Of a stretch of DNA of 64,000 nucleotides, positions 1 through 64,000 are shown piece after piece. Each line of letters begins with the position of its first letter. The first letter of the stretch is position 1. Source of the stretch: Candidatus Latescibacterota bacterium (GTDB taxonomy: Bacteria > Latescibacterota > UBA2968 > GCA-2709665). The position numbers were made by a program, and so were the translations under genes. The notes under the pieces were generated by a model. The model did not search any database. It was not told the origin of the DNA and saw nothing but the letters and a program-made list of their open reading frames with translations. The stretch spans positions 416,001-480,000 of the forward strand of contig OZ244937.1 in the NCBI GenBank assembly GCA_965222075.1. Reading direction: 5' to 3'.

Positions 1-28
1 CTATCGCGCGTTCTTCGGGGGTTGCTTC

Positions 29-88
29 GCAGAGGCTGTTCGGGAATTGCTCCAACACGGGTGGTGGTTGCCCGGGTGCCGGGCCGGT
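29..88 (+). repeat. 60-bp direct repeat, copy 1
   Basis: Matches 8284-8343 with 4 mismatches. Confidence 0.9.
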
Positions 89-353
89 GACCGAGCGGTC
101 GGTACAGAGAGTGTTTGACCGGGCTTGCAAAAAAGCCAATATTAACAAGCGGATATTGATACATATGGTGCGGCACTCCTTTGCGATACACCTGCTTGAA
201 CGCGGGACCCACCTGCGATATATCCAGGTGTTGCTCGGGCACGTAAGCCCAAAGACCACACAGATCTATACTCGGGTGACGAATGGGGATCTCGCAAAGA
301 TCCAGAGCCCGCTGGATGCATTGATGGAAGAAAGGGAGGCAGTTTTTGATTAG
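87..353 (+). pseudogene. C-terminal remnant of a tyrosine recombinase (integrase/XerD/IntI-like)
   Basis: [13 protein letters not shown] (HxxR), [16 protein letters not shown] (catalytic Y), tail IQSPLD. Upstream [20 protein letters not shown] lies in another frame, suggesting a frameshift/decay. Confidence 0.8.
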
Positions 354-725
354 AGACGATGCCACTATAGGAAGAATTCCTGAACATGTTCGGGCTACAA
401 AGTTGCTCCGGGTTGAGTGATATAAATTTCATCCTGAAATCCTTTCTATAATGCTGAGGCCAGACGATTGCGTAGATTATCTGCTGGGAATATATACTCA
501 ATTTATACTGCCAACATATTCTTTACAAATCTTTTTACCCTACTACTAACGTTATGCAAAACTGGCGCAAGAAACCCAACACCCCCACCCAGAAAATCGC
601 GTACAAGAAACAATAACCACTCCATCCTGATTTCTTCACAGCGAATGGATTTACCTCTCGATCTCATTGTAAGCTCTGCGAGTTCACGCGAAGATCAGGG
701 AGTAATTCAATACCAGGAGAAACCA

Positions 726-2183
726 ATGACGGACGAGAAAGCGGCCTTCCTATTCATCGACAATACGTTAATCGAGAATCTCGACAGCGTCGTGCAAGGG
801 GTCGTACCCGCAAAGAAGGCTTCGCAACAGCCGCTGATTGAGAAGGATCGGGCCTGGGAAGAGGAGTGGCTGATCGGCGGCTACGTCAACGTCCTGTACG
901 ACGACGACGAAAATATCTTCAAGATGTGGTACGGCGTGGGCCGAAGATTGAGCGAAGCGCGTGGCGACGTGGCGGACGGACTGGCCTACGCCGTGTCCCA
1001 AGACGGGATCCACTGGGAAAAACCCGTCCTCAACCTCGTCGAGGACAGCGGCAGCAAAGAGAATAACCTGGTCTTTCCCTTTTTGAGGTGGGGGGCCGGG
1101 ACAGGAGTCATGAAAGACCCCATCGAAACAGACCCAGCCAAGCGCTACAAGATGCTCTTTATGTTCCAGAGCGGAGACATGATATTCGCCGGCATTGTCC
1201 AGCCGGTCTGTGTGGCGTATTCTGCCGACGGGATTCATTGGAACGTGCCCCAACGCTGGCTCAACCCGGTCATTCCACAGGGCTCGGATACCCACCTGGT
1301 CGCTTATTGGGATGCAAAAATTCACCGCTACGTCGTTTATCTGCGGGGCCGGCCTAACGTGCGCATCATTTGCATGGCCGAGAGCGATGATTTCGAAAAC
1401 TGGACCCCGCGCAAGATCATCGTCGCACCCGATGAGCACGATCCCCCGCAGGACCAGGAGTTTTACGGCATGAGTTCGCTGGCGTATCGCGACTTTCGTA
1501 TCGGCTTCCTGTCCGTGTTTCACACGCTCCACGAGGGGTGGATCGCCCAGAACCAGATCGAAGATTGGATGCCCGAATGGATGAACCAGATGGACATTCA
1601 GTTGACCTACTCGAAGAACGGCCGGACCTGGCATCGGGCGGGCAACCGTGAACCCATTCTGGAATGTGGCCCCCGCGGTAGCCACGACAGTGGAAATGTC
1701 TATCCGTCTCATGCCCCCTTTGTCCGCGACGACGAGATCTGGGTCTATCACAGCTGCTCAAACGAATTGCACGGCGAGGGGACGCGCTACGGCGAAGAAT
1801 CCCGGCGGGGAATCAATCTGGCAAAGATCGAAAAGGATCGGCTGGTCTGTCTGAAGACGGAGGCGCAGGGGGTCGTGACCACGGTCCCGCTGAGTATCGA
1901 GCCCAATGCATTGTGGATCAACGCCGATGCGACCGGCGGGTCACTGCGAGTGGAGATAGTCGATCCGTTTGACCGGGTCGTGCCGGGTTTTGGCAAAGAA
2001 GACTGCAGACTCTTCTCAGCGAATGAAACAGAATACCGGGTACAATGGAAAAGCGATCCGGCAGGCGCAGTCGGGGACAAAGAGGATGGGCTCGAAGAGA
2101 AGATGGTCTCACAGCCACGCGGAGGTGTTAAGGTCAAAGTGTACCTGGACCGCGCCAAGCTGTTTGCTCTTTATGCGTCCTGA
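726..2183 (+). CDS. Glycoside hydrolase-like five-bladed beta-propeller protein
   Basis: YAVSQDGIHWEKP, YSADGIHW and YSKNGRTWHR Asp-box-like repeats. RBS CAGGAGA precedes ATG 726. Confidence 0.7.
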   Translation: MTDEKAAFLFIDNTLIENLDSVVQGVVPAKKASQQPLIEKDRAWEEEWLIGGYVNVLYDDDENIFKMWYGVGRRLSEARGDVADGLAYAVSQDGIHWEKPVLNLVEDSGSKENNLVFPFLRWGAGTGVMKDPIETDPAKRYKMLFMFQSGDMIFAGIVQPVCVAYSADGIHWNVPQRWLNPVIPQGSDTHLVAYWDAKIHRYVVYLRGRPNVRIICMAESDDFENWTPRKIIVAPDEHDPPQDQEFYGMSSLAYRDFRIGFLSVFHTLHEGWIAQNQIEDWMPEWMNQMDIQLTYSKNGRTWHRAGNREPILECGPRGSHDSGNVYPSHAPFVRDDEIWVYHSCSNELHGEGTRYGEESRRGINLAKIEKDRLVCLKTEAQGVVTTVPLSIEPNALWINADATGGSLRVEIVDPFDRVVPGFGKEDCRLFSANETEYRVQWKSDPAGAVGDKEDGLEEKMVSQPRGGVKVKVYLDRAKLFALYAS

Positions 2184-2304
2184 AGTAATTTGGGGGTTCA
2201 ACAATCATCCACGGCGAATAAACTGCATCGATTTTTTCGGCTACGAATGGAATATGCCGAACTTTCTCCGCAGAATCACAAGTCAGGCCGTACGGAGGTC
2301 CACT

Positions 2305-3432
2305 ATGAAGTGGGAACTGCTGCATCCGGACCAGGAGCAAGCCGAGGATGTACCCTGTAGGCGGGCGGCCTTCGGCGGGATGTTGAGCTACAATGGATGC
2401 GTCTACCTGTTCGGGGGGATAAAAGTGATGTACGGCCGGCCGAAAGGCCCTGGAGATCTTTCCGTCCAGGGCTCATTGAACGACCTGTGGCGCTACGACC
2501 CGGGTCGAGGCCGGTGGACGCGGTTGGAAGACCACGATGGGCGCATCGGGTTCAGGCCGTCCGATACCAGACCGTGTACCCGGAAGCTCACGACCTGGCT
2601 GCCCGTGAACGGCAGGCTTTATCTTTTCGGCGGGTCCTCGGTGCGGGGCCCCGGCAAGGGGGCGATCAAGCTGAACGATCTCTGGGCCTACGATCCGAAG
2701 ACAGCCTCGTGGGAGCTGTTAGAGCCCGACGACGGGCGCGCATCAGGAATACCGGTGGATGGGCATCGTCCCGCCGGTTCGGGCGGGATGGGGGCGGCCG
2801 TTCTGGGTGATTACCTGTATCTGATGGGGGGCCATGGCGCGATGACGCACGCACAGCTGTGGACCTACAAGGCGCCGGCCGGGAAATGGGAGCACCTGGG
2901 GCCTGCGTCGAATGGGCGCAACGGTTGGCCGCCGAAACGATACTGTCCCGTGCTGGTCGGCTGGAACGGCAGGCTCTACCTGTGGGGCGGTCGGGACAGT
3001 CAGGGTCGGGCGCCGGAGTTCTACAACGATCTGTGGGAATACGATCCCGACGGAGGCGCCTGGACCTGCATTCAGGAGAACCGGGCGGATGATGTTGCAC
3101 GGCCTTCCCCTCGGTACGGGCTGGGACACGCTGTGATCGGAGATTACCTGTATCTGTTCGGAGGATTTGCAGGAGGGGAAGGGGAGCACCCCCAGCTGAA
3201 CGATCTGTGGCAGTACGATCTTCGTGCCGGCCGGTGGGACTGTCTATATCCACACAACGGTGCGGAGGATTCCTCTGATGGCGCCGAACGTCCCGGCGTC
3301 AGGCGAATCCCCGTTATGGCAGTGGGGGGCGAGTCCGTATATCTCTTCGGGGGGCTGGACCTGGCTACCGGGCCGCACGGGGACGGGCCGCTGGCGGCGT
3401 ACAACGATTTCTGGCACGGAACACCGGCCTGA
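2305..3432 (+). CDS. Kelch-repeat beta-propeller protein
   Basis: Repeated LYLFGG...NDLWxYD units. RBS GGAGG precedes ATG 2305. Confidence 0.85.
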   Translation: MKWELLHPDQEQAEDVPCRRAAFGGMLSYNGCVYLFGGIKVMYGRPKGPGDLSVQGSLNDLWRYDPGRGRWTRLEDHDGRIGFRPSDTRPCTRKLTTWLPVNGRLYLFGGSSVRGPGKGAIKLNDLWAYDPKTASWELLEPDDGRASGIPVDGHRPAGSGGMGAAVLGDYLYLMGGHGAMTHAQLWTYKAPAGKWEHLGPASNGRNGWPPKRYCPVLVGWNGRLYLWGGRDSQGRAPEFYNDLWEYDPDGGAWTCIQENRADDVARPSPRYGLGHAVIGDYLYLFGGFAGGEGEHPQLNDLWQYDLRAGRWDCLYPHNGAEDSSDGAERPGVRRIPVMAVGGESVYLFGGLDLATGPHGDGPLAAYNDFWHGTPA

Positions 3433-3461
3433 CAGGGCATTTCTTAAAGGAGATTCCGTAT

Positions 3462-3554
3462 ATGCATGCGAAGACCGAAGTCAATCCGATCCAGTTCGAG
3501 GTGATCCGCAACGCGCTGCTGAAGGCGACGGAGGAGATGGCGATTGCGCTATAA
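3462..3554 (+). pseudogene. N-terminal remnant of a hydantoinase B/oxoprolinase family gene
   Basis: RBS AAGGAG, then MHAKTEVNPIQFEVIRNALLKATEEMAIAL*, matching the family's typical N-terminus before an early stop. Confidence 0.65.
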
Positions 3555-3695
3555 AAGGGAGTATCACCAACTATTATGTTAGCTATCGCCACTGTGACGG
3601 TCGAGGCAACCTGAACACTGACGAGAATCCTCACAGCGGCGGGTATCGCGAGGCCGTTAACGGAAATCGCCCCTACCACCCCAAAGGAGGGAAAA

Positions 3696-5009
3696 ATGAA
3701 ACTCTGGGTATTCACCTGCAGTGACAGCCCGTTCGAACACTGGCTCGACGGGTTCGAGGAGCGGTTCGACGCCTGGGCGGATAGCGGCGTGCGCGGTCTG
3801 GCCGTCGGCCGCATGGCATTCCTCCAGGAGGATGGCACCGCCATTCCGGCGTGGGCTCCCGACCCGAAGGTGTACGAGGCCCTGGGGGCGGAAGTCCCGG
3901 AGCAGCGTCCGCGCGACCTCTCAAAAGAGAAGAAGCTGCACGCAATGCTGGACAACGCCGCGGAGCGGGGCTGGCGACTACTGATTTTCGCCGGAGGCGG
4001 CCCGACCGCCCACGTGCAGGACCAAATGAACGCCTTTCCACAGGTGCACGGCGTCATTGTCGACGGTCCGGGCGAAAACCACTACGAGCTGGCCTTCCAC
4101 CACGGGGGCGAGCTCCTGGAGATCCGTCCGGGTGAGGAGGGCCGCTTCGCCCAGGTCGGCGCCGAGATTGATCGAATACAACGCGGCATCACCCACTTTC
4201 GGGAGCGTTTGCACAATCTGACACCGGAAATGGTGCGGTACCACGCCGACGGGGGGATGCTGGGGGCAATGCTCCTGTTCGACGTCAACGAGGACGTGCT
4301 CTACTGGCTGCGCAAGCGGCAGGAGCTCTCTCGCTTCGACTGGCAGTACATGCGGCAACAGGTCGACGCCGTCGATCGCAAGGTGGAGCTGGGCGGTATC
4401 CCGCGGGCCGTGACGTGGTCATCGCTCACCGGACAGAATTACTGTCAGATGGCGGAGTATTTCGACTATATCTTTCCGAAACACTATTTTTGGCACCGCG
4501 GCATGGACGGCATGTACGGAACCATATCCCGCTGGGTAAGACGGTTGCGAAAGTGGAATCCGTCCCTGAGCGAGGCGGAGTGTTTCGCCGTAGTGAAGGC
4601 GCTGTTGGGCATCGAGCTGCCTGGCATCAACTCGCTTATGGACATGGAGATGGGTTTCCCCGACGAATTCTTCTCCAAGGTGGTCTACAACGAGACTCGG
4701 CGGGCCCTGGCGGCCATAGGTGATCCCGACAAGGTGATAGCCTGGGTGTCCACGGGGCGCCACCCCCACGGCGGCGACCCGATGCAGGCGCGCGATCTCT
4801 ACGGCATCCTGACTGCTTCGCAGGAGGCGGGGTTGAAGCGCTTCCTATACCATCCCGAGCCGGATTTCGGGGCGGCGGAATGGACCATCATCTCGTCGCT
4901 GTGCGGAAACCAATGGGATGAAGACGCCGACGGGTACTGGCCGACGGGGACCGACAAGCCAGGCGTCTGGGACGGCGGGCGCGAGGTACCCGAAGAGGGC
5001 CGAATATGA
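3696..5009 (+). CDS. Hypothetical protein, possibly TIM-barrel/glycoside hydrolase-like
   Basis: 437-aa ORF, RBS AGGAGG, host-like codon use, no diagnostic motif recognised. Confidence 0.6.
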   Translation: MKLWVFTCSDSPFEHWLDGFEERFDAWADSGVRGLAVGRMAFLQEDGTAIPAWAPDPKVYEALGAEVPEQRPRDLSKEKKLHAMLDNAAERGWRLLIFAGGGPTAHVQDQMNAFPQVHGVIVDGPGENHYELAFHHGGELLEIRPGEEGRFAQVGAEIDRIQRGITHFRERLHNLTPEMVRYHADGGMLGAMLLFDVNEDVLYWLRKRQELSRFDWQYMRQQVDAVDRKVELGGIPRAVTWSSLTGQNYCQMAEYFDYIFPKHYFWHRGMDGMYGTISRWVRRLRKWNPSLSEAECFAVVKALLGIELPGINSLMDMEMGFPDEFFSKVVYNETRRALAAIGDPDKVIAWVSTGRHPHGGDPMQARDLYGILTASQEAGLKRFLYHPEPDFGAAEWTIISSLCGNQWDEDADGYWPTGTDKPGVWDGGREVPEEGRI

Positions 5010-5197
5010 GCAAGATCTTTGACTCGTTGCGGGAGGGTTTCCCGCGGGCGCGAACGATGGCCTACTTCGACAACGCCTCGTCCCATCCGATCTGCGGGCA
5101 CTCGGAGGCGACTTTGGATCGGTTCATCGAATGGGTGACGCACGAGGTGGGGAACTGTGGTGGACGGCGTGAGCTCAGCCAGATGCCGACGCCTTGA
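5006..5197 (+). pseudogene. N-terminal remnant of a class V aminotransferase/cysteine desulfurase
   Basis: LREGFP...AYFDNASSHP motif, truncated at 63 aa. Confidence 0.65.
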
Positions 5198-5337
5198 AGA
5201 AGCTGCCAGCACTGTCGTTCTTGCAGAGGCCCCTCAGCGGACGCTGGCACAGTCGGCGCTGCGGTTCGTAATTTATGGTGCACGCTGTATTACCGCCCCG
5301 CTCTCCAGACCGAGAGTGGCGACCCCGATGCGACTTC

Positions 5338-5488
5338 CGCTAACACGTAATTTGCGCTACGATCGCTTCGCTCCCTTGGCCCTTCGGGCACAGTTCCCTT
5401 TGTCACGTCGCTTGCTGAGAGACGCAAGCGCCGCGCCAATACGGCTTCGCCGGACCGGGTACCGTCGCAAATTTCGAGGACGTTATGC
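5338..5488 (+). mobile_element. attC-like recombination site 1
   Basis: R'' CGCTAAC 5338-5344, AATTTGCG 5349-5356 / CGCAAATT 5466-5473, R' GTTATGC 5482-5488, internal hairpins. Confidence 0.75.
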
Positions 5489-5503
5489 GAAAGTGAGTTC
5501 GTT

Positions 5504-6547
5504 TTGTTTAGAGCGGATCTCTTCCAAGCGCACTTGGAAAACTGGGAACTCATTCTACGGGCGCGAACCGTTGAAGCCATCGAACGGATCGCATCTGTTC
5601 CTGGCGTTGCGGGTGTGATTCTTGGGGGTAGCGTTGGGCGAGGAATAGCGTGGCCTATATCAGATATAGACCTCATCTACATTACTACCAGGGGGGCGGA
5701 CAACAGTCTTCCAAAAAGAGTGGACGAGCTTGCGTTGTCCATCACAAGGGAGTGGGCTCGAGACACGTGGCCGACGTCTGTTGACGCAGGTCGACTCCAT
5801 TTTACAGCCGACGAGGCAGACGACTTGATCAAAGGCAAGCGTCACTTAGATGAGCTGATGGCCAATGAGAGGACTTTCCATGCGACCGACAAGAGCCACC
5901 TCGGTCAATCAGTTCACGCGTCTGAGGATTGCGATACTCCTGCATTTGTTGTGCTACTTTCCGATGGTCGATTTGACCCATCGGTTGTCCGGGCACGCCA
6001 AATCGAGCGCGTCAGACGTGTAACCAGTCTCGCTCAGCGAGTTCAGTCACATCTGGAGGCAGGTAGTCTGGTTGAGGCAGGGATCTCTATACAGGAACTC
6101 GCGCGCGTGATAATCCCATATCTGAAGGAAAGGTGGGGGCATGGAGATCGGTCCTTTGGAAGGGTTTTCACTCGTTTTTGCGTTCTAGCTCACGAGCACC
6201 AGGAAGAAGGAATTGCGAGTCGCCTCATTCGACTGTTCTCTCTTACGGCGGATGAGATAGAAGCAAGGTACGCCAAGGCTCCCGCTAATGTTGTGGAGCG
6301 GCACATCACATCGTATCCATCCCGCCTGGCCGTGGGCGAGGAGATCACGGAGCTCGATGACAAACGCGATGTTCTGTATGCCTATACGTGGTATGCAGTT
6401 CGTACTGGTGAAACTGGTTCGTGGCTCCTCAATGAGGATCTACACAAGTCTCAACTCAAGTTGTCACTGGATCAAACAGCATCCATATGGGCCGAGGTGG
6501 TCTCGAAGGAGCCGGATTGCGTATCCAGCGAACTCACCTTCGCATAA
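5504..6547 (+). CDS. Pol-beta superfamily nucleotidyltransferase domain protein (gene cassette)
   Basis: ILGGSVGRG...SDIDL motif. Stop codon lies inside the GCATAAC R'' box. Confidence 0.75.
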   Translation: MFRADLFQAHLENWELILRARTVEAIERIASVPGVAGVILGGSVGRGIAWPISDIDLIYITTRGADNSLPKRVDELALSITREWARDTWPTSVDAGRLHFTADEADDLIKGKRHLDELMANERTFHATDKSHLGQSVHASEDCDTPAFVVLLSDGRFDPSVVRARQIERVRRVTSLAQRVQSHLEAGSLVEAGISIQELARVIIPYLKERWGHGDRSFGRVFTRFCVLAHEHQEEGIASRLIRLFSLTADEIEARYAKAPANVVERHITSYPSRLAVGEEITELDDKRDVLYAYTWYAVRTGETGSWLLNEDLHKSQLKLSLDQTASIWAEVVSKEPDCVSSELTFA

Positions 6548-6626
6548 CACGAGCACCCACGGCTTCGGCGCTGGCAAGCCTTCGCGCAACCGCATTCGTG
6601 GTTCGAGCAGGTCGAAACTGTTAGCC
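6542..6626 (+). mobile_element. attC-like recombination site 2
   Basis: GCATAAC 6542-6548 ... GTTAGCC 6620-6626. R'' is complementary to the GTTATGC at the start of its own cassette. Confidence 0.7.
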
Positions 6627-6660
6627 GACGTGCGAATGCCCTTCTCTTGAAAGAAATGCC

Positions 6661-7581
6661 TTGAATAACTTTGCTGACCGATTCGTTTTGAGGACGAGGG
6701 AGCTTGGCCACCCTCTGTGTGTTGGTATTGATCCCTATATAAACAAGATTCCTCCCGTTTTCCGTCGAAAAGACATGGCAGTCGGGTCCCCGGAGACATC
6801 GGAGGCGGTGTCTGATTTTTGTCTGGCAGTACTGGATCAGATTGCGGGAAGGGTTGCAATTGTAAAACCTCAGATCGCCTTATTTGAGCAACTTGGCTGG
6901 CGAGGAATCAGGACTCTCGAAAGGGTCATTCAAGCGGCACACGAGCGGGGTATGTTGGTGTTGTTAGATGCAAAAAGGGGGGATATCGGTGCAACGGCTG
7001 AAGGTTACGCGGTTGCATACCTCAGCGACTCAAGTTCTATGGCCGCGGATGCAATTACGGTAAATCCGTATATGGGCCGCGAAGCGATCGAGCCTTTTGT
7101 TCGTCGGGCTCGCGAAAGCGGCCGGGGTGTGGTAGTTCTCGTTCGAAACAGCAATCCGGGTGCGTCCGACTATCAGGACCTTCGGGTGGGCAATTGGACC
7201 CTGTTTGAGGAAGTAGCTGTTTCACTGAGGTCGTACCACGATGCTCTGATGGGTGAGGAAGTAGGATGGTCGTCCTTGTGCGTTACAACTGCCGCGACTC
7301 GACCAGACGACTCATTGAAAATACGGGCAATACTGCCTGATGCTCTGTTCCTCGTCTTGGGCTACGGAGCTCAGGGTGGTTGCCTGTCGGATACGCTTCA
7401 GGGATTTCGGCTGGGTCCCGGGGGATTGGAGGGAGGGATCGTGAATTCTTCCAGGTCTGTGCTTTATCCGGAGACTGGGCACACGGCGAATGCAGCCATG
7501 TGGGAAGACGCATTTCAACGCAATCTCGATGACATGATTGAGGCGCTTATGAATGCGGTTCAAACGGAGCACGTCGGCTAA
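6661..7581 (+). CDS. pyrF: Orotidine-5'-phosphate decarboxylase (gene cassette)
   Basis: LCVGIDP, KPQIALFE, LDAKRGDIGAT (DxKxxD), TVNPYMG, SNPGA, GYGAQGG, NSSR. Confidence 0.9.
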   Translation: MNNFADRFVLRTRELGHPLCVGIDPYINKIPPVFRRKDMAVGSPETSEAVSDFCLAVLDQIAGRVAIVKPQIALFEQLGWRGIRTLERVIQAAHERGMLVLLDAKRGDIGATAEGYAVAYLSDSSSMAADAITVNPYMGREAIEPFVRRARESGRGVVVLVRNSNPGASDYQDLRVGNWTLFEEVAVSLRSYHDALMGEEVGWSSLCVTTAATRPDDSLKIRAILPDALFLVLGYGAQGGCLSDTLQGFRLGPGGLEGGIVNSSRSVLYPETGHTANAAMWEDAFQRNLDDMIEALMNAVQTEHVG

Positions 7582-7686
7582 CAGCACGGTTCGCGCTGCG
7601 CCGCCCTTCATCCCTCGGCGTCGCGTCTATGCTCACATCAGCTTACATCTCTGCCTTCGCAGGTTGATGCCGACTATCCGTTACCT
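7576..7686 (+). mobile_element. attC-like recombination site 3 (degenerate)
   Basis: GGCTAAC 7576-7582 overlaps the pyrF stop. GTTACCT at 7680-7686. Inner pairing is weak. Confidence 0.5.
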
Positions 7687-7710
7687 CAACAACTGGCCTC
7701 TTCTTAACAA

Positions 7711-7790
7711 ACAGATATTGAGCATATCGTAGCGCTCAGCGAAGCCCACGATAGCGGTCTGTGCGCTTATCCGGACTCTGTCAAGAGGCG
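7711..7790 (+). pseudogene. Fragment of an HNH (DUF1524-like) endonuclease
   Basis: TDIEHIVALSEAHDSGLCA, without a start codon or C-terminus. Confidence 0.55.
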
Positions 7791-7796
7791 AGTGGG

Positions 7797-7890
7797 TGTG
7801 GGGTGACGAGAAAGATGGATAAACAGGATAGACAGGATGAGAACTGAAAACCCTGAAATCCTGTTCATCCTGTCCATCCATGTGAATAAA
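7797..7890 (+). repeat. CAGGAT/ATCCTG palindromic repeat family A, copy 1
   Basis: GATGGATAAACAGGATAGACAGGAT...ATCCTGTTCATCCTGTCCATCC, near-identical to 8177-8269. Confidence 0.85.
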
Positions 7891-7910
7891 ACAGAAGACG
7901 GGAGTTGGTG

Positions 7911-8201
7911 ATGACCAGACAGTTGACAGCAATTATCGAACGCGAAAACGATGGCTACATCGTCCTCTGCCCTGAGTTGGACATCGCAAGTCAGGGAGCA
8001 ACCGTGGCTGAGGCTCGGGAAAATTTGAAGGAGGCATTGGAGTTGTTTTTCGAGACGGCTTCAGCCACCGAAATTCAGCAGCGGCTGCACGAGGAAGTGT
8101 ACGTAACGCAGGTGGAGGTCGCAGTTGGCCAGACTCCGGCGGATGGAGGGGAGGATTCGGGCGGCGATTGGGCGGATGTGGGGGACGAGAAAGATGGATA
8201 A
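7911..8201 (+). CDS. hicB: HicB-family antitoxin, copy 1 (stop codon lost, read-through tail)
   Basis: LTAIIERE.DGY..LCPELDIASQG.TVAEARENLKEALELF. CAG replaces the TAA present in copy 2. Confidence 0.8.
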   Translation: MTRQLTAIIERENDGYIVLCPELDIASQGATVAEARENLKEALELFFETASATEIQQRLHEEVYVTQVEVAVGQTPADGGEDSGGDWADVGDEKDG

Positions 8202-8269
8202 AGAGGATAGACAGGATGAGAACTGAAACCCCTGAAATCCTGTTCATCCTGTCCATCCATGTGAATAAA
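8177..8269 (+). repeat. Repeat family A, copy 2
   Basis: Direct repeat of 7797-7890. Confidence 0.85.
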
Positions 8270-8283
8270 TTTGGTGTGACAGA

Positions 8284-8343
8284 GCAGAGGCTGTTCGGGA
8301 ATTGCCCCAACACGGGTGGTGGTTGCCCGGGCACCGGGCGGGT
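8284..8343 (+). repeat. 60-bp direct repeat, copy 2
   Basis: Matches 29-88. Abuts the stop codon of the DMT gene. Confidence 0.9.
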
Positions 8344-9380
8344 CAGACGCCGGTGAAGGCTTTGGCTTTGTCCTCTGTTTTGGGCGGTCGTGTGGGGCGG
8401 GCGGCGCGCAGTTCGCCCCAGAGGGCGATGGCGATGCCCGCGAGGATGATGCCGCCGCCGATGAGCTGGGCGGGCATGGGTACCTCGCCCAGGATGAGGC
8501 CGGCGAAGAGCACGCCGGCGACCGGTGAGAAGGACGACGCGGTGGCAATGTCGGCGGGGCGCACCCGCTTGATGCCTGCAAACCACGCCAGTTGGCCACA
8601 GGCCACCACGATCCCACCGTAGAGGATCATCCAGCCCCAGAGCAGGGGGGAAAAAACGTCGGCGAAGTGTTCAAGTCCGAAGAAGAAGAGGCCGAGTCCG
8701 AAGAAGAAGAGCGCGCCCACCAGGTTGCGGAAGACACTGAAGACGCCCAGCGGGATGGTCTGGAGTTGCTTGCGGCCGATCTCGGCGCCGCAAACGAGGA
8801 GTACGGTAGCGGCCAGGGCGAGGAATTCACCGCTGCCCACCCCGCTTTGCATGCGCGCTGCCGCCATGCGCTCGGGCGACGCGCCCGTCTGCAGGATGAG
8901 GGTTGTGGCCACGCCGCCGACGGCGCACAACGCCCCCAGTACCGCGCTTCCACTCGACTTTTCCCGGTAGAGCATCCAGGCCAACAACAGGCCGAGGGGG
9001 ATTTCCACCGTCTCGATCAGGACGATATTGGTGATGGAGGTGCGGGAGATGGCCGTAAACATCATGGCCGGAGCTATCGCGCCGGAAGTCAGGGCCAGGG
9101 CTGTCTGTACCAGCCACTGCCGGCGCGACAGGGAGCGCAGGCCTGCCTGCCGCGCGGGGCTTGGCGCAGGCAGGCGCGCAGGGCGCCATTCCCGGTGATT
9201 GAGGGCCAACAGGGTCAGCGCCGCCACGAGGTTGCCAGCGAAAAGCAGGTTGCAAAAGGAGATGGGATTGCGGCCGTCTATCAGATGGGCCTCGCCGATT
9301 TCGACCAGGCGGGCTACCACCGGCGCGGCGGCGGCGAAGATCAATATGGCAATCCACAGATAGGTTCGTCCCCAGGTCAT
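8343..9380 (-). CDS. DMT/EamA family transporter
   Basis: About 10 hydrophobic helices in two EamA-like halves (LILGE, QLIGGGIILAG). Confidence 0.85.
   Translation of the reverse strand: MTWGRTYLWIAILIFAAAAPVVARLVEIGEAHLIDGRNPISFCNLLFAGNLVAALTLLALNHREWRPARLPAPSPARQAGLRSLSRRQWLVQTALALTSGAIAPAMMFTAISRTSITNIVLIETVEIPLGLLLAWMLYREKSSGSAVLGALCAVGGVATTLILQTGASPERMAAARMQSGVGSGEFLALAATVLLVCGAEIGRKQLQTIPLGVFSVFRNLVGALFFFGLGLFFFGLEHFADVFSPLLWGWMILYGGIVVACGQLAWFAGIKRVRPADIATASSFSPVAGVLFAGLILGEVPMPAQLIGGGIILAGIAIALWGELRAARPTRPPKTEDKAKAFTGV
9142..9174. mobile_element. 33-bp palindromic insertion element inside the DMT gene
   Basis: CCTGCCTGC-CGCGCGGGGCTTGGC-GCAGGCAGG. Removal restores WRPARLRSL. Confidence 0.85.
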
Positions 9381-9409
9381 CTCTTTCCCGATCTCGCAAA
9401 ATGCAGCAT

Positions 9410-10717
9410 CTATGGGATGTTGAGGGACCGCCGCACGGCGCCGTGTATCCGGTCTTCGGTGGCTGCCACGTAGGGCCCCGTGCGTTTCCAGTATTGCTGG
9501 CTGAACCAGACTTCGTAGCCGCCTTCGGGGATCTGACGTTTGACGGGGACATAGCCGACGATGTTGTTCGTATAGGCCATAACCAGAACGTTGTCAAAGT
9601 GAGGGCCCAGTTCCCTTTTCAGGCGCAGGCCGTGCTCCACGGTCATTTCCGCGGCGAGCGTGACCAGGGCCAGAGCGTTGCCGAAACGCGCGGTTTGAAC
9701 TTCGAATGGGATGGTCGTGGGGACGGGGATATTGCTTTCAACGCATTCGAGCAGGTGTTGCGCCCAGGCCCGGACAAACGCCCGGTCGTCATTCAGGCTG
9801 ATTTTTACCAGGTCCATGTCGATGGGTTCGGTTTCCAGGCCGAGGATGGTCTGGTTGACGGAAATCGGACCGGTTACCGGCTGGAGGGCATCGGAGGCGA
9901 CGATGCGGGCCACGGATTGGCCCAACCGGACGCCGATGTCACGGATTTCACCGATGTCCCGCGGTACGAAAACCTCCGACGCGGGGTCGACGGGTTCTGT
10001 TTTTTGATCTCCGGCGCAGCCCTGGAGGAAAAAGGCGGTGACACCGGGGTCGATTGCTTCCACGTGGTCATAGGCAAAACAGACGTAGTCGCCGCCGATG
10101 AGGGTGCCGCTGCGGCTGGTGGGATGACACGCATAGCTGAAGATGACGCTTCGAAGCCCGCCGTCGGGAGATTCAACGACAAGGACGGGCACGTCGTGGT
10201 CGTGAGGCGCTTCGACACAGGGTTTCCACTCGACGCAGCCTTTGCCGTCGGGCTTTCGGCGGGATACGGCGATATCACATTTTCCGGTCCCAAAACGAAG
10301 ACGCGCGGAACGCCGGGTTTCCCAGGCCGCACTTGCGCAACGGGTGACCCTGTCCATAAGTGCCTCGATGTACTTCTCGTCCAGTTCGCCGTGGCGGTGG
10401 CGGTCCATTTCCCGGATGCAGGGGCCGCAGTGGGTGTGCGATCCGCTGAGGATGATGGCGGCGGGTTCGATGCCTGTGGCGGCGGCAATGCGGGATCGCA
10501 CCTGGTCCGTGCGTTCATAGAAGCCGAGGATTTCAGCGCTGACGATGAGCAAAGGGGTTGTGCCGTCGTCTATGGCGATGGCGTTGGCTTTCAGGGGATG
10601 GTAGACGGCTGTGGAGGGTTCCTTGCGGGCGGCGAATCCAGCCAGATGGATGCCGACCGGCGGCGTGATGTCTGCGCCACCGACGCCGATGCGGTAGGTG
10701 TGGTTGGACAGCGACAT
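9410..10717 (-). CDS. Neutral/alkaline ceramidase-like N-terminal domain protein
   Basis: ADITPP, SHTHCGP, YACHPT, LQGCAGD, GYVP, EGGYE motifs. Confidence 0.8.
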   Translation of the reverse strand: MSLSNHTYRIGVGGADITPPVGIHLAGFAARKEPSTAVYHPLKANAIAIDDGTTPLLIVSAEILGFYERTDQVRSRIAAATGIEPAAIILSGSHTHCGPCIREMDRHRHGELDEKYIEALMDRVTRCASAAWETRRSARLRFGTGKCDIAVSRRKPDGKGCVEWKPCVEAPHDHDVPVLVVESPDGGLRSVIFSYACHPTSRSGTLIGGDYVCFAYDHVEAIDPGVTAFFLQGCAGDQKTEPVDPASEVFVPRDIGEIRDIGVRLGQSVARIVASDALQPVTGPISVNQTILGLETEPIDMDLVKISLNDDRAFVRAWAQHLLECVESNIPVPTTIPFEVQTARFGNALALVTLAAEMTVEHGLRLKRELGPHFDNVLVMAYTNNIVGYVPVKRQIPEGGYEVWFSQQYWKRTGPYVAATEDRIHGAVRRSLNIP

Positions 10718-10798
10718 ACAAAATGCTCCTTATCGGTAGATACCCGGGTCCAACTGTTCTTTTGCTCCTGGCCTTTTTGTCCGCAATACCCGTTGGAT

Positions 10799-12019
10799 TT
10801 ATTCCTTTTTTTGAAATACTGCGTTCCAATCAATACGCGCGGTGAATTGCATGGCGGCGAACAGGGTGATAATGCACAACAGGGTAATGGTCAAGCCCGT
10901 GTAGCCGGAAAAGAAAAAGGTGTATGAAAACAGCACGAGGTAAACGAATTGTCCCAGGCCAATTTCTACGAAAGCCAGGCGCGTGCCCAGGACCAGCCGC
11001 ATATACGAGGTCACGAGAAAAATGGAGACCGCCGAGGCAAGGACAAAGGCGTAGTGAATGATCAGATGGTCAACCAGATAGGCCAGCAACAGGTGGAAAC
11101 TGAAAAAGGCGGCACCGATGAAGAAATAGTGCATCGGGTGCAGATTGAGGCCGCGCACGATGGCAAAGATAAAGAGTAGAAAGAAAAAGAGAAAGAGGGA
11201 AATCGGAGCGGCGGAGACGACCTGGCTGACCCAGGGACCGGGATTGAGACGGGCCGGCAGGATCATCCCTATGTCAATACCGGTGAGCAGGTGGTCGTAA
11301 TGCCACGTCAGGGTCCAGGCATCGCCATTACGGGTTTTGGCGGTGGGGGACATGCTATCCTGGGGAAAGTCAATGGCGTCGAAGTCGGTACGCATCACCA
11401 GCTCGAAGTCCGATACCTGGTTGACATGGTGCCCAAAACTGTACCGCCATTGATCCATGCCCTGCGAGCGATAGGACAGGGCGATGGTTTGTTCCTGCCC
11501 GGGGTGCAGATGGATCGATTGGATGAGATGCCCGGCGCGAATCGGAAGATCGTCAACGGGCTGCTCGTCAACGGTTAGCGTGAACGCATCGTACACGGCG
11601 CGAGGTGCGGGCAGTTCCAAATCGAAGTCCACGGTCAGGCTCTGGTCGGTGGTATTGCTCAAGGTGTACGAGGCCGCGAATTGGACTTGATAGGTTGCGT
11701 ACCACAGCAAGCCCTTGCGCCGGTGCTCCAGGCACAGGTCAACTTCAATGCGACTGGCCTTCATCGTCAGAAAGCGTTTTTCTTCTACTGTGCGCAAGAT
11801 GGCTTCACCCATGGCATTGGTTTCGATATGGGTGACGCGATCCAACTGGTAGATTTGCGGTGCCTGCTGCGTCTGCGCCGTACCCCAGAGGTGCCCCACG
11901 GCACTTTTGAGCTTGTCGTCCTGTTTCTCAGTGCGGAAGTGGACGGTTTCACTCAAAATAACCCAGCCGACTGTTATGCAAAGGTAAATAAAGCCAATGG
12001 CGGCAATGCGTTGTACCAT
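10799..12019 (-). CDS. Inner membrane CreD-family protein
   Basis: N-terminal TM, periplasmic domain, C-terminal LHPMHY..IGAAFFSFHLLLAYL helices. Confidence 0.75.
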   Translation of the reverse strand: MVQRIAAIGFIYLCITVGWVILSETVHFRTEKQDDKLKSAVGHLWGTAQTQQAPQIYQLDRVTHIETNAMGEAILRTVEEKRFLTMKASRIEVDLCLEHRRKGLLWYATYQVQFAASYTLSNTTDQSLTVDFDLELPAPRAVYDAFTLTVDEQPVDDLPIRAGHLIQSIHLHPGQEQTIALSYRSQGMDQWRYSFGHHVNQVSDFELVMRTDFDAIDFPQDSMSPTAKTRNGDAWTLTWHYDHLLTGIDIGMILPARLNPGPWVSQVVSAAPISLFLFFFLLFIFAIVRGLNLHPMHYFFIGAAFFSFHLLLAYLVDHLIIHYAFVLASAVSIFLVTSYMRLVLGTRLAFVEIGLGQFVYLVLFSYTFFFSGYTGLTITLLCIITLFAAMQFTARIDWNAVFQKKE

Positions 12020-12060
12020 AGCAATTTATCCGTACTGTCAGAGCGGCATCCCTGCCGCGA

Positions 12061-13092
12061 TCACCTTGTCAGGTTGACCACAACCCTGCCTTTTTGTCCG
12101 CCCCGTAAGATGCGTTGTATTTCGGGTTCGAGGGTTTCCAGCGTGCGTTCCGTAACCAGGCGGTGCAACGCGTCGATTTTCCAGGGCCCCGCGATTTTTT
12201 GCCACAGGTATATTCGTTCGGGCATGGGACATTCGGCGGAGTCGATGCCATGGAGGCTGACGCCCCTCAGGATGAACGGATAGACGGTGGTGTTGAGATC
12301 GGCGGAAGCAACGAGGCCGCAGCATGTGACAATGCCGCGGTGCCGTGTGGACTTGAGGGCGGTTGCCAGGATGTTGCCCCCCGCGGTATCCACGACGCCT
12401 GCCCAGCGTTCCTTCAAGAGTGGCCGTCCACCTGCCTGCGCGGCGCACCGCGCTGCAGGCAGGTCGGCATCGTTGACGACATTTCGATCCACGACTGCGG
12501 TCGCGCCGAGGTCGTACAGGAACTGCGCCTCGTGGGTCTTGCCTGTGGCGGCGACAACCGTGTAACCCAGCTGGGCGAGGATAGCGACGGCGAGGCTGCC
12601 GACGCCGCCGGTGGCGCCGGTGACGAGGATCTCGCCGTGGTCGGGAGCAACGCCGTGGTGTTCCAGTTTGCGTACGGACATGGCGGCGGTGAATCCGGCG
12701 GTGCCGCAGGCCATGGACTCGCGTAAGGTGAGACCGTGGGGCAGCGGGACGATCCATCCGGCAGGCACGCGGATGTACTGGCCGAATCCGCCGGGTGTGT
12801 TCATGCCCAGGTCGTAGCCTGTGACGATGACCTCGTCGCCGGGTTGGAAGTTGTCATCCGCGCTTTCTTCCACAACGCCGGAGGCGTCGATGCCGGGCGT
12901 ATGCGGATAGCGCCTGGTGACGCCGCGGTGGCCTGTGGCGGAGAGGGCGTCTTTGTAGTTGAGGGAGGAGTAGTGGGTCCTGATCAGGACATCGCCCGGG
13001 GGCAGGTCATCGATGGATGGGTGCTCGACGCGTCGAACATAGGCGTCGTTCTCGTGGTGCACGACCAGAGCTTTGAAGCTTTGATGCGACAT
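12061..13092 (-). CDS. YhdH/YhfP (AcuI-like) NADPH quinone oxidoreductase, MDR family
   Basis: YSSLNYKDAL, PGIDASG, GTAGFTA, VTGATGGVGS, PFILRGVSLHGIDS. Confidence 0.9.
   Translation of the reverse strand: MSHQSFKALVVHHENDAYVRRVEHPSIDDLPPGDVLIRTHYSSLNYKDALSATGHRGVTRRYPHTPGIDASGVVEESADDNFQPGDEVIVTGYDLGMNTPGGFGQYIRVPAGWIVPLPHGLTLRESMACGTAGFTAAMSVRKLEHHGVAPDHGEILVTGATGGVGSLAVAILAQLGYTVVAATGKTHEAQFLYDLGATAVVDRNVVNDADLPAARCAAQAGGRPLLKERWAGVVDTAGGNILATALKSTRHRGIVTCCGLVASADLNTTVYPFILRGVSLHGIDSAECPMPERIYLWQKIAGPWKIDALHRLVTERTLETLEPEIQRILRGGQKGRVVVNLTR
12431..12463. mobile_element. 33-bp palindromic insertion element inside the YhdH gene
   Basis: CCTGCCTGC-GCGGCGCACCGCGCT-GCAGGCAGG. Removal restores NDADGRPLLKERW. 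Confidence 0.85.
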
Positions 13093-13123
13093 AGGCGGTT
13101 CCGTGTGTGACGCTGTGGCATTT

Positions 13124-14263
13124 TCAGGATAGGAATCGTGTGATTTGATAGGCGTCGATATCGGTTGTGAGGTCTTTGTTCAGCATGAGGTCGGCGATGA
13201 GTTTGCCGCTGTACGGGCCCAGCTGCAGGCCGGTGGGCCCATGCCCGGTTGCGAGGTAGACGTTCCGGATGTTGGGGACGGGTCCGAGTACGGGCAGGAA
13301 GTCTTCCGTGCAGGGGCGCAGGCCAACGCGAATTTCACGGATTTCAGCCGCGGCCAGGCCGGGCGCCACCCGGAGCGCTTCGGCGAGGACCTCCCGGACC
13401 CCGGCGGCCGTGGTGTGGGGTTCGAAACCGGATCCGGTTTCGCGCGTGGCGCCGACGACCACCCGATTGTCCGGCCAGGGCACCATGTAGTGGCCGCGAA
13501 GGGCGTTGATGATGCACCACGACGAAGTATCGGTGGTGGCGGGCAGGCCCAGGTGGATGATCTGACCGCGCTGGGGTTCTACAGGGATGTGAACGCTCAG
13601 CTGGTGGCCGAATGCGTGCGACCAGGCGCCGCCAGCGATCGCCACCTTGCCGGCTGAGATGGTCCGGCCGTCCGTGATGACACCGGTTACCGAGTCGTTT
13701 TCGGTGCGCAAGTGTTCAACGCTGGCGTGTTCGACGGCGAGTCCCCGGGCCTCGGCGGCACGGCGCAGGGCGGCTGTCAGGAGTCGGCCGTCAACGCGGG
13801 CGGCCTCACGGTAGTAGATGGCGCCCCGGACGTGGGCCAGGGCGGGGAAGCGGTTGCGGGCTTCTTCGGATGAGATTTCGTAGAGGTCTGCGGCAGCGGG
13901 CTCGCCGCGGTGACTCCGGCGGTTGAAAATGCGCCGGCGGGCAATGGCAAAGGGTTGCAGTTCGTCGTCCGAGACGGCGACGATCATCATGCCGCAGGTT
14001 GCAAAGCCGGTCTCGCCGTCCTGTTCGGCCCGCAGATTTTCGATCAGTCCGGGATAATATTTGACGGCAAGGGAGGCCAGACGCAGCCACGGGTCCGGGT
14101 CGCGGGTATTGGTGGCGGGAGACAGAATGCCCGCGCCCGCGTCGGTGGCGCGACCCGTGTCTTTCCGGTCGATGAGCAGGGTTCTGGCGCCGTCGCAGAC
14201 CAGGTGGTAGGCGGTGGACATGCCAACGATGCCGCCGCCGATGACAATGGCGTCATAAATCAT
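13124..14263 (-). CDS. FAD-dependent oxidoreductase (DAO/glycine oxidase-like)
   Basis: MIYDAIVIGGGIVG Rossmann start, VGLRP, ATGHG. Confidence 0.9.
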   Translation of the reverse strand: MIYDAIVIGGGIVGMSTAYHLVCDGARTLLIDRKDTGRATDAGAGILSPATNTRDPDPWLRLASLAVKYYPGLIENLRAEQDGETGFATCGMMIVAVSDDELQPFAIARRRIFNRRSHRGEPAAADLYEISSEEARNRFPALAHVRGAIYYREAARVDGRLLTAALRRAAEARGLAVEHASVEHLRTENDSVTGVITDGRTISAGKVAIAGGAWSHAFGHQLSVHIPVEPQRGQIIHLGLPATTDTSSWCIINALRGHYMVPWPDNRVVVGATRETGSGFEPHTTAAGVREVLAEALRVAPGLAAAEIREIRVGLRPCTEDFLPVLGPVPNIRNVYLATGHGPTGLQLGPYSGKLIADLMLNKDLTTDIDAYQITRFLS

Positions 14264-14268
14264 TTTCG

Positions 14269-14326
14269 TCCTGTTCATCCATGTGAATAAAACGGAAGAG
14301 GGGAGCCGGTGATAACCGGACAGCTG
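14269..14326 (+). repeat. Remnant of repeat A plus the first codons of hicB
   Basis: TCCTGTTCATCCATGTGAATAAAACGGAAGAGGGGAGCCGGTGATAACCGGACAGCTG aligns with 7868-7925. Confidence 0.7.
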
Positions 14327-14372
14327 CTTGGAAAATAGGCTTTGGGTCTCCGTCATCCCCAACCCCTCCACA

Positions 14373-14587
14373 CCCCATGCCTTCGGCGAGGCCTTTTTCT
14401 TGATCGCCCAAGAAAAAGGCCGAAAAAGAAGGGCGCCGCTCAAACGCCGCGGGGGCTGCTTTTCCGCGAACCGTCCCTGTGGTGGAAACGGGCGTTTGTG
14501 CCCTGCGAACCTTTGGGGTGTTGCTGGACGGTGTTGCTGGACGGAAACGCGCGGAAAAGCCCCATCCCCCCGCACCAGCCCGCAGGC
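14373..14587 (+). repeat. Repeat family B (about 215 bp), copy 1
   Basis: Inverted copy at 16742-16987. Contains hairpin GGCCTTTTTCTTG-ATCGCC-CAAGAAAAAGGCC. Confidence 0.85.
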
Positions 14588-14754
14588 GCGCCGGTAGGGG
14601 GGTCGCAGAGACAAGACGCGGCAACGATTTTCATCATTATGGGTGCCCCGAAGGGGGCATGACAACTGCTTTAAACATACGATACACCTCAGGTATTGGC
14701 AATAGAATTGTTGGAAATTTTCAGGGGACGGGTAACGGACGGACGGGGTGAAGA

Positions 14755-14866
14755 CCTCGCCGAAGGCATGGGGATGAAGGGGCGGTTCGCGAACCGCCCC
14801 TACGGGATGGTGGATGTGGACGGGGTTTGGATTGTCGTAGTAGGGGCAACCCTCGTGGTTGCCCTT
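14755..14866. repeat. End of repeat B plus two GTAG-type REP hairpins
   Basis: GGGGCGGTTCGCGAACCGCCCCTAC and GTAGGGGCAACCCTCGTGGTTGCCC. Confidence 0.75.
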
Positions 14867-14873
14867 TCCCTGC

Positions 14874-14992
14874 GGGCGAGACGCCCATGCTCCCGGGAGC
14901 ATGACGGCCTTGTCCGACCATACCCTACCCCAACATGCGGGCGAGATCTGTCTGCCTGCGACGCACAGGCAGGCGCCCGCGCTCCCAGGGGG
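14874..14992 (+). repeat. REP-doublet repeat C, copy 1 (carries a 27-bp insert)
   Basis: Direct repeat of 17170-17262 apart from the insert. Confidence 0.85.
14947..14973. mobile_element. 27-bp palindromic insertion related to the 33-bp element
   Basis: TCTGTCTGCCTGCGACGCACAGGCAGG, absent from the otherwise matching site at 17242/17243. Confidence 0.85.
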
Positions 14993-15098
14993 TCTCTTCT
15001 CACACAAACTGACAGTTTGTGCTACTGCCTGCCGAGCAGGTCCCGGTCTGCGTCATCGACGTCAGGCAGGTCCTGGATGATAAAATTGAAAGTAGAAC

Positions 15099-15127
15099 TT
15101 GCATATTTCTCTCTTTTCCGGTACATT
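15099..15127 (+). promoter_or_regulatory. Putative sigma70 promoter
   Basis: TTGCAT-N17-TACATT, 10 nt before ATG 15138. Confidence 0.5.
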
Positions 15128-15137
15128 TGGCGGTACC

Positions 15138-16319
15138 ATGATCAAACGTGAGATTACGCCCCGTCTGGTCACGCTGTTTCAACAATACCCCTTTGTCACG
15201 GTGACCGGACCACGCCAGTCCGGCAAGACCACGCTCTGCCGCGCTGCGTTTCCCCATCTCAAATACGTCAACCTGGAAGCGCCCGACCAGCGGGAATTTG
15301 CCGAATCGGATCCCCGGGGTTTTCTATCGCGGCTGGGCGATGGCGCCATCCTGGATGAGATCCAGCGCGTACCGGAGCTCCTGTCCTACCTGCAGGTCCT
15401 GGCCGATGAGAAAGGCCGGAACAGCCTTTTCGTACTCACCGGTAGTGAGCAGTTCAGGCTTTCCGGTTCCATCAGCCAGTCGTTGGCAGGACGTACGGCG
15501 CTGCTCCGCCTGCTGCCGTTCTCGCTGGCCGAACGGCGCAGAACGGGCGCGAGCGACCGGGTGGACGACATCCTGTACTCCGGTTTCTATCCCCGGATTC
15601 ACGATCAGAAACTCGAGCCGCGTCAAGCGCTCGGCGATTACTTTGAAACCTACGTTGAGCGCGATGTGCGCCGAATCGGGGAGATCCGCAACCTCTCCAG
15701 TTTCCATCGATTCGTCCGCTTGTGCGCCGGGCGCGTAGGACAGCTGGCCAATCTCTCCTCTTTGGGCGCGGACGCCGGCGTCTCTCACACCACGGCGCGA
15801 CACTGGATCGCGATCCTGGAAGCGAGCTATGTGCTTTTCCAGCTCCCGCCGTTCTATGCCAACATTCGCAAGCGCCTGGTCAAATCACCCAAGCTCTACT
15901 TCTATGATGTCGGGCTGGCGAGCTATCTCATCGGCATCGAGCATGCCGGGCAGATTGCTACCCATCCCTTGCGCGGAGCGCTGTTCGAGAATGCGGTCGT
16001 GGCGGAGGCGCTCAAGCACCGGTTCAATCGGGGGCATCGATCCAATCTGTCTTTCTTCCGCGACACGCGGGGTTTAGAGTGCGACCTCCTGTATGAGAAT
16101 GGCAGCCGCATCGGCGCCATCGAGATCAAGTCCGGTGCTACCATTGCTTCTGATTACTTCGATGCGCTCAACCGGGTCGCAAAGCTGCTGCCGCAAATCT
16201 CCGTCCAGGCTGTCGTGTATGGAGGCGTGGATCGGCAATCCCGACGAGACGGCGAGGTGGTGGCGTTGGCAGACCTGAGTGACGTGCTCGAGCGCTTCGA
16301 CACACAGGATCGAGCCTGA
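15138..16319 (+). CDS. AAA_14 ATPase with C-terminal DUF4143 (PD-(D/E)xK-like) domain
   Basis: GPRQSGKTT, ILDEIQR, LTGS, KSPKLYFYDVG, ECDLL...AIEIKSG. Confidence 0.9.
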   Translation: MIKREITPRLVTLFQQYPFVTVTGPRQSGKTTLCRAAFPHLKYVNLEAPDQREFAESDPRGFLSRLGDGAILDEIQRVPELLSYLQVLADEKGRNSLFVLTGSEQFRLSGSISQSLAGRTALLRLLPFSLAERRRTGASDRVDDILYSGFYPRIHDQKLEPRQALGDYFETYVERDVRRIGEIRNLSSFHRFVRLCAGRVGQLANLSSLGADAGVSHTTARHWIAILEASYVLFQLPPFYANIRKRLVKSPKLYFYDVGLASYLIGIEHAGQIATHPLRGALFENAVVAEALKHRFNRGHRSNLSFFRDTRGLECDLLYENGSRIGAIEIKSGATIASDYFDALNRVAKLLPQISVQAVVYGGVDRQSRRDGEVVALADLSDVLERFDTQDRA

Positions 16320-16339
16320 TGGATTTTCTCTGGCGATAG

Positions 16340-16401
16340 GTGGCGCTAAATCAGGCTAATTCAAATTTAAATATTGATATAGCCTATTTCCCTGCTATAC
16401 T
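16340..16401 (+). promoter_or_regulatory. 46-bp repeat with embedded putative promoter, copy 1
   Basis: 16340-16385 matches 18316-18361. TTGATA-N16-TATACT. Confidence 0.6.
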
Positions 16402-16415
16402 CCGGGATCTACCGC

Positions 16416-16466
16416 ATGGACAGGAAGAAAACTGAAGACTCTGAAATCCTGTTCATCCATGTGAAT
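16416..16466 (+). repeat. Repeat family A, shortened copy upstream of hicB copy 2
   Basis: ATGGACAGGAAG...CTGAAATCCTGTTCATCCATGTGAAT. Confidence 0.75.
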
Positions 16467-16494
16467 CAATCAAACCAGAAGACGAGAGCTGGTG

Positions 16495-16716
16495 ATGACC
16501 AGACAGTTGACAGCAATTATCGAACGCGAAGGCGATGGCTACGTCGCCCTCTGTCCTGAGCTGGACATTGCGAGTCAGGGATCAACCGTGGCTGAGGCTC
16601 GGGAAAATTTGAAGGAGGCATTGGAGTTGTTTTTCGAGACGGCTTCAGCCACCGAAATTCAGCAGCGGCTGCACGAGGAAGTGTACGTAACGCAGGTGGA
16701 GGTCGCAGTTGGCTAA
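16495..16716 (+). CDS. hicB: HicB-family antitoxin, copy 2
   Basis: Near-identical to copy 1, with an intact TAA stop. Confidence 0.85.
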   Translation: MTRQLTAIIEREGDGYVALCPELDIASQGSTVAEARENLKEALELFFETASATEIQQRLHEEVYVTQVEVAVG

Positions 16717-16750
16717 ACTCCGAGTATTATCGGGCCAGGAAGCCTGCGGG
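16709..16750 (+). pseudogene. hicA: HicA toxin N-terminal remnant interrupted by repeat B
   Basis: MAKLRVLSGQEAC overlaps the hicB stop, then runs into repeat B. Confidence 0.7.
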
Positions 16751-16987
16751 TTGGCGCCCCTGCCTTGCCGTCTCCCCCGGTTTGGTGTGAAGGGAAGGGG
16801 CTTTTCCGTGCGGTTCCGTCCAGCACCACCGCCCAGGAACGCCTGGAAGGTCCGCAGGGCAGAAGCTTCCGTTTTCACCCCAGGGACAATTCGCGGAAAA
16901 GCAGCCTCCGCGGCGTTTGAGCGGCGCCCTTCTTTTTCGGCCTTTTTCTTGGGCGATCAAGAAAAAGGCCTCGCCGAAGGCATGGGG
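16742..16987 (-). repeat. Repeat family B, copy 2 (inverted)
   Basis: Reverse complement of 14373-14587 with an extra internal segment. Confidence 0.85.
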
Positions 16988-17093
16988 ATGTAGGGGCGGG
17001 GAGGGTTGCGGGTCTGTGGGTTGTTGCGCGGGCAGCAGTCACCACAAGCACCCCCCACCGCATCAGCCGTCGCCTGTCGGCTCGGCTTCTGCG

Positions 17094-17114
17094 ACTCCCC
17101 CTCAAGGGGGGAGT
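17094..17114. repeat. REP-like hairpin
   Basis: ACTCCCCC-TCAA-GGGGGGAGT. Confidence 0.6.
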
Positions 17115-17169
17115 GATGGGGGCCGCTTTGCCGGACTATCGAGCTCCCCTGGCGTCAAGCGATTTTCGA

Positions 17170-17262
17170 GGGTGAGACGCCCGTGCTCCCGGGAGCATGA
17201 CGGCCTTGTCCGACCATACCCTACCCCAACATGCGGGCGAGACGCCCGCGCTCCCAGGGGGG
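17170..17262 (+). repeat. REP-doublet repeat C, copy 2 (empty site)
   Basis: Ends GCGGGCGAGACGCCCGCGCTCCCAGGGGG. Confidence 0.85.
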
Positions 17263-17312
17263 ATCAAGGTCGCTACGCAGTGGTGGACAACACAGCAGAA
17301 AGGAGTTCGCTT

Positions 17313-18299
17313 ATGGAAACTGTTCGATTGGGTCTGGTCGGATCGGGCGGTATGGCCAAAAGCCGGGCCGCTGCTTTTTCGGCCCTGGAGGGCTGGCAGT
17401 TGACCGCTCTGGCCGCACGCAACCGGATCACGGGTGGCGAACTGGCCCGGCGGCACGAGGTTCAGCTGCTGTCCCATTGGCAGGATCTGATTGAGCGGGC
17501 CGATGTGGACGCCGTGGCGGTTTGCACCAACAACGACAGCCACGGTCCTGTTGCCCGGGCTGCCCTGGAGGCGGGTAAGCACGTATTTCTCGAATACCCG
17601 CTGGCGCGCCGCCTCGACGAAGGAAGCGCCCTGGTCGGCCTGGCGCATGCAACGGGCAAGGTGTTGCGCGTGGCCCATCCGGAGGTTGTGTCGGGCGAGC
17701 ACCGGCGGCTCAAAGAGGCGATGGGGTCGCTGGGTGGCCTGCTGGTGGCTTTGTTCGCCCGCTTGACTCCCGCGAGGGGGGCGCGGCCAGAGGTGCTGTT
17801 CAATATCCACATCTCGGGGCCGCCCTCACTGTTTTTCGTGTATCACGTGTACCCTCTGGTCGACCTGTTCGGTCCGGCGTCGTGGGTGGAGGGGTATACC
17901 CACTACGATGGGATGAATAGCGCGGGGACGTACGAGCGCTTTGTCAACCGGGCGGTGGTGGGTTTTGTGAGCGGCGGCACAGCGCAGTGGACCTGGGCAG
18001 GCGGTATCGCCATTGGCCGGGCCGAGCAGTACCAGCGGTTGGTGCTGGAGGGAGGAACGCTGGTTCACGAGGACGGGGGTTGGCGCCGCTCGACGACTGA
18101 GGGTATTGACGCGGTGCCGGCGGCGAAAGAAGGCGGTTCGCTGGAGAGTCTGTTCCTGGAAGAAGTGCTGGGGAAACGGGATGGTTGGCGCGCCGATCTG
18201 AGCACGGCGCTGGAAGCGGTCCGAATTGGCCTCGGCGCGGAGGTAGCGGCGGCGGAAGGTCGGCGGGTGCGTTTACCGGAAGACGCTGAAAGGGAGTAG
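17313..18299 (+). CDS. Gfo/Idh/MocA family oxidoreductase
   Basis: LGLVGSGGMA, VDAVAVCT, ALEAGKHVFLEYPLA. RBS AAGGAG. Confidence 0.85.
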   Translation: METVRLGLVGSGGMAKSRAAAFSALEGWQLTALAARNRITGGELARRHEVQLLSHWQDLIERADVDAVAVCTNNDSHGPVARAALEAGKHVFLEYPLARRLDEGSALVGLAHATGKVLRVAHPEVVSGEHRRLKEAMGSLGGLLVALFARLTPARGARPEVLFNIHISGPPSLFFVYHVYPLVDLFGPASWVEGYTHYDGMNSAGTYERFVNRAVVGFVSGGTAQWTWAGGIAIGRAEQYQRLVLEGGTLVHEDGGWRRSTTEGIDAVPAAKEGGSLESLFLEEVLGKRDGWRADLSTALEAVRIGLGAEVAAAEGRRVRLPEDAERE

Positions 18300-18315
18300 G
18301 GCGAGAGGAGATGCA

Positions 18316-18377
18316 GTGGCGCTAAATTAGGCTGATTCAAATTCATATATTGATATAGCCTTATTTTTTGGTAGATT
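18316..18377 (+). promoter_or_regulatory. 46-bp repeat with embedded putative promoter, copy 2
   Basis: TTGATA-N16-TAGATT, 7 nt before ATG 18385. Confidence 0.55.
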
Positions 18378-18384
18378 TTTCTTT

Positions 18385-18557
18385 ATGATACCACGTAATC
18401 TTGAACCCATGCTCAAAAAGGCGGCACGCACCTCACCAAATTACCTCGAGCATGTTCCGTAGTCGTCGCCTATGGGGGTGATCAAATCCAGACCCGCGAG
18501 GCGGGGAGTCTGATACCCTGGCTCAAACTACACGAAGCAGGTTTTTGGGAACCGTAA
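18385..18557 (+). pseudogene. Internally deleted AAA_14/DUF4143 ATPase remnant
   Basis: Start MIPRNLEPMLKKAAR joined out of frame to end VVAYGGDQIQTREAGSLIPW. These parallel MIKREITPRL and VVYGGVDRQSRR of 15138-16319. Confidence 0.6.
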
Positions 18558-18609
18558 CTCGACGTTTCCGTCACTTCCAGCGAAACACTGGGTGTGAATC
18601 GGTGGGATG

Positions 18610-18648
18610 AAAATGCCCCTGAGGAATTGAATTTCCCCGGGGCATTTT
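18610..18648. terminator. Bidirectional rho-independent terminator
   Basis: AAAATGCCCC...GGGGCATTTT downstream of nadE. Confidence 0.7.
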
Positions 18649-18677
18649 TGCGTCCGATATTCTACATCGATGGGCGC

Positions 18678-20429
18678 TTAATACTCCCGGAAGCGGTTGG
18701 TGATGGGTAAGCGGCGGTCGCGGCCGAAGGCGCGGGGGGTGATTTTGATGCCGGGGGGGGCCTGGCGGCGTTTGTACTCGTTGAGGTCTACGGTTTGGAT
18801 CACGCGGCGTACGAGCTTTTCGTCGAAGCCCATGGCCACGATTTCGGTCAGGCTGCGGTCTTCTTCCACATAGGCCTTGAGGATAGGATCCAGGATGGGA
18901 TAGGGAGGGAGGCTGTCGGTGTCGAACTGGTTCTCGCGCAGTTCGGCCGTGGGCGGGCGCTGGACGGTGGAGGCGGGGATGACGGGACCGTCGGGGAGGC
19001 TGTTGCGGTGGTGCGCCAGGTCGTAGACCAGGGTTTTGTAGATGTCTTTGATAACGGCGAATCCACCGGCCATGTCGCCGTAGAGGGTGGCGTAGCCCAT
19101 GCTCAGTTCGCTTTTGTTGCCCGTGGTGAGCACGATCCAGCCGAATTTGTTGCACAGGGCCATCAGGAGGTTGCCCCGGATGCGGGGCTGGATGTTTTCC
19201 TCGGCGGTGTCGGACGGCCGACCCTCGAATTCGTCCGACAGTTCGGACAGGTAGGCCTCGAAGATGCTCTGGATAGGGAGGGTGACCAGGCGGATGCCGA
19301 GGTTTTGGGCGGTTTCAACGGCATCGTTGCGGGTGTCTTCGGATGAGTAGCGGGAAGGCATGGTGACACCGATGACATTGTCCGCGCCGAGGGCGTCCCG
19401 GGCAATGACCGATACGAGGGCGGAGTCGATGCCTCCGGAGAGGGCGACCAGGACCTTTACGAAGCCGTTTTTGCGGACGTAGTCCCGGGTGCCCAGGACA
19501 AGGGCGTCGTAGATATCTTTCAAGCGTTCGTCCTTGTTGAGCGAGAAGGGAGGAGGCGCAGCCTGGAGGCGGTCCGAAGGGGGCGCAGGGAACGCCACAT
19601 CGATCGGGGGCAGGTCGATGCAGGGGAGGTCGGTCTGGTGGGCCCGTTTCTCTTTGCGACGGCGGGGGTGGTGCAGGCGGTAGCGGAAGACCGCTTCGAG
19701 GTCGATATCGACCAGCAGAAGGTCCTCTTTAAAGCGGGGGGCACGGGCGAGGAGGGCGCCTTCCTGGTCAACCACAAAGCTTCCCCCGTCGAAGACGAGC
19801 TCATCCTGACCTCCTACCAGATTGCAGAAGGCGAGGGCGCTGCCGTAATCGGACGCGCGGGTGGCGATCATCTGCTCCCGCTGGAGGCCCTTGCCGTCGT
19901 GGAAGGGCGAGGAGGAGATGTTGACGATGAGTTCGGCGTCTCCAAAGAGGGCCTGGAGGCGGGCCGGTCCGCCGGGATACCAGATGTCTTCGCAGATGTT
20001 GACCCCAAAGATGATCCCGTTGAGGCTGTAGACCCTGGCGTTGCTGCCTGCCTGGAAGTAGCGGTCTTCATCGAAGACTTCGTAGTTGGGCAGGTAGGCC
20101 TTGTGGTAGATATCGACGAGCTGCCCGTTGCAGGCGACCGCGGCTGCGTTGTAGATGTCGTCCTGGCGGTCGACAAATCCGATGACGGCGGCGATGTGCC
20201 GGGTCTCCCGGACAAGGATGTCGAGGGAGCGGCGGTTGGCCTCGATAAACCGGGGTTTAAAGAGGAGGTCTTCGGGTGGGTACCCCGGGACGGCCAATTC
20301 CGGGAAGGCGACCAGGGCGGCGCCGAGGTCTCTGGCCTTTCGGATGCCGTCCAGAATCCTGTTCCGGTTGCCGCTCAGGTCACCGACGGTGACGTTGATC
20401 TGAGCCAGGGCGATGCGTAGGGTGCGCAT
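18678..20429 (-). CDS. nadE: Glutamine-dependent NAD+ synthetase
   Basis: Nitrilase domain (FPEL, ICEDIW) plus ALSGGIDS, TTGNKSE, GYATLYGD, EYKRRQ. Confidence 0.95.
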   Translation of the reverse strand: MRTLRIALAQINVTVGDLSGNRNRILDGIRKARDLGAALVAFPELAVPGYPPEDLLFKPRFIEANRRSLDILVRETRHIAAVIGFVDRQDDIYNAAAVACNGQLVDIYHKAYLPNYEVFDEDRYFQAGSNARVYSLNGIIFGVNICEDIWYPGGPARLQALFGDAELIVNISSSPFHDGKGLQREQMIATRASDYGSALAFCNLVGGQDELVFDGGSFVVDQEGALLARAPRFKEDLLLVDIDLEAVFRYRLHHPRRRKEKRAHQTDLPCIDLPPIDVAFPAPPSDRLQAAPPPFSLNKDERLKDIYDALVLGTRDYVRKNGFVKVLVALSGGIDSALVSVIARDALGADNVIGVTMPSRYSSEDTRNDAVETAQNLGIRLVTLPIQSIFEAYLSELSDEFEGRPSDTAEENIQPRIRGNLLMALCNKFGWIVLTTGNKSELSMGYATLYGDMAGGFAVIKDIYKTLVYDLAHHRNSLPDGPVIPASTVQRPPTAELRENQFDTDSLPPYPILDPILKAYVEEDRSLTEIVAMGFDEKLVRRVIQTVDLNEYKRRQAPPGIKITPRAFGRDRRLPITNRFREY

Positions 20430-20453
20430 AGGTGAGTGGAGCGTACTTGCTGT

Positions 20454-21155
20454 TCACGGCTGAAGGTTTCCGACGGCCTGTTCGATGAGTCTGGCTGCTG
20501 CTTCCTGGGAGGTGCAGCCGGTGTTGATCACGAAATGGTAGAGGACAGGATCGTCCCAGTTGATCGCGTAGTTGTCCTGAAGGTAGGCGGCGCGGCGTTT
20601 GTCGCTTTTCTGGATCATGGCTTTGGCCTCTTTGGCGGAGACCCCCCGGCGCTCCATCACGACCTGGATTCGGACATCTAAGGGCGCTACCGTTCGCACG
20701 TGGAGGGTGTGTGGGCGGTCGCGGAGGATGGCCTGCCCTCCCCGCCCCACGATGATGATGTTCCCCCGCTCATAGAGGCGGTCAACGGCGGCCTGAAGGA
20801 ATTTGAGGTAGTCCCGATGGTCCAGGAGGTGTTTTGCTTCGGTAAGGGCGACATCGTCGGTGAGGAGGGTTGCGGAGATTTCGTAGGGGAATTCGAGCCC
20901 CCAGAGCATGGCAGGGGGCACCGGGACCGATCGGGAGGGGGTAATCAGGCTGCGAATGAACCGCTTGGCAGGGCTTTCGCTGAGTTCGTCATACTTTTCC
21001 ACTTCGGATTCGGAGACGTTGGCTTCCCGGGCCACTTCGGTAATCAGGTCCTTGTCCACCCAATCGTAGCCGAGGATTTCGGCCGTCCGGCGGGCCACCA
21101 GGTCTCCGATGCTGCCAAGCTGGCGCGATATGGTCACCACGGCCACGGCACGCAC
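20454..21155 (-). CDS. Cytidylate kinase-like family protein
   Basis: VTISRQLGS, IIVGRGG, DKRRAAY, LYHFVINT. Confidence 0.85.
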   Translation of the reverse strand: MRAVAVVTISRQLGSIGDLVARRTAEILGYDWVDKDLITEVAREANVSESEVEKYDELSESPAKRFIRSLITPSRSVPVPPAMLWGLEFPYEISATLLTDDVALTEAKHLLDHRDYLKFLQAAVDRLYERGNIIIVGRGGQAILRDRPHTLHVRTVAPLDVRIQVVMERRGVSAKEAKAMIQKSDKRRAAYLQDNYAINWDDPVLYHFVINTGCTSQEAAARLIEQAVGNLQP

Positions 21156-21238
21156 CTCCTCCCGGGTTATTGTGGATTTGAGATTGCGGGTCTCCCACTC
21201 CGGAAGATTGCCTAAGAAGCTGCTGTTTGGAAAAACCC

Positions 21239-23065
21239 TCAGAAGTCGGTGTAGAAGTAATGCCGGCTGTCGACGATCTCTGCGTCTGTTTTGAGATTGT
21301 TCAGCCAGATGGCGACGGTCTGGCTTCTTTTTTGGGAAAGGAGGCGCTGGGTAAGGGCCTGACGCTCCGCCTGGAATGCCGAGTCATCGATGGGCTGACG
21401 CTCCAGGACCTGCAGGATATAGGCGCCCCCTTCGGTGGTTACCACGTCGCTCATTTCACCCGACTGCAGGCGGAATGCCGCTCCAATAAAGGCGTTTCGA
21501 CCTCCGATACCGGGCAGGAAATCGTTTCGGGAAAAGGGTTTGGGTTCAACAACGCGGAGGCCGTGGGCTTTTGCCGCCTCTTTGAGGGAGCTGCCCCCCC
21601 GGACCCCGTCCAGGACAGGGGCTGCCCATTGGGCGGCCAGGCCGACCTTCTTTTGTCCTTTGAGCTTTACGAAGATCTGGCCACGGACCTCGTCGAGCGG
21701 CTGTGGACCGGCGGCGCGTTTTGCCCTGAGAACGAAGATGTAGATGCCCTGGTCTGTCTCGTAGAGGGGTGAGATCTCGCCCGGCGATGCGGCCAGGAAG
21801 CCGTTGACCAGCCCGGAGGTCCGGTTCCTGAGGAGGGGAAAGAATCCCCCGGCGGTGATAAATCCGGTGTCTTGGGGCACCAGATCCACCTCGGTTACGG
21901 CGCCTTCAAACCCGAACTCCTCGGCGTGTTCCAGAAATACGTTGGCCTGCAGACGGAGGCTATCCAGGGTGTTGCGCCTGGCGCGCGTCTGAAGGAGGAT
22001 GTGGCGTGCGTGCACCCGGAGGCTGTCTGCGGCTCCTTTTCTGTCTTCGACTTTGACAATATGCCACCCAAACTGGGTGCGAAACGGCTCCGAGATCTCA
22101 CCGGAGTCGAGGGAAAAGGCGGTGTCTTCGAAGGCCTTGACCATCTGGCCCCGCCCAAAGAATCCAAGGTCGCCGTCTTTCTGAGCGCTGCCGGGGTCGT
22201 CGGAGTTGTTTCGGGCCAACTGGCCAAAGTCATCCCCCGCCCGAATCTGAGCGAGGAGGCGCCGGATTTCGGCCTCGGTTTCCGCGCTGTCACGAGCGGA
22301 CGGGGTTTTGGAGAAGGAGACGAACGAGGCCTGCACGGCGGCGTCCTGGTGGTATTCGTCTTTGTGGGCGTCGTAATAGGCCCGAACCTCGCTTTCGGAG
22401 ACGAGGGCCAGGGAGTCGGGGAAGGCAGATGTCTCGACTCCTGCATAGGCGACCCGGACTTTTTCGTACTGGTTCACATAGGCTTCGCGGACTTCTGCGC
22501 TGGTGACCTTCACGGCGCTGGTGACCAGTTCCTGGAGCTTCTGAAAGCGGAGGGCCCGCCGGACGGCGCTTTCGGCACTGAGCACAAATTGCTTCACCTG
22601 AGGGTTGCTGTAGGTGCCCGGGTCATCCAGGAACCGGGCATACTTGGCCGGGTCGAACTTGCCATCGGTCTGGAAGTCCGGTATGTTTTGAACCTCCGCG
22701 ATGGGTTGGGTGCGGTTGACAAAGTCGACCTCTCTGTCGGAGACTGTAATATTGTGCGCTTGCATCTGCTGGACGATCAGGACCTCTGTCACAAGCTGAT
22801 CCCAGGTCTGGCGGACCAGCGGTCCCAGTTCAGGATCAATGGCGTTTTCTGCCTTTGCCCGCAGGTAGGCGTTCCGAAGGATGGTGTCAAACTGTTTGTG
22901 GGAAATTTCCCTTCCGTTGATGACGCCGACCGTATCGCCGGCCGGGCCGACCCTGCGGCCGCTGATGTCGGCCCCCCATTCCAGTACGATCAGACCGACG
23001 AAGGCCGCGGCAACGATCCACATCATCGCTTTGATGAATGTGACATTGCGAAAGGTGTTGAGCAT
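21239..23065 (-). CDS. PpiD-like parvulin peptidyl-prolyl isomerase with SurA N-terminal domain
   Basis: N-terminal TM anchor. SDDPGSA..DGDLG...MVKAFE...TQFGWHIVKV. Confidence 0.85.
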   Translation of the reverse strand: MLNTFRNVTFIKAMMWIVAAAFVGLIVLEWGADISGRRVGPAGDTVGVINGREISHKQFDTILRNAYLRAKAENAIDPELGPLVRQTWDQLVTEVLIVQQMQAHNITVSDREVDFVNRTQPIAEVQNIPDFQTDGKFDPAKYARFLDDPGTYSNPQVKQFVLSAESAVRRALRFQKLQELVTSAVKVTSAEVREAYVNQYEKVRVAYAGVETSAFPDSLALVSESEVRAYYDAHKDEYHQDAAVQASFVSFSKTPSARDSAETEAEIRRLLAQIRAGDDFGQLARNNSDDPGSAQKDGDLGFFGRGQMVKAFEDTAFSLDSGEISEPFRTQFGWHIVKVEDRKGAADSLRVHARHILLQTRARRNTLDSLRLQANVFLEHAEEFGFEGAVTEVDLVPQDTGFITAGGFFPLLRNRTSGLVNGFLAASPGEISPLYETDQGIYIFVLRAKRAAGPQPLDEVRGQIFVKLKGQKKVGLAAQWAAPVLDGVRGGSSLKEAAKAHGLRVVEPKPFSRNDFLPGIGGRNAFIGAAFRLQSGEMSDVVTTEGGAYILQVLERQPIDDSAFQAERQALTQRLLSQKRSQTVAIWLNNLKTDAEIVDSRHYFYTDF

Positions 23066-23216
23066 TGAAGGAACGCCTCCATTGGGACAAAACAAATCAA
23101 GGTGTGTGTTGAAAGCCGGTGACAGAAGACCAAATGCTTGCCATACAAATTATAGGAACTGAACAATACAGGCAAGTTTTTTTTGCGTAGGGGCAAATTT
23201 TCGGATGGATCTCCGC

Positions 23217-23245
23217 TTGACGGGAGGGAATAAAATACCTATACT
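23217..23245 (+). promoter_or_regulatory. Sigma70-type promoter upstream of the M23 gene
   Basis: TTGACG-N17-TATACT. Confidence 0.65.
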
Positions 23246-23344
23246 CAACGAAAGTTGCGAGTCCTGAGTCTCGGGTCCAAAGTCAACATCCGGATGTTTG
23301 GAGGGGTGCGGGGAACTCGGGACTGTTTTTTTTGAGGTTTAAGG

Positions 23345-25651
23345 ATGCGTATACGCATTTCGATGGCGCTTATCGCCCTTCTCGCCGTGGGTCCGGGCCG
23401 GGCGGAGGGAGGGGACTACCACTGGCCGATGGCGGCGAGGCCGGCGTTGACTTCGACCTTTGGAGAGTACCGGCAGGGGCGGTTTTACGCCCGGTCGGGG
23501 CGGTTCCACGCGGGGATTGACCTGAAGACGTGGGGGCGGGAAGGGTACCCGGTGCTGGCGGTGGACGACGGCTACGTCTGGCGGGTGCGGACCTCTCCGT
23601 GGGGTTATGGGAAGGCTGTCTATATAAAACTTCGGGATGGGCGAACGGCGGTGTACGCCCACCTGTCGGCGTTTGCGCCTTCTCTTGTGCCCATCGTAGA
23701 GGCGGAGCAGGAACGGCGGGGCAGGTACAGTGTGAACCTGTTTTTGAAGCAAGATCAGATTCTTGTCAGGCGGGGGGAGAAGGTGGGGTTTTCGGGGAGT
23801 ACCGGGACGGGGGTGCCGCACCTTCACTTTGAACTTCGGGACAAAGACCAGCGGCCGATCAATGCGCTGAAGCACGGTTTTGACGTTCAGGATACCACCG
23901 CCCCCACCATCCGGTCGCTGGCGCTGCTGCCCTTAGATGCGGACGCGCGGGTGGCCGGTGGGCACGCACCCTATACGTTTGGGGTGCGGTGGCATCTCAA
24001 AAAGCAGCGCTACGGCGCTTCCAGGCAGGTTGTGGTGGAGGGGCGCTTCGGCGTGGCGGTTGAGGTCTACGACCGGGCCGATGCGTCGGTGCTGACCAAC
24101 CGGCTGGCGCCCTACCGGCTGCGCCTGCTGGTGGATGGCCGGGAGGTCTTCCAGACGGCCTATACCGCTTTTGGATATGACGAGGTCCACCAGGTGGAAC
24201 TGGACCGGAATTTTGCGCTGCGCCGTCTGGGGGTCGGCAAGTTTCACAACCTGTTTCGGGCAGAGGGCAACCGACTTGCTCTGTATGGGGACTACCAGCC
24301 GGGCGACGGGGTGTTGTATGCGGGCACCCGGCCAGCGGAGCGGGGTGTGGCGCTGGGGATGGGGCCTCACCGCCTGCGGGTTGTGGCCGAGGATGCGGCA
24401 GGCAACCGGTCGGAGGCGGAGGTGGCGGTGCTGGTGGACGCGCGCCCCCGGATACTGGCGTTCCACGCAGAGGCGGCGGGCGACTCGGTGAGACTCAGGG
24501 CCCGGTATACCGATGAAGAACCGGTGGAGGTGGCCTTTGAGGAGTCGATGGATGGGGGCGAGACCTGGCGCATATCAGGAGCGGCGCGCGCCAAAACAGA
24601 AGGCGTGTTTGCCTTTACGCATAAACGACGGGTAGAGGCCGGGGCGCTCTACCGGGTGCGGGTGCGTGATCCGTACGGTTTGGAGGCGTTTCAGACGGGC
24701 GCTCCGGTTAAGGCTGTGGTCGGCGCCGGGATGGGTTCGATGCTTAAGTGTGGGCTGGCCTTTTATCCCGATTTTGCGGTCATTCGGATCGATTCGGACC
24801 GGCTCCTGGCGGCCCTTCCCCGGGTCACTGTCCGATGGCCGGGGCGGCAGGAGGCGGTGCTGGAGGTCACCCAGCGGGCGCTGCGCGCTTACGAGGCCCT
24901 GGTGCGGTTTGACCCGGAGGCGGTGGGGCGGCTGACGGTCTCGGCCGTGGACCTGAGGGGAGAGGCCGGGCATCAGACGCTGACCCTGGACCAGCAGAAG
25001 GTGGGACTCTCGGGGGGGAGGGTGCACTCGGAAGACGGCGCCGCCGAGGCCCGTTTCGATTCGGGTGAGGTCTACCGGACGCTCTTTGCGCGGGTTTTTG
25101 CGGGAGCGGCCAGGGGACCGGAAGGCCTGCCCACAGTGGGGCTGGCGTATCGGTTTACGCCTGTGGACGTGCCGTTTAACGGCAGGGCCGACCTTGTCCT
25201 GCGTTACCCGGCAGGGTTCGATCGACCGGAACGGCTGGGCGTGTACGAACAGGCGGATGATAGCACCTGGGCGTTTGTGGGCAATCGGTTGGATTCGGAA
25301 AGGGGAACCGTGGCCGCGGAGGTGGCCCATTTTTCGACCTATGGGCTGCTTTTAGACGCGCTACCGCCGGAGGTGACCGACCTTCGTCCGGCCACCGGCG
25401 CAAAAACAGAGGACCGGCGCCCACTGCTGGTTGCGACTGTGCGGGATGTGGGGTCGGGAATCGGGCGCGAAAAGGATATTTCCGTACGGCTGGATGGCAA
25501 GGAGATGATTTTTGAGTACGATCCCGAAGCAAAGCAGGTGACGGCACGCCCGAAACGGCCTCTGAGGCCGGGGGCGCACCACCTGGAGGTTACGGTCCGG
25601 GATATGTGTGGCAATAAGACCCGGGAAACCAGCCGCTTCACGGTTTGGTAG
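23345..25651 (+). CDS. M23 family metallopeptidase, secreted, with C-terminal Ig-like domains
   Basis: Signal peptide, HAGID, YAHL, GVPHLHFE. Confidence 0.9.
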   Translation: MRIRISMALIALLAVGPGRAEGGDYHWPMAARPALTSTFGEYRQGRFYARSGRFHAGIDLKTWGREGYPVLAVDDGYVWRVRTSPWGYGKAVYIKLRDGRTAVYAHLSAFAPSLVPIVEAEQERRGRYSVNLFLKQDQILVRRGEKVGFSGSTGTGVPHLHFELRDKDQRPINALKHGFDVQDTTAPTIRSLALLPLDADARVAGGHAPYTFGVRWHLKKQRYGASRQVVVEGRFGVAVEVYDRADASVLTNRLAPYRLRLLVDGREVFQTAYTAFGYDEVHQVELDRNFALRRLGVGKFHNLFRAEGNRLALYGDYQPGDGVLYAGTRPAERGVALGMGPHRLRVVAEDAAGNRSEAEVAVLVDARPRILAFHAEAAGDSVRLRARYTDEEPVEVAFEESMDGGETWRISGAARAKTEGVFAFTHKRRVEAGALYRVRVRDPYGLEAFQTGAPVKAVVGAGMGSMLKCGLAFYPDFAVIRIDSDRLLAALPRVTVRWPGRQEAVLEVTQRALRAYEALVRFDPEAVGRLTVSAVDLRGEAGHQTLTLDQQKVGLSGGRVHSEDGAAEARFDSGEVYRTLFARVFAGAARGPEGLPTVGLAYRFTPVDVPFNGRADLVLRYPAGFDRPERLGVYEQADDSTWAFVGNRLDSERGTVAAEVAHFSTYGLLLDALPPEVTDLRPATGAKTEDRRPLLVATVRDVGSGIGREKDISVRLDGKEMIFEYDPEAKQVTARPKRPLRPGAHHLEVTVRDMCGNKTRETSRFTVW

Positions 25652-25660
25652 GAGCAGGGG

Positions 25661-26359
25661 ATGATTCTTCCGATCAAGGACGACAATCCGACCCGGCGTG
25701 CACCGGTTTTTACGGTGGCCATTCTGGGGGTCAATATGGCGGTCTTTCTGTATGCTGTTTCCTTAGGGTCAATCGGATTTGAGGTGTTTTCCATGCGGTT
25801 GGGGCTCATTCCCTTTGAGATTATGCACGCGACGGATGCGGTTTCGCCGACGCCGATCCCCCTTTATTTGACCCTTTTTACGGCGATGTTCATGCACGGG
25901 GGCTGGGTACATCTGGCCGGGAATATGCTCTATCTCTGGACGTTCGGAAACAGTATCGAGGATACGCTGGGGCGCTTCCGGTTTCTGGTCTTCTATCTTT
26001 TTTCCGGGGTGGCCGCCACGCTGGTCCATGTGGTTTCGGCCCCCGATTCCACAGTGCCCCTGGTCGGGGCGAGCGGGGCGATTGCGGGAGTGCTGGGGGC
26101 TTACATGGCGCTCTTTCCAGGGGTGCGGGTGCACGTCCTGGTGTTCCTGTTTTTCTTTATTCAGGTGGTACGGGTTCCGGCGCTGATCGTTCTGGGGCTC
26201 TGGTTCATTATCCAGTTGGTCAATGCCTCGGTCCAGACGGGTGGCGTGGGTGGGGGCGTGGCCTGGTATGCCCACATTGCAGGATTTGTGGTGGGATATC
26301 TCCTCATGCGGGGCCGGAAACGGCGGATCAGAAGGAAGTTCAAGGGGGCTTATATTTGA
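25661..26359 (+). CDS. Rhomboid intramembrane serine protease
   Basis: HLAGNM, GASGA, AWYAHIAG. Confidence 0.92.
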   Translation: MILPIKDDNPTRRAPVFTVAILGVNMAVFLYAVSLGSIGFEVFSMRLGLIPFEIMHATDAVSPTPIPLYLTLFTAMFMHGGWVHLAGNMLYLWTFGNSIEDTLGRFRFLVFYLFSGVAATLVHVVSAPDSTVPLVGASGAIAGVLGAYMALFPGVRVHVLVFLFFFIQVVRVPALIVLGLWFIIQLVNASVQTGGVGGGVAWYAHIAGFVVGYLLMRGRKRRIRRKFKGAYI

Positions 26360-26388
26360 AAACAGGAAGGGTTTATTCAACAAGATAG

Positions 26389-26424
26389 AGGGTCACTGCC
26401 GGTATTCCCGGGGTGACCCTTTTT
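26389..26424 (+). terminator. Rho-independent terminator
   Basis: AGGGTCAC...GTGACCCT followed by TTTT. Confidence 0.6.
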
Positions 26425-28786
26425 ATTGTGTCGAATCAATGCGGGTCTTCCAGGTCTGGATAATCTGCTCTATCTTTTCCCTGTCTCTTGCGTTGGGGTT
26501 GATTCGCAGCAGCTCTTCAATACAGGTCACTGCGCTGTCGGTCTGTCCGGCTTCTTTGAATTTGGCCGCAAGCAGTCGGTAGTGTTCGGCCAGGAGACTC
26601 CAGGATTCGGGTGGGTCGAGGGCGTGGGCGGGAAGGAGCCTTTCGGCCTGCTGGAGGACCTGGAAGGCGTTGGTGTAGAGGCCCTGCTGGGCGTAGGCCC
26701 GGATCAGTCCATCGAAGATCACGATGTAGTTTCCAAGCAGCCGACGGGCCACCGGGTCTTTATAGACGGTGCTGTCGGCAACGCCTTCATAGCGGTAAGT
26801 GTTGAGGACGTTGCGGGCGGTCCGCCGGGTATCGAACTGCCCCAGCGCCCGCTTTTTAACCAGCCGGTAGGCCATGCCCTCCATGGAGAGATAAGACCTG
26901 AGGCCGGCCATATTGGAGTTGGGCACGGTGACGGCGAAGTAGATGGGATGCTCCCAGTTGACCTGCTGGATAATCCACCAGATCATTACTGTATGGGACT
27001 CGACCACAGGGATGCGCCGGTCGGAATCTCCGGCGAAGTACTGGGCCGTGGGGATGTCTTCGGCCTTGATGGTAATGCCGGCAATCTCCATGTCTTTGGG
27101 TTCCCGCCAGGGCCGGGCGATGGCTTCCTGGTAGATCTGCTGGTCGTTGAGTTTGATGGGGATTTTAGGGTCAAGGTCCCGGAGCTGTCTGATGTACCAG
27201 GCGGTTTTGAGGAGGCTCAGATTGGTCACGCGGATATCAGTCCGGATGCCTTTGGCATACTGGAGATACCAGAGCGGGTAGGTGTCGTTGTCTCCATTCG
27301 TAAACAGGATGGCGTTCGGCTCACAGCTTTGGAGGATGTTGTAAGCGTAGTCGTGGGCGATGTGGTTGCCAGACCGGTCCTGGGAGAAGCGGTTGTTGTC
27401 CAGGATACCTGCGGGAAGCAGCAGGGCCAGGCAGGCGGCCAGACCGGCCAGGGGGACTGAGGCCAGGGCCCGGCCGAGAGCGGCGATGAGCCCGGCGGCG
27501 CCGATGCCGATCCAGAAGCCGAAGAACGTGTAGGCCCCCACGAAGATGTATTCCCGCTCCCGGGGCTCGGGATCGGGCATGTTGAGGTAGAGGACCAGTC
27601 CGATGCCCATCAGCGCAAATATCGCAAAGACCGTGGCAAACCGCTTCCAGTCTTTGCAGAAGTGGTAGACGGCGCCCCCGATGCCAAAGAGGAGGGGGAG
27701 GATGGAAAAGGAGAGGGTCTCATACTTCGAGGCGTAGGTGCCGATCGCCCGTCGGAAGGTGCTGGTGAGGGTGTCGTAGTAGGGGAACTGCTGGAGGAAG
27801 TATTTGGTGTGGATGTTGAGCTGATAGGTCCAGAATTCCCCCCGCCGGGGAAAGATACTGTGCGTGCCGTACTGCTCCCGGGCCAGAAAGGCCTTGAAGT
27901 TCTCCCAGGTCTCGGGATTGTTCATGTCGATTAGGGGATTGAGCCCGGAGCGGATGAACAGGGCGAGATAGGTGGAATACCCCAGCCCCGCCATCAGGAC
28001 GCCACAGACCCAGAACCGGGGGTTGCGCCAGGCGGGCCGGAGGATCACCAGCCCCACCAGGATGGCCAGCGTCATCAGGACCGTAACCCCCATCGGCAGG
28101 ACAATGGCCAGGAAGGGATAGAGGATGAGCCCGGTGACCATAAGAACCTGGTCTTTGAAAGGCCGGTCTTTCATCAGGTCGGTAAAGAGGAGGATGAGGA
28201 TGCCCGGAACGGTGAGCAGGCACTGGAGGTGCACCCCGGCGCCCAGCCCGAAGAGGTAGGCGATGAGGATGAGCAGCCGGTCGCTGTTTCGGTCTTTGTG
28301 CGTGTCGTCCCAGCGGAGGGCCAGCCAGAAGGCCAGGAGGGTAATGCACATCGAGAGGCCGTAGACCTCGGCCTCGGTGGCGTTGGACCAGAAGGAGGTG
28401 GAAAAGGCGGTGCTGAGGGCAGCGACTGCGCCACCGGTGATGATGGCGAACTGGTCCGTGCCGTTCTGGGGATGCAGCCAGATGCAGAGGAGCCGAACCA
28501 CACAGAGGTAGATCAGGAGGACCGTTGCCGCGGCGGAGAAGACCGACATGAGGTTGACGCGGAAGGCGATCTCTCCCGGCAGGGGCAGCATGGAGAAGGT
28601 ACGCCCCAGGAGGGTGTAGAAGGGCGCGCCGGGGGGATGCGGCACACCCAGGATGTAAGAGGTGGTGATGAACTCTCCGCAGTCCCAGAAGGAGGCGGTG
28701 GGAGCGGCGGTTTTGAAGTAGATGAGAAAGACAATGAAAAAGACCGCTGCGGCGACGAAGCGGTTGCGCGTTTGAAAGGTGGTCAT
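26423..28786 (-). CDS. DUF2723 membrane protein (GT-C glycosyltransferase-like)
   Basis: FWDCGEFI, HPPGAP, ATEAEVY, FTNGDNDTYPLWY, NLSLL. Confidence 0.88.
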   Translation of the reverse strand: MTTFQTRNRFVAAAVFFIVFLIYFKTAAPTASFWDCGEFITTSYILGVPHPPGAPFYTLLGRTFSMLPLPGEIAFRVNLMSVFSAAATVLLIYLCVVRLLCIWLHPQNGTDQFAIITGGAVAALSTAFSTSFWSNATEAEVYGLSMCITLLAFWLALRWDDTHKDRNSDRLLILIAYLFGLGAGVHLQCLLTVPGILILLFTDLMKDRPFKDQVLMVTGLILYPFLAIVLPMGVTVLMTLAILVGLVILRPAWRNPRFWVCGVLMAGLGYSTYLALFIRSGLNPLIDMNNPETWENFKAFLAREQYGTHSIFPRRGEFWTYQLNIHTKYFLQQFPYYDTLTSTFRRAIGTYASKYETLSFSILPLLFGIGGAVYHFCKDWKRFATVFAIFALMGIGLVLYLNMPDPEPREREYIFVGAYTFFGFWIGIGAAGLIAALGRALASVPLAGLAACLALLLPAGILDNNRFSQDRSGNHIAHDYAYNILQSCEPNAILFTNGDNDTYPLWYLQYAKGIRTDIRVTNLSLLKTAWYIRQLRDLDPKIPIKLNDQQIYQEAIARPWREPKDMEIAGITIKAEDIPTAQYFAGDSDRRIPVVESHTVMIWWIIQQVNWEHPIYFAVTVPNSNMAGLRSYLSMEGMAYRLVKKRALGQFDTRRTARNVLNTYRYEGVADSTVYKDPVARRLLGNYIVIFDGLIRAYAQQGLYTNAFQVLQQAERLLPAHALDPPESWSLLAEHYRLLAAKFKEAGQTDSAVTCIEELLRINPNARDREKIEQIIQTWKTRIDSTQ

Positions 28787-28906
28787 TGCGGTCAGGCTCC
28801 GGGCCTCGTAAAGAAAATAGACAGGGGCGGATGAGGCGCAGCGTGCTGCGTCCCTGCGGTGCCCCTATATCCCTGCGAGAGATTGCATAGGGAGGTGGAT
28901 TGCGGA

Positions 28907-29146
28907 CTATCTCAGTTCTTCGGTGTGGATCCAGATCCGGTCTGACTGCCTTTCATATTTGAGGTAGTAGACCATGTTTTCCTTAATGACCCAGCCGGTA
29001 CTTCCGGGGATGGCGACAATTTTTGCGTGCTGCTCCTCTTTCTCCGCAAAGGCGGTCCCCGGTTCCAGCAGGGGCCGGACCAGGTTGGCGATGAGCAGGA
29101 AGGCAATCAAAACGAGCAAAACCTTTGTGGATTTGTGCGTGTACAT
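28907..29146 (-). CDS. Small exported hypothetical protein
   Basis: RBS AGGAGG, N-terminal hydrophobic segment. Confidence 0.6.
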   Translation of the reverse strand: MYTHKSTKVLLVLIAFLLIANLVRPLLEPGTAFAEKEEQHAKIVAIPGSTGWVIKENMVYYLKYERQSDRIWIHTEELR

Positions 29147-29328
29147 AGCTGCGTTCCTCCTGTGAGGGGTGGTATGGGGGGTTAAGATAGAGGATTCCTC
29201 CTGTAAGGGCTACGGGATGAACCCGTATAGAGGGTGTTTCAGAAGCGCTATAATGTAAAGTTTCCCCCTTTTCCCGTCAAGCGAAAGCCGGATGAGACTA
29301 TTTCTCAACATATAGAAAAACTAAAGAA

Positions 29329-29362
29329 ATAGGCCGCAGCCGGGAACCCAACTGTGGCCTAT
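29329..29362 (-). terminator. Terminator after the sigma factor gene
   Basis: ATAGGCCGCAG...CTGTGGCCTAT with a T-rich tail on the minus strand. Confidence 0.6.
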
Positions 29363-29384
29363 GAGATCGCTTTGTGGGCACCAA

Positions 29385-30242
29385 TCAGTGGAGGTAAGCC
29401 CGCAGGGGGCGGCTTCTGGAGTTGTGCCGAAGCCGCTGGATGGCTTTTTCTTTAATCTGGCGTACTCGCTCCCGGGTGAGGCCGAACCGCTCACCGATTT
29501 CTTCCAGGGTGAGGGGTTGCTCACGGTTGATTCCGAAATAGAGGCTGATGACTTCGGCTTCTCTGGGGGTGAGGCTTGCGAGGGCCTTTTCGATTTCCCG
29601 ACGGAGGGAATCGTCGATGAGGGGTTCATCGGGAGGGGGCTGCATCTGATCTTGCAGCACGTCTAAAAGGTTGTTGTCTTCTCCCTCGTTGAAGGGCGCG
29701 TCTAAGGAGAGATGACGGCTGGAGATCTTGAGGGTGTCCATGACTTCGTGGTCGCTCATATCGAGTTCGTCGGCAATCTCGCTGGGGCTGGGCTCACGCC
29801 CGAATTCCTGTTCCAGCCCGCTGGAGGCCTTGCCGATTTTGTGCAGAGCGCCTACCCGATTGAGCGGCAGCCGGACGATCCGGGATTGCTCGGCGAGGGC
29901 CTGGAGGATGGCCTGACGGATCCACCAAACCGCATACGAGATAAATTTGAACCCCTTGGTTTCATCGAACCGCTTGGCCGCTTTGATGAGGCCCAGGTTC
30001 CCTTCGTTGATCAGGTCTCCCATCGAGAGGCCCTGATTCTGATATTGCTTGGCCACGCTGACCACGAACCTCAGGTTGGCCTTGGTTAATTTTTCCAGGG
30101 CTTCCTGATCGCCTTTTTTGATCCTCTTGGCGAGGGTCACTTCCTCGGCTGCTTTTAGAAGGTTGACCTCACCGATTTCCTGCAGATACTGGTCTAACGA
30201 TTCATCTTCGCGTGCATAAGATCTCTTGGCTAGTTTAGACAC
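29385..30242 (-). CDS. RNA polymerase sigma70 factor, short RpoD/SigA type lacking region 1.1
   Basis: [44 protein letters not shown]. Confidence 0.92.
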
Positions 30243-30293
30243 CCGTCAGTCTCTCCTTGCACTGGGGAAGAACAGTGCGGTTGGCCGAAGGAA

Positions 30294-30350
30294 TTGCGGA
30301 ATGCGGAATGCGGATTGGAAGGTCTTAAGTCCGAAATCCGAAATCCGAAA
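30294..30350. repeat. Heptamer-repeat imperfect palindrome
   Basis: TTGCGGA ATGCGGA ATGCGGA ... (TCCGAAA)x3. Confidence 0.75.
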
Positions 30351-30503
30351 ACCAACCCTCCGAAGGGGGTTTAGACTGTCGCAGTGAATATGTGGTCTGA
30401 ACTGTTGGTAACCGCGTAGAAGAGGAAGATTCTACATGACCGCACCTCCTGTTTTAAGGGATGTATACCAGGGCCTTCGGCGGGGCACCAAAGGCATGCG
30501 CGT

Positions 30504-31937
30504 TCATCTTTTCAGCATCGGTCGAAGGGCAACAAACCATGTGTGCCCCCGGTCCTTTTTGAGGAGCAGGAAGAGCAGGGGTTTGGACCGGTTTTGCGCC
30601 TTGTCGACGATTTTATGGTAATCGCGAACATTCCAGATGGCAACGCGGTCAATTTCGAATATGACGTCTCCCCGGGCGATCTCCTTTTGTTCTGCAGGCC
30701 CCCCGGGGGCGATATAGGTGACCACGACGCCCTGTCCGGTTTTTGGGATTCGCAGGCGCCTGCTTTCCATGTCCCAACGATTCTTGACCTCCAGGCCCGG
30801 CCAGCCGACATCGGAAGCGGCGAAGGCAGGCCGGGTTGACGGGTGATTGATGGAAGACCTGCGTCCTGCTACCGCGATAAGCGTGAGGGGCGTTCCATTC
30901 CGAAGAACCGAAAGTTCCAGGCGCTCCTGGGGGCGATGGTCGGCAACCAGAGTTAAAAAGCTTCCGACATCGGCTACGGGGCGTCCGGCCAGTTTGAGGA
31001 TGACATCGCCCCGTTTCACGCCTCCCTGTTCGGCGGGGCTATCCGGCTGGATCTGTCCCACCAGCACACCCTGAAAAGAGGCCAATCCCAGGGCCTCTGC
31101 AATATCGGGCGTCAGGTCCTGGGGGTCAATCCCCAGATATCCTCGAACGACTTCCCCGTTCTGCCGGAGTTCTGAAGCGACTTTGGCAGCCAGGCGGATG
31201 GGAATGGCAAATCCGATACCCGACCCGGCCGGGTTGTAGGCGGTGTTGATGCCCACGACGCGTCCGGCCATGTCGATCAGGGGACCTCCGCTGTTGCCCG
31301 GATTGATGGAGGCGTCGGTCTGGAGAAAATTCTGGTAAGAGGGGGGTGGCACATCGCCTTCGATTTTGCCTAAGTGGCGCCCTTTGGCACTGATCACACC
31401 CACACTAACGGTGTGGTGAAATCCGAAGGGACTTCCAACCGCCATTACCCAATCGCCTACCTGGATGGCATCGGAATTTCCGATGCGGGCGACCCGGCTG
31501 GTATCAATCGGGTTTTGAGAGATGAGGCGAATCAGCGCCAGGTCGGTATCCGGATCCTGTCCGATGATCTCTGCGGGATATTCGGTTCCATCCGAGAGAG
31601 AGACCCGGATGCGGATGGCCTCGTCCACGACGTGGTTGTTGGTGAGGGCGTGTCCCTCGGTGTCTATAATGACTCCAGAACCGTAGCGCACCGCTGCGGG
31701 GCTGCGGCGCGTGTGCGTCCAGGAAATTTCCTGGCCTCGAAACTTGCTTACCGAAATGCTGACGACCACAGGCTGCACCCGGCGGGCGACCTCTACAAAG
31801 GGGCTTTGGAGCCTATTGGTCAGCCCTGGTGCGAGGGGGTCGACAGCCTGAACGGGCCGGATACAAAGGCCGAGGCTTATCAGACCTGTACAGAAAACCG
31901 CCTGCCGAATACAGGATAGCGTTCCTTGGGTTGCCAT
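30504..31937 (-). CDS. DegP/HtrA serine protease with two PDZ domains
   Basis: TNNHVV, DLAL, QTDASINPGNSGG. Confidence 0.92.
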   Translation of the reverse strand: MATQGTLSCIRQAVFCTGLISLGLCIRPVQAVDPLAPGLTNRLQSPFVEVARRVQPVVVSISVSKFRGQEISWTHTRRSPAAVRYGSGVIIDTEGHALTNNHVVDEAIRIRVSLSDGTEYPAEIIGQDPDTDLALIRLISQNPIDTSRVARIGNSDAIQVGDWVMAVGSPFGFHHTVSVGVISAKGRHLGKIEGDVPPPSYQNFLQTDASINPGNSGGPLIDMAGRVVGINTAYNPAGSGIGFAIPIRLAAKVASELRQNGEVVRGYLGIDPQDLTPDIAEALGLASFQGVLVGQIQPDSPAEQGGVKRGDVILKLAGRPVADVGSFLTLVADHRPQERLELSVLRNGTPLTLIAVAGRRSSINHPSTRPAFAASDVGWPGLEVKNRWDMESRRLRIPKTGQGVVVTYIAPGGPAEQKEIARGDVIFEIDRVAIWNVRDYHKIVDKAQNRSKPLLFLLLKKDRGHTWFVALRPMLKR

Positions 31938-31982
31938 AGAACCGGAATTATCGTTTGCCCTGGGGCCAACAGAACGGGTTTT

Positions 31983-32327
31983 TCACGCCTTTGCCTCTTC
32001 GGCCTGCTCCTTTTGTGTGTTTTTACCGACTCTAAGCGCGTTCAGCTTGTCTTCCCGCTCTTTGAGCAGGGCTTCCAGGTCTTTGATTCTTTTGGCGATA
32101 CCCTGTACGTCCTCCTGCTGGTCAATCGCGGCCTTTTTGCTCCCCTGAAGGTGGTTGTAGACCGCTCCGCCCAACTCGGCGAATGCCTCGTGAATGGCGT
32201 GCCGGGCTCCGGCAATATCGAGACGCGCGCGTCCCAGCTTGCCGAGGTATTCGGCCTTTTCCGCTGCTGTGGATGCACTTTCCAGGAATCCCTGTTTGAT
32301 CCGTTCCCAGAGGGGCTCATGTGCCAT
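31983..32327 (-). CDS. Small coiled-coil hypothetical protein
   Basis: Helical charged ORF, co-oriented in the operon. Confidence 0.6.
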   Translation of the reverse strand: MAHEPLWERIKQGFLESASTAAEKAEYLGKLGRARLDIAGARHAIHEAFAELGGAVYNHLQGSKKAAIDQQEDVQGIAKRIKDLEALLKEREDKLNALRVGKNTQKEQAEEAKA

Positions 32328-32374
32328 TGGGCGCCTTCTTCTTATATGGATTTTGATCCGGAGGTCTCCGGTTG

Positions 32375-32830
32375 TCAGGGTGTTTCTTCCACCCCTGCCC
32401 GCCGGAGTTCCCGGATAAGCTGTTCCCGGTTGGCCCGAGAGATCTCGCGCCCCTGGACCGAGAGCCCGGGGGTCTGCCTGGCCAACCGACGCAATTGGAT
32501 GACGGAAAGGGTTTCGAGGCCTACGCCCTGAAGGGACGGGTTGTCTGGCCCTTTCCCTTCCAGGTCGAAGGCGCGAACCAGGTCGTCGTGGGGGTTTGGG
32601 ATGACGTGCTGCGCCACCAGCTGACCGACGCGCTGGGCGGCCTGAGCGCCGGCCTGGACGGCTGCCTGGACGGCCCCGACGTCTCCCAGCAGCTGGATGG
32701 AGACCAGCCCGCCCTCAATTTTTTCGACAACGGTAAGGTCTACGGCTGCGGCTTTTACGGCTGCGTCGGCGGCTTCGACAGCGCCGATAAATCCCACCGT
32801 TTCGATGAGGCCTAGGGCATTTTGACTCAT
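32375..32830 (-). CDS. BMC hexamer shell protein with C-terminal extension
   Basis: ALGLIET.G...EAADAAVKAA...GDVGAV...HVIPNPH. Confidence 0.9.
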   Translation of the reverse strand: MSQNALGLIETVGFIGAVEAADAAVKAAAVDLTVVEKIEGGLVSIQLLGDVGAVQAAVQAGAQAAQRVGQLVAQHVIPNPHDDLVRAFDLEGKGPDNPSLQGVGLETLSVIQLRRLARQTPGLSVQGREISRANREQLIRELRRAGVEETP

Positions 32831-33116
32831 AGGAGAACGGATACAGACCATCTGGGCAGGGTGGAGGCAATCGGCAGAAACGCTTCAAAAATTGAGCGGC
32901 CTTCCCGGTAACACGATATCACTCAGGTTGGCCGCCATCGTTTTCATCCAGCTTGGAGGCGATTTAAAGGGGGACAAATGTGCAGCAAATACCAATTTGT
33001 CGGAACGTCAGGAACGCCCGTTTTGTTCCAACTAAGGGTAAAGATAACAAAAATTCCGCCCTCTGTCACGTATTTTTTAGGACAAACCAGGGGATTTGTT
33101 GCTTATCCTGTGAATC

Positions 33117-34565
33117 TCAGTGATTTTTCTCGAAAAAACCCCTGGCCCAGTGGAAGCGGCTGGCCCCCTCCTGGGTGCCGAACCAGACGTAGTCGCCGTC
33201 CAGGAGGATGGCATGCACCCGATCGTGGATGAGGCCGCTGAAGCGGGTATAGTCTTTCCAGAGCTTGCGGGCGATGTCGAGCCGAAAGGCGCCCTGATCG
33301 GTAGCCACCCAGACGCGGCTGGTGTCCGCTGCGATGGCTACCCTCCGGCTACCGCCCACTTCGGAGAGGGGAAACCGCTGCCAGGTGGTGTCGGATCCGG
33401 ACTGGTGGATCAAAGCCGGAGGGGCCTCCACAGCGGCCCAGACCTTCCCTGCCCGGGCAAAGACGGCGCTGATCGGACCTTTTGTGAGGCCCTCCGGGCA
33501 CCGAACCGGCGCCCAGGTCACATCGCGGCGGGCACACCGGTAGAGTCCCCAATCCGTGCCGGCCCAGATAAAGTCAGGACCGGCGTCCAGGGCGCGAATG
33601 GCGAAGCGTTCACTGCCTTCCACCGTTCGGAGGGTATCGGCTTTGAGGTCGAGTATCCTCAGGCCGGCCCGGGTACCGATCCAGAGCCGCTGGCTGTCTC
33701 TGGCCAGCGCCGTTATCCGGTCCGAATTGCGCCCATAGAGGCGGTAGGTGAGCCACTGCCCCGATTTTTTGGTATAGCGCACCAATCCCCCCCAGGTACC
33801 AAACCAGACATCGGTGCTATCGGGGAGGATGGCCGACACCCGGACGTCGTCTAAGCCGATGATGTCTTCGGGCTGAAAGTATTCCCAGGTGTCTGTGGAC
33901 GGATGGTAGCGGGTGATCCCCCGCGCAGGGCCCCGGTAGGTATCCTCTCCGCCGAACCAGATCCTGTCTCCATCCAGGGCGATGGCGGTAACGTTTTCTG
34001 TCATGGGCCCAAAGTGGAGGAATTCAAGCTGTTCGTCCCTCAGATCGGCCCGGCCCACGCCCAGGCCACGGGTTCCGATCCAGAGGATGCGCCAGCTGTC
34101 GATCAGGATATCGGTAATGGCGTATGTCCGCCGGGGGCCTTGTATCCAGTTGTTTTCCAGGTAGTATCCAAAGGGGAGCATCACGGGGGGGATCGCCCTG
34201 GGTGGGTAGTGTTGCGGGACAGGGTCGCGGGTGGCCAGGGACATGGTTTCCAGCCTGGACATCCAGACCCCCGACCCTGAGGGGGTGTCAAACCAGAGAT
34301 CGCCGGTGTTGGGATCGTAGGCGAGGCGCTGTACGCGGTTGTCGGGCAGGCCGTCTAAGGTGGTGAGAGGGGAGAGCCAGCGGTTGGCAAACCGGTCGTA
34401 GCGCCGGATGCCGCCGGTGGTGGCCACGTAGATCTGGACATCTCCTTCGGCCAGGGCGGTCACGTGGTTCATGTTGGGATAACTGGTCCAGACCTCGCGG
34501 TCGTAGGCCCGGAGGGGCGGGGTGAGGAGGAGACAGAGGATGAGGCCGGTGGAGAGGGGTTTCAT
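33117..34565 (-). CDS. Secreted beta-propeller protein (two-component regulator propeller-like repeats)
   Basis: Signal peptide, repeated LWIGT/VWFGT-GL units, DGLPDNRV. Confidence 0.75.
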   Translation of the reverse strand: MKPLSTGLILCLLLTPPLRAYDREVWTSYPNMNHVTALAEGDVQIYVATTGGIRRYDRFANRWLSPLTTLDGLPDNRVQRLAYDPNTGDLWFDTPSGSGVWMSRLETMSLATRDPVPQHYPPRAIPPVMLPFGYYLENNWIQGPRRTYAITDILIDSWRILWIGTRGLGVGRADLRDEQLEFLHFGPMTENVTAIALDGDRIWFGGEDTYRGPARGITRYHPSTDTWEYFQPEDIIGLDDVRVSAILPDSTDVWFGTWGGLVRYTKKSGQWLTYRLYGRNSDRITALARDSQRLWIGTRAGLRILDLKADTLRTVEGSERFAIRALDAGPDFIWAGTDWGLYRCARRDVTWAPVRCPEGLTKGPISAVFARAGKVWAAVEAPPALIHQSGSDTTWQRFPLSEVGGSRRVAIAADTSRVWVATDQGAFRLDIARKLWKDYTRFSGLIHDRVHAILLDGDYVWFGTQEGASRFHWARGFFEKNH

Positions 34566-34582
34566 TGGGCCTCCAGGAGAGG

Positions 34583-35419
34583 TCAGTCGCTACTCTTCAG
34601 CGCTTCCATGACGCGGCGGGTGATTTCGGTGATGAGGTCCTGGTCCGATGGGGCGTCCCCGGGCGTTGAGGAATCGGTCGTGGAGGCGCTTGCGCTGTGG
34701 GTGCGGCGGGTGGGGATATTTCCGTCTGTTGTTTGAGGGGCCCGCGGCGCCTCGCCTGTGAGGCAAGCGGGGTCGGGACCCTGAATGCCGAGGCGTTCTC
34801 GGATCTGGAGGAGTTTGCCGACCTGTTCTCGGTTGAGGAGGTTGACGCCTCCCAGTTGACGGGCCACAAGGAGGATGCGGGCGGCGTGTTCCAGGGTCTC
34901 CATCTTGAAGTAGGCGTTCATGACGTCTGACCCTACGGTGGTGGCGCCGTGGTTTTCCAAGAGGTAAGCGTCGTAGTCCTTCACCCACTGCCGGATCGGT
35001 TCGGAGATTTCCGGTCCGCCCGGGGTGCCGTACCTGGCAGTGGGGACGGAGCCGAGGGTGATGATGACCTCGGGGAGGACACAGTCGGTGAGGGGGATGC
35101 CCGCTACGGAGAAGCCGGTGGCCGTGGGGGGGTGGGCGTGAACCACGGATTTGATATCGGGCCGCTCGCGGTAGAGAAAGAGGTGCATGCCAATCTCGGA
35201 CGAAGGACGCAGCCCGCCGCTGACCCTGTTCCCGTCCATGTCGCAGATGCAGAGGTCGTCCAGGGAGAGGGTGCCTTTGCACAGCCCCGTAGGGGTCGCC
35301 ACAATGCGATCTTCTGCGGTGCGGGCGGAAATATTGCCGTCGCTGGAAGCGATGTAGCCCTTTTCGTAGAGCCTGCGCCCGGCTTCGACAATGTCCTGTT
35401 TGGTCTGGTGAAGGGTCAT
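34583..35419 (-). CDS. Class II aldolase (fuculose-phosphate aldolase-like) with C-terminal encapsulation peptide
   Basis: DGNISAR, PSSE..MH, VVHAHP, LENHG. Tail DLITEITRRVMEAL after a low-complexity linker. Confidence 0.9.
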   Translation of the reverse strand: MTLHQTKQDIVEAGRRLYEKGYIASSDGNISARTAEDRIVATPTGLCKGTLSLDDLCICDMDGNRVSGGLRPSSEIGMHLFLYRERPDIKSVVHAHPPTATGFSVAGIPLTDCVLPEVIITLGSVPTARYGTPGGPEISEPIRQWVKDYDAYLLENHGATTVGSDVMNAYFKMETLEHAARILLVARQLGGVNLLNREQVGKLLQIRERLGIQGPDPACLTGEAPRAPQTTDGNIPTRRTHSASASTTDSSTPGDAPSDQDLITEITRRVMEALKSSD

Positions 35420-35471
35420 AGGGCGTTGAGGGTAAAGCGTGAAGTGTTTTGAATGCATCACGCTCTACTTT

Positions 35472-35747
35472 TCACTCTGCATTCATAGTGATCCGGTCTA
35501 CGATGCCGACGATGACCGAACGGATAGGGGGGAGTTTCATCCCCAGCACCCGGGCCGCTGCGGCGCCCTGCCGGAGGACCAGGACGGTCTCGCCCGCGCC
35601 TGCGCCTGCGCTGTCGACCGCGAGCATGGAGGGGCCGTCGGGGGTTCCGTCGGGCCGGATGGGCTGGACCACCATCAGCTTGGTCTGGTCGTAGGCCGGA
35701 TGCTTGATGGTGGAGACGATGCTGCCCAAGACACGAGCGAGGAGCAT
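35472..35747 (-). CDS. BMC pentamer, EutN/CcmL family
   Basis: MLLARVLGSIVSTIK...AVDSAGAGAGE...IVGIVD. Confidence 0.9.
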   Translation of the reverse strand: MLLARVLGSIVSTIKHPAYDQTKLMVVQPIRPDGTPDGPSMLAVDSAGAGAGETVLVLRQGAAAARVLGMKLPPIRSVIVGIVDRITMNAE

Positions 35748-35795
35748 TTCTAATCATTCCCGCAGGGCGCACACACGGGTGCGCCCCAGCTGTTT

Positions 35796-36059
35796 TCAGA
35801 CGTCGATACGATCGGCGATGCCGACGATGGTTGCATCGACGGGGCCGTAGCCTTTGGGAAGGGCGTTGGGCGCTTCGCGGGCGCTGATCCAGTAGACGGT
35901 TTCGCCCTGGTTTGCACTGACGGTATCGGCGGCCACCAGGGGGTGCCCTGTCCGGTTGCGTTCGTGATCGATAGGCTGCACGATCAGCAGCCGGATTCCG
36001 GTAAGGGACGGGTCTTTCCGGGTGGCGACAACTTTTCCGATAACGTGGCCGAGGAACAT
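35796..36059 (-). CDS. BMC pentamer, EutN/CcmL family
   Basis: MFLGHVIGKVVATRK...AADTV...DATIVGIAD. Confidence 0.9.
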   Translation of the reverse strand: MFLGHVIGKVVATRKDPSLTGIRLLIVQPIDHERNRTGHPLVAADTVSANQGETVYWISAREAPNALPKGYGPVDATIVGIADRIDV

Positions 36060-37489
36060 CAGACGATCCTGAAGTAGTCGACTAAGGTACAGCGACGCTG
36101 GCGGGTGAAGGTGCGGGCCGAGGTGCAGCCTTCACCGGTGGGTGTGGCGATGGAGAAGGAGGTGTAGCCTTCACCTCCGGCGCCCAGCCCTGCGGCCGAG
36201 GGGCCGTTTTTGATGAAGAGGGTACACCGGCACTTTCGGGCCATGATGGTCATGTGTTCGACGTTTTTGGAGTGCATGACGGCGGTGTGATGGTAGCCGT
36301 GTTCCGCCTCGACGGCCATATCGATGGCGGTGAGCGCATCGGGTGTTTGGACGATAGGCATAAAGGGCATCATCTGTTCGCGGGTGACAAAGGGGTGATC
36401 GGCCTCGACCTCGCCGATGAGGAGTTCCGTATCTGCGGGGACGCCAAGCCCGATGCGCTCGGCCAGGACCTGGGCGCCCCTGCCTACGAGTTCCCGGTTG
36501 AGGGTCCACTCCCCCTTTTCGTCGAGGGGAAAGGCCTGTTTGACCAGGGCGTCGATCCGGGCGCGGTCGAGTTCCACACAGTGGTTGGCCAGGAGGTGAC
36601 GTTTGAGTTCGGCGGCGACGGACCGGACCACAAAGGTCTCTTTTTCGCCGGTGCAGAGGATGTTGTTGTCGAAACCGGCGCCTGCGACGATGTGCCGGGC
36701 GGCCTTTTCCAGGTCGGCGGTTTCGTCCACCACCACCGGGGGATTGCCGGGACCGGCGACGATGGCGCGTTTGGGCGAGGAGAGGGCGGCCCGGGCCACG
36801 CCGGCGCCCCCGGTGACCAGGATGAGGTCTATTTTGGGATGGACAAAGAGGGCCTGTCCGGTCTGGATTGTGGGCTCCTGAACAGTGGTCATCAGGTTGG
36901 GGGGACCGCCCGCTTCGACGATGGCGCGGTTGAAGATCCGAACGCCGAGGGCCGAGACGGTTTTGGCCCCGGGGTGGGGGTTGAAGACCACGCTGTTGCC
37001 TGCGGCGATGAGGCTGATGGCGTTGTTGACGATGGTGGGCACCGGGTGCGTGGAGGGCGTGATGGCGGCGGCCACGCCGAAGGGGGCCTGTTCTACCACG
37101 GTGAGCCCGTGGTCGCCCGACCAGGCCACGGGCTGGAGGTCTTCGACGCCGGGGGTAAGCTGGGCGACGATTTCGAATTTCCGGATTTTGTGGGGTACCC
37201 GGCCCATGCCGGTCTCTTCGACGGTGCGCTGTGCGAGGCCCTTGGCGTGGGCCATGCCGGCCTGGCGAATGGCGGCGATGATGGTGCGGCGTTCCTTCAA
37301 AGAGAGCGCCTCCAAGGCCCTCTGGGCCTCGACCGCGGTCTCGACGGCCTCGTCGAGGCTTTCGAAGATGCCGTCCTCGTCCTTTGAAGGTGTGGGGGAG
37401 GAGACCCCCGCCGGGGTGGACCTCTGCGGCGCCAGGCTGCGGACCACCTCTTCCACAACGGATCGGATCCGGGCTTCGTCCAGGTTCAA
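36059..37489 (-). CDS. CoA-acylating aldehyde dehydrogenase (EutE/PduP family) with N-terminal encapsulation peptide
   Basis: IRSVVEEVVRSL, GPGNPPVVVDETAD, DNNILCTGEK, TPTGEG. Confidence 0.92.
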   Translation of the reverse strand: MNLDEARIRSVVEEVVRSLAPQRSTPAGVSSPTPSKDEDGIFESLDEAVETAVEAQRALEALSLKERRTIIAAIRQAGMAHAKGLAQRTVEETGMGRVPHKIRKFEIVAQLTPGVEDLQPVAWSGDHGLTVVEQAPFGVAAAITPSTHPVPTIVNNAISLIAAGNSVVFNPHPGAKTVSALGVRIFNRAIVEAGGPPNLMTTVQEPTIQTGQALFVHPKIDLILVTGGAGVARAALSSPKRAIVAGPGNPPVVVDETADLEKAARHIVAGAGFDNNILCTGEKETFVVRSVAAELKRHLLANHCVELDRARIDALVKQAFPLDEKGEWTLNRELVGRGAQVLAERIGLGVPADTELLIGEVEADHPFVTREQMMPFMPIVQTPDALTAIDMAVEAEHGYHHTAVMHSKNVEHMTIMARKCRCTLFIKNGPSAAGLGAGGEGYTSFSIATPTGEGCTSARTFTRQRRCTLVDYFRIV

Positions 37490-37540
37490 GGTGAAACTCC
37501 TTCCGCCCTCCGCATGCCGGTGGTGGACGGGAGAGGGGTG

Positions 37541-37834
37541 CTATCCTTTCCGGTAGACTTCCCTGCCTTCGATTTCGCAGAAATCGACGATGGCCACGAT
37601 GACGGCATCGACGGGGCGGTCTTCCGTGGCGGGGGTCATGCGCGCAGAACTACCGCTGGTGCACAGGACGATCTCGCCGGTTCCGGCCCCCACGGCGTCT
37701 ACGGCGACCAGGGCGTTTTCTCCGGCCTTCAGGGTGGGGATGTCGACACTCCGGACGATCTGGAGTTTAAAGCCGTCCAGGCCGCTGTCTTTTTGGGTGG
37801 CGACTACGGTCCCCACCACTTTTCCCATAATCAT
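37541..37834 (-). CDS. BMC pentamer, EutN/CcmL family
   Basis: MIMGKVVGTVVATQK...AVDAVGAG.GE...GSSAR. Confidence 0.92.
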   Translation of the reverse strand: MIMGKVVGTVVATQKDSGLDGFKLQIVRSVDIPTLKAGENALVAVDAVGAGTGEIVLCTSGSSARMTPATEDRPVDAVIVAIVDFCEIEGREVYRKG

Positions 37835-37850
37835 TTGATGCGCCCAGGGT

Positions 37851-38132
37851 TCAGGACGACGTTCCGATGGGGAGCACGTCTTCGAGGCTGGTGTGTGGAC
37901 GCGGAATGACGTGCACGGAGACGAGTTCGCCGATTTTGCCGGCGGCAGCGGCGCCGGCGTCGGTGGCGGCCTTAACGGCGGCCACGTCTCCCCGGACGAG
38001 GGCCGTGACGTACCCTGCGCCGATTTTTTCCCAGTTGACAAACTGGACATTGGCGGCTTTAACCATAGCGTCGGTGGCTTCGATCATGGCGACCAGACCC
38101 TTGGTTTCGATCATGCCGAGGGCTTCACCCAT
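37851..38132 (-). CDS. BMC hexamer shell protein (PduA/EutM-like)
   Basis: [10 protein letters not shown]...DAMVKAA...GDVAAVKAA...VHVIPRPH. Confidence 0.95.
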
Positions 38133-38211
38133 GTTGTGTATCCTCCTGATGAGGGGTTCGTGTGGTTGATATGGGGCTCCGTGATTACTATGGAAACACG
38201 CGGTTGCGCAT

Positions 38212-39606
38212 TTACCCTTCTTTTCTCCGATAGAGGGCCAGCCGGTAGGGTTCGTCCGCATCAAATGTCCGCACCCGTTCGTAGCCTTTCTGAAACCAGG
38301 CCGCCGAGGCGATCGGATCTTCAAAGGAAGTCCAGAGCGGATCGTGCAGCAGCACGTAGTCGGGCCGGTAGGTCCGAATCGGCCAGGCGATATCGCCGGA
38401 GGCCATGTGGGGGCCCACGCCCGGCGTGATCAACCCGCAGACGTCTACCACCCGGCGGTTGCTGTAATAGCCTACGATGCCGATCTCCACCAGGCCGACC
38501 GAGGCCCCCTGCGGCGTTTCCGAAGCCAGCCACTTTCCAACGGTTCGGTAGGCCGGATGCCGGGGTTCCGGTTGCTCCCCGATCTCCCGGAGCGTGGGAA
38601 CCAGGAGGGCGACCAGCAGGGGGAAGAGCACCCCGGCAACCACCCACCCACGGCGCCAGGCCGGCCATTGCGCCACGATCAGATCGGTAAGATGCACCAC
38701 GCCCAGCCCCGATACCATCATCAGCGCCGGCACCATCCCGGCGTAGTAATTGAAGCCTTCGGGGATGCCCATTGCGGTATAGGCGGCACACACCAGCCCT
38801 GCCCACCCCACGATCAGATAGATGCGCCGGTCGATTTCAAACAGCTTCGCGCATCCCAGTACCCCCACGACCCCGAACCAGAGGTAGAGGGGGGTCTGCT
38901 TCAGGTAGAGGTAGCCGACCCGCAGCGCCCCATACCAGTAGGGCCGCCAGAGCCCGCTTTCTCCCATCGCCCGCTTGACGGCCAGCGTATTGGGGAAGGG
39001 CGCTCCGAACGTCCAGATCGCGTAGGCCGCCCATCCACCGACGACCGCTCCGTAGATCAGCAGGGGCATCCAGGCCCGATGCCTGTGTTTCCAGACCTCG
39101 TAAGACAGGATCAATCCGGCCGGCACCAGGCCGTCTCCCCGGGTCAGCGTGCCCAGCGCAAGCAGGAACGCGGCCAGGTTCGGGCGATCCGAAAAGGCGG
39201 CCGCATAGGCCCCCAGGATGAACGCGAGAAAGAGGTTGAGCTCAAACCCGAGGGCGTCTCCCAGGAGGGGATTGAGCACCACCAGGACCGCAGCGATCCC
39301 ACCTGCGGTGGCCTCTTTAAAGGCGGCCAGGATGCGGTAGACAAGCAGGCTGCATACCCCCAGGGCGATTCCGCTTACCGTGCTGCTCAGGAGGGGGTAA
39401 TTGTCCGACAGCCGTCCCAACAGGGCCAGCAGCAGGGCGTAGAGCGGTGCGGTGGTTCCCAGGACCTGCTCACCCGGATTGTAGAGAAACCCCCTCCCTT
39501 CGGCGAGGTTGCGGGCATAGCGGTAAGTGATAAAGGGATCGTCCATCTGCACCCGGTGGTAGCAGATCACCATCGGGGGCGTCAACGCCAGGACCAGAAG
39601 CAGCAC
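38212..39606 (-). CDS. Polytopic GT-C-like membrane protein (start uncertain)
   Basis: [28 protein letters not shown]. Many TM segments. Confidence 0.75.
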
Positions 39607-39672
39607 CCGGATGTTGAGCGAGTCGAGGAAGCGAATGGAGGCTAACCCTTTCGGTAGTGCCGTTTCACAGGC

Positions 39673-40389
39673 TTAGACTTCAATCCGGACGGTGTCGCTG
39701 CAGACGAGGTCGGCGGCGTTGGCGTCGTCGGTGTCGAGGTGGAGTTCCGGGATGAAACTGTCGTCGATTTTCAGGCGGACGTTTTCAAAGATGAGGCCTT
39801 TCTCGCCCCCCACGCGCACCCGGACAGCCTGGCGCCCCTCCAGCTCCAGGCGGGCGATGTCGGAGGGGCTGAAGTGGATATGTCGGGCCGCGCGGATGGC
39901 AACGGGCTGCGTGATCGCCCCCCCGGGTCCAACCAGCGTGATGGGCTGCGCCCCTTTGAGGTCTCCGGAATTCCGAATAGGGGGATCAAGGCCGAGGCCG
40001 ATGGCGTCGGTGCGCGCCAGTTCCACCTGGGTGTAGCCGCGCATCGGACCCAGGATGCGGACCCGTTCAATGGCGCGGAGCCGGGGACCGACCACCGAGA
40101 CGGTCTCTTTGGCCGCATAGGCCCCGGGCTGGTAGAGGTCCCTGCAGGGGGTCAGTTCAGATCCGGGACCGAAGAGGACATCCATGGCATCGCGGTTGAG
40201 GTGACAGTGCCGGGCGGAGACACCAGCGGGGATCGGAATCCCCCCGCGCCTCCCTTCCCAAACGCGGCGGACCACCTCCTGGACGATCTGATCGATGGGG
40301 AGAGACCCGTTGCCCGGTATGGGGGACTGCCCGCGCTTGCAGAGGCGGCAGTCGGCACACTCAGAGGCAGGTTTGAAGCACTGGGCCAT
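39673..40389 (-). CDS. pduL: Phosphate propanoyltransferase (PduL)
   Basis: GVSARHCHL, TQVELARTD, ARHIHF, ELHLDTDDANAA. Confidence 0.92.
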   Translation of the reverse strand: MAQCFKPASECADCRLCKRGQSPIPGNGSLPIDQIVQEVVRRVWEGRRGGIPIPAGVSARHCHLNRDAMDVLFGPGSELTPCRDLYQPGAYAAKETVSVVGPRLRAIERVRILGPMRGYTQVELARTDAIGLGLDPPIRNSGDLKGAQPITLVGPGGAITQPVAIRAARHIHFSPSDIARLELEGRQAVRVRVGGEKGLIFENVRLKIDDSFIPELHLDTDDANAADLVCSDTVRIEV

Positions 40390-40440
40390 AGTATGCGATC
40401 CGGAGACTGAGAAAGGGGATGGTCTCGCCTGCAAGGTGCG

Positions 40441-40469
40441 AAAATAGCAGGTTGCCGGGGCAAAGTCAA
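40441..40469 (-). promoter_or_regulatory. Putative promoter for the BMC operon
   Basis: Minus strand TTGACT-N17-TATTTT with extended TG. Confidence 0.5.
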
Positions 40470-40522
40470 GGGATTTCAGATGGTGTGGGGGGTGGAGGGC
40501 AGATACACAGGTCTGCCCCTAC

Positions 40523-40550
40523 TTGACAATTCGTCCGGTTGTCGTATAAT
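40523..40550 (+). promoter_or_regulatory. Consensus sigma70 promoter for the polysaccharide locus
   Basis: TTGACA-N16-TATAAT. Confidence 0.7.
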
Positions 40551-40626
40551 AGCGCTGGTAGACGGACTGCCGTCTGCCCGCCCGTCAGATGCCCGAATGG
40601 AACCCACCTGCCTATCGGATCCCGAT

Positions 40627-42330
40627 GTGAAACGCTTACTTCTGTTTTTTCCCTGTCTTGTCTTCCTCGTCTCCGCTGTTTCCGCCGATGATCCCACCTC
40701 CGATGTGCCGCTTTCACACAGGATCTACCAGACCGTTGACCGCTTTGAGGCCCGGGGCTGGTTCGACGAGCCCGTCTCCGGCGTCCGCCCCTACACGCGG
40801 CGTCAGGCGGCCCGGTTTCTGCTTCGGATTCTGCGACGTGCGGATTCCGGCGCCTCCCTGTCGCAGACCGAGCGCGGGGTGCTGGACAGGCACCGGGCCG
40901 AATTTGGGGTGGAACTGGCCAGGCTGGGGTATGCGTCGGCGTCTTCGTCTCCGAAACGGGGGATGGTGGGGCGGCTCTTTGGGGGAGACAACCTTTTCGC
41001 CTGGCAGGACTCGGTTGCGACCGTTGCGATCGATCCGCTGTTTCGGCAGCGCCTGCTCCTGGTGCGGGGGGGGGGACGCACCGCTGAGACCGTTTCGCAG
41101 ACCTATGTCGGCGGGATCGTGCGGGGGACCTTCCACAACCGCCTGGGGTTCCGAATCCGCCACTTCGAGGCCAGAGAGTGGAGCACCCGGATGCGCACCT
41201 CCCGGGGGGACGTGGTCGCGCGGCCGATCGAAGATGTGCAGCTGAAAGGCAAGACCGTGGATTTCCGGGAGGCGGCTTTCCAGCTGATCTGGGCGGCGCC
41301 CTGGTTCAACTTAGACATCGGCAAGGGCAGCTTAGACTGGGGGCCGGGCAGGACGGGCAACCTGTTTTTGACGGACTACGCGCCGCCCTTTGGCCTGGTC
41401 CGTCTGAGGGCGTCTTACGGCCGGGTCGTCTTCACCCACGTTGTGGGATTGCTCAGGGCGCGTGCCGGGCTGATCGACAGTACCCGCACCCGCATTGACA
41501 ACGGGCACGTGCGCACCTTCCTGCGGTCCAAACATCTGGCCGCCCACCGGGTGGAGATCGCGCTTTCCGGACGGGTCTCCCTGGGCCTGCAGGAGGCGGT
41601 CGTCTACGGCGACAGGCGGCCGGAATTCCTCTACCTTCCCCCTGCGACGGTGCTCACCGCCGCTCAGACGTACATCGGCGATCGGGACAACTTAATGGTG
41701 GGCCTGGACCTGTCAGCGCGTCCAGCCCGCAACCTCAGGGCCTATTTCGCCCTCTTTTTCGACGACCTGAAGAAGTTCAGCCCCGGCGCCTTTTCCAATA
41801 AATTCGCATTCCAGGTCGGTTTCCTGTGGGTCGATCCATTCGGTCTGCCCGACACCGATCTGCAGATGGAGTACATTCGTTTAGAGCCCTTTGTGTATTC
41901 ACACCATTTTGACATCAATACCCACGAACACTTCGACGCCCTGCTGGGCTATCCCTCAGGGCCGAATGCGGACCGCATCTTCGGTTCTGTCACCCACCGG
42001 TTTTCGCCGGCCCTGTCGCTTAGAGTTGCGCTGGACCGGGAGCGGCAGGGGGAGAATATCCTCAACCCGGACGGTTCGCTTGTCAATGTTGGGGGCGATG
42101 CCGAGCAGGGCCAGCGCCCGTTAGACCCCCTGACGAAGCGGTTTATGGACGGCATCCGGGAGACCCGCACCCGGCTGGGGGTCGGGATTGCGTATGAACC
42201 GCTCCGGGACCTGCTTTTCACCTTACAGTATCAAGCAACCGCCGCGGGGAACGTTCTGCTGCCGGGGGGAAACCGGGGAAACGGACGCATCCACATCTGG
42301 ACGATGACGGCGGATTTCAACTTTTTTTAG
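40627..42330 (+). CDS. Capsule assembly Wzi family outer membrane protein
   Basis: Signal peptide, DWGPG, HLAAHRVE, LGYPSGPNAD, terminal F. Confidence 0.75.
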   Translation: MKRLLLFFPCLVFLVSAVSADDPTSDVPLSHRIYQTVDRFEARGWFDEPVSGVRPYTRRQAARFLLRILRRADSGASLSQTERGVLDRHRAEFGVELARLGYASASSSPKRGMVGRLFGGDNLFAWQDSVATVAIDPLFRQRLLLVRGGGRTAETVSQTYVGGIVRGTFHNRLGFRIRHFEAREWSTRMRTSRGDVVARPIEDVQLKGKTVDFREAAFQLIWAAPWFNLDIGKGSLDWGPGRTGNLFLTDYAPPFGLVRLRASYGRVVFTHVVGLLRARAGLIDSTRTRIDNGHVRTFLRSKHLAAHRVEIALSGRVSLGLQEAVVYGDRRPEFLYLPPATVLTAAQTYIGDRDNLMVGLDLSARPARNLRAYFALFFDDLKKFSPGAFSNKFAFQVGFLWVDPFGLPDTDLQMEYIRLEPFVYSHHFDINTHEHFDALLGYPSGPNADRIFGSVTHRFSPALSLRVALDRERQGENILNPDGSLVNVGGDAEQGQRPLDPLTKRFMDGIRETRTRLGVGIAYEPLRDLLFTLQYQATAAGNVLLPGGNRGNGRIHIWTMTADFNFF

Positions 42331-42344
42331 CGAGAGGCAGCGGT

Positions 42345-43532
42345 ATGCGTGGAGAAGCAGGGGCGGTGCGCCGGGCGCTTCTGGGCCTGTTGGTGCTGGC
42401 GCTGGCCCTGCGGGTCGGGTTTGGCCTGACGCGCGAGGGGCTGACGGCCGCTTCGGACGAGCGGAACTGGGACGGCGTGGCCCGGGCGTTTCTGGTGTCG
42501 GGCGTCCTGCATCCCGGGACTTACTGGCCGCCCCTGTACCCGCTGATGTTGGCCGGGATCTATCGGGCCGCCGGACACGATCCGGGTACTGTGCGGCTGT
42601 GGCAGGCGCTTTTGGGAACGATCACGTGTATGCTCCTTTACGGGATCGGTCGGCGGATTGGAGGCGCACGGGTCGGGCTGGTTGCAGCGGGCCTGGGGGC
42701 GGTCTATCCGCTGTTTGTCTTCTTTTCAGGGGTGCTGATGGCGGAGACTCTGCTGGTTTTTTTGACGGCGGCAGCCCTGCTGCTGGCATTGCGGTTTGAG
42801 ACGGCATGTTCGACCGCACAGGCCGCTGCGCTGGGGGCTGTGCTGGGGCTGGGGGCGCTTTGCAAGCCGGTGGTGCTGGCCTGGGCGCTCCTGCTGCTGT
42901 GGGGATGGTGGCGCCGGTGCGGGCTGTCCCTGGGGCAGCGGGGCGCGCGCGTGGCGGCCGTTGTGGGGACGATGGGGCTTGTGGTTGCCCCCTGGACGGT
43001 GCGCAACGCCCTGGTGACCGGCTTTTTTGTGCCGATTTCGTCGAATCTGGGGATGAATTTGATGGTTGGAAACGAGCCGGGGGCGAATGGGCGCTACCAG
43101 AATGACGTGGATTACATCGCGATGTTCGACCGGCTGACCGGGTCGGGGCACCCGGTGGCCAGAGACCGCAGGGCGGTTCGGGAGGCGCTGGGGTGGGTGG
43201 CCGAGGCGCCGGCCCGTTTTACCGGGCTGGTGTTTCGCAAACTCGCCTGGTTCTGGAGCCCGCTGGCCCCGGACGAGCCGGCCCACCGGAACTGGGTGGC
43301 CCTCTTTTCGAGCGGCCCCCTGCTGGTCCTGGGCCTTTTGGGGACGATCAGGCTGCGGGGCCGCCCGGAGGCCTGGGCTGTGGGATCTCTGCTGCTGGGG
43401 CTGTCGCTGGTCCATGCGCTCTTTTTTGCCCACACCCGGTTCCGTTTGCCGATCGACGCGGCGCTGATGGGGCCAGCGGCATGGGTGCTGGTGCGGGGTT
43501 GGGACGGGTGGAGGCGGCGCGTAAGGATGTAA
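42345..43532 (+). CDS. GT39/ArnT-like membrane glycosyltransferase
   Basis: SDE, PPLYP, LMAET, LCKP, PWTVRN, RFRLP. Confidence 0.8.
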   Translation: MRGEAGAVRRALLGLLVLALALRVGFGLTREGLTAASDERNWDGVARAFLVSGVLHPGTYWPPLYPLMLAGIYRAAGHDPGTVRLWQALLGTITCMLLYGIGRRIGGARVGLVAAGLGAVYPLFVFFSGVLMAETLLVFLTAAALLLALRFETACSTAQAAALGAVLGLGALCKPVVLAWALLLLWGWWRRCGLSLGQRGARVAAVVGTMGLVVAPWTVRNALVTGFFVPISSNLGMNLMVGNEPGANGRYQNDVDYIAMFDRLTGSGHPVARDRRAVREALGWVAEAPARFTGLVFRKLAWFWSPLAPDEPAHRNWVALFSSGPLLVLGLLGTIRLRGRPEAWAVGSLLLGLSLVHALFFAHTRFRLPIDAALMGPAAWVLVRGWDGWRRRVRM

Positions 43533-43557
43533 AATCGATAACATAAGGAGTTGCAGC

Positions 43558-45228
43558 TTGCAGCTTGCACATTGCAAATGGACCTCCCCCCTGGTCCCCC
43601 TCCCACGAGGCGCGTTCGTTTTTGCGCTGGCCGTCTGCTGGTCGATTCTGGGGCTGGGGGTGCTGTCGCAGTTTTCCGCGGGGTCTGTCCTGGACGACGC
43701 TTTTATGTTTGTGCGATATGCAGACCGCGTGCTTTCAGAGGGCAGGGTGGCGTGGAATCCCGGGGGCGAGGCGACCTACGGGCCCACGTCCTGTCTGTAT
43801 CTGGGCGTTGTTCTGGGGGTGCGAATTTTCGCACCGGACAATGCCGCTTTCACCGCCGGACTGTCCAGCCTCACCGCCGGAATCTGCTTCCTGTGCTTGC
43901 TGGTCGGCCTTTTCAGGCGGTATACGGACGCCCCTCCTGCGGGGGAGCGCCTTTTGATTTTGGCGGCGTTTTTTTCCATAGCGGCTTCGGCGCACGATAC
44001 AGCCAGCCATTTTGTCAGCGGTATGGACACGACTTTTGCGCTGGTCTTTCTGACGGCCTATATCCGGATTGGAAAATGGCACGAATGCACACGGAGCAGG
44101 GCAGGGGCCCTGTGGATGGGGCTGTGGGGCGGGCTGGCCTTTTTTGCCAGGCCCGATTTGCTGATTTATTCGTTTCTTGTGCCTGCTTCTATGGTCGTCT
44201 TTGGGTCGGATTCCAGGATGGTGCGGCATGGGGTGTGGATTCTGGGGCTTACGGCCGCGGCGATCGGCGGGCAGGTCTGGTTTGCTTCGGCCTATTTCAA
44301 CTCCCCGCTTCCCCTGTCGTTTTACGCAAAGGGGCTGTGGCTTTACAGCGATTTTCTGGTTGAGCAGTACCGGCTGGTCCCGCTTGTGGAAGGGCTGTCC
44401 TACCTGGCGTCCTACTGGTATCTGTTTCTGATTGTTGGCGCGGATCTCGCGTTCAACTTTGGCGCGTGGCGGTGCCGGGTTTCTGCGGTTGACAAGGGGC
44501 TGCTTGTGGCCACCTGTCTGTTTCTCCTGTATTATCTGTTGTTTGTCTTGCAGATTATGCCCTCGCCCCAGCGGTTTTACTATCCGACCCTTCCTGCGCT
44601 GCTTTTCCTGGCCGCACAAGGCGCTGTGAGGCTGGTGGAGAGGATACCCGACGCCATTCGACGGGAGGTTTCGGGTAGTTCCAAATCGGTTCGCATCTTT
44701 GCGGCGTTCCTGCTGCTGGGGTGTCTCTTCCCAAGCGCGTTATCGGTATCCAGGGCCGTGGGCTCACAGATTTACAGGGGAAATCTGTTGAATTTTGATA
44801 TATTTGACAGTTATAAGAAGCGGTTGTCTACCTACTGGTTCGGGCTGGATGCATTTTCGCGTTTGCCCGACGATCTGGTGATTGCAACCACAGAGGTGGG
44901 GCGCCCTGCGGCGATGAATCCGGAAAAGCGGATTGTGGATCTCACCGGTTTGAATGAGGCGCGTTTTGCTCACGCAGGGTTTTCCGCAGATCGGCTTTTT
45001 CAGACCTACCGCCCGGATTTGATTTATATGCCGCATCCCCATTACAAGGGGATGATCGAACAGATTGCCAACCATCCCCATTTTGTGGAACACTACGAGC
45101 ATTTTTCCGCATCCGCGCTGGGGGCGGTGATGGGGGTGGCGCTGTGGCGAGACAGCGAATATTTCTCTCGTATGCACGATATTGTAAAGGGCAGGATAAC
45201 GGATGGCTGTGCGGACCAAAATCCTTGA
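43558..45228 (+). CDS. Polytopic GT-C-like membrane protein
   Basis: DDAFMFVRYA, SGMDT, ARPD, PLSFYAK, DLTGLN. Confidence 0.75.
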   Translation: MQLAHCKWTSPLVPLPRGAFVFALAVCWSILGLGVLSQFSAGSVLDDAFMFVRYADRVLSEGRVAWNPGGEATYGPTSCLYLGVVLGVRIFAPDNAAFTAGLSSLTAGICFLCLLVGLFRRYTDAPPAGERLLILAAFFSIAASAHDTASHFVSGMDTTFALVFLTAYIRIGKWHECTRSRAGALWMGLWGGLAFFARPDLLIYSFLVPASMVVFGSDSRMVRHGVWILGLTAAAIGGQVWFASAYFNSPLPLSFYAKGLWLYSDFLVEQYRLVPLVEGLSYLASYWYLFLIVGADLAFNFGAWRCRVSAVDKGLLVATCLFLLYYLLFVLQIMPSPQRFYYPTLPALLFLAAQGAVRLVERIPDAIRREVSGSSKSVRIFAAFLLLGCLFPSALSVSRAVGSQIYRGNLLNFDIFDSYKKRLSTYWFGLDAFSRLPDDLVIATTEVGRPAAMNPEKRIVDLTGLNEARFAHAGFSADRLFQTYRPDLIYMPHPHYKGMIEQIANHPHFVEHYEHFSASALGAVMGVALWRDSEYFSRMHDIVKGRITDGCADQNP

Positions 45229-46621
45229 GCTTCATCCCTCCAACCGGCCGCTGCTCACAGCGGTCTGTCTGGGGCAGGCCGGGCTGATTGTTCTGTCCTT
45301 TTTGCGCTACGGCGAGACGGGGCCGCTGCTTATGGTGCTGGTCCTCTTTTCGGTTGTGGCGCTGGTGGGATCTGTGACCCTGGCGGTGTTTTACCTCTGT
45401 TTGATTTCGGCCGTGATCCCCACTCAGTTTTTTGACGACCGCCTGCTGCTGCCGCTCGATTTCAAGTTTTACGAAGGGCTGTTTATGGTCGTGTGCGGCG
45501 TGGCGGTGCTCTGGTGGCTGCAGGGGCGGTGGCTGTTGTGGGAACGCCCCACCCGGTTCGACCGGCCTGTGCTGGTCTTTCTGGGCTTGCTGGTGGCCTC
45601 GATGGGGCTGGGGCTGTATTACGGTCAGTCGGTGTCGCAGATGCTTCGGGATGTGCGTTTTCCGCTTTATTACGTCCTCTTTTTTGTGGTGACCGGTTTT
45701 TTTGACCTTCGCAAGGGTCGGACGTTTCTCTCATTGGTGGTGGTCTGTGCGGTGGTTGTGGGGGTGGAATACTTAGCCGAGTTCTTAGAGGTGGTCAACC
45801 TCTCGATTTCAGGGTCTTTTTACCGGGTGGCCCGGACCGAGGGCCTGATGCTGCCGATCAGCATCCTGGTGTGCGCGGCGGGCCTGCTGTACGACCCTTC
45901 GCCGGTTCGACGGACGCTGTTCAGCCTGGCGCTGATTCCGATCGGCCTGGCCTTCGTGCTGACCATGGGACGCGGCATGTGGATCGCCTTCTTTGCAGGG
46001 CTTATCTTGATGAGCGGGCTGGTGATTCTGGACCGGCAGGCGGGTGGGCGCCGGGGGCGGCGGATTCTGATCCTGATCCTGCTGCCCCTGCTGGTGGCGG
46101 GGATGGGCTACCTCTTTCAACGGGCGACCGGCACAGGCGTGGGAGAGATGGCCCTCAAAAGGGTGAGGCGTGTGGTGTATTACCAGGAGGATACCACGAT
46201 TCTGGGCCGGTTCCTCTCCTATGGGATCGCCCTGGAGAAGATCCGGCAGCGCCCCCTGCTGGGCGGGGGACACGGGGCGACGGTGACCTATCCGATCACC
46301 GACCAGGGCGAGCCTTTTATGCAGACCGTAGGGAAGGTGGACAACCTCTACCTGACGCTGCTGCTGCGCATGGGGGTTGTGGGGTTGGCGGCCTTTCTCT
46401 GGATTTTCATCCGGGGGCTGCGGACCGCTTACGGGCTGTTTCAGCGGACGGGAGACGTTTGGGTGAAACAGTTTTGTGCAGGCTTTTTTGCGGTTTACGG
46501 GGCGATGCTGGTCTACGGGATGGCCGATGCCACGCTGATCGGCAACCGGCTGATCTTTTTCCATGCAACCTTCCTGGGCATCCTGGCCCGGTTGGACAGG
46601 GAGGCAGGAGATGGCGCATGA
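45203..46621 (+). CDS. O-antigen ligase/Wzy polymerase family protein
   Basis: Multi-TM, TMGRG, PLLGGG.G, DNLYL..LLRMG. Confidence 0.8.
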   Translation: MAVRTKILELHPSNRPLLTAVCLGQAGLIVLSFLRYGETGPLLMVLVLFSVVALVGSVTLAVFYLCLISAVIPTQFFDDRLLLPLDFKFYEGLFMVVCGVAVLWWLQGRWLLWERPTRFDRPVLVFLGLLVASMGLGLYYGQSVSQMLRDVRFPLYYVLFFVVTGFFDLRKGRTFLSLVVVCAVVVGVEYLAEFLEVVNLSISGSFYRVARTEGLMLPISILVCAAGLLYDPSPVRRTLFSLALIPIGLAFVLTMGRGMWIAFFAGLILMSGLVILDRQAGGRRGRRILILILLPLLVAGMGYLFQRATGTGVGEMALKRVRRVVYYQEDTTILGRFLSYGIALEKIRQRPLLGGGHGATVTYPITDQGEPFMQTVGKVDNLYLTLLLRMGVVGLAAFLWIFIRGLRTAYGLFQRTGDVWVKQFCAGFFAVYGAMLVYGMADATLIGNRLIFFHATFLGILARLDREAGDGA

Positions 46622-47576
46622 GGTGACGGCGGTGGTTGTGAACTGGAATGCGGGCAAGCACCTGGTTCGGTGCGTGGAGGCGCTGCTGGCCGAACGCGGG
46701 CGCCTGGACCTGGAGGTGGTGGTGGTGGACAACGCCTCGTCGGACGGCAGCTTGCAGGGGCTGGACCGCTTTGGAAAAGGCGTGCGGCAGATCCAGACCG
46801 GGGAAAATCTGGGGTTCGGGCGGGGGGTCAACCGGGGGGTGGCGCTGTCGGAGGGGGCCTATGTGGCGGTGTTGAATCCGGATGTGGTCCTGCGGCCGGG
46901 CGCGCTGGAGCGGATGGTGGGCGTTCTGGAAGGGGAGGACCGGGCAGGTCTGGTTGGACCCCGCCTTTTCGACGCCACAGGGCGGGTGCGGGCGTCGTGC
47001 GGGATGGGGCCGAAGCTGGCCGATGAGATTTGCCGTAAATTCTTGTTGCATCTTGTTTTCCCTTTTTTTATCTTCCGTTGCCAACGCCCCGGAACGCTGA
47101 AAGAGGTCGGCTGGGTGACGGGGGCCTGTTTTGTGGCCCGGCGGCAGGCCCTGGAGGCGGTGGGGGGGATGGATGAGGCGATTTTTATGTATTATGAAGA
47201 TGTGGACCTCTGTCTGCGGATGCGGCAGGCCGGGTGGGGGGTGTTTTACATGCCCGGGGCGGAGGGGATGCACGTTGGGAGCGAGAGTTCAAGACAGGCC
47301 TTTGAACGGATGCTTTTGGCGAGCGAGGCGAGTTATACCTACTTTGTAAAGAAGCACTTCGGCAGGGGCGCCGCTGCGCTGCTGTGGGCACTCACACCGC
47401 TGGAGATGGGGTTGCGGTCCCTGCTTTGGGGCACCCTCTATCTGACGGCATCCGGCCGCCGCGAGGAGGCCCGGGCGAGATTGAGGGCTTACCGGACGAT
47501 GCTGAGGCAAGGGGGCGATCCGACGTTGGCCTCCGGCTCTACGGGGATCGGCGCCGATGTGGAGGACGTTTTATGA
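46611..47576 (+). CDS. Glycosyltransferase family 2
   Basis: VVDNASSDGS, NLGFG..VN, LNPD, FMYYEDVDLC. Confidence 0.9.
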   Translation: MAHEVTAVVVNWNAGKHLVRCVEALLAERGRLDLEVVVVDNASSDGSLQGLDRFGKGVRQIQTGENLGFGRGVNRGVALSEGAYVAVLNPDVVLRPGALERMVGVLEGEDRAGLVGPRLFDATGRVRASCGMGPKLADEICRKFLLHLVFPFFIFRCQRPGTLKEVGWVTGACFVARRQALEAVGGMDEAIFMYYEDVDLCLRMRQAGWGVFYMPGAEGMHVGSESSRQAFERMLLASEASYTYFVKKHFGRGAAALLWALTPLEMGLRSLLWGTLYLTASGRREEARARLRAYRTMLRQGGDPTLASGSTGIGADVEDVL

Positions 47577-48706
47577 TTCCGATTTTTCGACCCTGTTTTG
47601 GGGAAGAGGAGGTGGAGGCCGTCCGGGAGGTATTGCTGTCGGGGTGGGTCGGCCCGGGACCGAAGGTCGAGGCGTTGGAGGAGCAGTTTGCCAGGTATGT
47701 GGGTACACGGTTTGCCATCAGCGTGAACTCCTGTTCTTCGGCGCTGCTGCTGGCGCTGAAGGCCTTAGAGGTCGAGGGGCGTGAGGTTATTACCACCTCG
47801 ATGACGTTTGTCTCCACCAACCATGCCATCCTTCAAAGCGGGGCCGAGCCGGTCTTTTGCGATATCGAGCCGGATACCCTGAACATTGCTCCCGAATCCG
47901 TAGCTGATCGGGTCTCCGACCGGACCTCGGCGATCCTGGTGGTGCACTACGGGGGCCATCCCTGCGATATGGACCCGATCCTGGAGATCGCCCAGGAGCG
48001 GGGTATCCCGGTGGTGGAGGATGCGGCGCACGCGTGCGGTGCGCGTTACAAGGGGCGGATGGTGGGCAGCCTGGGTCGCATCGGCTGTTTCAGCTTTCAG
48101 GCACAGAAGAACCTGACGACCTGCGACGGGGGGATGCTCACGACGGACGACGCAGCCCTTGCCGAGCGTTTGAAGCGGCTGAGCTGGATGGGGATTTCAA
48201 AGGGGACGTGGGATCGGTTTAAGGAGGGCGGCGGGCAGCGTCGGTGGAAATACGATGTCACCGAGGCCGGTTACAAGTTCTATATGAACGATCTGAACGC
48301 GGCGATCGGGCTGGTTCAACTGGGCAAGTTGGAATCCGCCAATGCACAGCGGCGGGAGATCGCCTCCCAGTATGGCAAGGCCTTTTCGGATCTGTCCTGG
48401 TTGCAGAAACCGGTGGTCAAGTCCTATGCCCGAAGCGCCTGCCACGCCTATGTGCCCCGTGTGGTGGACCGGGACGGACTGATCGACCACCTGCTGAGCC
48501 GCGACATCGATGCGAGCGTGCACTATTATCCGAACCACTTCTATCCGATTTACGCTCCCTATCGGCGCGATCTGCCGGTGACGGAGTCGGTCTGGCAGGA
48601 CCTGATCTCCCTGCCCCTGTATCCGGGTATGACCGGGGAGGAGGAGGGCCGGGTGATTGACGCTGTACGGTGTTTCCAGCCCAACGGCTCGCTCAAAGGG
48701 CCCTGA
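47573..48706 (+). CDS. DegT/DnrJ/EryC1/StrS aminotransferase
   Basis: EDAAHA, FSFQAQKNLTTCDGG. Confidence 0.92.
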   Translation: MIPIFRPCFGEEEVEAVREVLLSGWVGPGPKVEALEEQFARYVGTRFAISVNSCSSALLLALKALEVEGREVITTSMTFVSTNHAILQSGAEPVFCDIEPDTLNIAPESVADRVSDRTSAILVVHYGGHPCDMDPILEIAQERGIPVVEDAAHACGARYKGRMVGSLGRIGCFSFQAQKNLTTCDGGMLTTDDAALAERLKRLSWMGISKGTWDRFKEGGGQRRWKYDVTEAGYKFYMNDLNAAIGLVQLGKLESANAQRREIASQYGKAFSDLSWLQKPVVKSYARSACHAYVPRVVDRDGLIDHLLSRDIDASVHYYPNHFYPIYAPYRRDLPVTESVWQDLISLPLYPGMTGEEEGRVIDAVRCFQPNGSLKGP

Positions 48707-48720
48707 ACAGGGCTTGAGGT

Positions 48721-49719
48721 GTGGTCGTGTTGACCCTTACCTTTTTTCTGGTTGCCGCCTTTGCGGCCGCTCTTTGTCTGACCCCCCTTCTTCGGGCTGT
48801 TGCGCTTCGGACCGAACGCTTTGGACGTCCCGGAGACGACGGTTCTGTTCCGATTCCCCCCACCGGGGGGCTGGCGATCTTTCTCGCCACGTTTCTTCTG
48901 CTTCCCTTTTCTTCTCTTTCTTTTCCTACCGGGCTGTGGATCGGGACTTGTGGGATGGCCACGATCGGGTTTATAGATGACGTCCATCCGTTTTCTCCGG
49001 TTCAAAAGCTGGGCCTGCAAATCGCTGCTGTGGGAGCCGCAGTGGGGTTTGGGCTGCGTTTTGTCGTGGTCGATCACCCGGTTGTAGACGCCCTGCTGAC
49101 GGGGGTCTGGCTGATCTGGATGTGCAACGCCTTTAATGTGCTGGATATGGTAGACGGTCTGGCGGCCGGTGTCGGGGCGATTGCCGCGATGGGCCTGGCC
49201 GGGCTGGGGCTGGTCGTTCATGCGCCCCCTGTGGTGATTCTGGCCGCAGCGATGGTTGGCGGGTTTGGGGGATTTCTGGTCTACAATTCCCATCCGGCAC
49301 GGATCTATATGGGCGATACGGGGAGCCTTTTTGCCGGGTTTGCGCTGGGGGGCATGGCCGTGGAGGTCTCACAGGGCCTGCCCGGGGCGCAGGGTATTCT
49401 CTGCCCGCTGATTGTGCTGGGAATTCCTTCTTTTGAGGCGGCCTTTCTCTGTGTGGTCCGAAGGGGCAAGGGGCTGCCGATTATGCGGGCGAGCCGGGAC
49501 CATGTGGCGCAGCGCCTGGTGCAGATGGGGTATTCGGTCCGCGGCGCGGTCGGGCGGATGTACGCCATGGGTGGGCTGCTTGTCTTTTTGGGGATTACGG
49601 GCGCGGTCGGTCCGGCTGTGGCCTGCTGGGCGGTTTTCGGGTGCACGGCAGCCCTGGCGATGTGGGCCGGGGTGCGTCTGGCCAGGGTTGGCATGGAGCG
49701 CGATGGGGAGGGGGCATGA
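48721..49719 (+). CDS. MraY/WecA family polyprenyl-phosphate sugar-1-phosphate transferase
   Basis: GFIDD, NAFNVLDMVDGL, IYMGDTGS. Confidence 0.9.
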   Translation: MVVLTLTFFLVAAFAAALCLTPLLRAVALRTERFGRPGDDGSVPIPPTGGLAIFLATFLLLPFSSLSFPTGLWIGTCGMATIGFIDDVHPFSPVQKLGLQIAAVGAAVGFGLRFVVVDHPVVDALLTGVWLIWMCNAFNVLDMVDGLAAGVGAIAAMGLAGLGLVVHAPPVVILAAAMVGGFGGFLVYNSHPARIYMGDTGSLFAGFALGGMAVEVSQGLPGAQGILCPLIVLGIPSFEAAFLCVVRRGKGLPIMRASRDHVAQRLVQMGYSVRGAVGRMYAMGGLLVFLGITGAVGPAVACWAVFGCTAALAMWAGVRLARVGMERDGEGA

Positions 49720-51176
49720 AGGGTGGCCTGCGGCTTGCAACGGTCCGGGGGATCTCCTGGACAGGTCTGGCACAAGGCGCAGGATACCTGATCACCATGG
49801 GCACCCTGGGGCTGGCGGCCCGGTATTTAAGGCCCCAGGACTTCGGGGCAGAGATCGCGGTGGCTACGGTGGTGGGGGTATGGGTGATTGCCGCCGACCT
49901 GGGGCTGGGGCGGGCGCTGGTCCAGCGCTGGGATCTGACGCCTTCCCACCTGGCCGCGGCGCTCTGGATCGGTCTGATCACATCCTGTTTTTCCGCCGTC
50001 CTGCTCTGGCAGACTGCCCGGTTCTGGAGCAGGCTCTTTTTTGACGATCAGGTCGCCACGATCCTGCCGACGATGGGCTGGGGGCTGGTGTGCGCAGGTG
50101 TGGGGGCAGTGCCCCGGGCACAGATGGAGCGGGCGTTCCGGTTTGGACAACTGGCCGTTATCGATCTGTGCGCGTCGTTGCTGGGGGGAGGGACGCTGGT
50201 GGCCCTGGCCCTGCTGGAATACGGCGTCTGGAGCCTGGTGTGGGGCTACGTGGTGAGGAGCGGGGTGCTGGGGGTCGGTCCGTGGATGTTCTGTCCAGCG
50301 GTCCGGCGTTATCGTTTTGCCCTGCAGGATGCAAAGGATCTGCTCGGGTTCGGGACGAAGTGGGTCGGCTCGCGGCTGGTGGGCTACGCGCAGCAAAACT
50401 TAGACTATCTGCTGGTCGGGCGGTTCTTAGGCAGCGGGGCGCTGGGGTACTATTCCTTAGCCTACCGGTTGATCGCCTTTCCGCAGGTGCGCCTGGTGCA
50501 GGCGGTGGCGAAGGTGACCTTTCCGGCCTTTTCCGCGCTTCAGACAGATCTGCCCCGGTTGCGCGGGGCATATTTGAGCACCATCACCTATATCGCCCTG
50601 CTGGTTTTTCCGATGATGGCCGGTTTCTACGTTCTGGCCGATCCGGTTGTTGTGCTGGTTTACGGAGAAGAAAAAGCGCTTGCCGGTGGGATTCTGCCTC
50701 TGCTCTCGCCCGCCGGCGCAGTCAGGGCGGTGGCTTCCCCCGTCGGATTGATTTTTTCATCTTTGGGACGCACCGGGCTGGCCCTTATCTGGAATATCGG
50801 GGCCGCCCTTTTTATGCTGGGTGCGGTGCGGATGGGGGTTGTGGGCGGCGTTGAAGGCGTTGCGCTGGCCGTGAGCCTGGGGGCGGTGGTGCTCACCGGG
50901 GTTTCCCAAGCGATCGTCAACCGGATTGTGAACCTTCGGTTTGGGGACTACCTCAGGGCGCTGCGGCCTGCGGCGGTGTGCAGTGCGGTTATGGTGGGGG
51001 TCGTGGGATTCTACAGGTGGTTGTTGGCAGGACAGTTGCTCGATCTCGATCTGGTTGCCACGTGTGTTGTGCTGGGGGCCTGCGTCTACCTCCTTTCCTT
51101 CCGGCTGCTGGCACGAAAGACTTCCCGGGAGGCGCTGGATCTGGCAAGGCTGCTGTGGAAGCAGGCGGATGATTAA
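49716..51176 (+). CDS. Wzx flippase (WzxC-like)
   Basis: DLGLGRALVQ, GALGYYSLAY, TFPAFS. Multi-TM. Confidence 0.85.
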   Translation: MKGGLRLATVRGISWTGLAQGAGYLITMGTLGLAARYLRPQDFGAEIAVATVVGVWVIAADLGLGRALVQRWDLTPSHLAAALWIGLITSCFSAVLLWQTARFWSRLFFDDQVATILPTMGWGLVCAGVGAVPRAQMERAFRFGQLAVIDLCASLLGGGTLVALALLEYGVWSLVWGYVVRSGVLGVGPWMFCPAVRRYRFALQDAKDLLGFGTKWVGSRLVGYAQQNLDYLLVGRFLGSGALGYYSLAYRLIAFPQVRLVQAVAKVTFPAFSALQTDLPRLRGAYLSTITYIALLVFPMMAGFYVLADPVVVLVYGEEKALAGGILPLLSPAGAVRAVASPVGLIFSSLGRTGLALIWNIGAALFMLGAVRMGVVGGVEGVALAVSLGAVVLTGVSQAIVNRIVNLRFGDYLRALRPAAVCSAVMVGVVGFYRWLLAGQLLDLDLVATCVVLGACVYLLSFRLLARKTSREALDLARLLWKQADD

Positions 51177-51198
51177 CGTTCTACCGGGTAAAGCGCGT

Positions 51199-53193
51199 AT
51201 GTGCGGTTTGACGGGATTTCTGGGGCCCGAACAAAGCGATGACCTGGCCGATCTGGTTAGAGGCATGGCAGCGCCGCTCACCCCCCGTGGCCCGGACGAT
51301 TTCGGGGTGTGGACGGACGGTGCGGCCGGTGTTGCCCTGGGCCATTGTCGTTTGGCCATTCTCGACCTTTCTGCCCAAGGCCACCAACCCATGCATTCCG
51401 CATGCGGGCGCTATGTTCTGGTTGTCAACGGGGAGATCTACAATTTTAAGGTTTTGCGAGAGGAGTTAGAGGCTCTGGGCCATTCTTTCCGTGGCCGTTC
51501 GGATACAGAGGTGATGCTGGCGGCGATCGGTCAATGGGGCGTGGAAAGGGCCGTGGGACGCTTCAACGGCATGTTTGCTTTTGCGCTGTGGGACCGTCAC
51601 ACCCGAAAGCTGTACCTGGCCAGGGACAGGGTGGGCATCAAACCTTTATACTACGGTTGGATCGGCAAGGTCTTCGTGTTTGGGTCGGAGTTGAAGGCGA
51701 TCCGGGCACATCCGGAATTTCAGCGGGAGATTGACCGAAACGCTGCTGCGCTCTTGATGCGTTACACCTACATCCCTGCGCCCTGTTCCGTATACAAGGG
51801 GATCTACAAGCTTTTGCCCGGTACGATCTTAACCGTGACAGGTGACAGGGTCGCAAAGGGGGACGATTTTTCGCCTCACGCCTCACGCTGCGCCTCTGCG
51901 TGGGGGCCTGTGCCTTACTGGTCTGCGAGGGATAGCGTCGAGCAGGGGGTTGCCCACCCTTTCAAGGGCAGTGATGAAAAGGCGGTTGAACAGCTCGATC
52001 GCTTGCTGCGCGATGCGGTCGGTTTGCGCATGGTAGCAGACGTTCCTCTGGGGGCTTTTCTTTCGGGTGGGATCGATTCTTCGACGGTTGTTGCGCTTAT
52101 GCAGACACAGAGCGACCGGCCGGTGAGGACTTTTTCCATCGGGTTTAACGAAGCGGGGTACAATGAAGCGGTCTATGCCAAAGCGGTGGCCGGGCATCTG
52201 GGCACCGACCATACGGAGTTGTACGTGACTTCGAAAGAGATGTTGGGCGTGCTTTCCAGGCTGCCCACGTTATACGACGAACCGTTTGCCGATTCTTCAC
52301 AGATCCCGACGTTTCTGGTGTCGCAGCTGACCCGGCAACACGTGACGGTGAGCCTTTCCGGGGATGGGGGGGACGAACTCTTCTGCGGCTACGACCGCTA
52401 CGGTGTAAGCCGTATGCTCTGGCAGAAGACCCGGTGGTTGCCCAGGCCCATCCGGTGTACGGTATCCAGGGTCCTCTCGGCCCTGCCCACGTCCGCATGG
52501 GACCGGGCCTCCAGGTGGACGGCGCCGCTGTTCAACCAGCACGGGCATGCCGATCGGGTCAGCGACAAGCTCTACAAGCTGGCCGATGTGTTGGCCGAGG
52601 AGACGCCGGAAGCACTCTATCGCGAATTGGTCTCACACTGGGAGGACGCCCCTGCTCTTGTGCGGGGTGCGGTGGAACCAAAGACGGTTTTCACAGACTC
52701 CGAAGGGTGGGCGGACCTGCCTGACTTTACGCAGTGGATGATGTATCTGGATCTGGTCAGCTACTTGCCCTGCGATATCCTGACCAAGGTGGACCGGGCC
52801 AGCATGGGGGCAGGCTTAGAGGCCCGGGTGCCGCTGCTGGACCACCGGGTGGTCGCGTTCGCCTGGCGCGTGCCGATGTCGATGAAGGTCCGGGCCGGGC
52901 AGGGGAAGTGGCTGCTGCGGCAGGTTTTGTACAAATATGTGCCCAGGGAGCTGTTTGCGCGCCCGAAAATGGGGTTTGGCGTGCCTATCGGGACCTGGCT
53001 TCGGGGACCCTTGCGGGACTGGGCCGAGGGGTTATTGGATGAGCGGCGTTTGCGCAACGAGGGGATTTTCAACCCAAACCCACTACGCGAAAGGTGGGAC
53101 GAACACCTCTGTGGCAAGCGCAACTGGCAGCATGAGCTGTGGAGTGTGCTGATGTTTCAGGCCTGGCTGGAAGACCAGGCCGGGGCGTCCTGA
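51199..53193 (+). CDS. asnB: Asparagine synthase (glutamine-hydrolysing)-like amidotransferase
   Basis: MCG start, RGPD, NGEIYN, LSGGIDSS, SGDGGDE. Confidence 0.92.
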   Translation: MCGLTGFLGPEQSDDLADLVRGMAAPLTPRGPDDFGVWTDGAAGVALGHCRLAILDLSAQGHQPMHSACGRYVLVVNGEIYNFKVLREELEALGHSFRGRSDTEVMLAAIGQWGVERAVGRFNGMFAFALWDRHTRKLYLARDRVGIKPLYYGWIGKVFVFGSELKAIRAHPEFQREIDRNAAALLMRYTYIPAPCSVYKGIYKLLPGTILTVTGDRVAKGDDFSPHASRCASAWGPVPYWSARDSVEQGVAHPFKGSDEKAVEQLDRLLRDAVGLRMVADVPLGAFLSGGIDSSTVVALMQTQSDRPVRTFSIGFNEAGYNEAVYAKAVAGHLGTDHTELYVTSKEMLGVLSRLPTLYDEPFADSSQIPTFLVSQLTRQHVTVSLSGDGGDELFCGYDRYGVSRMLWQKTRWLPRPIRCTVSRVLSALPTSAWDRASRWTAPLFNQHGHADRVSDKLYKLADVLAEETPEALYRELVSHWEDAPALVRGAVEPKTVFTDSEGWADLPDFTQWMMYLDLVSYLPCDILTKVDRASMGAGLEARVPLLDHRVVAFAWRVPMSMKVRAGQGKWLLRQVLYKYVPRELFARPKMGFGVPIGTWLRGPLRDWAEGLLDERRLRNEGIFNPNPLRERWDEHLCGKRNWQHELWSVLMFQAWLEDQAGAS

Positions 53194-53241
53194 TGGCAGG
53201 CGCCTGGGGAGTTGAAAATTGGCCCAACCCTTCCCCAAGCT

Positions 53242-54276
53242 ATGTCCACCTATTACGAGCGTAAAATCCGATCCCTCAAGCGTATGTTCGATACCAGGGA
53301 TATCGTTTTAGAGTCCGACGCTGTGGTTGTAAACCATAAGCGATATCCGATTGTCGAGGATGTGATTGTTTTATCCGAGCCGGATCATTATACCGATTTT
53401 GTCAGGATGAAGATAGAACCTGAAACCGGGGTAGTTGACAACCAGGCGAAAGGTTCCGCAGGCCGCTTCGACGGTTCGTTGGCGTTTGCGGAGGAGGTCC
53501 GGTTCTCTTTTGGAGAGGAGTGGAAGGCTTACGGGGATATCTTGATTGAGCATGAAGAGGAGTTCTACCAGTATTTCGATCTTGTCGATTTGACGGCTTT
53601 GCACGATCTGCGCGTGTGCGACCTGGGCTGTGGAAACGGGCGCTGGAGTTACCATTTGAAAGGGATTTGCAAAGAGATTGTGCTCGTTGATTTTTCCGAT
53701 GCGATTTTTGTGGCAAGAAGGAATCTCTCCGATGCGGACAACTGCCTGTTTTTTATGTGCGATCTGAAGACCCTTCCGTTTAAGGAGAATTTTGTCGATT
53801 TCTTATTCTGTCTGGGCGTTTTGCACCACCTGCCTACCCCCTGCCTGGATGAGGTCCGCAATCTAAAAAGGTTTGCGCCTACCCTCCTTGTTTATCTTTA
53901 TTATTCTCTGGACAACCGGCCTGTCTATTTTCGTTTGCTCCTGAGAATGGTGACGCGCTTACGCTTGCGCGTTTCCAATGTCCGCAGCGCTGTTTTCAGG
54001 AAGCTGTTCGCCCGCGTCCTGGCGGTTTCGGTATACCTGCCGCTTATCTTTCTGGGGCATGTCCTGAAGTCCCTGGGGTTGGGCCGTTATGTTCCCCTGT
54101 TTGAAGTGTATTGCAATAAAAGCGTTCAACGGATTGCACAGGATGTTTACGACCGGTTTTTTACGGGTGTTGAGCAGCGGGTTTCCCGTCAGGATATTTT
54201 GGCGCTGCAGGATGCGTTTAAGCGTGTAGAAATATCGGACAATCTGCCCTATTATCACTTCCTCTGTGAGCAGTGA
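53242..54276 (+). CDS. Class I SAM-dependent methyltransferase
   Basis: DLGCGNGRW, GVLHH. Confidence 0.85.
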   Translation: MSTYYERKIRSLKRMFDTRDIVLESDAVVVNHKRYPIVEDVIVLSEPDHYTDFVRMKIEPETGVVDNQAKGSAGRFDGSLAFAEEVRFSFGEEWKAYGDILIEHEEEFYQYFDLVDLTALHDLRVCDLGCGNGRWSYHLKGICKEIVLVDFSDAIFVARRNLSDADNCLFFMCDLKTLPFKENFVDFLFCLGVLHHLPTPCLDEVRNLKRFAPTLLVYLYYSLDNRPVYFRLLLRMVTRLRLRVSNVRSAVFRKLFARVLAVSVYLPLIFLGHVLKSLGLGRYVPLFEVYCNKSVQRIAQDVYDRFFTGVEQRVSRQDILALQDAFKRVEISDNLPYYHFLCEQ

Positions 54277-54329
54277 TCGGGGCTTGAAACGGATTTTTTG
54301 CGAAAGCCGAACGGCTGTGGAGAGATCAC

Positions 54330-55169
54330 GTGCTGCCCAATTTTCTTATCATTGGCGCGCAAAAATGCGGCACCACCTGGCTTGCCTCCTTGCTCCGGCA
54401 ACATCCCGATGTGTACATGCCAGAAGCAGAGATTCACTTCTTTGATAAAGCGTGTAATTATGCCAGGGGTACAGATTGGTATGAAAGACATTTTGCAGGT
54501 GCCAGGGGTGAGAAGGCGATTGGAGAAAAGACCCCGGATTACTTCTGGGCCAATGGACAGGGTGGGGAAGGGCATTTGCCCAATGTGCATCAAAACATCC
54601 ACGACGTTTTGCCAGACGCAAAGTTGATCGTGGCTTTGAAAAATCCGGTCGATCGCGCCATTTCCGCTGTGAGACACATTATCCGAAGCGGCCGAATTTC
54701 ACCTTTTCACAAGATGGACGATTTGCTGGTCGGTGAAAAGAGGTACCTGCTGGAGGGGTACGGCGTTTTCGAGGTGGGGAAATTCCATACGCTGTTAAAG
54801 GCCTACCTGGAGTTGTTTGACCCCGGTCAAATCTTAATCCTTGTTTTTGAAGAGGACATCGTTGAAAATCCATCCCGTGGATTGAGGAAGGTCTGTGGGT
54901 TTTTGGACATCGAGTCCTCCTGGAGATTCTTAAACGTGGACGAAAAAGCGAATGCGTTCAACAGTTCAACATTGCACCTGACGGTCAAATACTACCTTCC
55001 CTTTCTATCCTCGCTCTCTCGACATCTGGAGGCATTTTTGCCTGCGGCCCAATATACGCCCAGCCGGCCGGTTACCGAGCACCTGTACCGTGTCTATGAA
55101 GCGGAAAACAAAAGGCTGTTTGCGCTTTTAAAAAGGCAACCGCCAAAATCGTGGTTGCCGCCTCTATAA
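54330..55169 (+). CDS. Sulfotransferase
   Basis: IIGAQKCGTT (PAPS-binding), GEKTPDY, KNPVDRAIS. Confidence 0.9.
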   Translation: MLPNFLIIGAQKCGTTWLASLLRQHPDVYMPEAEIHFFDKACNYARGTDWYERHFAGARGEKAIGEKTPDYFWANGQGGEGHLPNVHQNIHDVLPDAKLIVALKNPVDRAISAVRHIIRSGRISPFHKMDDLLVGEKRYLLEGYGVFEVGKFHTLLKAYLELFDPGQILILVFEEDIVENPSRGLRKVCGFLDIESSWRFLNVDEKANAFNSSTLHLTVKYYLPFLSSLSRHLEAFLPAAQYTPSRPVTEHLYRVYEAENKRLFALLKRQPPKSWLPPL

Positions 55170-55385
55170 GAAATGGCGCCCTATCGTCTGACGCCCATAG
55201 ATGTGACCCTATTTCGGGAATAAGATGTTGGTGGTCAATAAGTTATGTAAATCTTATGCGCGATGCCCCGTTTGGCTGCCCTGTCGCTTTTTTTTTTTAC
55301 GTTGTTAAGGGATATTTATTACCTGTTGATTTCTATGCAACCTATGATTATATTTGTGAGGCTTTAACCGTTCGGTTGGGCAGGG

Positions 55386-56267
55386 TTGCTTGCCTCACGG
55401 TATTTTTTGTATCTCAGGAATACGGGAAAGAGAGTTGTGGATTTTGGAAATGTTTGGAGTATAACCAAACCTTATATACCGAAAAAAGCGTTTCCGCTTA
55501 TTGTATTTTTCTACAGAACCTGCATGAGAATTCGCTGCTGGTACGTGGGCCTGTGGGATCAACGGCATATCAAACAGACCGGGTTTGACCGACTGCCCCC
55601 TGCGCCCCTTCGGTATCGGGTGCACGGTTCGCCCGGGGTTGATGGTTTTTTAAAGGTGGGTAAAAGATGCAGTCAAGATATAGAAGCCGGGCTTATGAAA
55701 ATCGGCAGAGATCCGGGTTCGTTTCAGCACGTTCTGGATTTTGGCTGCGGTTGTGGGCGTACGCTGATATGGTTTGCCAACCGTTCGCACGCGTCCCGGT
55801 TTTATGGGACAGACATTGACGCCGAGGCTATTTCCTGGTGCCACAGCAACCTTGATTTTGCCCGGTGTCGCGTTAACAAGCCGTTGCCGCCCCTGGAAGA
55901 TCCCCCGGAGACGTTCGACCTTATTTTCGCAATAACCGTGTTCACGCAACTCAACGAGGAGTATCAGTTTCGCTGGCTGGGTGAACTCAAACGGGTAGCC
56001 AAACCCAAAGGCATTCTGTTATTGACGGTTCATGGTGAGCATTGCTGGCAGGATCTCGATTGTGAAGTTGCTGCCCGGATAGAAAGAGATGGGTTCCTGT
56101 TCAAAACCTCAAATACGATGCAGGGTATTTTTCCCGAATGGTATCAAACCGCATATCATACCCGGGATTACATTTTCAATAGATACGCCGAATATTTCAC
56201 CATACTGGATTATATTCCAAGAGGTTTGAACAACCATCAGGATATTGTCACCCTTCAAAAGGCTTAA
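55386..56267 (+). CDS. Class I SAM-dependent methyltransferase (start uncertain)
   Basis: VLDFGCGCGR, GTDID, ELKRVAKPKG. Confidence 0.85.
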   Translation: MLASRYFLYLRNTGKRVVDFGNVWSITKPYIPKKAFPLIVFFYRTCMRIRCWYVGLWDQRHIKQTGFDRLPPAPLRYRVHGSPGVDGFLKVGKRCSQDIEAGLMKIGRDPGSFQHVLDFGCGCGRTLIWFANRSHASRFYGTDIDAEAISWCHSNLDFARCRVNKPLPPLEDPPETFDLIFAITVFTQLNEEYQFRWLGELKRVAKPKGILLLTVHGEHCWQDLDCEVAARIERDGFLFKTSNTMQGIFPEWYQTAYHTRDYIFNRYAEYFTILDYIPRGLNNHQDIVTLQKA

Positions 56268-56295
56268 AAGGAGAGATGCATCTGCGAAGGACCGA

Positions 56296-57375
56296 ATGCG
56301 GGTTTTTTTTGTCGCATTGAACGGGCCGCTGGTTGCGGCCAGCCGCACCCGGGTTTTCGATTATCTCCCTTTCTTAGAGGCCAAAGGGGTTGGTGTTGAT
56401 GTGGTTGTTGTCATCCCGGATCGGCTGTCCGCCTGGGTCGATTCGGGAGGACGGTTGCGCCGCCTGGTCTACTACCTGCTGGTGTTGTGGCGCTCGTTCC
56501 GGACTGGGCTACGGAGCGTCCGGGCTGCTTCAAGATACGATGTGGTTTTTATTCAGCGGGCGTTTTTCCCGTCTCCGGTGGCCTGGCTGCTTCGGTTTCG
56601 CCGCCGCAAGGTCGTTTTTGACTTCGACGATGCGATCTTTACCACAGAGGCTCCTGAAGAAGACCGGATGGCCCGGCTTCGGACCTGGCATCACCGGCAG
56701 GCGTTGCCCAGGATGCTGCGTGCGGCTCATCACACGATTGTGGAGAATACCTACACCGGCGCCTATGCAAAGCAGCACTGTCCGGAGGTTTCGATTATTA
56801 CCGGTCCAATCGATACGGAGCGGTACTGTCCAGGCATACGGGAAGCGCGGTTGGAGGTTGTACTGGGTTGGATCGGCACCCGAACTTCGGTGTCCTACCT
56901 GGAGTTGATTCGGGGGCCTCTTGCCGAATTGGGCCGTCGCTATGCCCACCTTCGGCTCTGCCTGATTGGGCCTGGGGGATTTGAGGTGGAGGAGGTGCGG
57001 ACGGTGTGGCGAAACTGGTCTTTGGAGACGGAGGTTGCAGACCTCCGGAGCTTTGATATCGGCCTGATGCCGGTGCCGGATGACGCCTGGACCCGAGGCA
57101 AGGGCGGGTATAAAATTCTTCAGTATTTCGCCATGGGACTTCCGGTTGTGGCGAGTCCGGTGGGAGTTAACCGAGAGATTGTGGAGGATGGGCTCAACGG
57201 GTTTCTGGCAGCGGGCGATGCCGAGTGGGTCGACCGCTTAGAGAGACTCATTCTTGCTCCGCAGTTGTGCCGACGGATGGGAGAGGCAGGATGCCGGAAG
57301 ATGGAGGCATGCTATTCCCTCAACCGGAGCAGCCGGCGGCTCCTGCGCATCCTGGAATCTGTTGTGGACGGGTAA
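56296..57375 (+). CDS. Glycosyltransferase family 4
   Basis: DFDDAI, GKGGYKILQY, LPVVASPVG. Confidence 0.88.
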   Translation: MRVFFVALNGPLVAASRTRVFDYLPFLEAKGVGVDVVVVIPDRLSAWVDSGGRLRRLVYYLLVLWRSFRTGLRSVRAASRYDVVFIQRAFFPSPVAWLLRFRRRKVVFDFDDAIFTTEAPEEDRMARLRTWHHRQALPRMLRAAHHTIVENTYTGAYAKQHCPEVSIITGPIDTERYCPGIREARLEVVLGWIGTRTSVSYLELIRGPLAELGRRYAHLRLCLIGPGGFEVEEVRTVWRNWSLETEVADLRSFDIGLMPVPDDAWTRGKGGYKILQYFAMGLPVVASPVGVNREIVEDGLNGFLAAGDAEWVDRLERLILAPQLCRRMGEAGCRKMEACYSLNRSSRRLLRILESVVDG

Positions 57376-57384
57376 TAGAACGCT

Positions 57385-58602
57385 TTGGAAAGGATCCGCA
57401 ATCTTAAACCGGTGCGGGTGGTCCGGGTGATCGACCGCCTGAATGTGGGGGGACCGACCCACCACGTGACGCTCCTTGCCAGAGGCTTGGGAGCACGGGG
57501 CTACGAGACGGTGCTGACAAAGGGTCAGGTGGCGCAGGGCGAGGTGGAGATGGAGGATGTGGTCCGCCAGGCAGGGGTGCAGCCGCAAGAGATTGAGGGG
57601 CTGGGGCGGGCGATTTCTCCGCTTCAGGATGTACAGGCTTTTTGGGGCCTCTACCGGCTGATGCGGCGGTTTCGCCCGCAGGTGGTTCACACCCATAAAG
57701 CGAAGGCAGGCGTGCTGGGTCGGCTGGCGGCCCGGCTGGCCGGGGTGCCGGTGGTGGTTCACACCTTTCACGGGCATGTTTTTCGAGGATATTTTTCGCG
57801 CTGGAAGAGCGGCCTGATTGTGCTGGTTGAGCGGCTGCTGGCGCAGTGTACCGATGCGGTTGTTGCCGTGAGCCGGCCGCTGAGACAGGACCTCCTCTCT
57901 TTCCGGATTGCCCGGCCACCACGGCTGAAGGCCATTCCCCTGGGACTCCGTCTGGAGCCTTTTCTGGCATGCAGGCATACCGATGGTGGTTTCCGAGCGG
58001 AATTGGGGTTTGAGCCGTGTGCGCCCCTGGTGGGTATGCTCCCGCGGTTGGTCCCGATCAAAGGGGTCGATGTCTTTCTAAGGGCGGCACAGCAGGTGGT
58101 GCAGGAGATGCCGGAGGTGCGGTTTGTGGTGGTTGGAGACGGGGAACTCCGGGGGGGGTTAGAAGCACTGGCCCGCCGGTTGGGCCTTGAAGCGCAGGTC
58201 TGTTTTACAGGGTTCCGGCGGGATACGGACAGGATTTACGCCGCCTTGGATCTGGTGGCCCTTTCCTCTTTTAACGAAGGGCTGCCTGTCTCGTTGATTG
58301 AGGCCCTTGCTTCGGGGTGTTATGTGGTGGCCACCCGGGTAGGCGGAGTCTCGGATCTGGTGGTGTCGGAGCGGGTGGGGCTGACGGTTGCACCGGGGGA
58401 CGCCGGTGCTTTGGCCGGGGCGATGTTACAGGCTTTGAGGGGACGCCGCCGGGTGCCGTTGGAAGAGCGCAAGCGGGTGGGGGAACGCTATGGGATCGAT
58501 CGCTTAATGGAAGATGTGGATCGCCTCTATCGGTTACTTCTCGAAGGCAAGCAGAGCACGGGCAACGCCCCGGGCGTCTGTTGGGAGAGGACGAAAGCAT
58601 GA
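57385..58602 (+). CDS. Glycosyltransferase family 4
   Basis: RLNVGGP, HTFHGH, EGLPVSLIEA. Confidence 0.9.
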   Translation: MERIRNLKPVRVVRVIDRLNVGGPTHHVTLLARGLGARGYETVLTKGQVAQGEVEMEDVVRQAGVQPQEIEGLGRAISPLQDVQAFWGLYRLMRRFRPQVVHTHKAKAGVLGRLAARLAGVPVVVHTFHGHVFRGYFSRWKSGLIVLVERLLAQCTDAVVAVSRPLRQDLLSFRIARPPRLKAIPLGLRLEPFLACRHTDGGFRAELGFEPCAPLVGMLPRLVPIKGVDVFLRAAQQVVQEMPEVRFVVVGDGELRGGLEALARRLGLEAQVCFTGFRRDTDRIYAALDLVALSSFNEGLPVSLIEALASGCYVVATRVGGVSDLVVSERVGLTVAPGDAGALAGAMLQALRGRRRVPLEERKRVGERYGIDRLMEDVDRLYRLLLEGKQSTGNAPGVCWERTKA

Positions 58603-59573
58603 AGGTTTTGATCACGGGAGGTGCAGGGTTTATCGGGTCGCATCTGGCCGAACGGCTCTTGAACCAGAATGACGAAGTCTACGTGATTGATGATTTGTCG
58701 ACGGGGAGTCTGGACAATATTCGACACCTGGAGGATAACCCCCGGTTTCATCTGAAGATCGGTACAGTGCTGGACAGGGAGGTGATGGAACCCCTGGTAG
58801 ATGGGTGCAACCTCATCTATCACCTGGCCGCTGCGGTAGGGGTCGAGTATATTATTGAAAATCCTCTCCATTCTCTGCTCAACAATATCCGGGGCACCGA
58901 GGTGGTCTTGGAGCTGGCCAATAAGCGGAAGACAAAGGTCATCCTCGCGTCGACCTCTGAGATTTATGGAAAAAAGAACGGGAAGGTGCCCTTTCGGGAA
59001 GACGACGACCGGGTGCTGGGGCCCACGACGGTCATCCGCTGGAGTTATTCCACATCGAAGGCGGTGGATGAGTACTTTGCGCTGGCCTACTGGCGGGAGA
59101 AGAAGCTGCCGGTGGTGATTGTCCGGTTTTTCAACGTGGTCGGCTCCCGGCAGACCGGATACTACGGGAATGTGGTGCCCCGGTTTATCAGACAGGCCCT
59201 GCTGGGGCATCCCATCGCCGTGCACGGCGATGGGGAGCAGCGGCGGTGTTTTACCGATATCGAGGATGCCTTAGAGGGTCTGATCGCCTTAGCCGAACAC
59301 CCCGATGCATCTGGTGAGATCTTCAACTTAGGGTCCAATTTTGAGACCAATGAGATCAGCATTAAAGATCTGGCCCATAAGATCAAGATGTTGACCGATA
59401 GCGATTCGGGCGTTGAGTTTGTGCCTTATGAAAAGGCTTTTGCAAACGGCTGGTACGAAGATCTCCACTACCGGGTGCCCAACCTGGATAAGATTCGGTC
59501 ATTCATAGGCTACGATCCCAAGGTAGACTTAGATACAACGCTGCGGAAGATTATCATATATTATGAGTCTTAA
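58599..59573 (+). CDS. NAD-dependent nucleotide-sugar epimerase/dehydratase
   Basis: ITGGAGFIGSH, STSEIYG, YSTSK. Confidence 0.92.
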   Translation: MKVLITGGAGFIGSHLAERLLNQNDEVYVIDDLSTGSLDNIRHLEDNPRFHLKIGTVLDREVMEPLVDGCNLIYHLAAAVGVEYIIENPLHSLLNNIRGTEVVLELANKRKTKVILASTSEIYGKKNGKVPFREDDDRVLGPTTVIRWSYSTSKAVDEYFALAYWREKKLPVVIVRFFNVVGSRQTGYYGNVVPRFIRQALLGHPIAVHGDGEQRRCFTDIEDALEGLIALAEHPDASGEIFNLGSNFETNEISIKDLAHKIKMLTDSDSGVEFVPYEKAFANGWYEDLHYRVPNLDKIRSFIGYDPKVDLDTTLRKIIIYYES

Positions 59574-59597
59574 GCAAGGTCCATCCGGGCGCCGTCT

Positions 59598-60731
59598 TCA
59601 CCCGCCAATTGTCCGGTCGTAAATTTCCTCCAGACGCCTTCCCTGCACCTGCAGATTGTGGTTCGCCTCTACATGGGCGCGGCCGGCCCGGCCTATCTTC
59701 GCATGCAGTTCGGGCGACTTCAAGAGGGCATCCAAGCCTTCGGCCAGCCTACCCACATCCCGTTCTTCAGCCAATATACCGCACTGCCCGTCTATTACGA
59801 TCTCCGGAATGTCGGCATGGTGTGAAGAGACGACCGGCACGCCCGTGGCCATCGCCTCAATCAGCGCGACCGGAGCACCGCCTTCCGTATCCTCATCCGA
59901 CGCGGTTACGCTTGGATAGAGCAGGAGGGTGGCCTTTTTCAGCTCTTGCAGGCTTTCCCCATGCGGTTTCATCCCCAGCAATACCACGCGGTCCTCAAGG
60001 CCAAGGCGTTGGATTTCACGTTCGATCTCTGCGCGCAACGGCCCGTCCCCTACAATGCGCATCCGCAGGCGGGGATGCGCGTCCAGGATTTGACGGAATG
60101 CCCGCAGGCCGTAGACGTGTCCCTTCTTCTCCCGGAATGTTGCGTACATCAACACCACGGGTTGTTCCATGCCCTGCGGTTCTGAGGGAGAAAACGGGAT
60201 CCGGGACAGATCGACGCCCAGGCGCTGGATACGGATCTTCGCCGGAGGGCACCCCAACGCGGCCAGTCGCTCTGCCATGTGCGTACCCTCTGCCAGGAAG
60301 CGTTCCCCTTCGGCGAAGAGCCTCTCAAAACGCCGCCTCCAGGTTTTCTGTTTGGGCAGGGCGGACACATCCACTCCGTAGAAGGTTGTGACCATCGGCA
60401 CGCGGGCGTCCCTGCGGGCCTCCAGACACCGGTAGCCTTCCTGCCCGAAGTGGGCATGGATGACGTCTGCCTGCTCCTGTTTTAAGATGGGGGCATATCC
60501 GGCATACGTCCCCCGCATCTTCCGAACCGCGCGGTAGAGGGTCTGCCGCCACCGGGGCAGGTCCTCCATAGAATAGACGGGGTGGAAGGGAAACGCCTCC
60601 CGGTTGCGGACCGCCTGGGTCAATACCACCGGCCGGTAGCGCGTCAGACTCCGGATCTGGTCGTAGAGCCAGACCATTGTTGGCCCCAGAAATGGAGTGG
60701 CACAGTGTGCTACGGCAGGTCGTGTTTCCAT
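59598..60731 (-). CDS. Glycosyltransferase family 4 (WcaL-like)
   Basis: IHAHFG, EKKG, DTEGGAPVALIEAMA. Confidence 0.88.
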   Translation of the reverse strand: METRPAVAHCATPFLGPTMVWLYDQIRSLTRYRPVVLTQAVRNREAFPFHPVYSMEDLPRWRQTLYRAVRKMRGTYAGYAPILKQEQADVIHAHFGQEGYRCLEARRDARVPMVTTFYGVDVSALPKQKTWRRRFERLFAEGERFLAEGTHMAERLAALGCPPAKIRIQRLGVDLSRIPFSPSEPQGMEQPVVLMYATFREKKGHVYGLRAFRQILDAHPRLRMRIVGDGPLRAEIEREIQRLGLEDRVVLLGMKPHGESLQELKKATLLLYPSVTASDEDTEGGAPVALIEAMATGVPVVSSHHADIPEIVIDGQCGILAEERDVGRLAEGLDALLKSPELHAKIGRAGRAHVEANHNLQVQGRRLEEIYDRTIGG

Positions 60732-60872
60732 ACGCCATCCTCATTGCAGACATCAACCGGTTGTGTGCGCACAGCATGGGCTGGAAGGGTATGATGCATC
60801 AGGAGGTGCTGGAAGTCAAGGACATGTTGGATTGAAAAGGTGGGCGATGCATACGGTGATGGATTTGGAGGG

Positions 60873-63800
60873 ATGTTTTTGAATCGGATCAACGTTCTTC
60901 TCCGCGCCTCGATCTATTTGATTTTGGCCCTCAGGCCGGGGGCGGCAGCGGCCCAGGCCGTCTCCGGCGAGCCCCGGCTGGTGTCGTCCGGTCCGGAGGG
61001 CGTGGTGGTGGAGATCAGCGCCCGGGATTATGGGTTGCGGCGCGTTGTGCTGGACGGCCGGGCGTTTGACCGGGTGGACCTGCCCGGTGCGGTCTGGTCG
61101 CCCGAGCCGGGGGCCCCGGCCGTGCCTGTGCGGGGGCTGTTGCTCGGGGTGCCCCACGGGGCCGAGGTTTCGGTTGAGGTGGTCGATGCGGCCTACGATG
61201 AGGTGCCGGGTGTGGACCTGATGCCGGTGCCTGCCTGCGCCGCGTTGGGCGCGGCAGGCAGGCCGGAGACGCAGTTTGTCGGGCGTGAGCATGTCCAGCA
61301 GCGCTACGAACCGGCCCCGGCGGTTTACGGCCGGGATCGGTTTTATCCGGCGCAGCAGGCGGTGATCACCCGAACGGGTCTGATGCGCGATCAGCGTGTG
61401 GTTGGGGTGTCTCTGCGGCCGATTCAGTACCATCCGGTTCGCAGGGTGCTCCGAATTGCCAGGCGGCTGCGGGTGCGGGTGCGGTTTCTGGAAAGGGGAC
61501 CGGGCAGGCCGCTCTTGCGTCCGGCCGATGGGGGCGCTGAGGGGGCGTTGGAGCCGATCTATCGAAAGGCGCTTCTGAACGCCGAGCAGGCCCGGGCCTG
61601 GCGGGGGCATCCCGCAGGGGGGCAAGGCCTCCGGAAGGTCCAGCCGGACTGGTATGACCCTGAAGGGACCTATTATAAGCTGCGCATCCGGGAGGATGGG
61701 CTGTATGGACTGGATGCGGAATGGTTTGCCGCCTCAGGGATTGACCTGGGGGCGGGGGGCTTGGGACGGCTGAAGCTTTTCCTGAACGGGGAGGAGGTTG
61801 CGCTGGCGGTTCGGGACGGGGGAGATGGACGGTTGGACGCGGGGGACAGGGTGTTCTTTTATGGGCGGTTCCGGCGGGCGCCCGACCGGGGCTTTGAGAA
61901 CGAATTTGGACGGGAAAACGTGTACTGGCTCACCTCAGACGGAGGGCCGGGCCGGCACTTCCGTCCCGTCAATGCGTCGCCCCAAAGCGGGTTGCCGGAG
62001 GCAGATCGGTTTGCGGCGGTGGTGCACGCGGAGGTTGATTCGATCTACGATCCCCTGGGACTGGCCGCGGATGTCCGGCGGGACCACTGGTACTGGGGGC
62101 GCACGGGGTCGCCCCGGCCGGGGCTTCAGGAATTTCCCGTGACGGTGCCGGTTCTTCTACCGGGGCTGGACCGGGAATCGGCACAGACCGCCCGCATCCG
62201 GGTGGGGATGCACGGGTTGACCAGCCTGCCGGGGCCGCACCCCGACCATTTGAGTGTGGTGCGCCTGGCAAATGGCACGGTGGTTTCCGAAGACCGCTGG
62301 GACGGGCAGACGGCGTTTGTGGCCAGCGGTGAGGTACCGGTTACGGAACTGGGGGATACGGTCCGGGTGACGCTGGCCACGCCCGGCTCTGTGGATTTTC
62401 CGGAACTCCATGTGGACCATGTGCTGCTGAACTGGGTTGAGATTACCTACCCCCGGCGCTACGAGGCGACGGAGGGCACCCTGCTTTTCGATCCGGGAAC
62501 GGCCGAGGGCCGCACGTTTTCGGTTGGGGGATTCCGGGCGCCGTCGGTATTGGTCTTCGGCCTGGAGCAGGAGCTTATCCTGGAGGGGGTGGAGGTGGTG
62601 GAAGACGGGGCGGGTTACCGGGCGCGGTTTGAAGTGGGTGGGGGGGGGGTGTTTCTGGCGGTCGATTCCACAGCGGTCCGGCGTCCGGATGCGGCAGAGG
62701 TGGATGCGGCTTCCAACCTGCGGGGCGAACGGTCCGGCGCGGACTATCTGATTGTGACGCATCCCCTCCTCCAGGCGGAGGCGGAGCGGCTGGCGGAGCA
62801 CCGGCGGGAAGGGGGATTGAGCGTGCAGGTGGTGTACGTGACCGATATTTACGACGAATTTGCCTTTGGGCAGGTCGTTCCGGAGGCTATCCGGGCGTTT
62901 ATGATCCACGCATTCGAGACCTGGACACAGCGGCCGATCTATCTGCTGCTGTTCGGCCGGGCGAGTTTCGACTACCGGGATAACTTCGGACAGGCCAGGG
63001 AGGGACGGCGAAATCTTGTTCCGGCACTCCCCTTCCAGCGCACCCGGCGAGGGCTGGCATACACAGACCACCGCTTCGGGACGGTGGCCGGGGAGGATGC
63101 GTTCCTGGATGTGTTCGTGGGGCGGTTTTCGGTGACCAGTACCGGTGAGGCGGAGAAGGTGGTGCAAAAGGTGATCCGCTACGACAGTGCCCCGCATGGG
63201 CGCTGGCGGGACCGGGTGCTCTACATGGCCAACTACGAGGTCGTTCCCTCGGTCTACGCAGCGCCGAGCGATTCCTTAGCGGCGCTGTACACCGAACCGC
63301 TGGGCCTGGAGACGTTCAAGGTCTACAACCGGATGGATACGCCGCCGGAGCCGAATGAGGATACCCGGGAGGTGATCCGGCAGATCAACGAGGGGCGGCT
63401 GGTGGTCAATTTTACCGGGCATGGAAGCGCTGCGATTATGGCGTTCTTTTTGCGGGGCACCTTCCAGCAGCGCTACTACAACTATATGACACAGATCGTG
63501 AATGGAGACCGGCTGCCGCTGGTGGTGGCCATGTCGTGTTTAAACGGCCTGTACGCGGACCCGACACTGGTCTGTCTGGCCGAGGAGATGACCAAAAAAA
63601 CGGACGGAGGGGCAATTGCCTATGTGTCGGCTTCGTCCCTTGCGTTTGTGTCTACCAATAACGCGATCAACGCGGGGATGTTTCGGCATCTCTTTCGGGA
63701 TAGCATCCGGACGTTTGGACCGAGTCTGGCTCTGGGCAAAGCGGACTGGCTGACCGCCTCTCCCACTGCAACGGCATCGGCGTACGGGATGAACCTGATG

Positions 63801-64000
63801 GGCGATCCGGCGCAGGTCCTGGCGGTGCCTGAAGGGCCGGATTTTTCCCTGCCGGCCGACGGCCTGCGGATTTCCCGGCAGGGGGCGCTGGTGGCGGGGG
63901 ATTCGGTCCGGATTGTGGTCCGGGTTGAGAACCTGGGCATTCTGTCGGAGGCGGGGCCGCAGGTGATGCTGGTGGATCAGAACCTGGACCGGGCCGAGAG
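60873..64000 (+). CDS. C25 (gingipain-like) cysteine peptidase, secreted, 3'-truncated by the window edge
   Basis: Absent from the ORF track because no stop occurs in the window. Signal peptide, PGAPAVP propeptide, ADYLIVTH, DIYDEF, FTGHGS, MSCLNG, NLMGDPA. Confidence 0.88.
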   Translation, partial: MFLNRINVLLRASIYLILALRPGAAAAQAVSGEPRLVSSGPEGVVVEISARDYGLRRVVLDGRAFDRVDLPGAVWSPEPGAPAVPVRGLLLGVPHGAEVSVEVVDAAYDEVPGVDLMPVPACAALGAAGRPETQFVGREHVQQRYEPAPAVYGRDRFYPAQQAVITRTGLMRDQRVVGVSLRPIQYHPVRRVLRIARRLRVRVRFLERGPGRPLLRPADGGAEGALEPIYRKALLNAEQARAWRGHPAGGQGLRKVQPDWYDPEGTYYKLRIREDGLYGLDAEWFAASGIDLGAGGLGRLKLFLNGEEVALAVRDGGDGRLDAGDRVFFYGRFRRAPDRGFENEFGRENVYWLTSDGGPGRHFRPVNASPQSGLPEADRFAAVVHAEVDSIYDPLGLAADVRRDHWYWGRTGSPRPGLQEFPVTVPVLLPGLDRESAQTARIRVGMHGLTSLPGPHPDHLSVVRLANGTVVSEDRWDGQTAFVASGEVPVTELGDTVRVTLATPGSVDFPELHVDHVLLNWVEITYPRRYEATEGTLLFDPGTAEGRTFSVGGFRAPSVLVFGLEQELILEGVEVVEDGAGYRARFEVGGGGVFLAVDSTAVRRPDAAEVDAASNLRGERSGADYLIVTHPLLQAEAERLAEHRREGGLSVQVVYVTDIYDEFAFGQVVPEAIRAFMIHAFETWTQRPIYLLLFGRASFDYRDNFGQAREGRRNLVPALPFQRTRRGLAYTDHRFGTVAGEDAFLDVFVGRFSVTSTGEAEKVVQKVIRYDSAPHGRWRDRVLYMANYEVVPSVYAAPSDSLAALYTEPLGLETFKVYNRMDTPPEPNEDTREVIRQINEGRLVVNFTGHGSAAIMAFFLRGTFQQRYYNYMTQIVNGDRLPLVVAMSCLNGLYADPTLVCLAEEMTKKTDGGAIAYVSASSLAFVSTNNAINAGMFRHLFRDSIRTFGPSLALGKADWLTASPTATASAYGMNLMGDPAQVLAVPEGPDFSLPADGLRISRQGALVAGDSVRIVVRVENLGILSEAGPQVMLVDQNLDRAE
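61230..61262. mobile_element. 33-bp palindromic insertion element inside the C25 gene
   Basis: CCTGCCTGC-GCCGCGTTGGGCGCG-GCAGGCAGG. Removal restores LMPVPET. Confidence 0.85.

Follow-up and report, generated by a model that had tools for sequence, protein, structure and literature searches.

The window, which is the whole 64,000-nucleotide stretch of DNA analysed here, probably contains the decaying remnant of an integron-like array that was served by a tyrosine recombinase other than IntI. We give this reading of the platform a probability of roughly two in three, and the role proposed for each single feature is less certain than that. Comparison among related loci demonstrates the swapping of units at GTT, the layout of the platform, the absence of the IntI insertion from the integrase, and both the inner and the outer pairing of the sites. 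With its integrase truncated, the array in the window would be an orphan, unless an intact copy is present elsewhere in the genome. From these sequences, there appears to be an integron-like system in two phyla that works like an integron and is left outside by the test of IntI membership. The case for a second class of integrons in Latescibacterota and Bacteroidota, which would be marked by an insertion-less integrase with a HARP-like domain, folded single-stranded sites, and an outer stem with an unpaired position 11, is evenly balanced.

The features of the window are listed below by coordinates and strand.

87-353, plus strand: C-terminal remnant of a tyrosine recombinase, 88 aa (PF00589; 84% identity to the full-length relative P0146).
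551-564, plus strand: first cassette-type 5' arm 3' of the integrase remnant (arm profile score 11.1; aligns with a cassette start in locus L006).
3656-3670, plus strand: 5' arm of a probable "cassette 0" (its position 11 is unpaired; 13/15 agreement with the arm that precedes site 1).
3696-5009, plus strand: 437-aa ORF inside the probable cassette 0 (no match in Pfam or NCBIfam).
5330-5344, plus strand: 3' arm to the left of site 1, with a terminal TAAC (from arm comparison).
5338-5488, minus strand: site 1, attC-like hairpin whose inner stem spans 8 bp (fold z -2.45; 28.4 bits).
5482-5501, plus strand: 5' arm of cassette 1 (DNA homology to 13 loci begins at its GTT).
5504-6547, plus strand: cassette 1 gene, encoding a 347-aa protein of predicted nucleotidyltransferase fold (via homologue P0007; 18 homologues).
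6529-6548, plus strand: 3' arm of cassette 1 (gives the final codons and the stop).
6542-6626, minus strand: site 2, attC-like and apparently chimeric (48.6 bits; half-site comparison).
6620-6633, plus strand: 5' arm of cassette 2 (14/14 with the 3' arm).
6661-7581, plus strand: cassette 2 gene, orotidine-5'-phosphate decarboxylase (PyrF, subfamily 2; TIGR02127).
7569-7582, plus strand: 3' arm of cassette 2 (14/14).
7576-7686, minus strand: site 3, degenerate attC-like, with an uncertain right boundary at 7680-7686 (left half like the family sites; fold z -0.64).

The arm sequence at 3656-3670 recurs in locus L007, where it follows a complete site, and the probable cassette 0 stretch may tentatively be regarded as a fusion of two cassettes. 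The attI-like sequence of the relatives is not conserved upstream of the arm at 551-564. The cassette 1 protein has no direct Pfam match, and its homologue P0007 matches PF01909 with an E value of 1.6e-5. PyrF of cassette 2 scores 224 bits against TIGR02127 (cut-off 110.6), and its catalytic DxKxxD motif is intact at residue 103. Rfam and ARAGORN gave no match in the 64-kb window. The GC content is 0.53-0.57 in the cassette region and 0.62-0.63 in the flanks.

A sequence-only reading of this stretch had proposed two cassettes with long inverted ends, and both pairs of ends were reproduced at the positions claimed. In cassette 1, the arms at 5482-5501 and 6529-6548 match in 19 of 20 inverted positions, with the mismatch at position 11 in the numbering of the family, and in cassette 2 the arms at 6620-6633 and 7569-7582 match in 14 of 14. 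These two pairs are the best among 25,134 GTT..AAC pairs (plus strand, 150-3000 nt apart), of which cassette 1 alone reaches 19/20 (the runner-up has 17/20) and cassette 2 alone has a perfect run of at least 12. As had also been claimed, the stop codon of both genes is the TAA of the TAAC box, located at 6545-6547 (ORF 5504-6547) and 7579-7581 (ORF 6661-7581), and the repeat dictates the final codons, the 3' arm of cassette 1 encoding the last codons together with the stop. The attC-like spacers, given before as about 150, 85, and 110 bp, measure 150, 85, and 111 nt. The idea that long ends are special to these two cassettes did not survive the comparison, as the trait is shared by the whole family, in which these two pair best, and long inverted ends by themselves would be a modest finding.

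Scanning genomes with an alignment of the cassette 1 gene led to 19 loci, mostly from Ca. Latescibacterota assemblies. The homology to cassette 1 begins at the GTT of the 5' arm in 13 of the 19 loci. The 14 copies of cassette 1, including the one in the window, have eight distinct upstream neighbours (read by eye), each of which ends at GTT, and their downstream neighbours vary as well; pyrF was found in none of the 19 cassette 1 loci, and its cassette was seen in a single context, that of the window. The four most distant homologues of cassette 1, from Paenibacillus, Chloroflexota, and Acidimicrobiales, have no such ends. The boundary of exchange between arrays is at GTT, to the precision that its invariant G allows. 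Because cassette 1 occurs in eight contexts and pyrF is absent from the related loci, the genes are cassettes and not a fixed operon. On this comparative evidence the cassette 1 and cassette 2 genes are real mobile gene cassettes, as the earlier reading had supposed. A fixed two-gene operon flanked by terminators or REP-like repeats, with inverted repeats arising by chance, would gain from the fact that sites 2 and 3 fold poorly, and from nothing more. It is contradicted by the absence of pyrF from the 19 loci, by arms that are the best of 25,134 pairs, and by arm pairing across the family, and the variable neighbours of cassette 1 rule out such an operon; we consider this explanation practically negligible.

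The recombinase differs from IntI in its catalytic region. According to alignment with IntI1, both segments of the IntI insertion are absent from the full-length relatives P0146 and P0148 and from the Bacteroidota relatives, and the motif spacing is 58-63 in 148 of 150 measurable relatives (155 relatives, five of them unmeasurable) versus 100 in IntI1. The remnant in the window begins 3' of the insertion site, and its insertion status is taken from P0146, which is 84% identical. The full-length relatives score 213 bits against TIGR02249, under its cut-off of 265, and just exceed that of NF040815. In the integrase tree, the remnant at 87-353 groups with P0146 at 100/92, and the placement of IntI1 in this tree is unreliable owing to its long branch. 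Neither the window nor the 19 loci (about 20 kb per genome) yielded an IntI-type gene. The recombinase has SAM_4 and catalytic domains, with archaeal XerA as its closest fold (Z 21.8), and 126 of 155 relatives have an extra N-terminal domain in one to three copies. This domain was detected in six of the seven Bacteroidota plasmid-locus integrases tested, and the Persicobacter integrase gave no match to its model. Its predicted model shows a beta-beta-alpha-beta-beta-alpha arrangement that weakly resembles HARP. At an E limit of 1, Pfam HARP was matched by 34 of 100 relatives (lowest E 7.1e-8; P0146 E 0.057). Fold comparison aligned 55 positions with 2oca (Z 5.2, rmsd 2.1) and 44 with 4o66 (Z 3.8, rmsd 1.8), and these scores were weak and no higher than that of the top match, an unrelated ACT-like protein (Z 5.7). 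The ESM Atlas returned for this domain unnamed Bacteroidota clusters below 0.9 alone. HARP domains bind to junctions in DNA and help strands to anneal. Three shorter relatives without the N-terminal domain and without an array occur in Clostridium and Rhizobium (both IS91-linked) and in a Leptospira phage, and the IS91-linked ones have the same short catalytic domain, yet no array.

The position of this integrase relative to the arrays is evidence for a platform. An attI-like junction is located 39-172 bp 3' of a co-oriented integrase. In loci L002, L003, and L013 the array begins about 130 bp past the 3' end of the integrase, with shared sequence followed by different cassettes, and L002 and L013 are identical in 25 of the 30 nt before GTT versus 8 of the 30 nt after it. 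Near the Latescibacterota arrays (the window, L002, L003, and L013) only 3' fragments of the integrase are found. The Bacteroidota set consists of eight plasmid loci, chosen as top integrase matches, and in all eight a GTT junction lies 39-144 bp past an intact co-oriented integrase. Several sites were identified by rule in four of these loci and by eye in three more, and one locus has a single gene. Here again the sequence is shared up to GTT in two pairs independent of L002/L013, with 30/30 identical before and 6/30 after in Persicobacter (L020/L021), and 29/30 before and 6/30 after in Chryseobacterium (L030/L032). These observations speak in favour of the previous suggestion that a non-canonical tyrosine integrase is tied to this class of sites, as an insertion-less recombinase would head the arrays.

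The array might instead be an ordinary CALIN, in which canonical attC cassettes are moved by an IntI located elsewhere and the Xer-like integrase is a chance neighbour or a former platform. The sites do follow the attC plan (AAC/GTT boxes, asymmetric spacer, and inner stem), the top NCBIfam score of the remnant is the integron integrase model, and CALINs are common, with half of them in genomes that have IntI, according to the part of PMC4889954 compared. However, in three genera different first cassettes follow the same integrase and its adjoining sequence, and intact insertion-less integrases head the Bacteroidota plasmid arrays, with no annotated IntI in the plasmid stretches analysed.

The inner hairpins were analysed with a covariance model trained on 18 sites from other genomes, which were selected by eye and taken from core to core without flanks. 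It gave 100 matches (E up to 5, 409 kb), all on the bottom strand, which include site 2 (48.6 bits) and site 1 (28.4 bits) of the window; site 3 was missed. Two-sided changes were found in 18 of 23 pairs (47 fitted matches; 0/500 shuffles) in an alignment that takes in the training sites and therefore leans to the model, and slid controls were at most 42% paired versus 83%. The right spacer is 1-4 nt longer in those sites, 45 of 88, that have a perfect stem of at least 6, and no conserved extrahelical G was seen in L'' by eye in the site alignment.

Within the window, AAC/GTT boxes, an asymmetric spacer, and an L''/L' stem are found in site 1, partly in site 2, and poorly in site 3. The bottom-strand fold z of +0.91 for site 2 and -0.64 for site 3, compared with -2.45 for site 1, agrees with the earlier remark that sites 2 and 3 have poor inner stems. 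The spacers had been called unrelated, which has to be revised: sites 1 and 2 match the model of sites from other genomes, and the left half of site 3 resembles the family sites. The homologous long site in L006/L013 has an inner stem that differs from that of site 1 yet stays paired. According to half-site comparison, the left half of site 2 appears to be cassette 1's own site and the right half to come from another site type. Since the site of cassette 1 is well paired in relatives, the poor inner stems in sites 2 and 3 of the window look like the result of decay and chimerism in this genome. We infer the crossovers to be at G5482/TT in site 1 and at G6620/TT in site 2. Folding in linear and circular form, which had been suggested before, showed the outer stem to be gained in the modelled circle, where core pairing has a mean probability of 0.54 compared with 0.14 in the array (partly by construction).

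Hairpin formation at every attI-like site was considered, with a mixed result: 4 of 13 such sites fold at 2/200 shuffles or fewer (1% level), and 3 of 13 show no fold. The limited folding of these sites would suit a Xer-like recombination of double-stranded core sites, in which the arms would serve as boxes for protein binding and the hairpin would play a minor part, and the same is true of the closest fold, archaeal XerA, and of the missing IntI insertion, which was called essential for integron function in the part of PMC8138268 compared. In this family, however, the inner stems covary while the sequence varies freely, which points to recognition of structure rather than sequence, and the recombining partners share core triplets only. 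We consider the Xer-like alternative improbable, the least probable of those discussed here apart from the fixed operon.

For the outer arms, 91 of the 100 model matches (nine weak ones dropped) and three hand-added sites delimited 79 intervals, 70 of them below 2 kb, from which 42 non-redundant cassettes of the Latescibacterota set were obtained, with poor ones kept and both window cassettes included. At positions 8-16, a cassette's own arms have 5.33 matches versus 3.29 for permuted arms (0/5000), and no excess is present at positions 21-30 (2.67 vs 2.48). Position 8 of the 3' arm is G in 42/42. Position 11 is A in 38 of the 42 5' arms and opposes G in the complement of 34 of the 42 3' arms, an A/G combination that is a T.G wobble on the bottom strand; wobbles outside this position show a modest bottom-strand bias (42 vs 26). 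Positions 5-7, 9-10, and 12-14 of the arms are specific to each cassette, and a perfect run of 14 occurs in one cassette of 42, with 25 of 42 having runs of at most 5 even when wobbles are allowed. The same excess was found at positions 8-16 in 15 Bacteroidota cassettes (5.00 vs 2.61 matches, 0/5000), which were delimited by inner stems under a site-first rule with gene intervals picked after inspection, and A stands at position 11 in 15/15.

It had been stated that known integron cassettes need just 7 bp and that the extension is unusual, which is not supported, since most integron cassettes have 9-11 complementary nt according to the part of Bouvier 2009 (PMC2727003) compared, and positions 8-16 are over-matched to the same degree in a class 1 control (5.00 vs 2.76, eight cassettes, with ends picked by best match that hence lean towards pairing). 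In class 1 the pairing fades past about position 12 (positions 12-16: 1.62 vs 1.11, 198/5000). An extension of the arms is already known, and what differs in this family is its length (about 14-16 nt) and the fixed unpaired A at position 11. Such generic extended pairing would suit an ordinary CALIN, but position 11 is unpaired in both phyla and paired in 7/8 class 1 cassettes, and the family covariance model barely scores the class 1 loci (best score 12.5 bits). Together with the layout of the platforms, this makes the CALIN explanation unlikely.

The outer complementarity could also be a footprint of cassette making, in which an end was copied or a hairpin was inserted around the gene, without any role in recombination. 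The genesis of cassettes was stated to be largely unknown in the part of PMC5371416 compared. The specificity of the arms to each cassette is as expected from such a footprint, and in close homologues of cassette 1 the arms drift without compensatory change. The 3' arm of cassette 2 lengthens PyrF by a few C-terminal residues that are absent from more distant homologues; this C-terminus is common to three close homologues and variant in a fourth. The PyrF termini suggest that the 3' arm is an addition to the gene rather than its native end. Against a mere footprint, copying would pair position 11, yet A is fixed there and the position is matched in 0/15 Bacteroidota and about 6/42 other cassettes, G is found at position 8 in all 42 3' arms, and the cassette homologue in L015 (43% identical) differs in each of its two arms at positions 6 and 13. 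This origin of the arms, which is compatible with a platform, is doubtful but ranks above the CALIN explanation. Scoring of the stop-codon position gave little information, with 24 of the 42 cassettes "far". The gene end in L014, which might have told a native end copied to the 5' side from an added one, also fits the arm consensus.

If the array was indeed served by its own insertion-less recombinase, the integrase would cut at G/TT on a folded single strand, like IntI. The recombination site would extend beyond the core by about 15 nt at either side. Integration would split it, and the outer stem would exist in the excised circle only, favouring integration over excision. The unpaired position 11 might be a mark for recognition or strand choice, and the HARP-like domain might bind or anneal the junction of single and double strands, thereby replacing the missing IntI insertion.

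Like integrons with IntI, attI, and attC, this family has co-oriented single-gene cassettes, hairpin sites of the AAC...GTT type with a GTT boundary, a stop in or near the AAC box, pairing of more than 7 nt in the circle, and a tyrosine recombinase. Unlike them, its integrase is without the IntI insertion and has one or more extra N-terminal domains, its outer pairing extends over 14-16 nt with a fixed unpaired A11, and the extrahelical G in L'' is not evident by eye. In the canonical integron, attI lies at the 5' side of a divergent integrase, whereas here the integrase is upstream and co-oriented, and its 3' end adjoins the attI-like junction. The reverse integrons of Treponema share the co-orientation of integrase and array, but in the parts of the papers compared their enzyme counts as an IntI whose attC is canonical (protruding G), and they are set apart by that description. 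The array in the window resembles a CALIN in that no intact integrase is nearby; its remnant, however, is not an intI pseudogene by family, having full-length relatives without the IntI domain. The name of NF040815, "site-specific tyrosine recombinase/integron integrase", already mentions integron integrase, and the family also contains IS91-linked enzymes without arrays. For insertion-less members of NF040815 and of the "integron-like" subgroup, no arrays, att sites, or HARP-like domains are described in that family entry or in the compared parts of Smyshlyaev et al. 2021. The HARP domains of SMARCAL1, T4 UvsW, and the N-terminal part of XPB have a similar fold at weak scores, and here the domain is fused to an integrase in one to three copies.

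Passages of previous studies describe the IntI insertion as "not fully conserved" within the integron-like subgroup (PMC8138268) and as the feature that defines integron integrases and by which integrons are filtered for counting (PMC9024848; bioRxiv 2022.02.06.479319). The parts compared of the open literature (no subscription journals) describe neither arrays with an insertion-less or HARP-fused integrase nor the mismatch at position 11. If the proposed system is real, phyla regarded as nearly integron-free would contain a large gene-capture platform that has been overlooked, and hairpin recombination would have a second solution without the IntI insertion. Such a system would be invisible to IntI-based screens, which would explain the apparent rarity of integrons in Bacteroidota, and tet(X3) may first have been captured by it. 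The split outer stem with its fixed unpaired base would also offer a testable handle on directionality and cassette making.

Finally, when site 1 and two typical sites were compared with plasmids by blastn, short chance matches alone were returned. A catalogued RNA motif found no support, as no Rfam family was found for the sites in three Latescibacterota and six Bacteroidota loci; in the six Bacteroidota loci, Rfam matched nothing but group II introns and DUF805. Within the Bacteroidota arrays, both the group II introns and IS110 are in antisense orientation, an arrangement already published for introns that target attC.

The gene tet(X3) on an Acinetobacter indicus plasmid may be a cassette of the integron-like system associated with the insertion-less integrase, the tyrosine recombinase linked to the arrays, as judged from the sequence of the following region.

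L035 (plasmid NZ_CP041290.1) 5716-7700, tet(X3) region

A truncated, co-oriented integrase of the insertion-less family is located 5' of tet(X3), followed by a palindromic attI-like junction at 6415 and then by tet(X3) itself, and an AAC box at 7624 forms the end. The complementary arms of tet(X3) match at 10 of 14 positions, with mismatches at positions 5-7, and A11, the fixed unpaired A of the family, is unpaired.

The PyrF cassette gene of the window (6661-7581, +) encodes a housekeeping enzyme, orotidine-5'-phosphate decarboxylase, with an intact catalytic motif. A cassette of about 107 nt in L004 (4302-4412) contains no gene, and its two arms make up a single 31-nt near-palindrome. In L031, a DUF805 RNA motif (Rfam) is present within a cassette (14233-14302), with a DUF805 gene downstream. 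Two genes at window 468-3432, one glycoside-hydrolase-like and the other with kelch repeats, constitute a co-travelling block found near arrays in several relatives, and lying between sites in L006 and L013.

The Bacteroidota arrays also harbour inserted elements.

L024 8708-9988, group II intron
L030 15726-17042, group II intron
L022, L029 and L030, IS110 genes

The group II introns and most of the IS110 elements sit between cassette genes in antisense orientation, which is reminiscent of attC-targeting elements.

Shortly 3' of the integrase stop codon, a conserved 10-nt palindrome (window 382-391), also found in L002, L003 and L013, looks similar to the LexA box of Gram-positive type. A recurrent integrase form of 200-214 aa (P0139-P0145), which lacks the N-terminal and core-binding domains, shares 84-89% identity with the integrase fragment of the window. 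The start of this remnant coincides exactly with the first copy of a 60-nt direct repeat (93%; window 29-88 and 8284-8343), which brackets the entire 8.2-kb region and was not found in the 19 loci carrying gene-1 homologues.

A 90-nt palindromic repeat family is also present.

Window 7801-7890, palindromic repeat
Window 8180-8269, palindromic repeat
Window 14257-14326, palindromic repeat
Window 16405-16458, palindromic repeat

A 98-aa ORF (7905-8201), which appeared HicB-like by eye, is flanked by two of these copies; it had no match in Pfam or NCBIfam. Finally, a 23-nt inverted repeat (96%; window 14373-14395 and 14751-14773), together with the 355 nt enclosed, is possibly a small non-autonomous element.

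Follow-up and report, generated by a model that had tools for sequence, protein, structure and literature searches.

A probably mobile, REP-like CCTG hairpin lying in frame within protein-coding genes of a Latescibacterota bacterium

The window, that is, the whole stretch of 64,000 nucleotides analysed here, carries three copies of a 33-bp hairpin, each located inside a protein-coding gene (Table 1). The pattern CCTGCCTGC-N(9-21)-GCAGGCAGG matched the window exactly three times, each time with a 15-bp spacer of different sequence, and 100 dinucleotide-preserving shuffles of the window gave 0 arm-pair matches (chance expectation 0), which bears out the sequence-only reading of three copies with shared arms and variable 15-bp spacers. 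Its placement of the copies within intact ORFs for a DMT transporter, a YhdH-like oxidoreductase and a C25 peptidase also stands, with Pfam domains detected in all three hosts; the YhdH/AcuI-like protein has the PDB relatives 1xa0, 5gxf and 1o89, and the C25 peptidase ORF crosses the window end and stops at window coordinate 66680 in the genome. Copy 1 lies in phase 2 on the sense (minus) strand of its gene and encodes the peptide (R)LPAPSPARQAG; copy 2, likewise in phase 2, encodes (D)LPAARCAAQAG and is a member of the commonest subfamily (22 genome copies); copy 3, in phase 0, encodes PACAALGAAGR. The codon phases had been called different, which holds insofar as two phases are used, but not three (2, 2 and 0). 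On direct reading, TAA, TAG and TGA are absent from both strands of all three 33-mers, and therefore none has a stop in any of the six frames, as first claimed. A 27-bp relative had also been proposed, and it is a real family member, with two mismatches to the 27-bp subfamily CCTGTCTGCGTGCGACGCACAGGCAGG; it was placed between genes because the DAO domain of ORF 13124-15007 begins only at residue 252, with the called gene start at 14263. Single fuzzy matches such as the 28-bp one are uncertain, because allowing one mismatch per arm yields 394 matches genome-wide versus 59 in the reversed-genome control.

Table 1. Hairpin copies and host genes, in window coordinates
Feature	Position	Strand	Context	Evidence
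Host gene 1: EamA-like (DMT) transporter, 345 aa	8343..9380	-		PF00892, E = 1.1e-21
Hairpin copy 1, 33 bp	9142..9174		inside EamA/DMT transporter gene	exact pattern match
Host gene 2: YhdH/AcuI-like medium-chain reductase, 343 aa	12061..13092	-		ADH_N (PF08240) + ADH_zinc_N (PF00107)
Hairpin copy 2, 33 bp	12431..12463		inside YhdH-like MDR oxidoreductase gene	exact pattern match
Degenerate 27-bp family member	14947..14973		intergenic	fuzzy scan, 1 mismatch per arm
Possible degenerate copy, 28 bp, weak	15043..15070		intergenic	fuzzy scan, one left-arm mismatch
Host gene 3: C25 (gingipain-family) peptidase, 1946 aa	60840..64000, continuing	+		Propeptide_C25 (PF08126) + Peptidase_C25 (PF01364)
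Hairpin copy 3, 33 bp	61230..61262		inside C25 peptidase gene, propeptide region	exact pattern match

The proposed genome-wide search did recover further copies, with 243 strict arm pairs of 123 distinct sequences, the commonest present 22 times. The length is not fixed at 33 bp, as had been supposed: strict arm pairs span 19-45 bp and are mainly 27, 30, 33 and 36 bp long (steps of 3), with variants of other lengths, e.g., 25 bp. The predicted fold consists of an outer stem of 7-9 bp (CCTGYCT(GC) / (GC)AGRCAGG), a one-sided bulge of 2-3 nt and a variable inner stem-loop (RNAfold, −8 to −25 kcal/mol for the 40 commonest sequences), and 207 of the 243 copies have both the outer stem and an inner stem of ≥3 bp. 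Mismatches between the arms (C/T vs G/A) and one-sided bulges are faithfully inherited within subfamilies. According to our own gene caller, whose calls take in 80.6% of the genome, 65 strict copies lie in called genes, 158 are intergenic and 19 are ambiguous (5′ ORF extensions). This is a depletion from genes (binomial p = 1.6e-73), although the copies are not independent, with about 8 of the 22-copy subfamily occupying the same position in a dispersed repeat of ~250 bp, so that copy-count tests overstate significance; by arithmetic from the counts, the density is ~15 per Mb in called genes and ~170 per Mb outside. The element is thus like REPs in being a short (20-40 bp) imperfect stem-loop palindrome, and in being high-copy, dispersed and mostly extragenic. 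The preference for gene 3′ ends that is classical REP behaviour was not found among the intergenic copies, 108 of which lie between tandem, 31 between divergent and 19 between convergent genes (110.2, 29.1 and 18.7 expected from intergenic length).

For 12 of 13 elements tested, every aligned ortholog shows a clean gap of exactly the element length. The EamA/DMT transporter lacks precisely 33 bp in 7/7 orthologs (seven genomes of genus g2; 84-87% aa identity), in which the empty site reads ...CG|CCTG...; the YhdH-like protein has a clean 11-aa gap in 19/19 orthologs (61-83% identity), and 1xa0, the homologue of known structure closest to it, is likewise shorter over the insert segment (two alignment gaps, 5 + 6 residues); the C25 peptidase copy is missing in 11/11 orthologs, including that of the same-genus genome G001 (90% aa identity), and its empty site is GTG|CCG. 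The ortholog check for an 11-aa gap was therefore passed in all three genes, and 11 aa are added per copy relative to every ortholog aligned, as the first reading had it. Gaps were likewise found for elements in hydantoinase A, a xanthine-dehydrogenase-type MoCoBD protein, AcrB, UvrD (site 2), a histidine-kinase HATPase_c domain and a TPP enzyme (5/5 orthologs each) and in Amidase_3 (3/3), and at one locus (L153) a single 18-aa gap in 5/5 orthologs corresponds to two elements (33 + 21 bp). All nine elements with an ortholog in G001 (90-97% aa identity) are absent there, indicating that the insertions are recent. Pfam domains in the three window hosts and in 14 of 17 further host genes indicate that the host ORFs are real genes.

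An empty paralogous site within the same genome was found for 26 elements. Filled and empty sites differ by exactly CCTG...CAGG, the inserted unit being a single hairpin with exact ends in all 26 pairs and the target neither duplicated nor lost; four of these elements are nested in another copy. No direct repeats beyond chance were seen at the flanks (a 2-nt repeat in 19/243 copies), and the ortholog gaps, flank statistics and paralogous empty sites together uphold the claim that there is no consistent target-site duplication. The oriented flanks, C(−4)..R(−1) | Y(+1)..G(+4), form a weak short palindrome around the insertion point, with G|C at 59 and A|T at 47 of 172 sites; in the flank logo, only R at −1 and Y at +1 stand out, and both element ends are CCTG/CAGG. 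Orientation showed no bias by replichore (Fisher p = 0.29, on rough orientation calls) or by sense strand (p = 0.41).

The suggested tabulation of length modulo 3 gave multiples of three for 61 of the 65 copies inside called genes, and after filtering for the inner stem for 57/59 coding versus 107/130 intergenic copies (Fisher p = 0.005); among distinct sequences the figure is 95/123, and 43/64 for those found only between genes. A stop in any of the six frames occurs in 28/243 copies (11.5%), compared with 45% of GC-matched genomic segments, 46% of inner shuffles and 25% of palindrome-preserving shuffles. Intergenic copies share both the 3n lengths and the scarcity of stops, which suggests that the element itself has been selected to be tolerated in coding DNA, and not only purged by the host. 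In-frame coding copies occupy phases 0, 1 and 2 in 16, 8 and 37 cases, where the R|Y target preference predicts proportions of 0.28, 0.41 and 0.31 (p = 6e-7), a skew suggesting that the encoded peptide is under selection; 37 of these 61 copies encode x-LPA...QAG.

The spread among relatives is patchy and recent. Across 41 genomes of the order the copy number varies between 0 and 227, and the 15 searched genomes of genus g2 span 0-223. In family f1 the strict 33-bp form was found in 14/21 genomes, in family f2 in 1/31, and elsewhere as three singletons (168 genomes searched in the phylum). The same subfamilies recur in many independently assembled relatives and on 16 IMG/VR contigs.

We regard the element as a mobile REP-like hairpin that is tolerated in frame, with a probability of roughly 0.78 that leaves aside the identity of the enzyme. 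Hairpin copies enter exactly, with nothing duplicated or lost, mostly between R and Y (G|C or A|T) and sometimes inside other copies; on this reading they land anywhere, and selection removes most insertions in genes. Those surviving in genes keep the frame, are stop-free and lie in apparently tolerant, probably loop-like segments, where they are probably translated as 7-13 extra residues, mostly x-L-P-A...Q-A-G. The idea that the element diversifies proteins in an adaptive sense was not borne out; the data fit selfish DNA that is kept only where it is tolerated. At its size the element has no room for a gene and must rely on external factors, presumably an enzyme encoded elsewhere that mobilises it in trans. 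The earlier description as a non-autonomous mobile element agrees with the dispersed copies, conserved arms, variable core, in-frame position and absence of duplication, but the check for a co-occurring enzyme tied none to it.

Nothing in the window qualifies as a mobilising enzyme, as first noted, and none tied to the CCTG family was found in the genome; four genes have CCTG elements on both sides, and none of them looks like a transposase or a nuclease. Our tentative guess, held at rather less than even odds, is an HUH-type single-strand DNA transposase, either the RAYT-like gene at genome positions 3,242,101-3,242,868 or the IS200-like tnpA at 2,071,883-2,072,350, because enzymes of this class (IS200/IS605 and REP/RAYT) handle imperfect hairpins and insert without target duplication. 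IS200/IS605-type insertion uses a short, specific adjacent target and is strand-specific and biased to the lagging-strand template. In the CCTG family, insertion is free of duplication, the target is only a weak symmetric R|Y, and the replichore bias that a lagging-strand mechanism might leave was not seen (p = 0.29, with the same rough calls).

A more specific version, in which the CCTG hairpins are cognate RAYT substrates spreading like classical REPs or REPINs, is possible but somewhat doubtful. RAYT-like genes are present in the genome and its relatives, with conserved HUH and Y..NP motifs (alignment A1) and NF047646 matches, and the imperfect hairpin and duplication-free insertion are as in HUH transposition. 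In genus g2, a strong RAYT-like match (E < 1e-50) was found in 9/9 genomes with at least 15 elements versus 2/6 with at most 6, although such genome-level association is confounded by kinship, with RAYT-like matches in 17/21 genomes of f1 and 3/19 of f2. Against this, the RAYT-like gene of the genome (55.6 bits, under the NCBIfam cut-off of 80) bears GTAG-type REP pairs on both sides and no CCTG hairpins, and a CCTG element turned up in the examined stretch of just 2 of 19 RAYT-like loci from the genome and its relatives (both elements within 200 bp of the gene), so that a REPtron, a RAYT flanked by its own repeat, is not seen for this family. Genome G024 contains 94 elements yet yields no RAYT-like match at E <= 1e-10, and the PF01797 count does not follow the element count (G019, 136 elements and 0 matches; G038, 75 matches and 1 element). 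The family also lacks a GTAG or CGTC tag and the 3′-end preference (convergent 19 vs 18.7 expected, divergent 31 vs 29.1).

It is less probable again, though conceivable, that the hairpins are a separate, ultra-small mobile class, independent of RAYT/IS200, which inserts at short-palindrome dyads by an undescribed route and is self-selected for translatability; the latter would mean a length of 3n, no stop in any of the six frames and an innocuous peptide when read in the favoured phase. Still less do we favour a route with no dedicated transposase, in which host replication or repair copies the hairpins, e.g., by capture of a hairpin-forming single-stranded fragment at a break or extruded palindrome tip, or by template switching. 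The symmetric target (R|Y, palindromic −4/+4 flanks), the copies nested in copies and the absence of an associated enzyme or strand bias would suit it, but mismatches and bulges are inherited faithfully and ends are exact in 26/26 empty-site elements, a precision that a sequence-specific enzyme explains more easily, and congeneric genomes with the same housekeeping machinery hold 0 to 223 copies. A non-mobile coding module or signal arisen in place (a linker peptide, or an uptake or recombination signal) is very improbable: the x-LPA...QAG peptide does recur in 37/61 in-frame coding copies, but the same DNA is found in all three phases and both orientations, mostly between genes, and the gaps in orthologs and paralogs take out the entire element, where gradual divergence would have been expected, with the empty sites contradicting such an origin. 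Hardly any weight is left for an assembly or polishing artefact, since, although unitigs of public short-read runs break inside the element, so that short-read assemblies handle the hairpin poorly, frame is kept in 61/65 coding copies, the same subfamilies recur in independently assembled relatives and the 16 IMG/VR contigs, and filled and empty paralogs lie side by side in one closed contig.

Among known repeats, the Rickettsia palindromic elements (RPEs) of Ogata et al. are reportedly palindromic selfish repeats in frame inside genes that probably still function. The CCTG family behaves in the same way, with clean in-frame gaps for 12/13 tested elements, a likeness of behaviour alone that implies no relatedness; the RPE host is an obligate intracellular alphaproteobacterium, whereas the CCTG family occurs in a different phylum. 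The SDRs of heterocyst-forming cyanobacteria, which Elhai et al. are said to have described in 2008, are reportedly 21-27 nt long, near-palindromic and apparently mobile, with no obvious target duplication, nesting in other repeats and no identified enzyme; they differ from the CCTG family in sequence and lineage. PARCELs are longer than the CCTG element, and MITEs usually have target duplications. Classification as a MITE was ruled out by the 19-45 bp length and the absence of duplication in the 26 filled/empty pairs and flank statistics, MITEs being 70-300 bp long with terminal inverted repeats (PMC3733652). MITEs and PARCELs (palindromic amphipathic repeat coding sequences) are non-autonomous repeats that can also lie in frame in genes (PMC10969869, PMC5896051, PMC2996958).

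The closest comparison is with the high-copy 20-40 bp stem-loop REPs, tagged GTAG or CGTC and mostly intergenic, of Di Nocera, De Gregorio and Rocco 2013 (PMC3733652), a minority of which fall entirely within the ORFs of known proteins and encode extra residues; short intra-ORF examples include Opitutus terrae, Rickettsia conorii (RPE-4, RPE-6), Thauera and others. The Rickettsia precedent offered at first, a much longer coding repeat, is thus correct for RPE-1, a longer palindromic insertion, but understated, as RPE-4 and RPE-6 are short (PMC3733652). Like the CCTG family, these REPs form several subfamilies differing by compensating stem changes and decorate UvrD/REP helicases (here, a UvrD-like gene), and the CGTC repeats have no associated transposase gene in that account (PMC3733652). 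The CCTG family differs in having the same inverted CCTGYCT arm at both ends in place of a terminal tag, which rules it out as a GTAG/CGTC-tagged REP, and in having neither a REPtron nor a gene 3′-end preference that we could find. No report of a 3n length bias or of six-frame stop avoidance was found in the main text of PMC3733652, though its supplementary tables might bear on this. In REPIN/RAYT systems (PMC3116915, Bertels and Rainey 2011; PMC6006769, Quentin et al. 2018), a single-copy HUH tyrosine transposase is believed to mobilise the short hairpins in trans; their distribution across taxa is discontinuous, as is that of the CCTG family, but a REPIN consists of two inverted REPs that flank their RAYT or are linked to it, whereas the empty-site pairs of the CCTG family show single hairpins as the inserted unit. 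Short intragenic REPs are thus already known (PMC3733652), and what is new relative to that account is an untagged, coding-tolerant family.

Hairpins of this family are copied hundreds of times in the genome, and dozens of working genes carry one in frame. They provide unusually clean before-and-after evidence that a 33-bp selfish hairpin adds loops to genuine enzymes and transporters, the ortholog-confirmed hosts including AcrB, a UvrD-like helicase, a histidine-kinase ATP-binding domain and a xanthine-dehydrogenase-type subunit. Two features would, if upheld, be of interest to repeat researchers: the 3n lengths and stop avoidance of intergenic copies, and the exact, duplication-free R|Y insertion, whose many filled/empty pairs within a single genome provide a known substrate and target from which to look for the enzyme. 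In practice, the hairpins break short-read unitigs, and the lineage-specific extra residues can mislead ortholog alignments. If the hairpins do prove to be a separate mobile class, they would be a standing source of protein loop insertions across a bacterial family, also in phage genes.

The pattern CCTGCCTGC-N(9-21)-GCAGGCAGG matched exactly three places in the 64-kb window, with spacers all of 15 bp and different in sequence, and 0 of 100 shuffles gave any match, in agreement with the three copies located by the sequence-only reading. That reading had described them as stop-free and as residing in intact genes; TAA, TAG and TGA are absent from both strands of all three 33-bp copies, and the transporter, reductase and peptidase ORFs are all real genes. 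The 27-bp relative it had listed is a copy of a 27-bp subfamily, and is intergenic because the DAO-family gene truly starts only downstream of it. No Rfam family reached the gathering score anywhere within the window.

Coordinates of CCTG elements, candidate enzymes and neighbouring features
Feature	Coordinates	Observation
33-bp copy in EamA/DMT transporter gene	window 9142-9174	real gene
33-bp copy in YhdH/AcuI-type reductase gene	window 12431-12463	solved relatives 1xa0, 5gxf, 1o89
33-bp copy in C25 peptidase gene (1946 aa)	window 61230-61262	real gene
27-bp relative	window 14947-14973	two mismatches; upstream of DAO-family gene
GTAG-type REP	window 15001-25 (minus strand)	beside the 27-bp CCTG relative
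Dispersed repeat, ~250 bp	window 14322-14577 and about 16777-16970 (genome 430322-430577, 432777-432970)	~33 genome copies
Fixed site in the ~250-bp repeat	window, between 14434 and 14435	empty in this copy; 33-bp element in ~8 copies, 60-bp double insert in one
Stretch of 2.9 kb	window 5009-7905	no gene placed by home-made caller; no Rfam family at gathering score
Repeated 27-bp elements	genome 1,139,014-1,139,359	three identical, ~150-165 bp apart
UvrD-like host gene (L149)	genome 1,988,302-1,991,772	first element at aa 497
IS200-like tnpA	genome 2,071,883-2,072,350	intact
AT-rich island	genome 3,017,000-3,020,243	holds broken Y1 gene
Second Y1 match	genome 3,018,501-3,018,743	broken by internal TAG
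RAYT-like gene	genome 3,242,101-3,242,868	flanked by GTAG-type REP pairs
Low-G+C stretch beyond the window	genome 4,022,100-4,024,000	eight CCTG elements, two of them forming a nested pair
Viral or proviral copies (IMG/VR)	L224:11109-11141; L227:1504-1536	residue 156 of ~845-aa ORF

Codon alignment with orthologs from related genomes showed that the three window copies are insertions. Exactly 11 codons are absent from 19/19 YhdH orthologs (G001, a relative of the same genus, has no YhdH ortholog), and 11 codons likewise from 7/7 EamA orthologs and from 11/11 C25 orthologs, including that of G001 with 90% amino acid identity, so that the clean 11-aa gap anticipated earlier was found in all three hosts. 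Empty sites read ...GTG/CCG... for C25 and ...CG/CCTG... for EamA (slash, insertion point). The YhdH site reads GCC GGC GGA in orthologs versus GCC GA(element)T GGA in the source genome, and the two flanking bases either mutated or arrived with the element. Translation of the host inserts would give predicted junction peptides, for example spanning ...DLPAARCAAQAG....

Eight further host genes were put through ortholog alignment. A clean gap matching the element in length was present in all orthologs for hydantoinase A, AcrB, a xanthine-dehydrogenase-type subunit and the second UvrD site, and equally for a TPP enzyme, an Amidase_3 protein and a histidine-kinase ATP-binding domain. An 18-aa gap in all orthologs of another host locus (L153) corresponds to two adjacent elements, and the first UvrD site falls within a variable linker where the alignment is ambiguous. 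Overall, 12/13 elements were confirmed as insertions, and all nine with an ortholog in G001 are missing there (9/9). The UvrD-like host also has a host-specific stretch, VLPAPALPAGRP..., ~35-50 residues upstream of its first element and missing in G001, which may be an older, decayed copy.

Public reads were consulted as unitigs and contigs of four runs from four studies. Unitigs break at the repeat and stop within it: at the YhdH element, for example, records end at 12456 or 12457 and one starts at 12434, and no record spans a junction of this copy with 31 letters on each side. Read-depth peaks at the element are an effect of its repetition. Runs with a habitat label contained only small shares. 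One X7 contig covers 8442-9267, with 24 letters of gaps within. Among the joints listed for the four runs, none skips exactly one element. The joint 12462>14435 is present in all four runs, as expected if the ~250-bp repeat carries the element at other places in the genome.

The source genome, a single contig of 5.36 Mb with 59.3% G+C, contains further copies: a strict search (CCTGYCT...AGRCAGG, 19-45 bp) recovered 243 elements of 123 distinct sequences, mainly of 33 bp (93 copies), 27 bp (54), 30 bp (20), 25 bp (16) and 36 bp (13), and tolerating one mismatch per arm gave 394 matches versus 59 in the reversed genome. All subfamilies have in common an outer stem, a one-sided bulge of 2-3 nt and an inner hairpin whose sequence varies between subfamilies with compensating changes; one large group has T in one arm where the other arm predicts C. 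The three identical 27-bp elements in close succession apparently reflect tandem duplication of an element-containing unit. The low-G+C stretch beyond the window looks by eye like a decayed insertion-sequence transposase gene, and its eight elements look like insertions piled up in dispensable DNA.

The geometry of insertion was examined by matching the 200-bp flanks of each element against all other parts of the genome. A paralogous site was found for 43 elements, an empty one for 26, and in every pair shown the filled and empty versions differ by exactly CCTG...CAGG, with no duplication and no loss. Direct repeats at the flanks occur at chance level only, and four elements are nested within another element. 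Purines occupy -1 in 92% of cases and pyrimidines +1 in 86%; complementary flank pairs are in excess (G and C in 59, A and T in 47 of 172), and C at -4 and G at +4 are favoured less strongly. Insertion is thus preferentially at the midpoint of a short palindrome. About 8 copies of a 22-copy subfamily share one position and orientation in the ~250-bp dispersed repeat, of which ~24-25 copies are empty, and are therefore not independent events; this repeat, which may be a MITE, a promoter module or an RNA, has no Rfam match.

Gene calls came from our own dicodon-based caller (3697 genes, 80.6% of the genome), which starts the DAO gene where Pfam supports it. By these calls, 65 of the 243 elements lie inside genes, 158 between genes, 19 in ambiguous 5' ORF extensions and one on a gene edge, a density inside genes ~11-fold below that outside by arithmetic from these counts. 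Of the coding copies, 61/65 have a length divisible by 3, and 44 of these 61 keep clear of both gene ends (>40 aa to the called start, >12 aa to the stop). Pfam domains were detected in 14/17 further host ORFs, often flanking the insert on both sides or spanning it. No orientation bias was seen by replichore or by host-gene strand. Intergenic copies, unlike classical REPs, favour neither convergent nor tandem gene ends, and their counts match intergenic lengths.

Length, stop content and codon phase all point to an element tolerated in coding sequence. The tabulation of length modulo 3 proposed by the sequence-only reading gave, among copies passing the inner-stem (hairpin) filter, 57/59 coding versus 107/130 intergenic copies divisible by 3 (Fisher p = 0.005). 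Counted as distinct sequences, 95/123 are divisible by 3 overall, as are 43/64 of those found only between genes, where one third is expected. Of the 243 elements, 28 contain a stop in at least one of the six frames, compared with 45-46% in GC-matched genomic segments and inner shuffles and 25% in palindrome-preserving shuffles. In-frame coding copies fall in phases 0/1/2 as 16/8/37, versus 28/41/31% predicted from the purine/pyrimidine target preference alone (p = 6e-7); the favoured phase encodes x-L-P-A...Q-A-G and the disfavoured one x-C-L...R-Q-A. The p-values of the length, stop and phase tests are optimistic because the counted copies are partly clonal; distinct-sequence support covers the length test, and the stop test uses all 243 copies.

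A HUH single-strand transposase is the likeliest mobiliser, at about one chance in three, and the sole ground for keeping it as such is chemical: hairpins as substrates, exact ends and no duplication. As noted earlier, nothing in the window qualifies as a mobiliser. Of the co-occurring HUH/RAYT or IS110 genes proposed for checking, an IS200-like tnpA and a RAYT-like gene are present in the genome, neither is tied to CCTG arms, and there is no IS110-family gene. The single RAYT-like gene (NF047646, E = 5e-15, under the family cut-off) has on either side a pair of GTAG-type REPs, a repeat present in only 4 genomic copies and also found beside the 27-bp CCTG relative in the window. The orthologs of this gene in two relatives (G009 and G017) carry the same GTAG repeat; the arrangement is a small classical REPtron conserved in both. 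Around three RAYT-like genes of relatives, 9-bp seeds revealed no short hairpins. In genus g2, a RAYT-like protein profile matched 9/9 element-rich versus 2/6 other genomes, a comparison confounded by kinship and contradicted by one genome (G024). The copy number of Pfam Y1_Tnp does not track element number, and none of the genes bracketed by CCTG elements is nuclease-like. The one intact IS200-like tnpA was rejected as a flanked 'master', there being no CCTGYCT or AGRCAGG arm in 2,070,437-2,073,796. The broken second Y1 gene was rejected likewise; the one 25-bp element nearby has 3 empty paralogous sites and is therefore an ordinary insertion. The island around it, whose ORF translations differ by eye in composition from those of the remaining genome, is probably foreign DNA. 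An IS110-family enzyme is dismissed, as PF01548 had no match in the source genome (9 candidates scored, controls positive).

Copy number across the order (41 genomes) ranges from 0, in 9 genomes, to 227; the 15 genomes searched in genus g2 carry 0 to 223, and a single sister-family genome carries 94. Among the 168 genomes searched in the phylum, the strict 33-bp form is almost restricted to family f1 (14/21 in f1, 1/31 in family f2, three singletons elsewhere), and some subfamily sequences recur unchanged in different genera. In IMG/VR, 16 viral or proviral contigs (L213-L228; 55-72% G+C) contain the strict 33-bp pattern, mostly with the same inner-hairpin layout, and four share one identical 33-mer. 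Some copies lie in long ORFs in the favoured phase, such as the two in ~845-aa ORFs (GLPAA.VTAQAG). The element may spread from one genome to another by way of such contigs.

The CCTG family behaves like intragenic REPs, Rickettsia RPEs and the small repeats of cyanobacteria, but it falls outside the tagged REP superfamilies by their membership tests, and by the corresponding test it is not a REPtron. According to the parts of the sources consulted, short REPs inside ORFs, including UvrD-type genes, and in-frame RPEs of Rickettsia are already in print (PMC3733652), and very small mobile repeats of cyanobacteria are cited in PMC3116915. Within the limited collection searched, no description of the CCTG family was found. 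Comparable statistics may be listed in the supplementary tables of PMC3733652; to these precedents the CCTG family adds a documented bias towards lengths divisible by 3 and freedom from stops, together with a well-defined insertion geometry.
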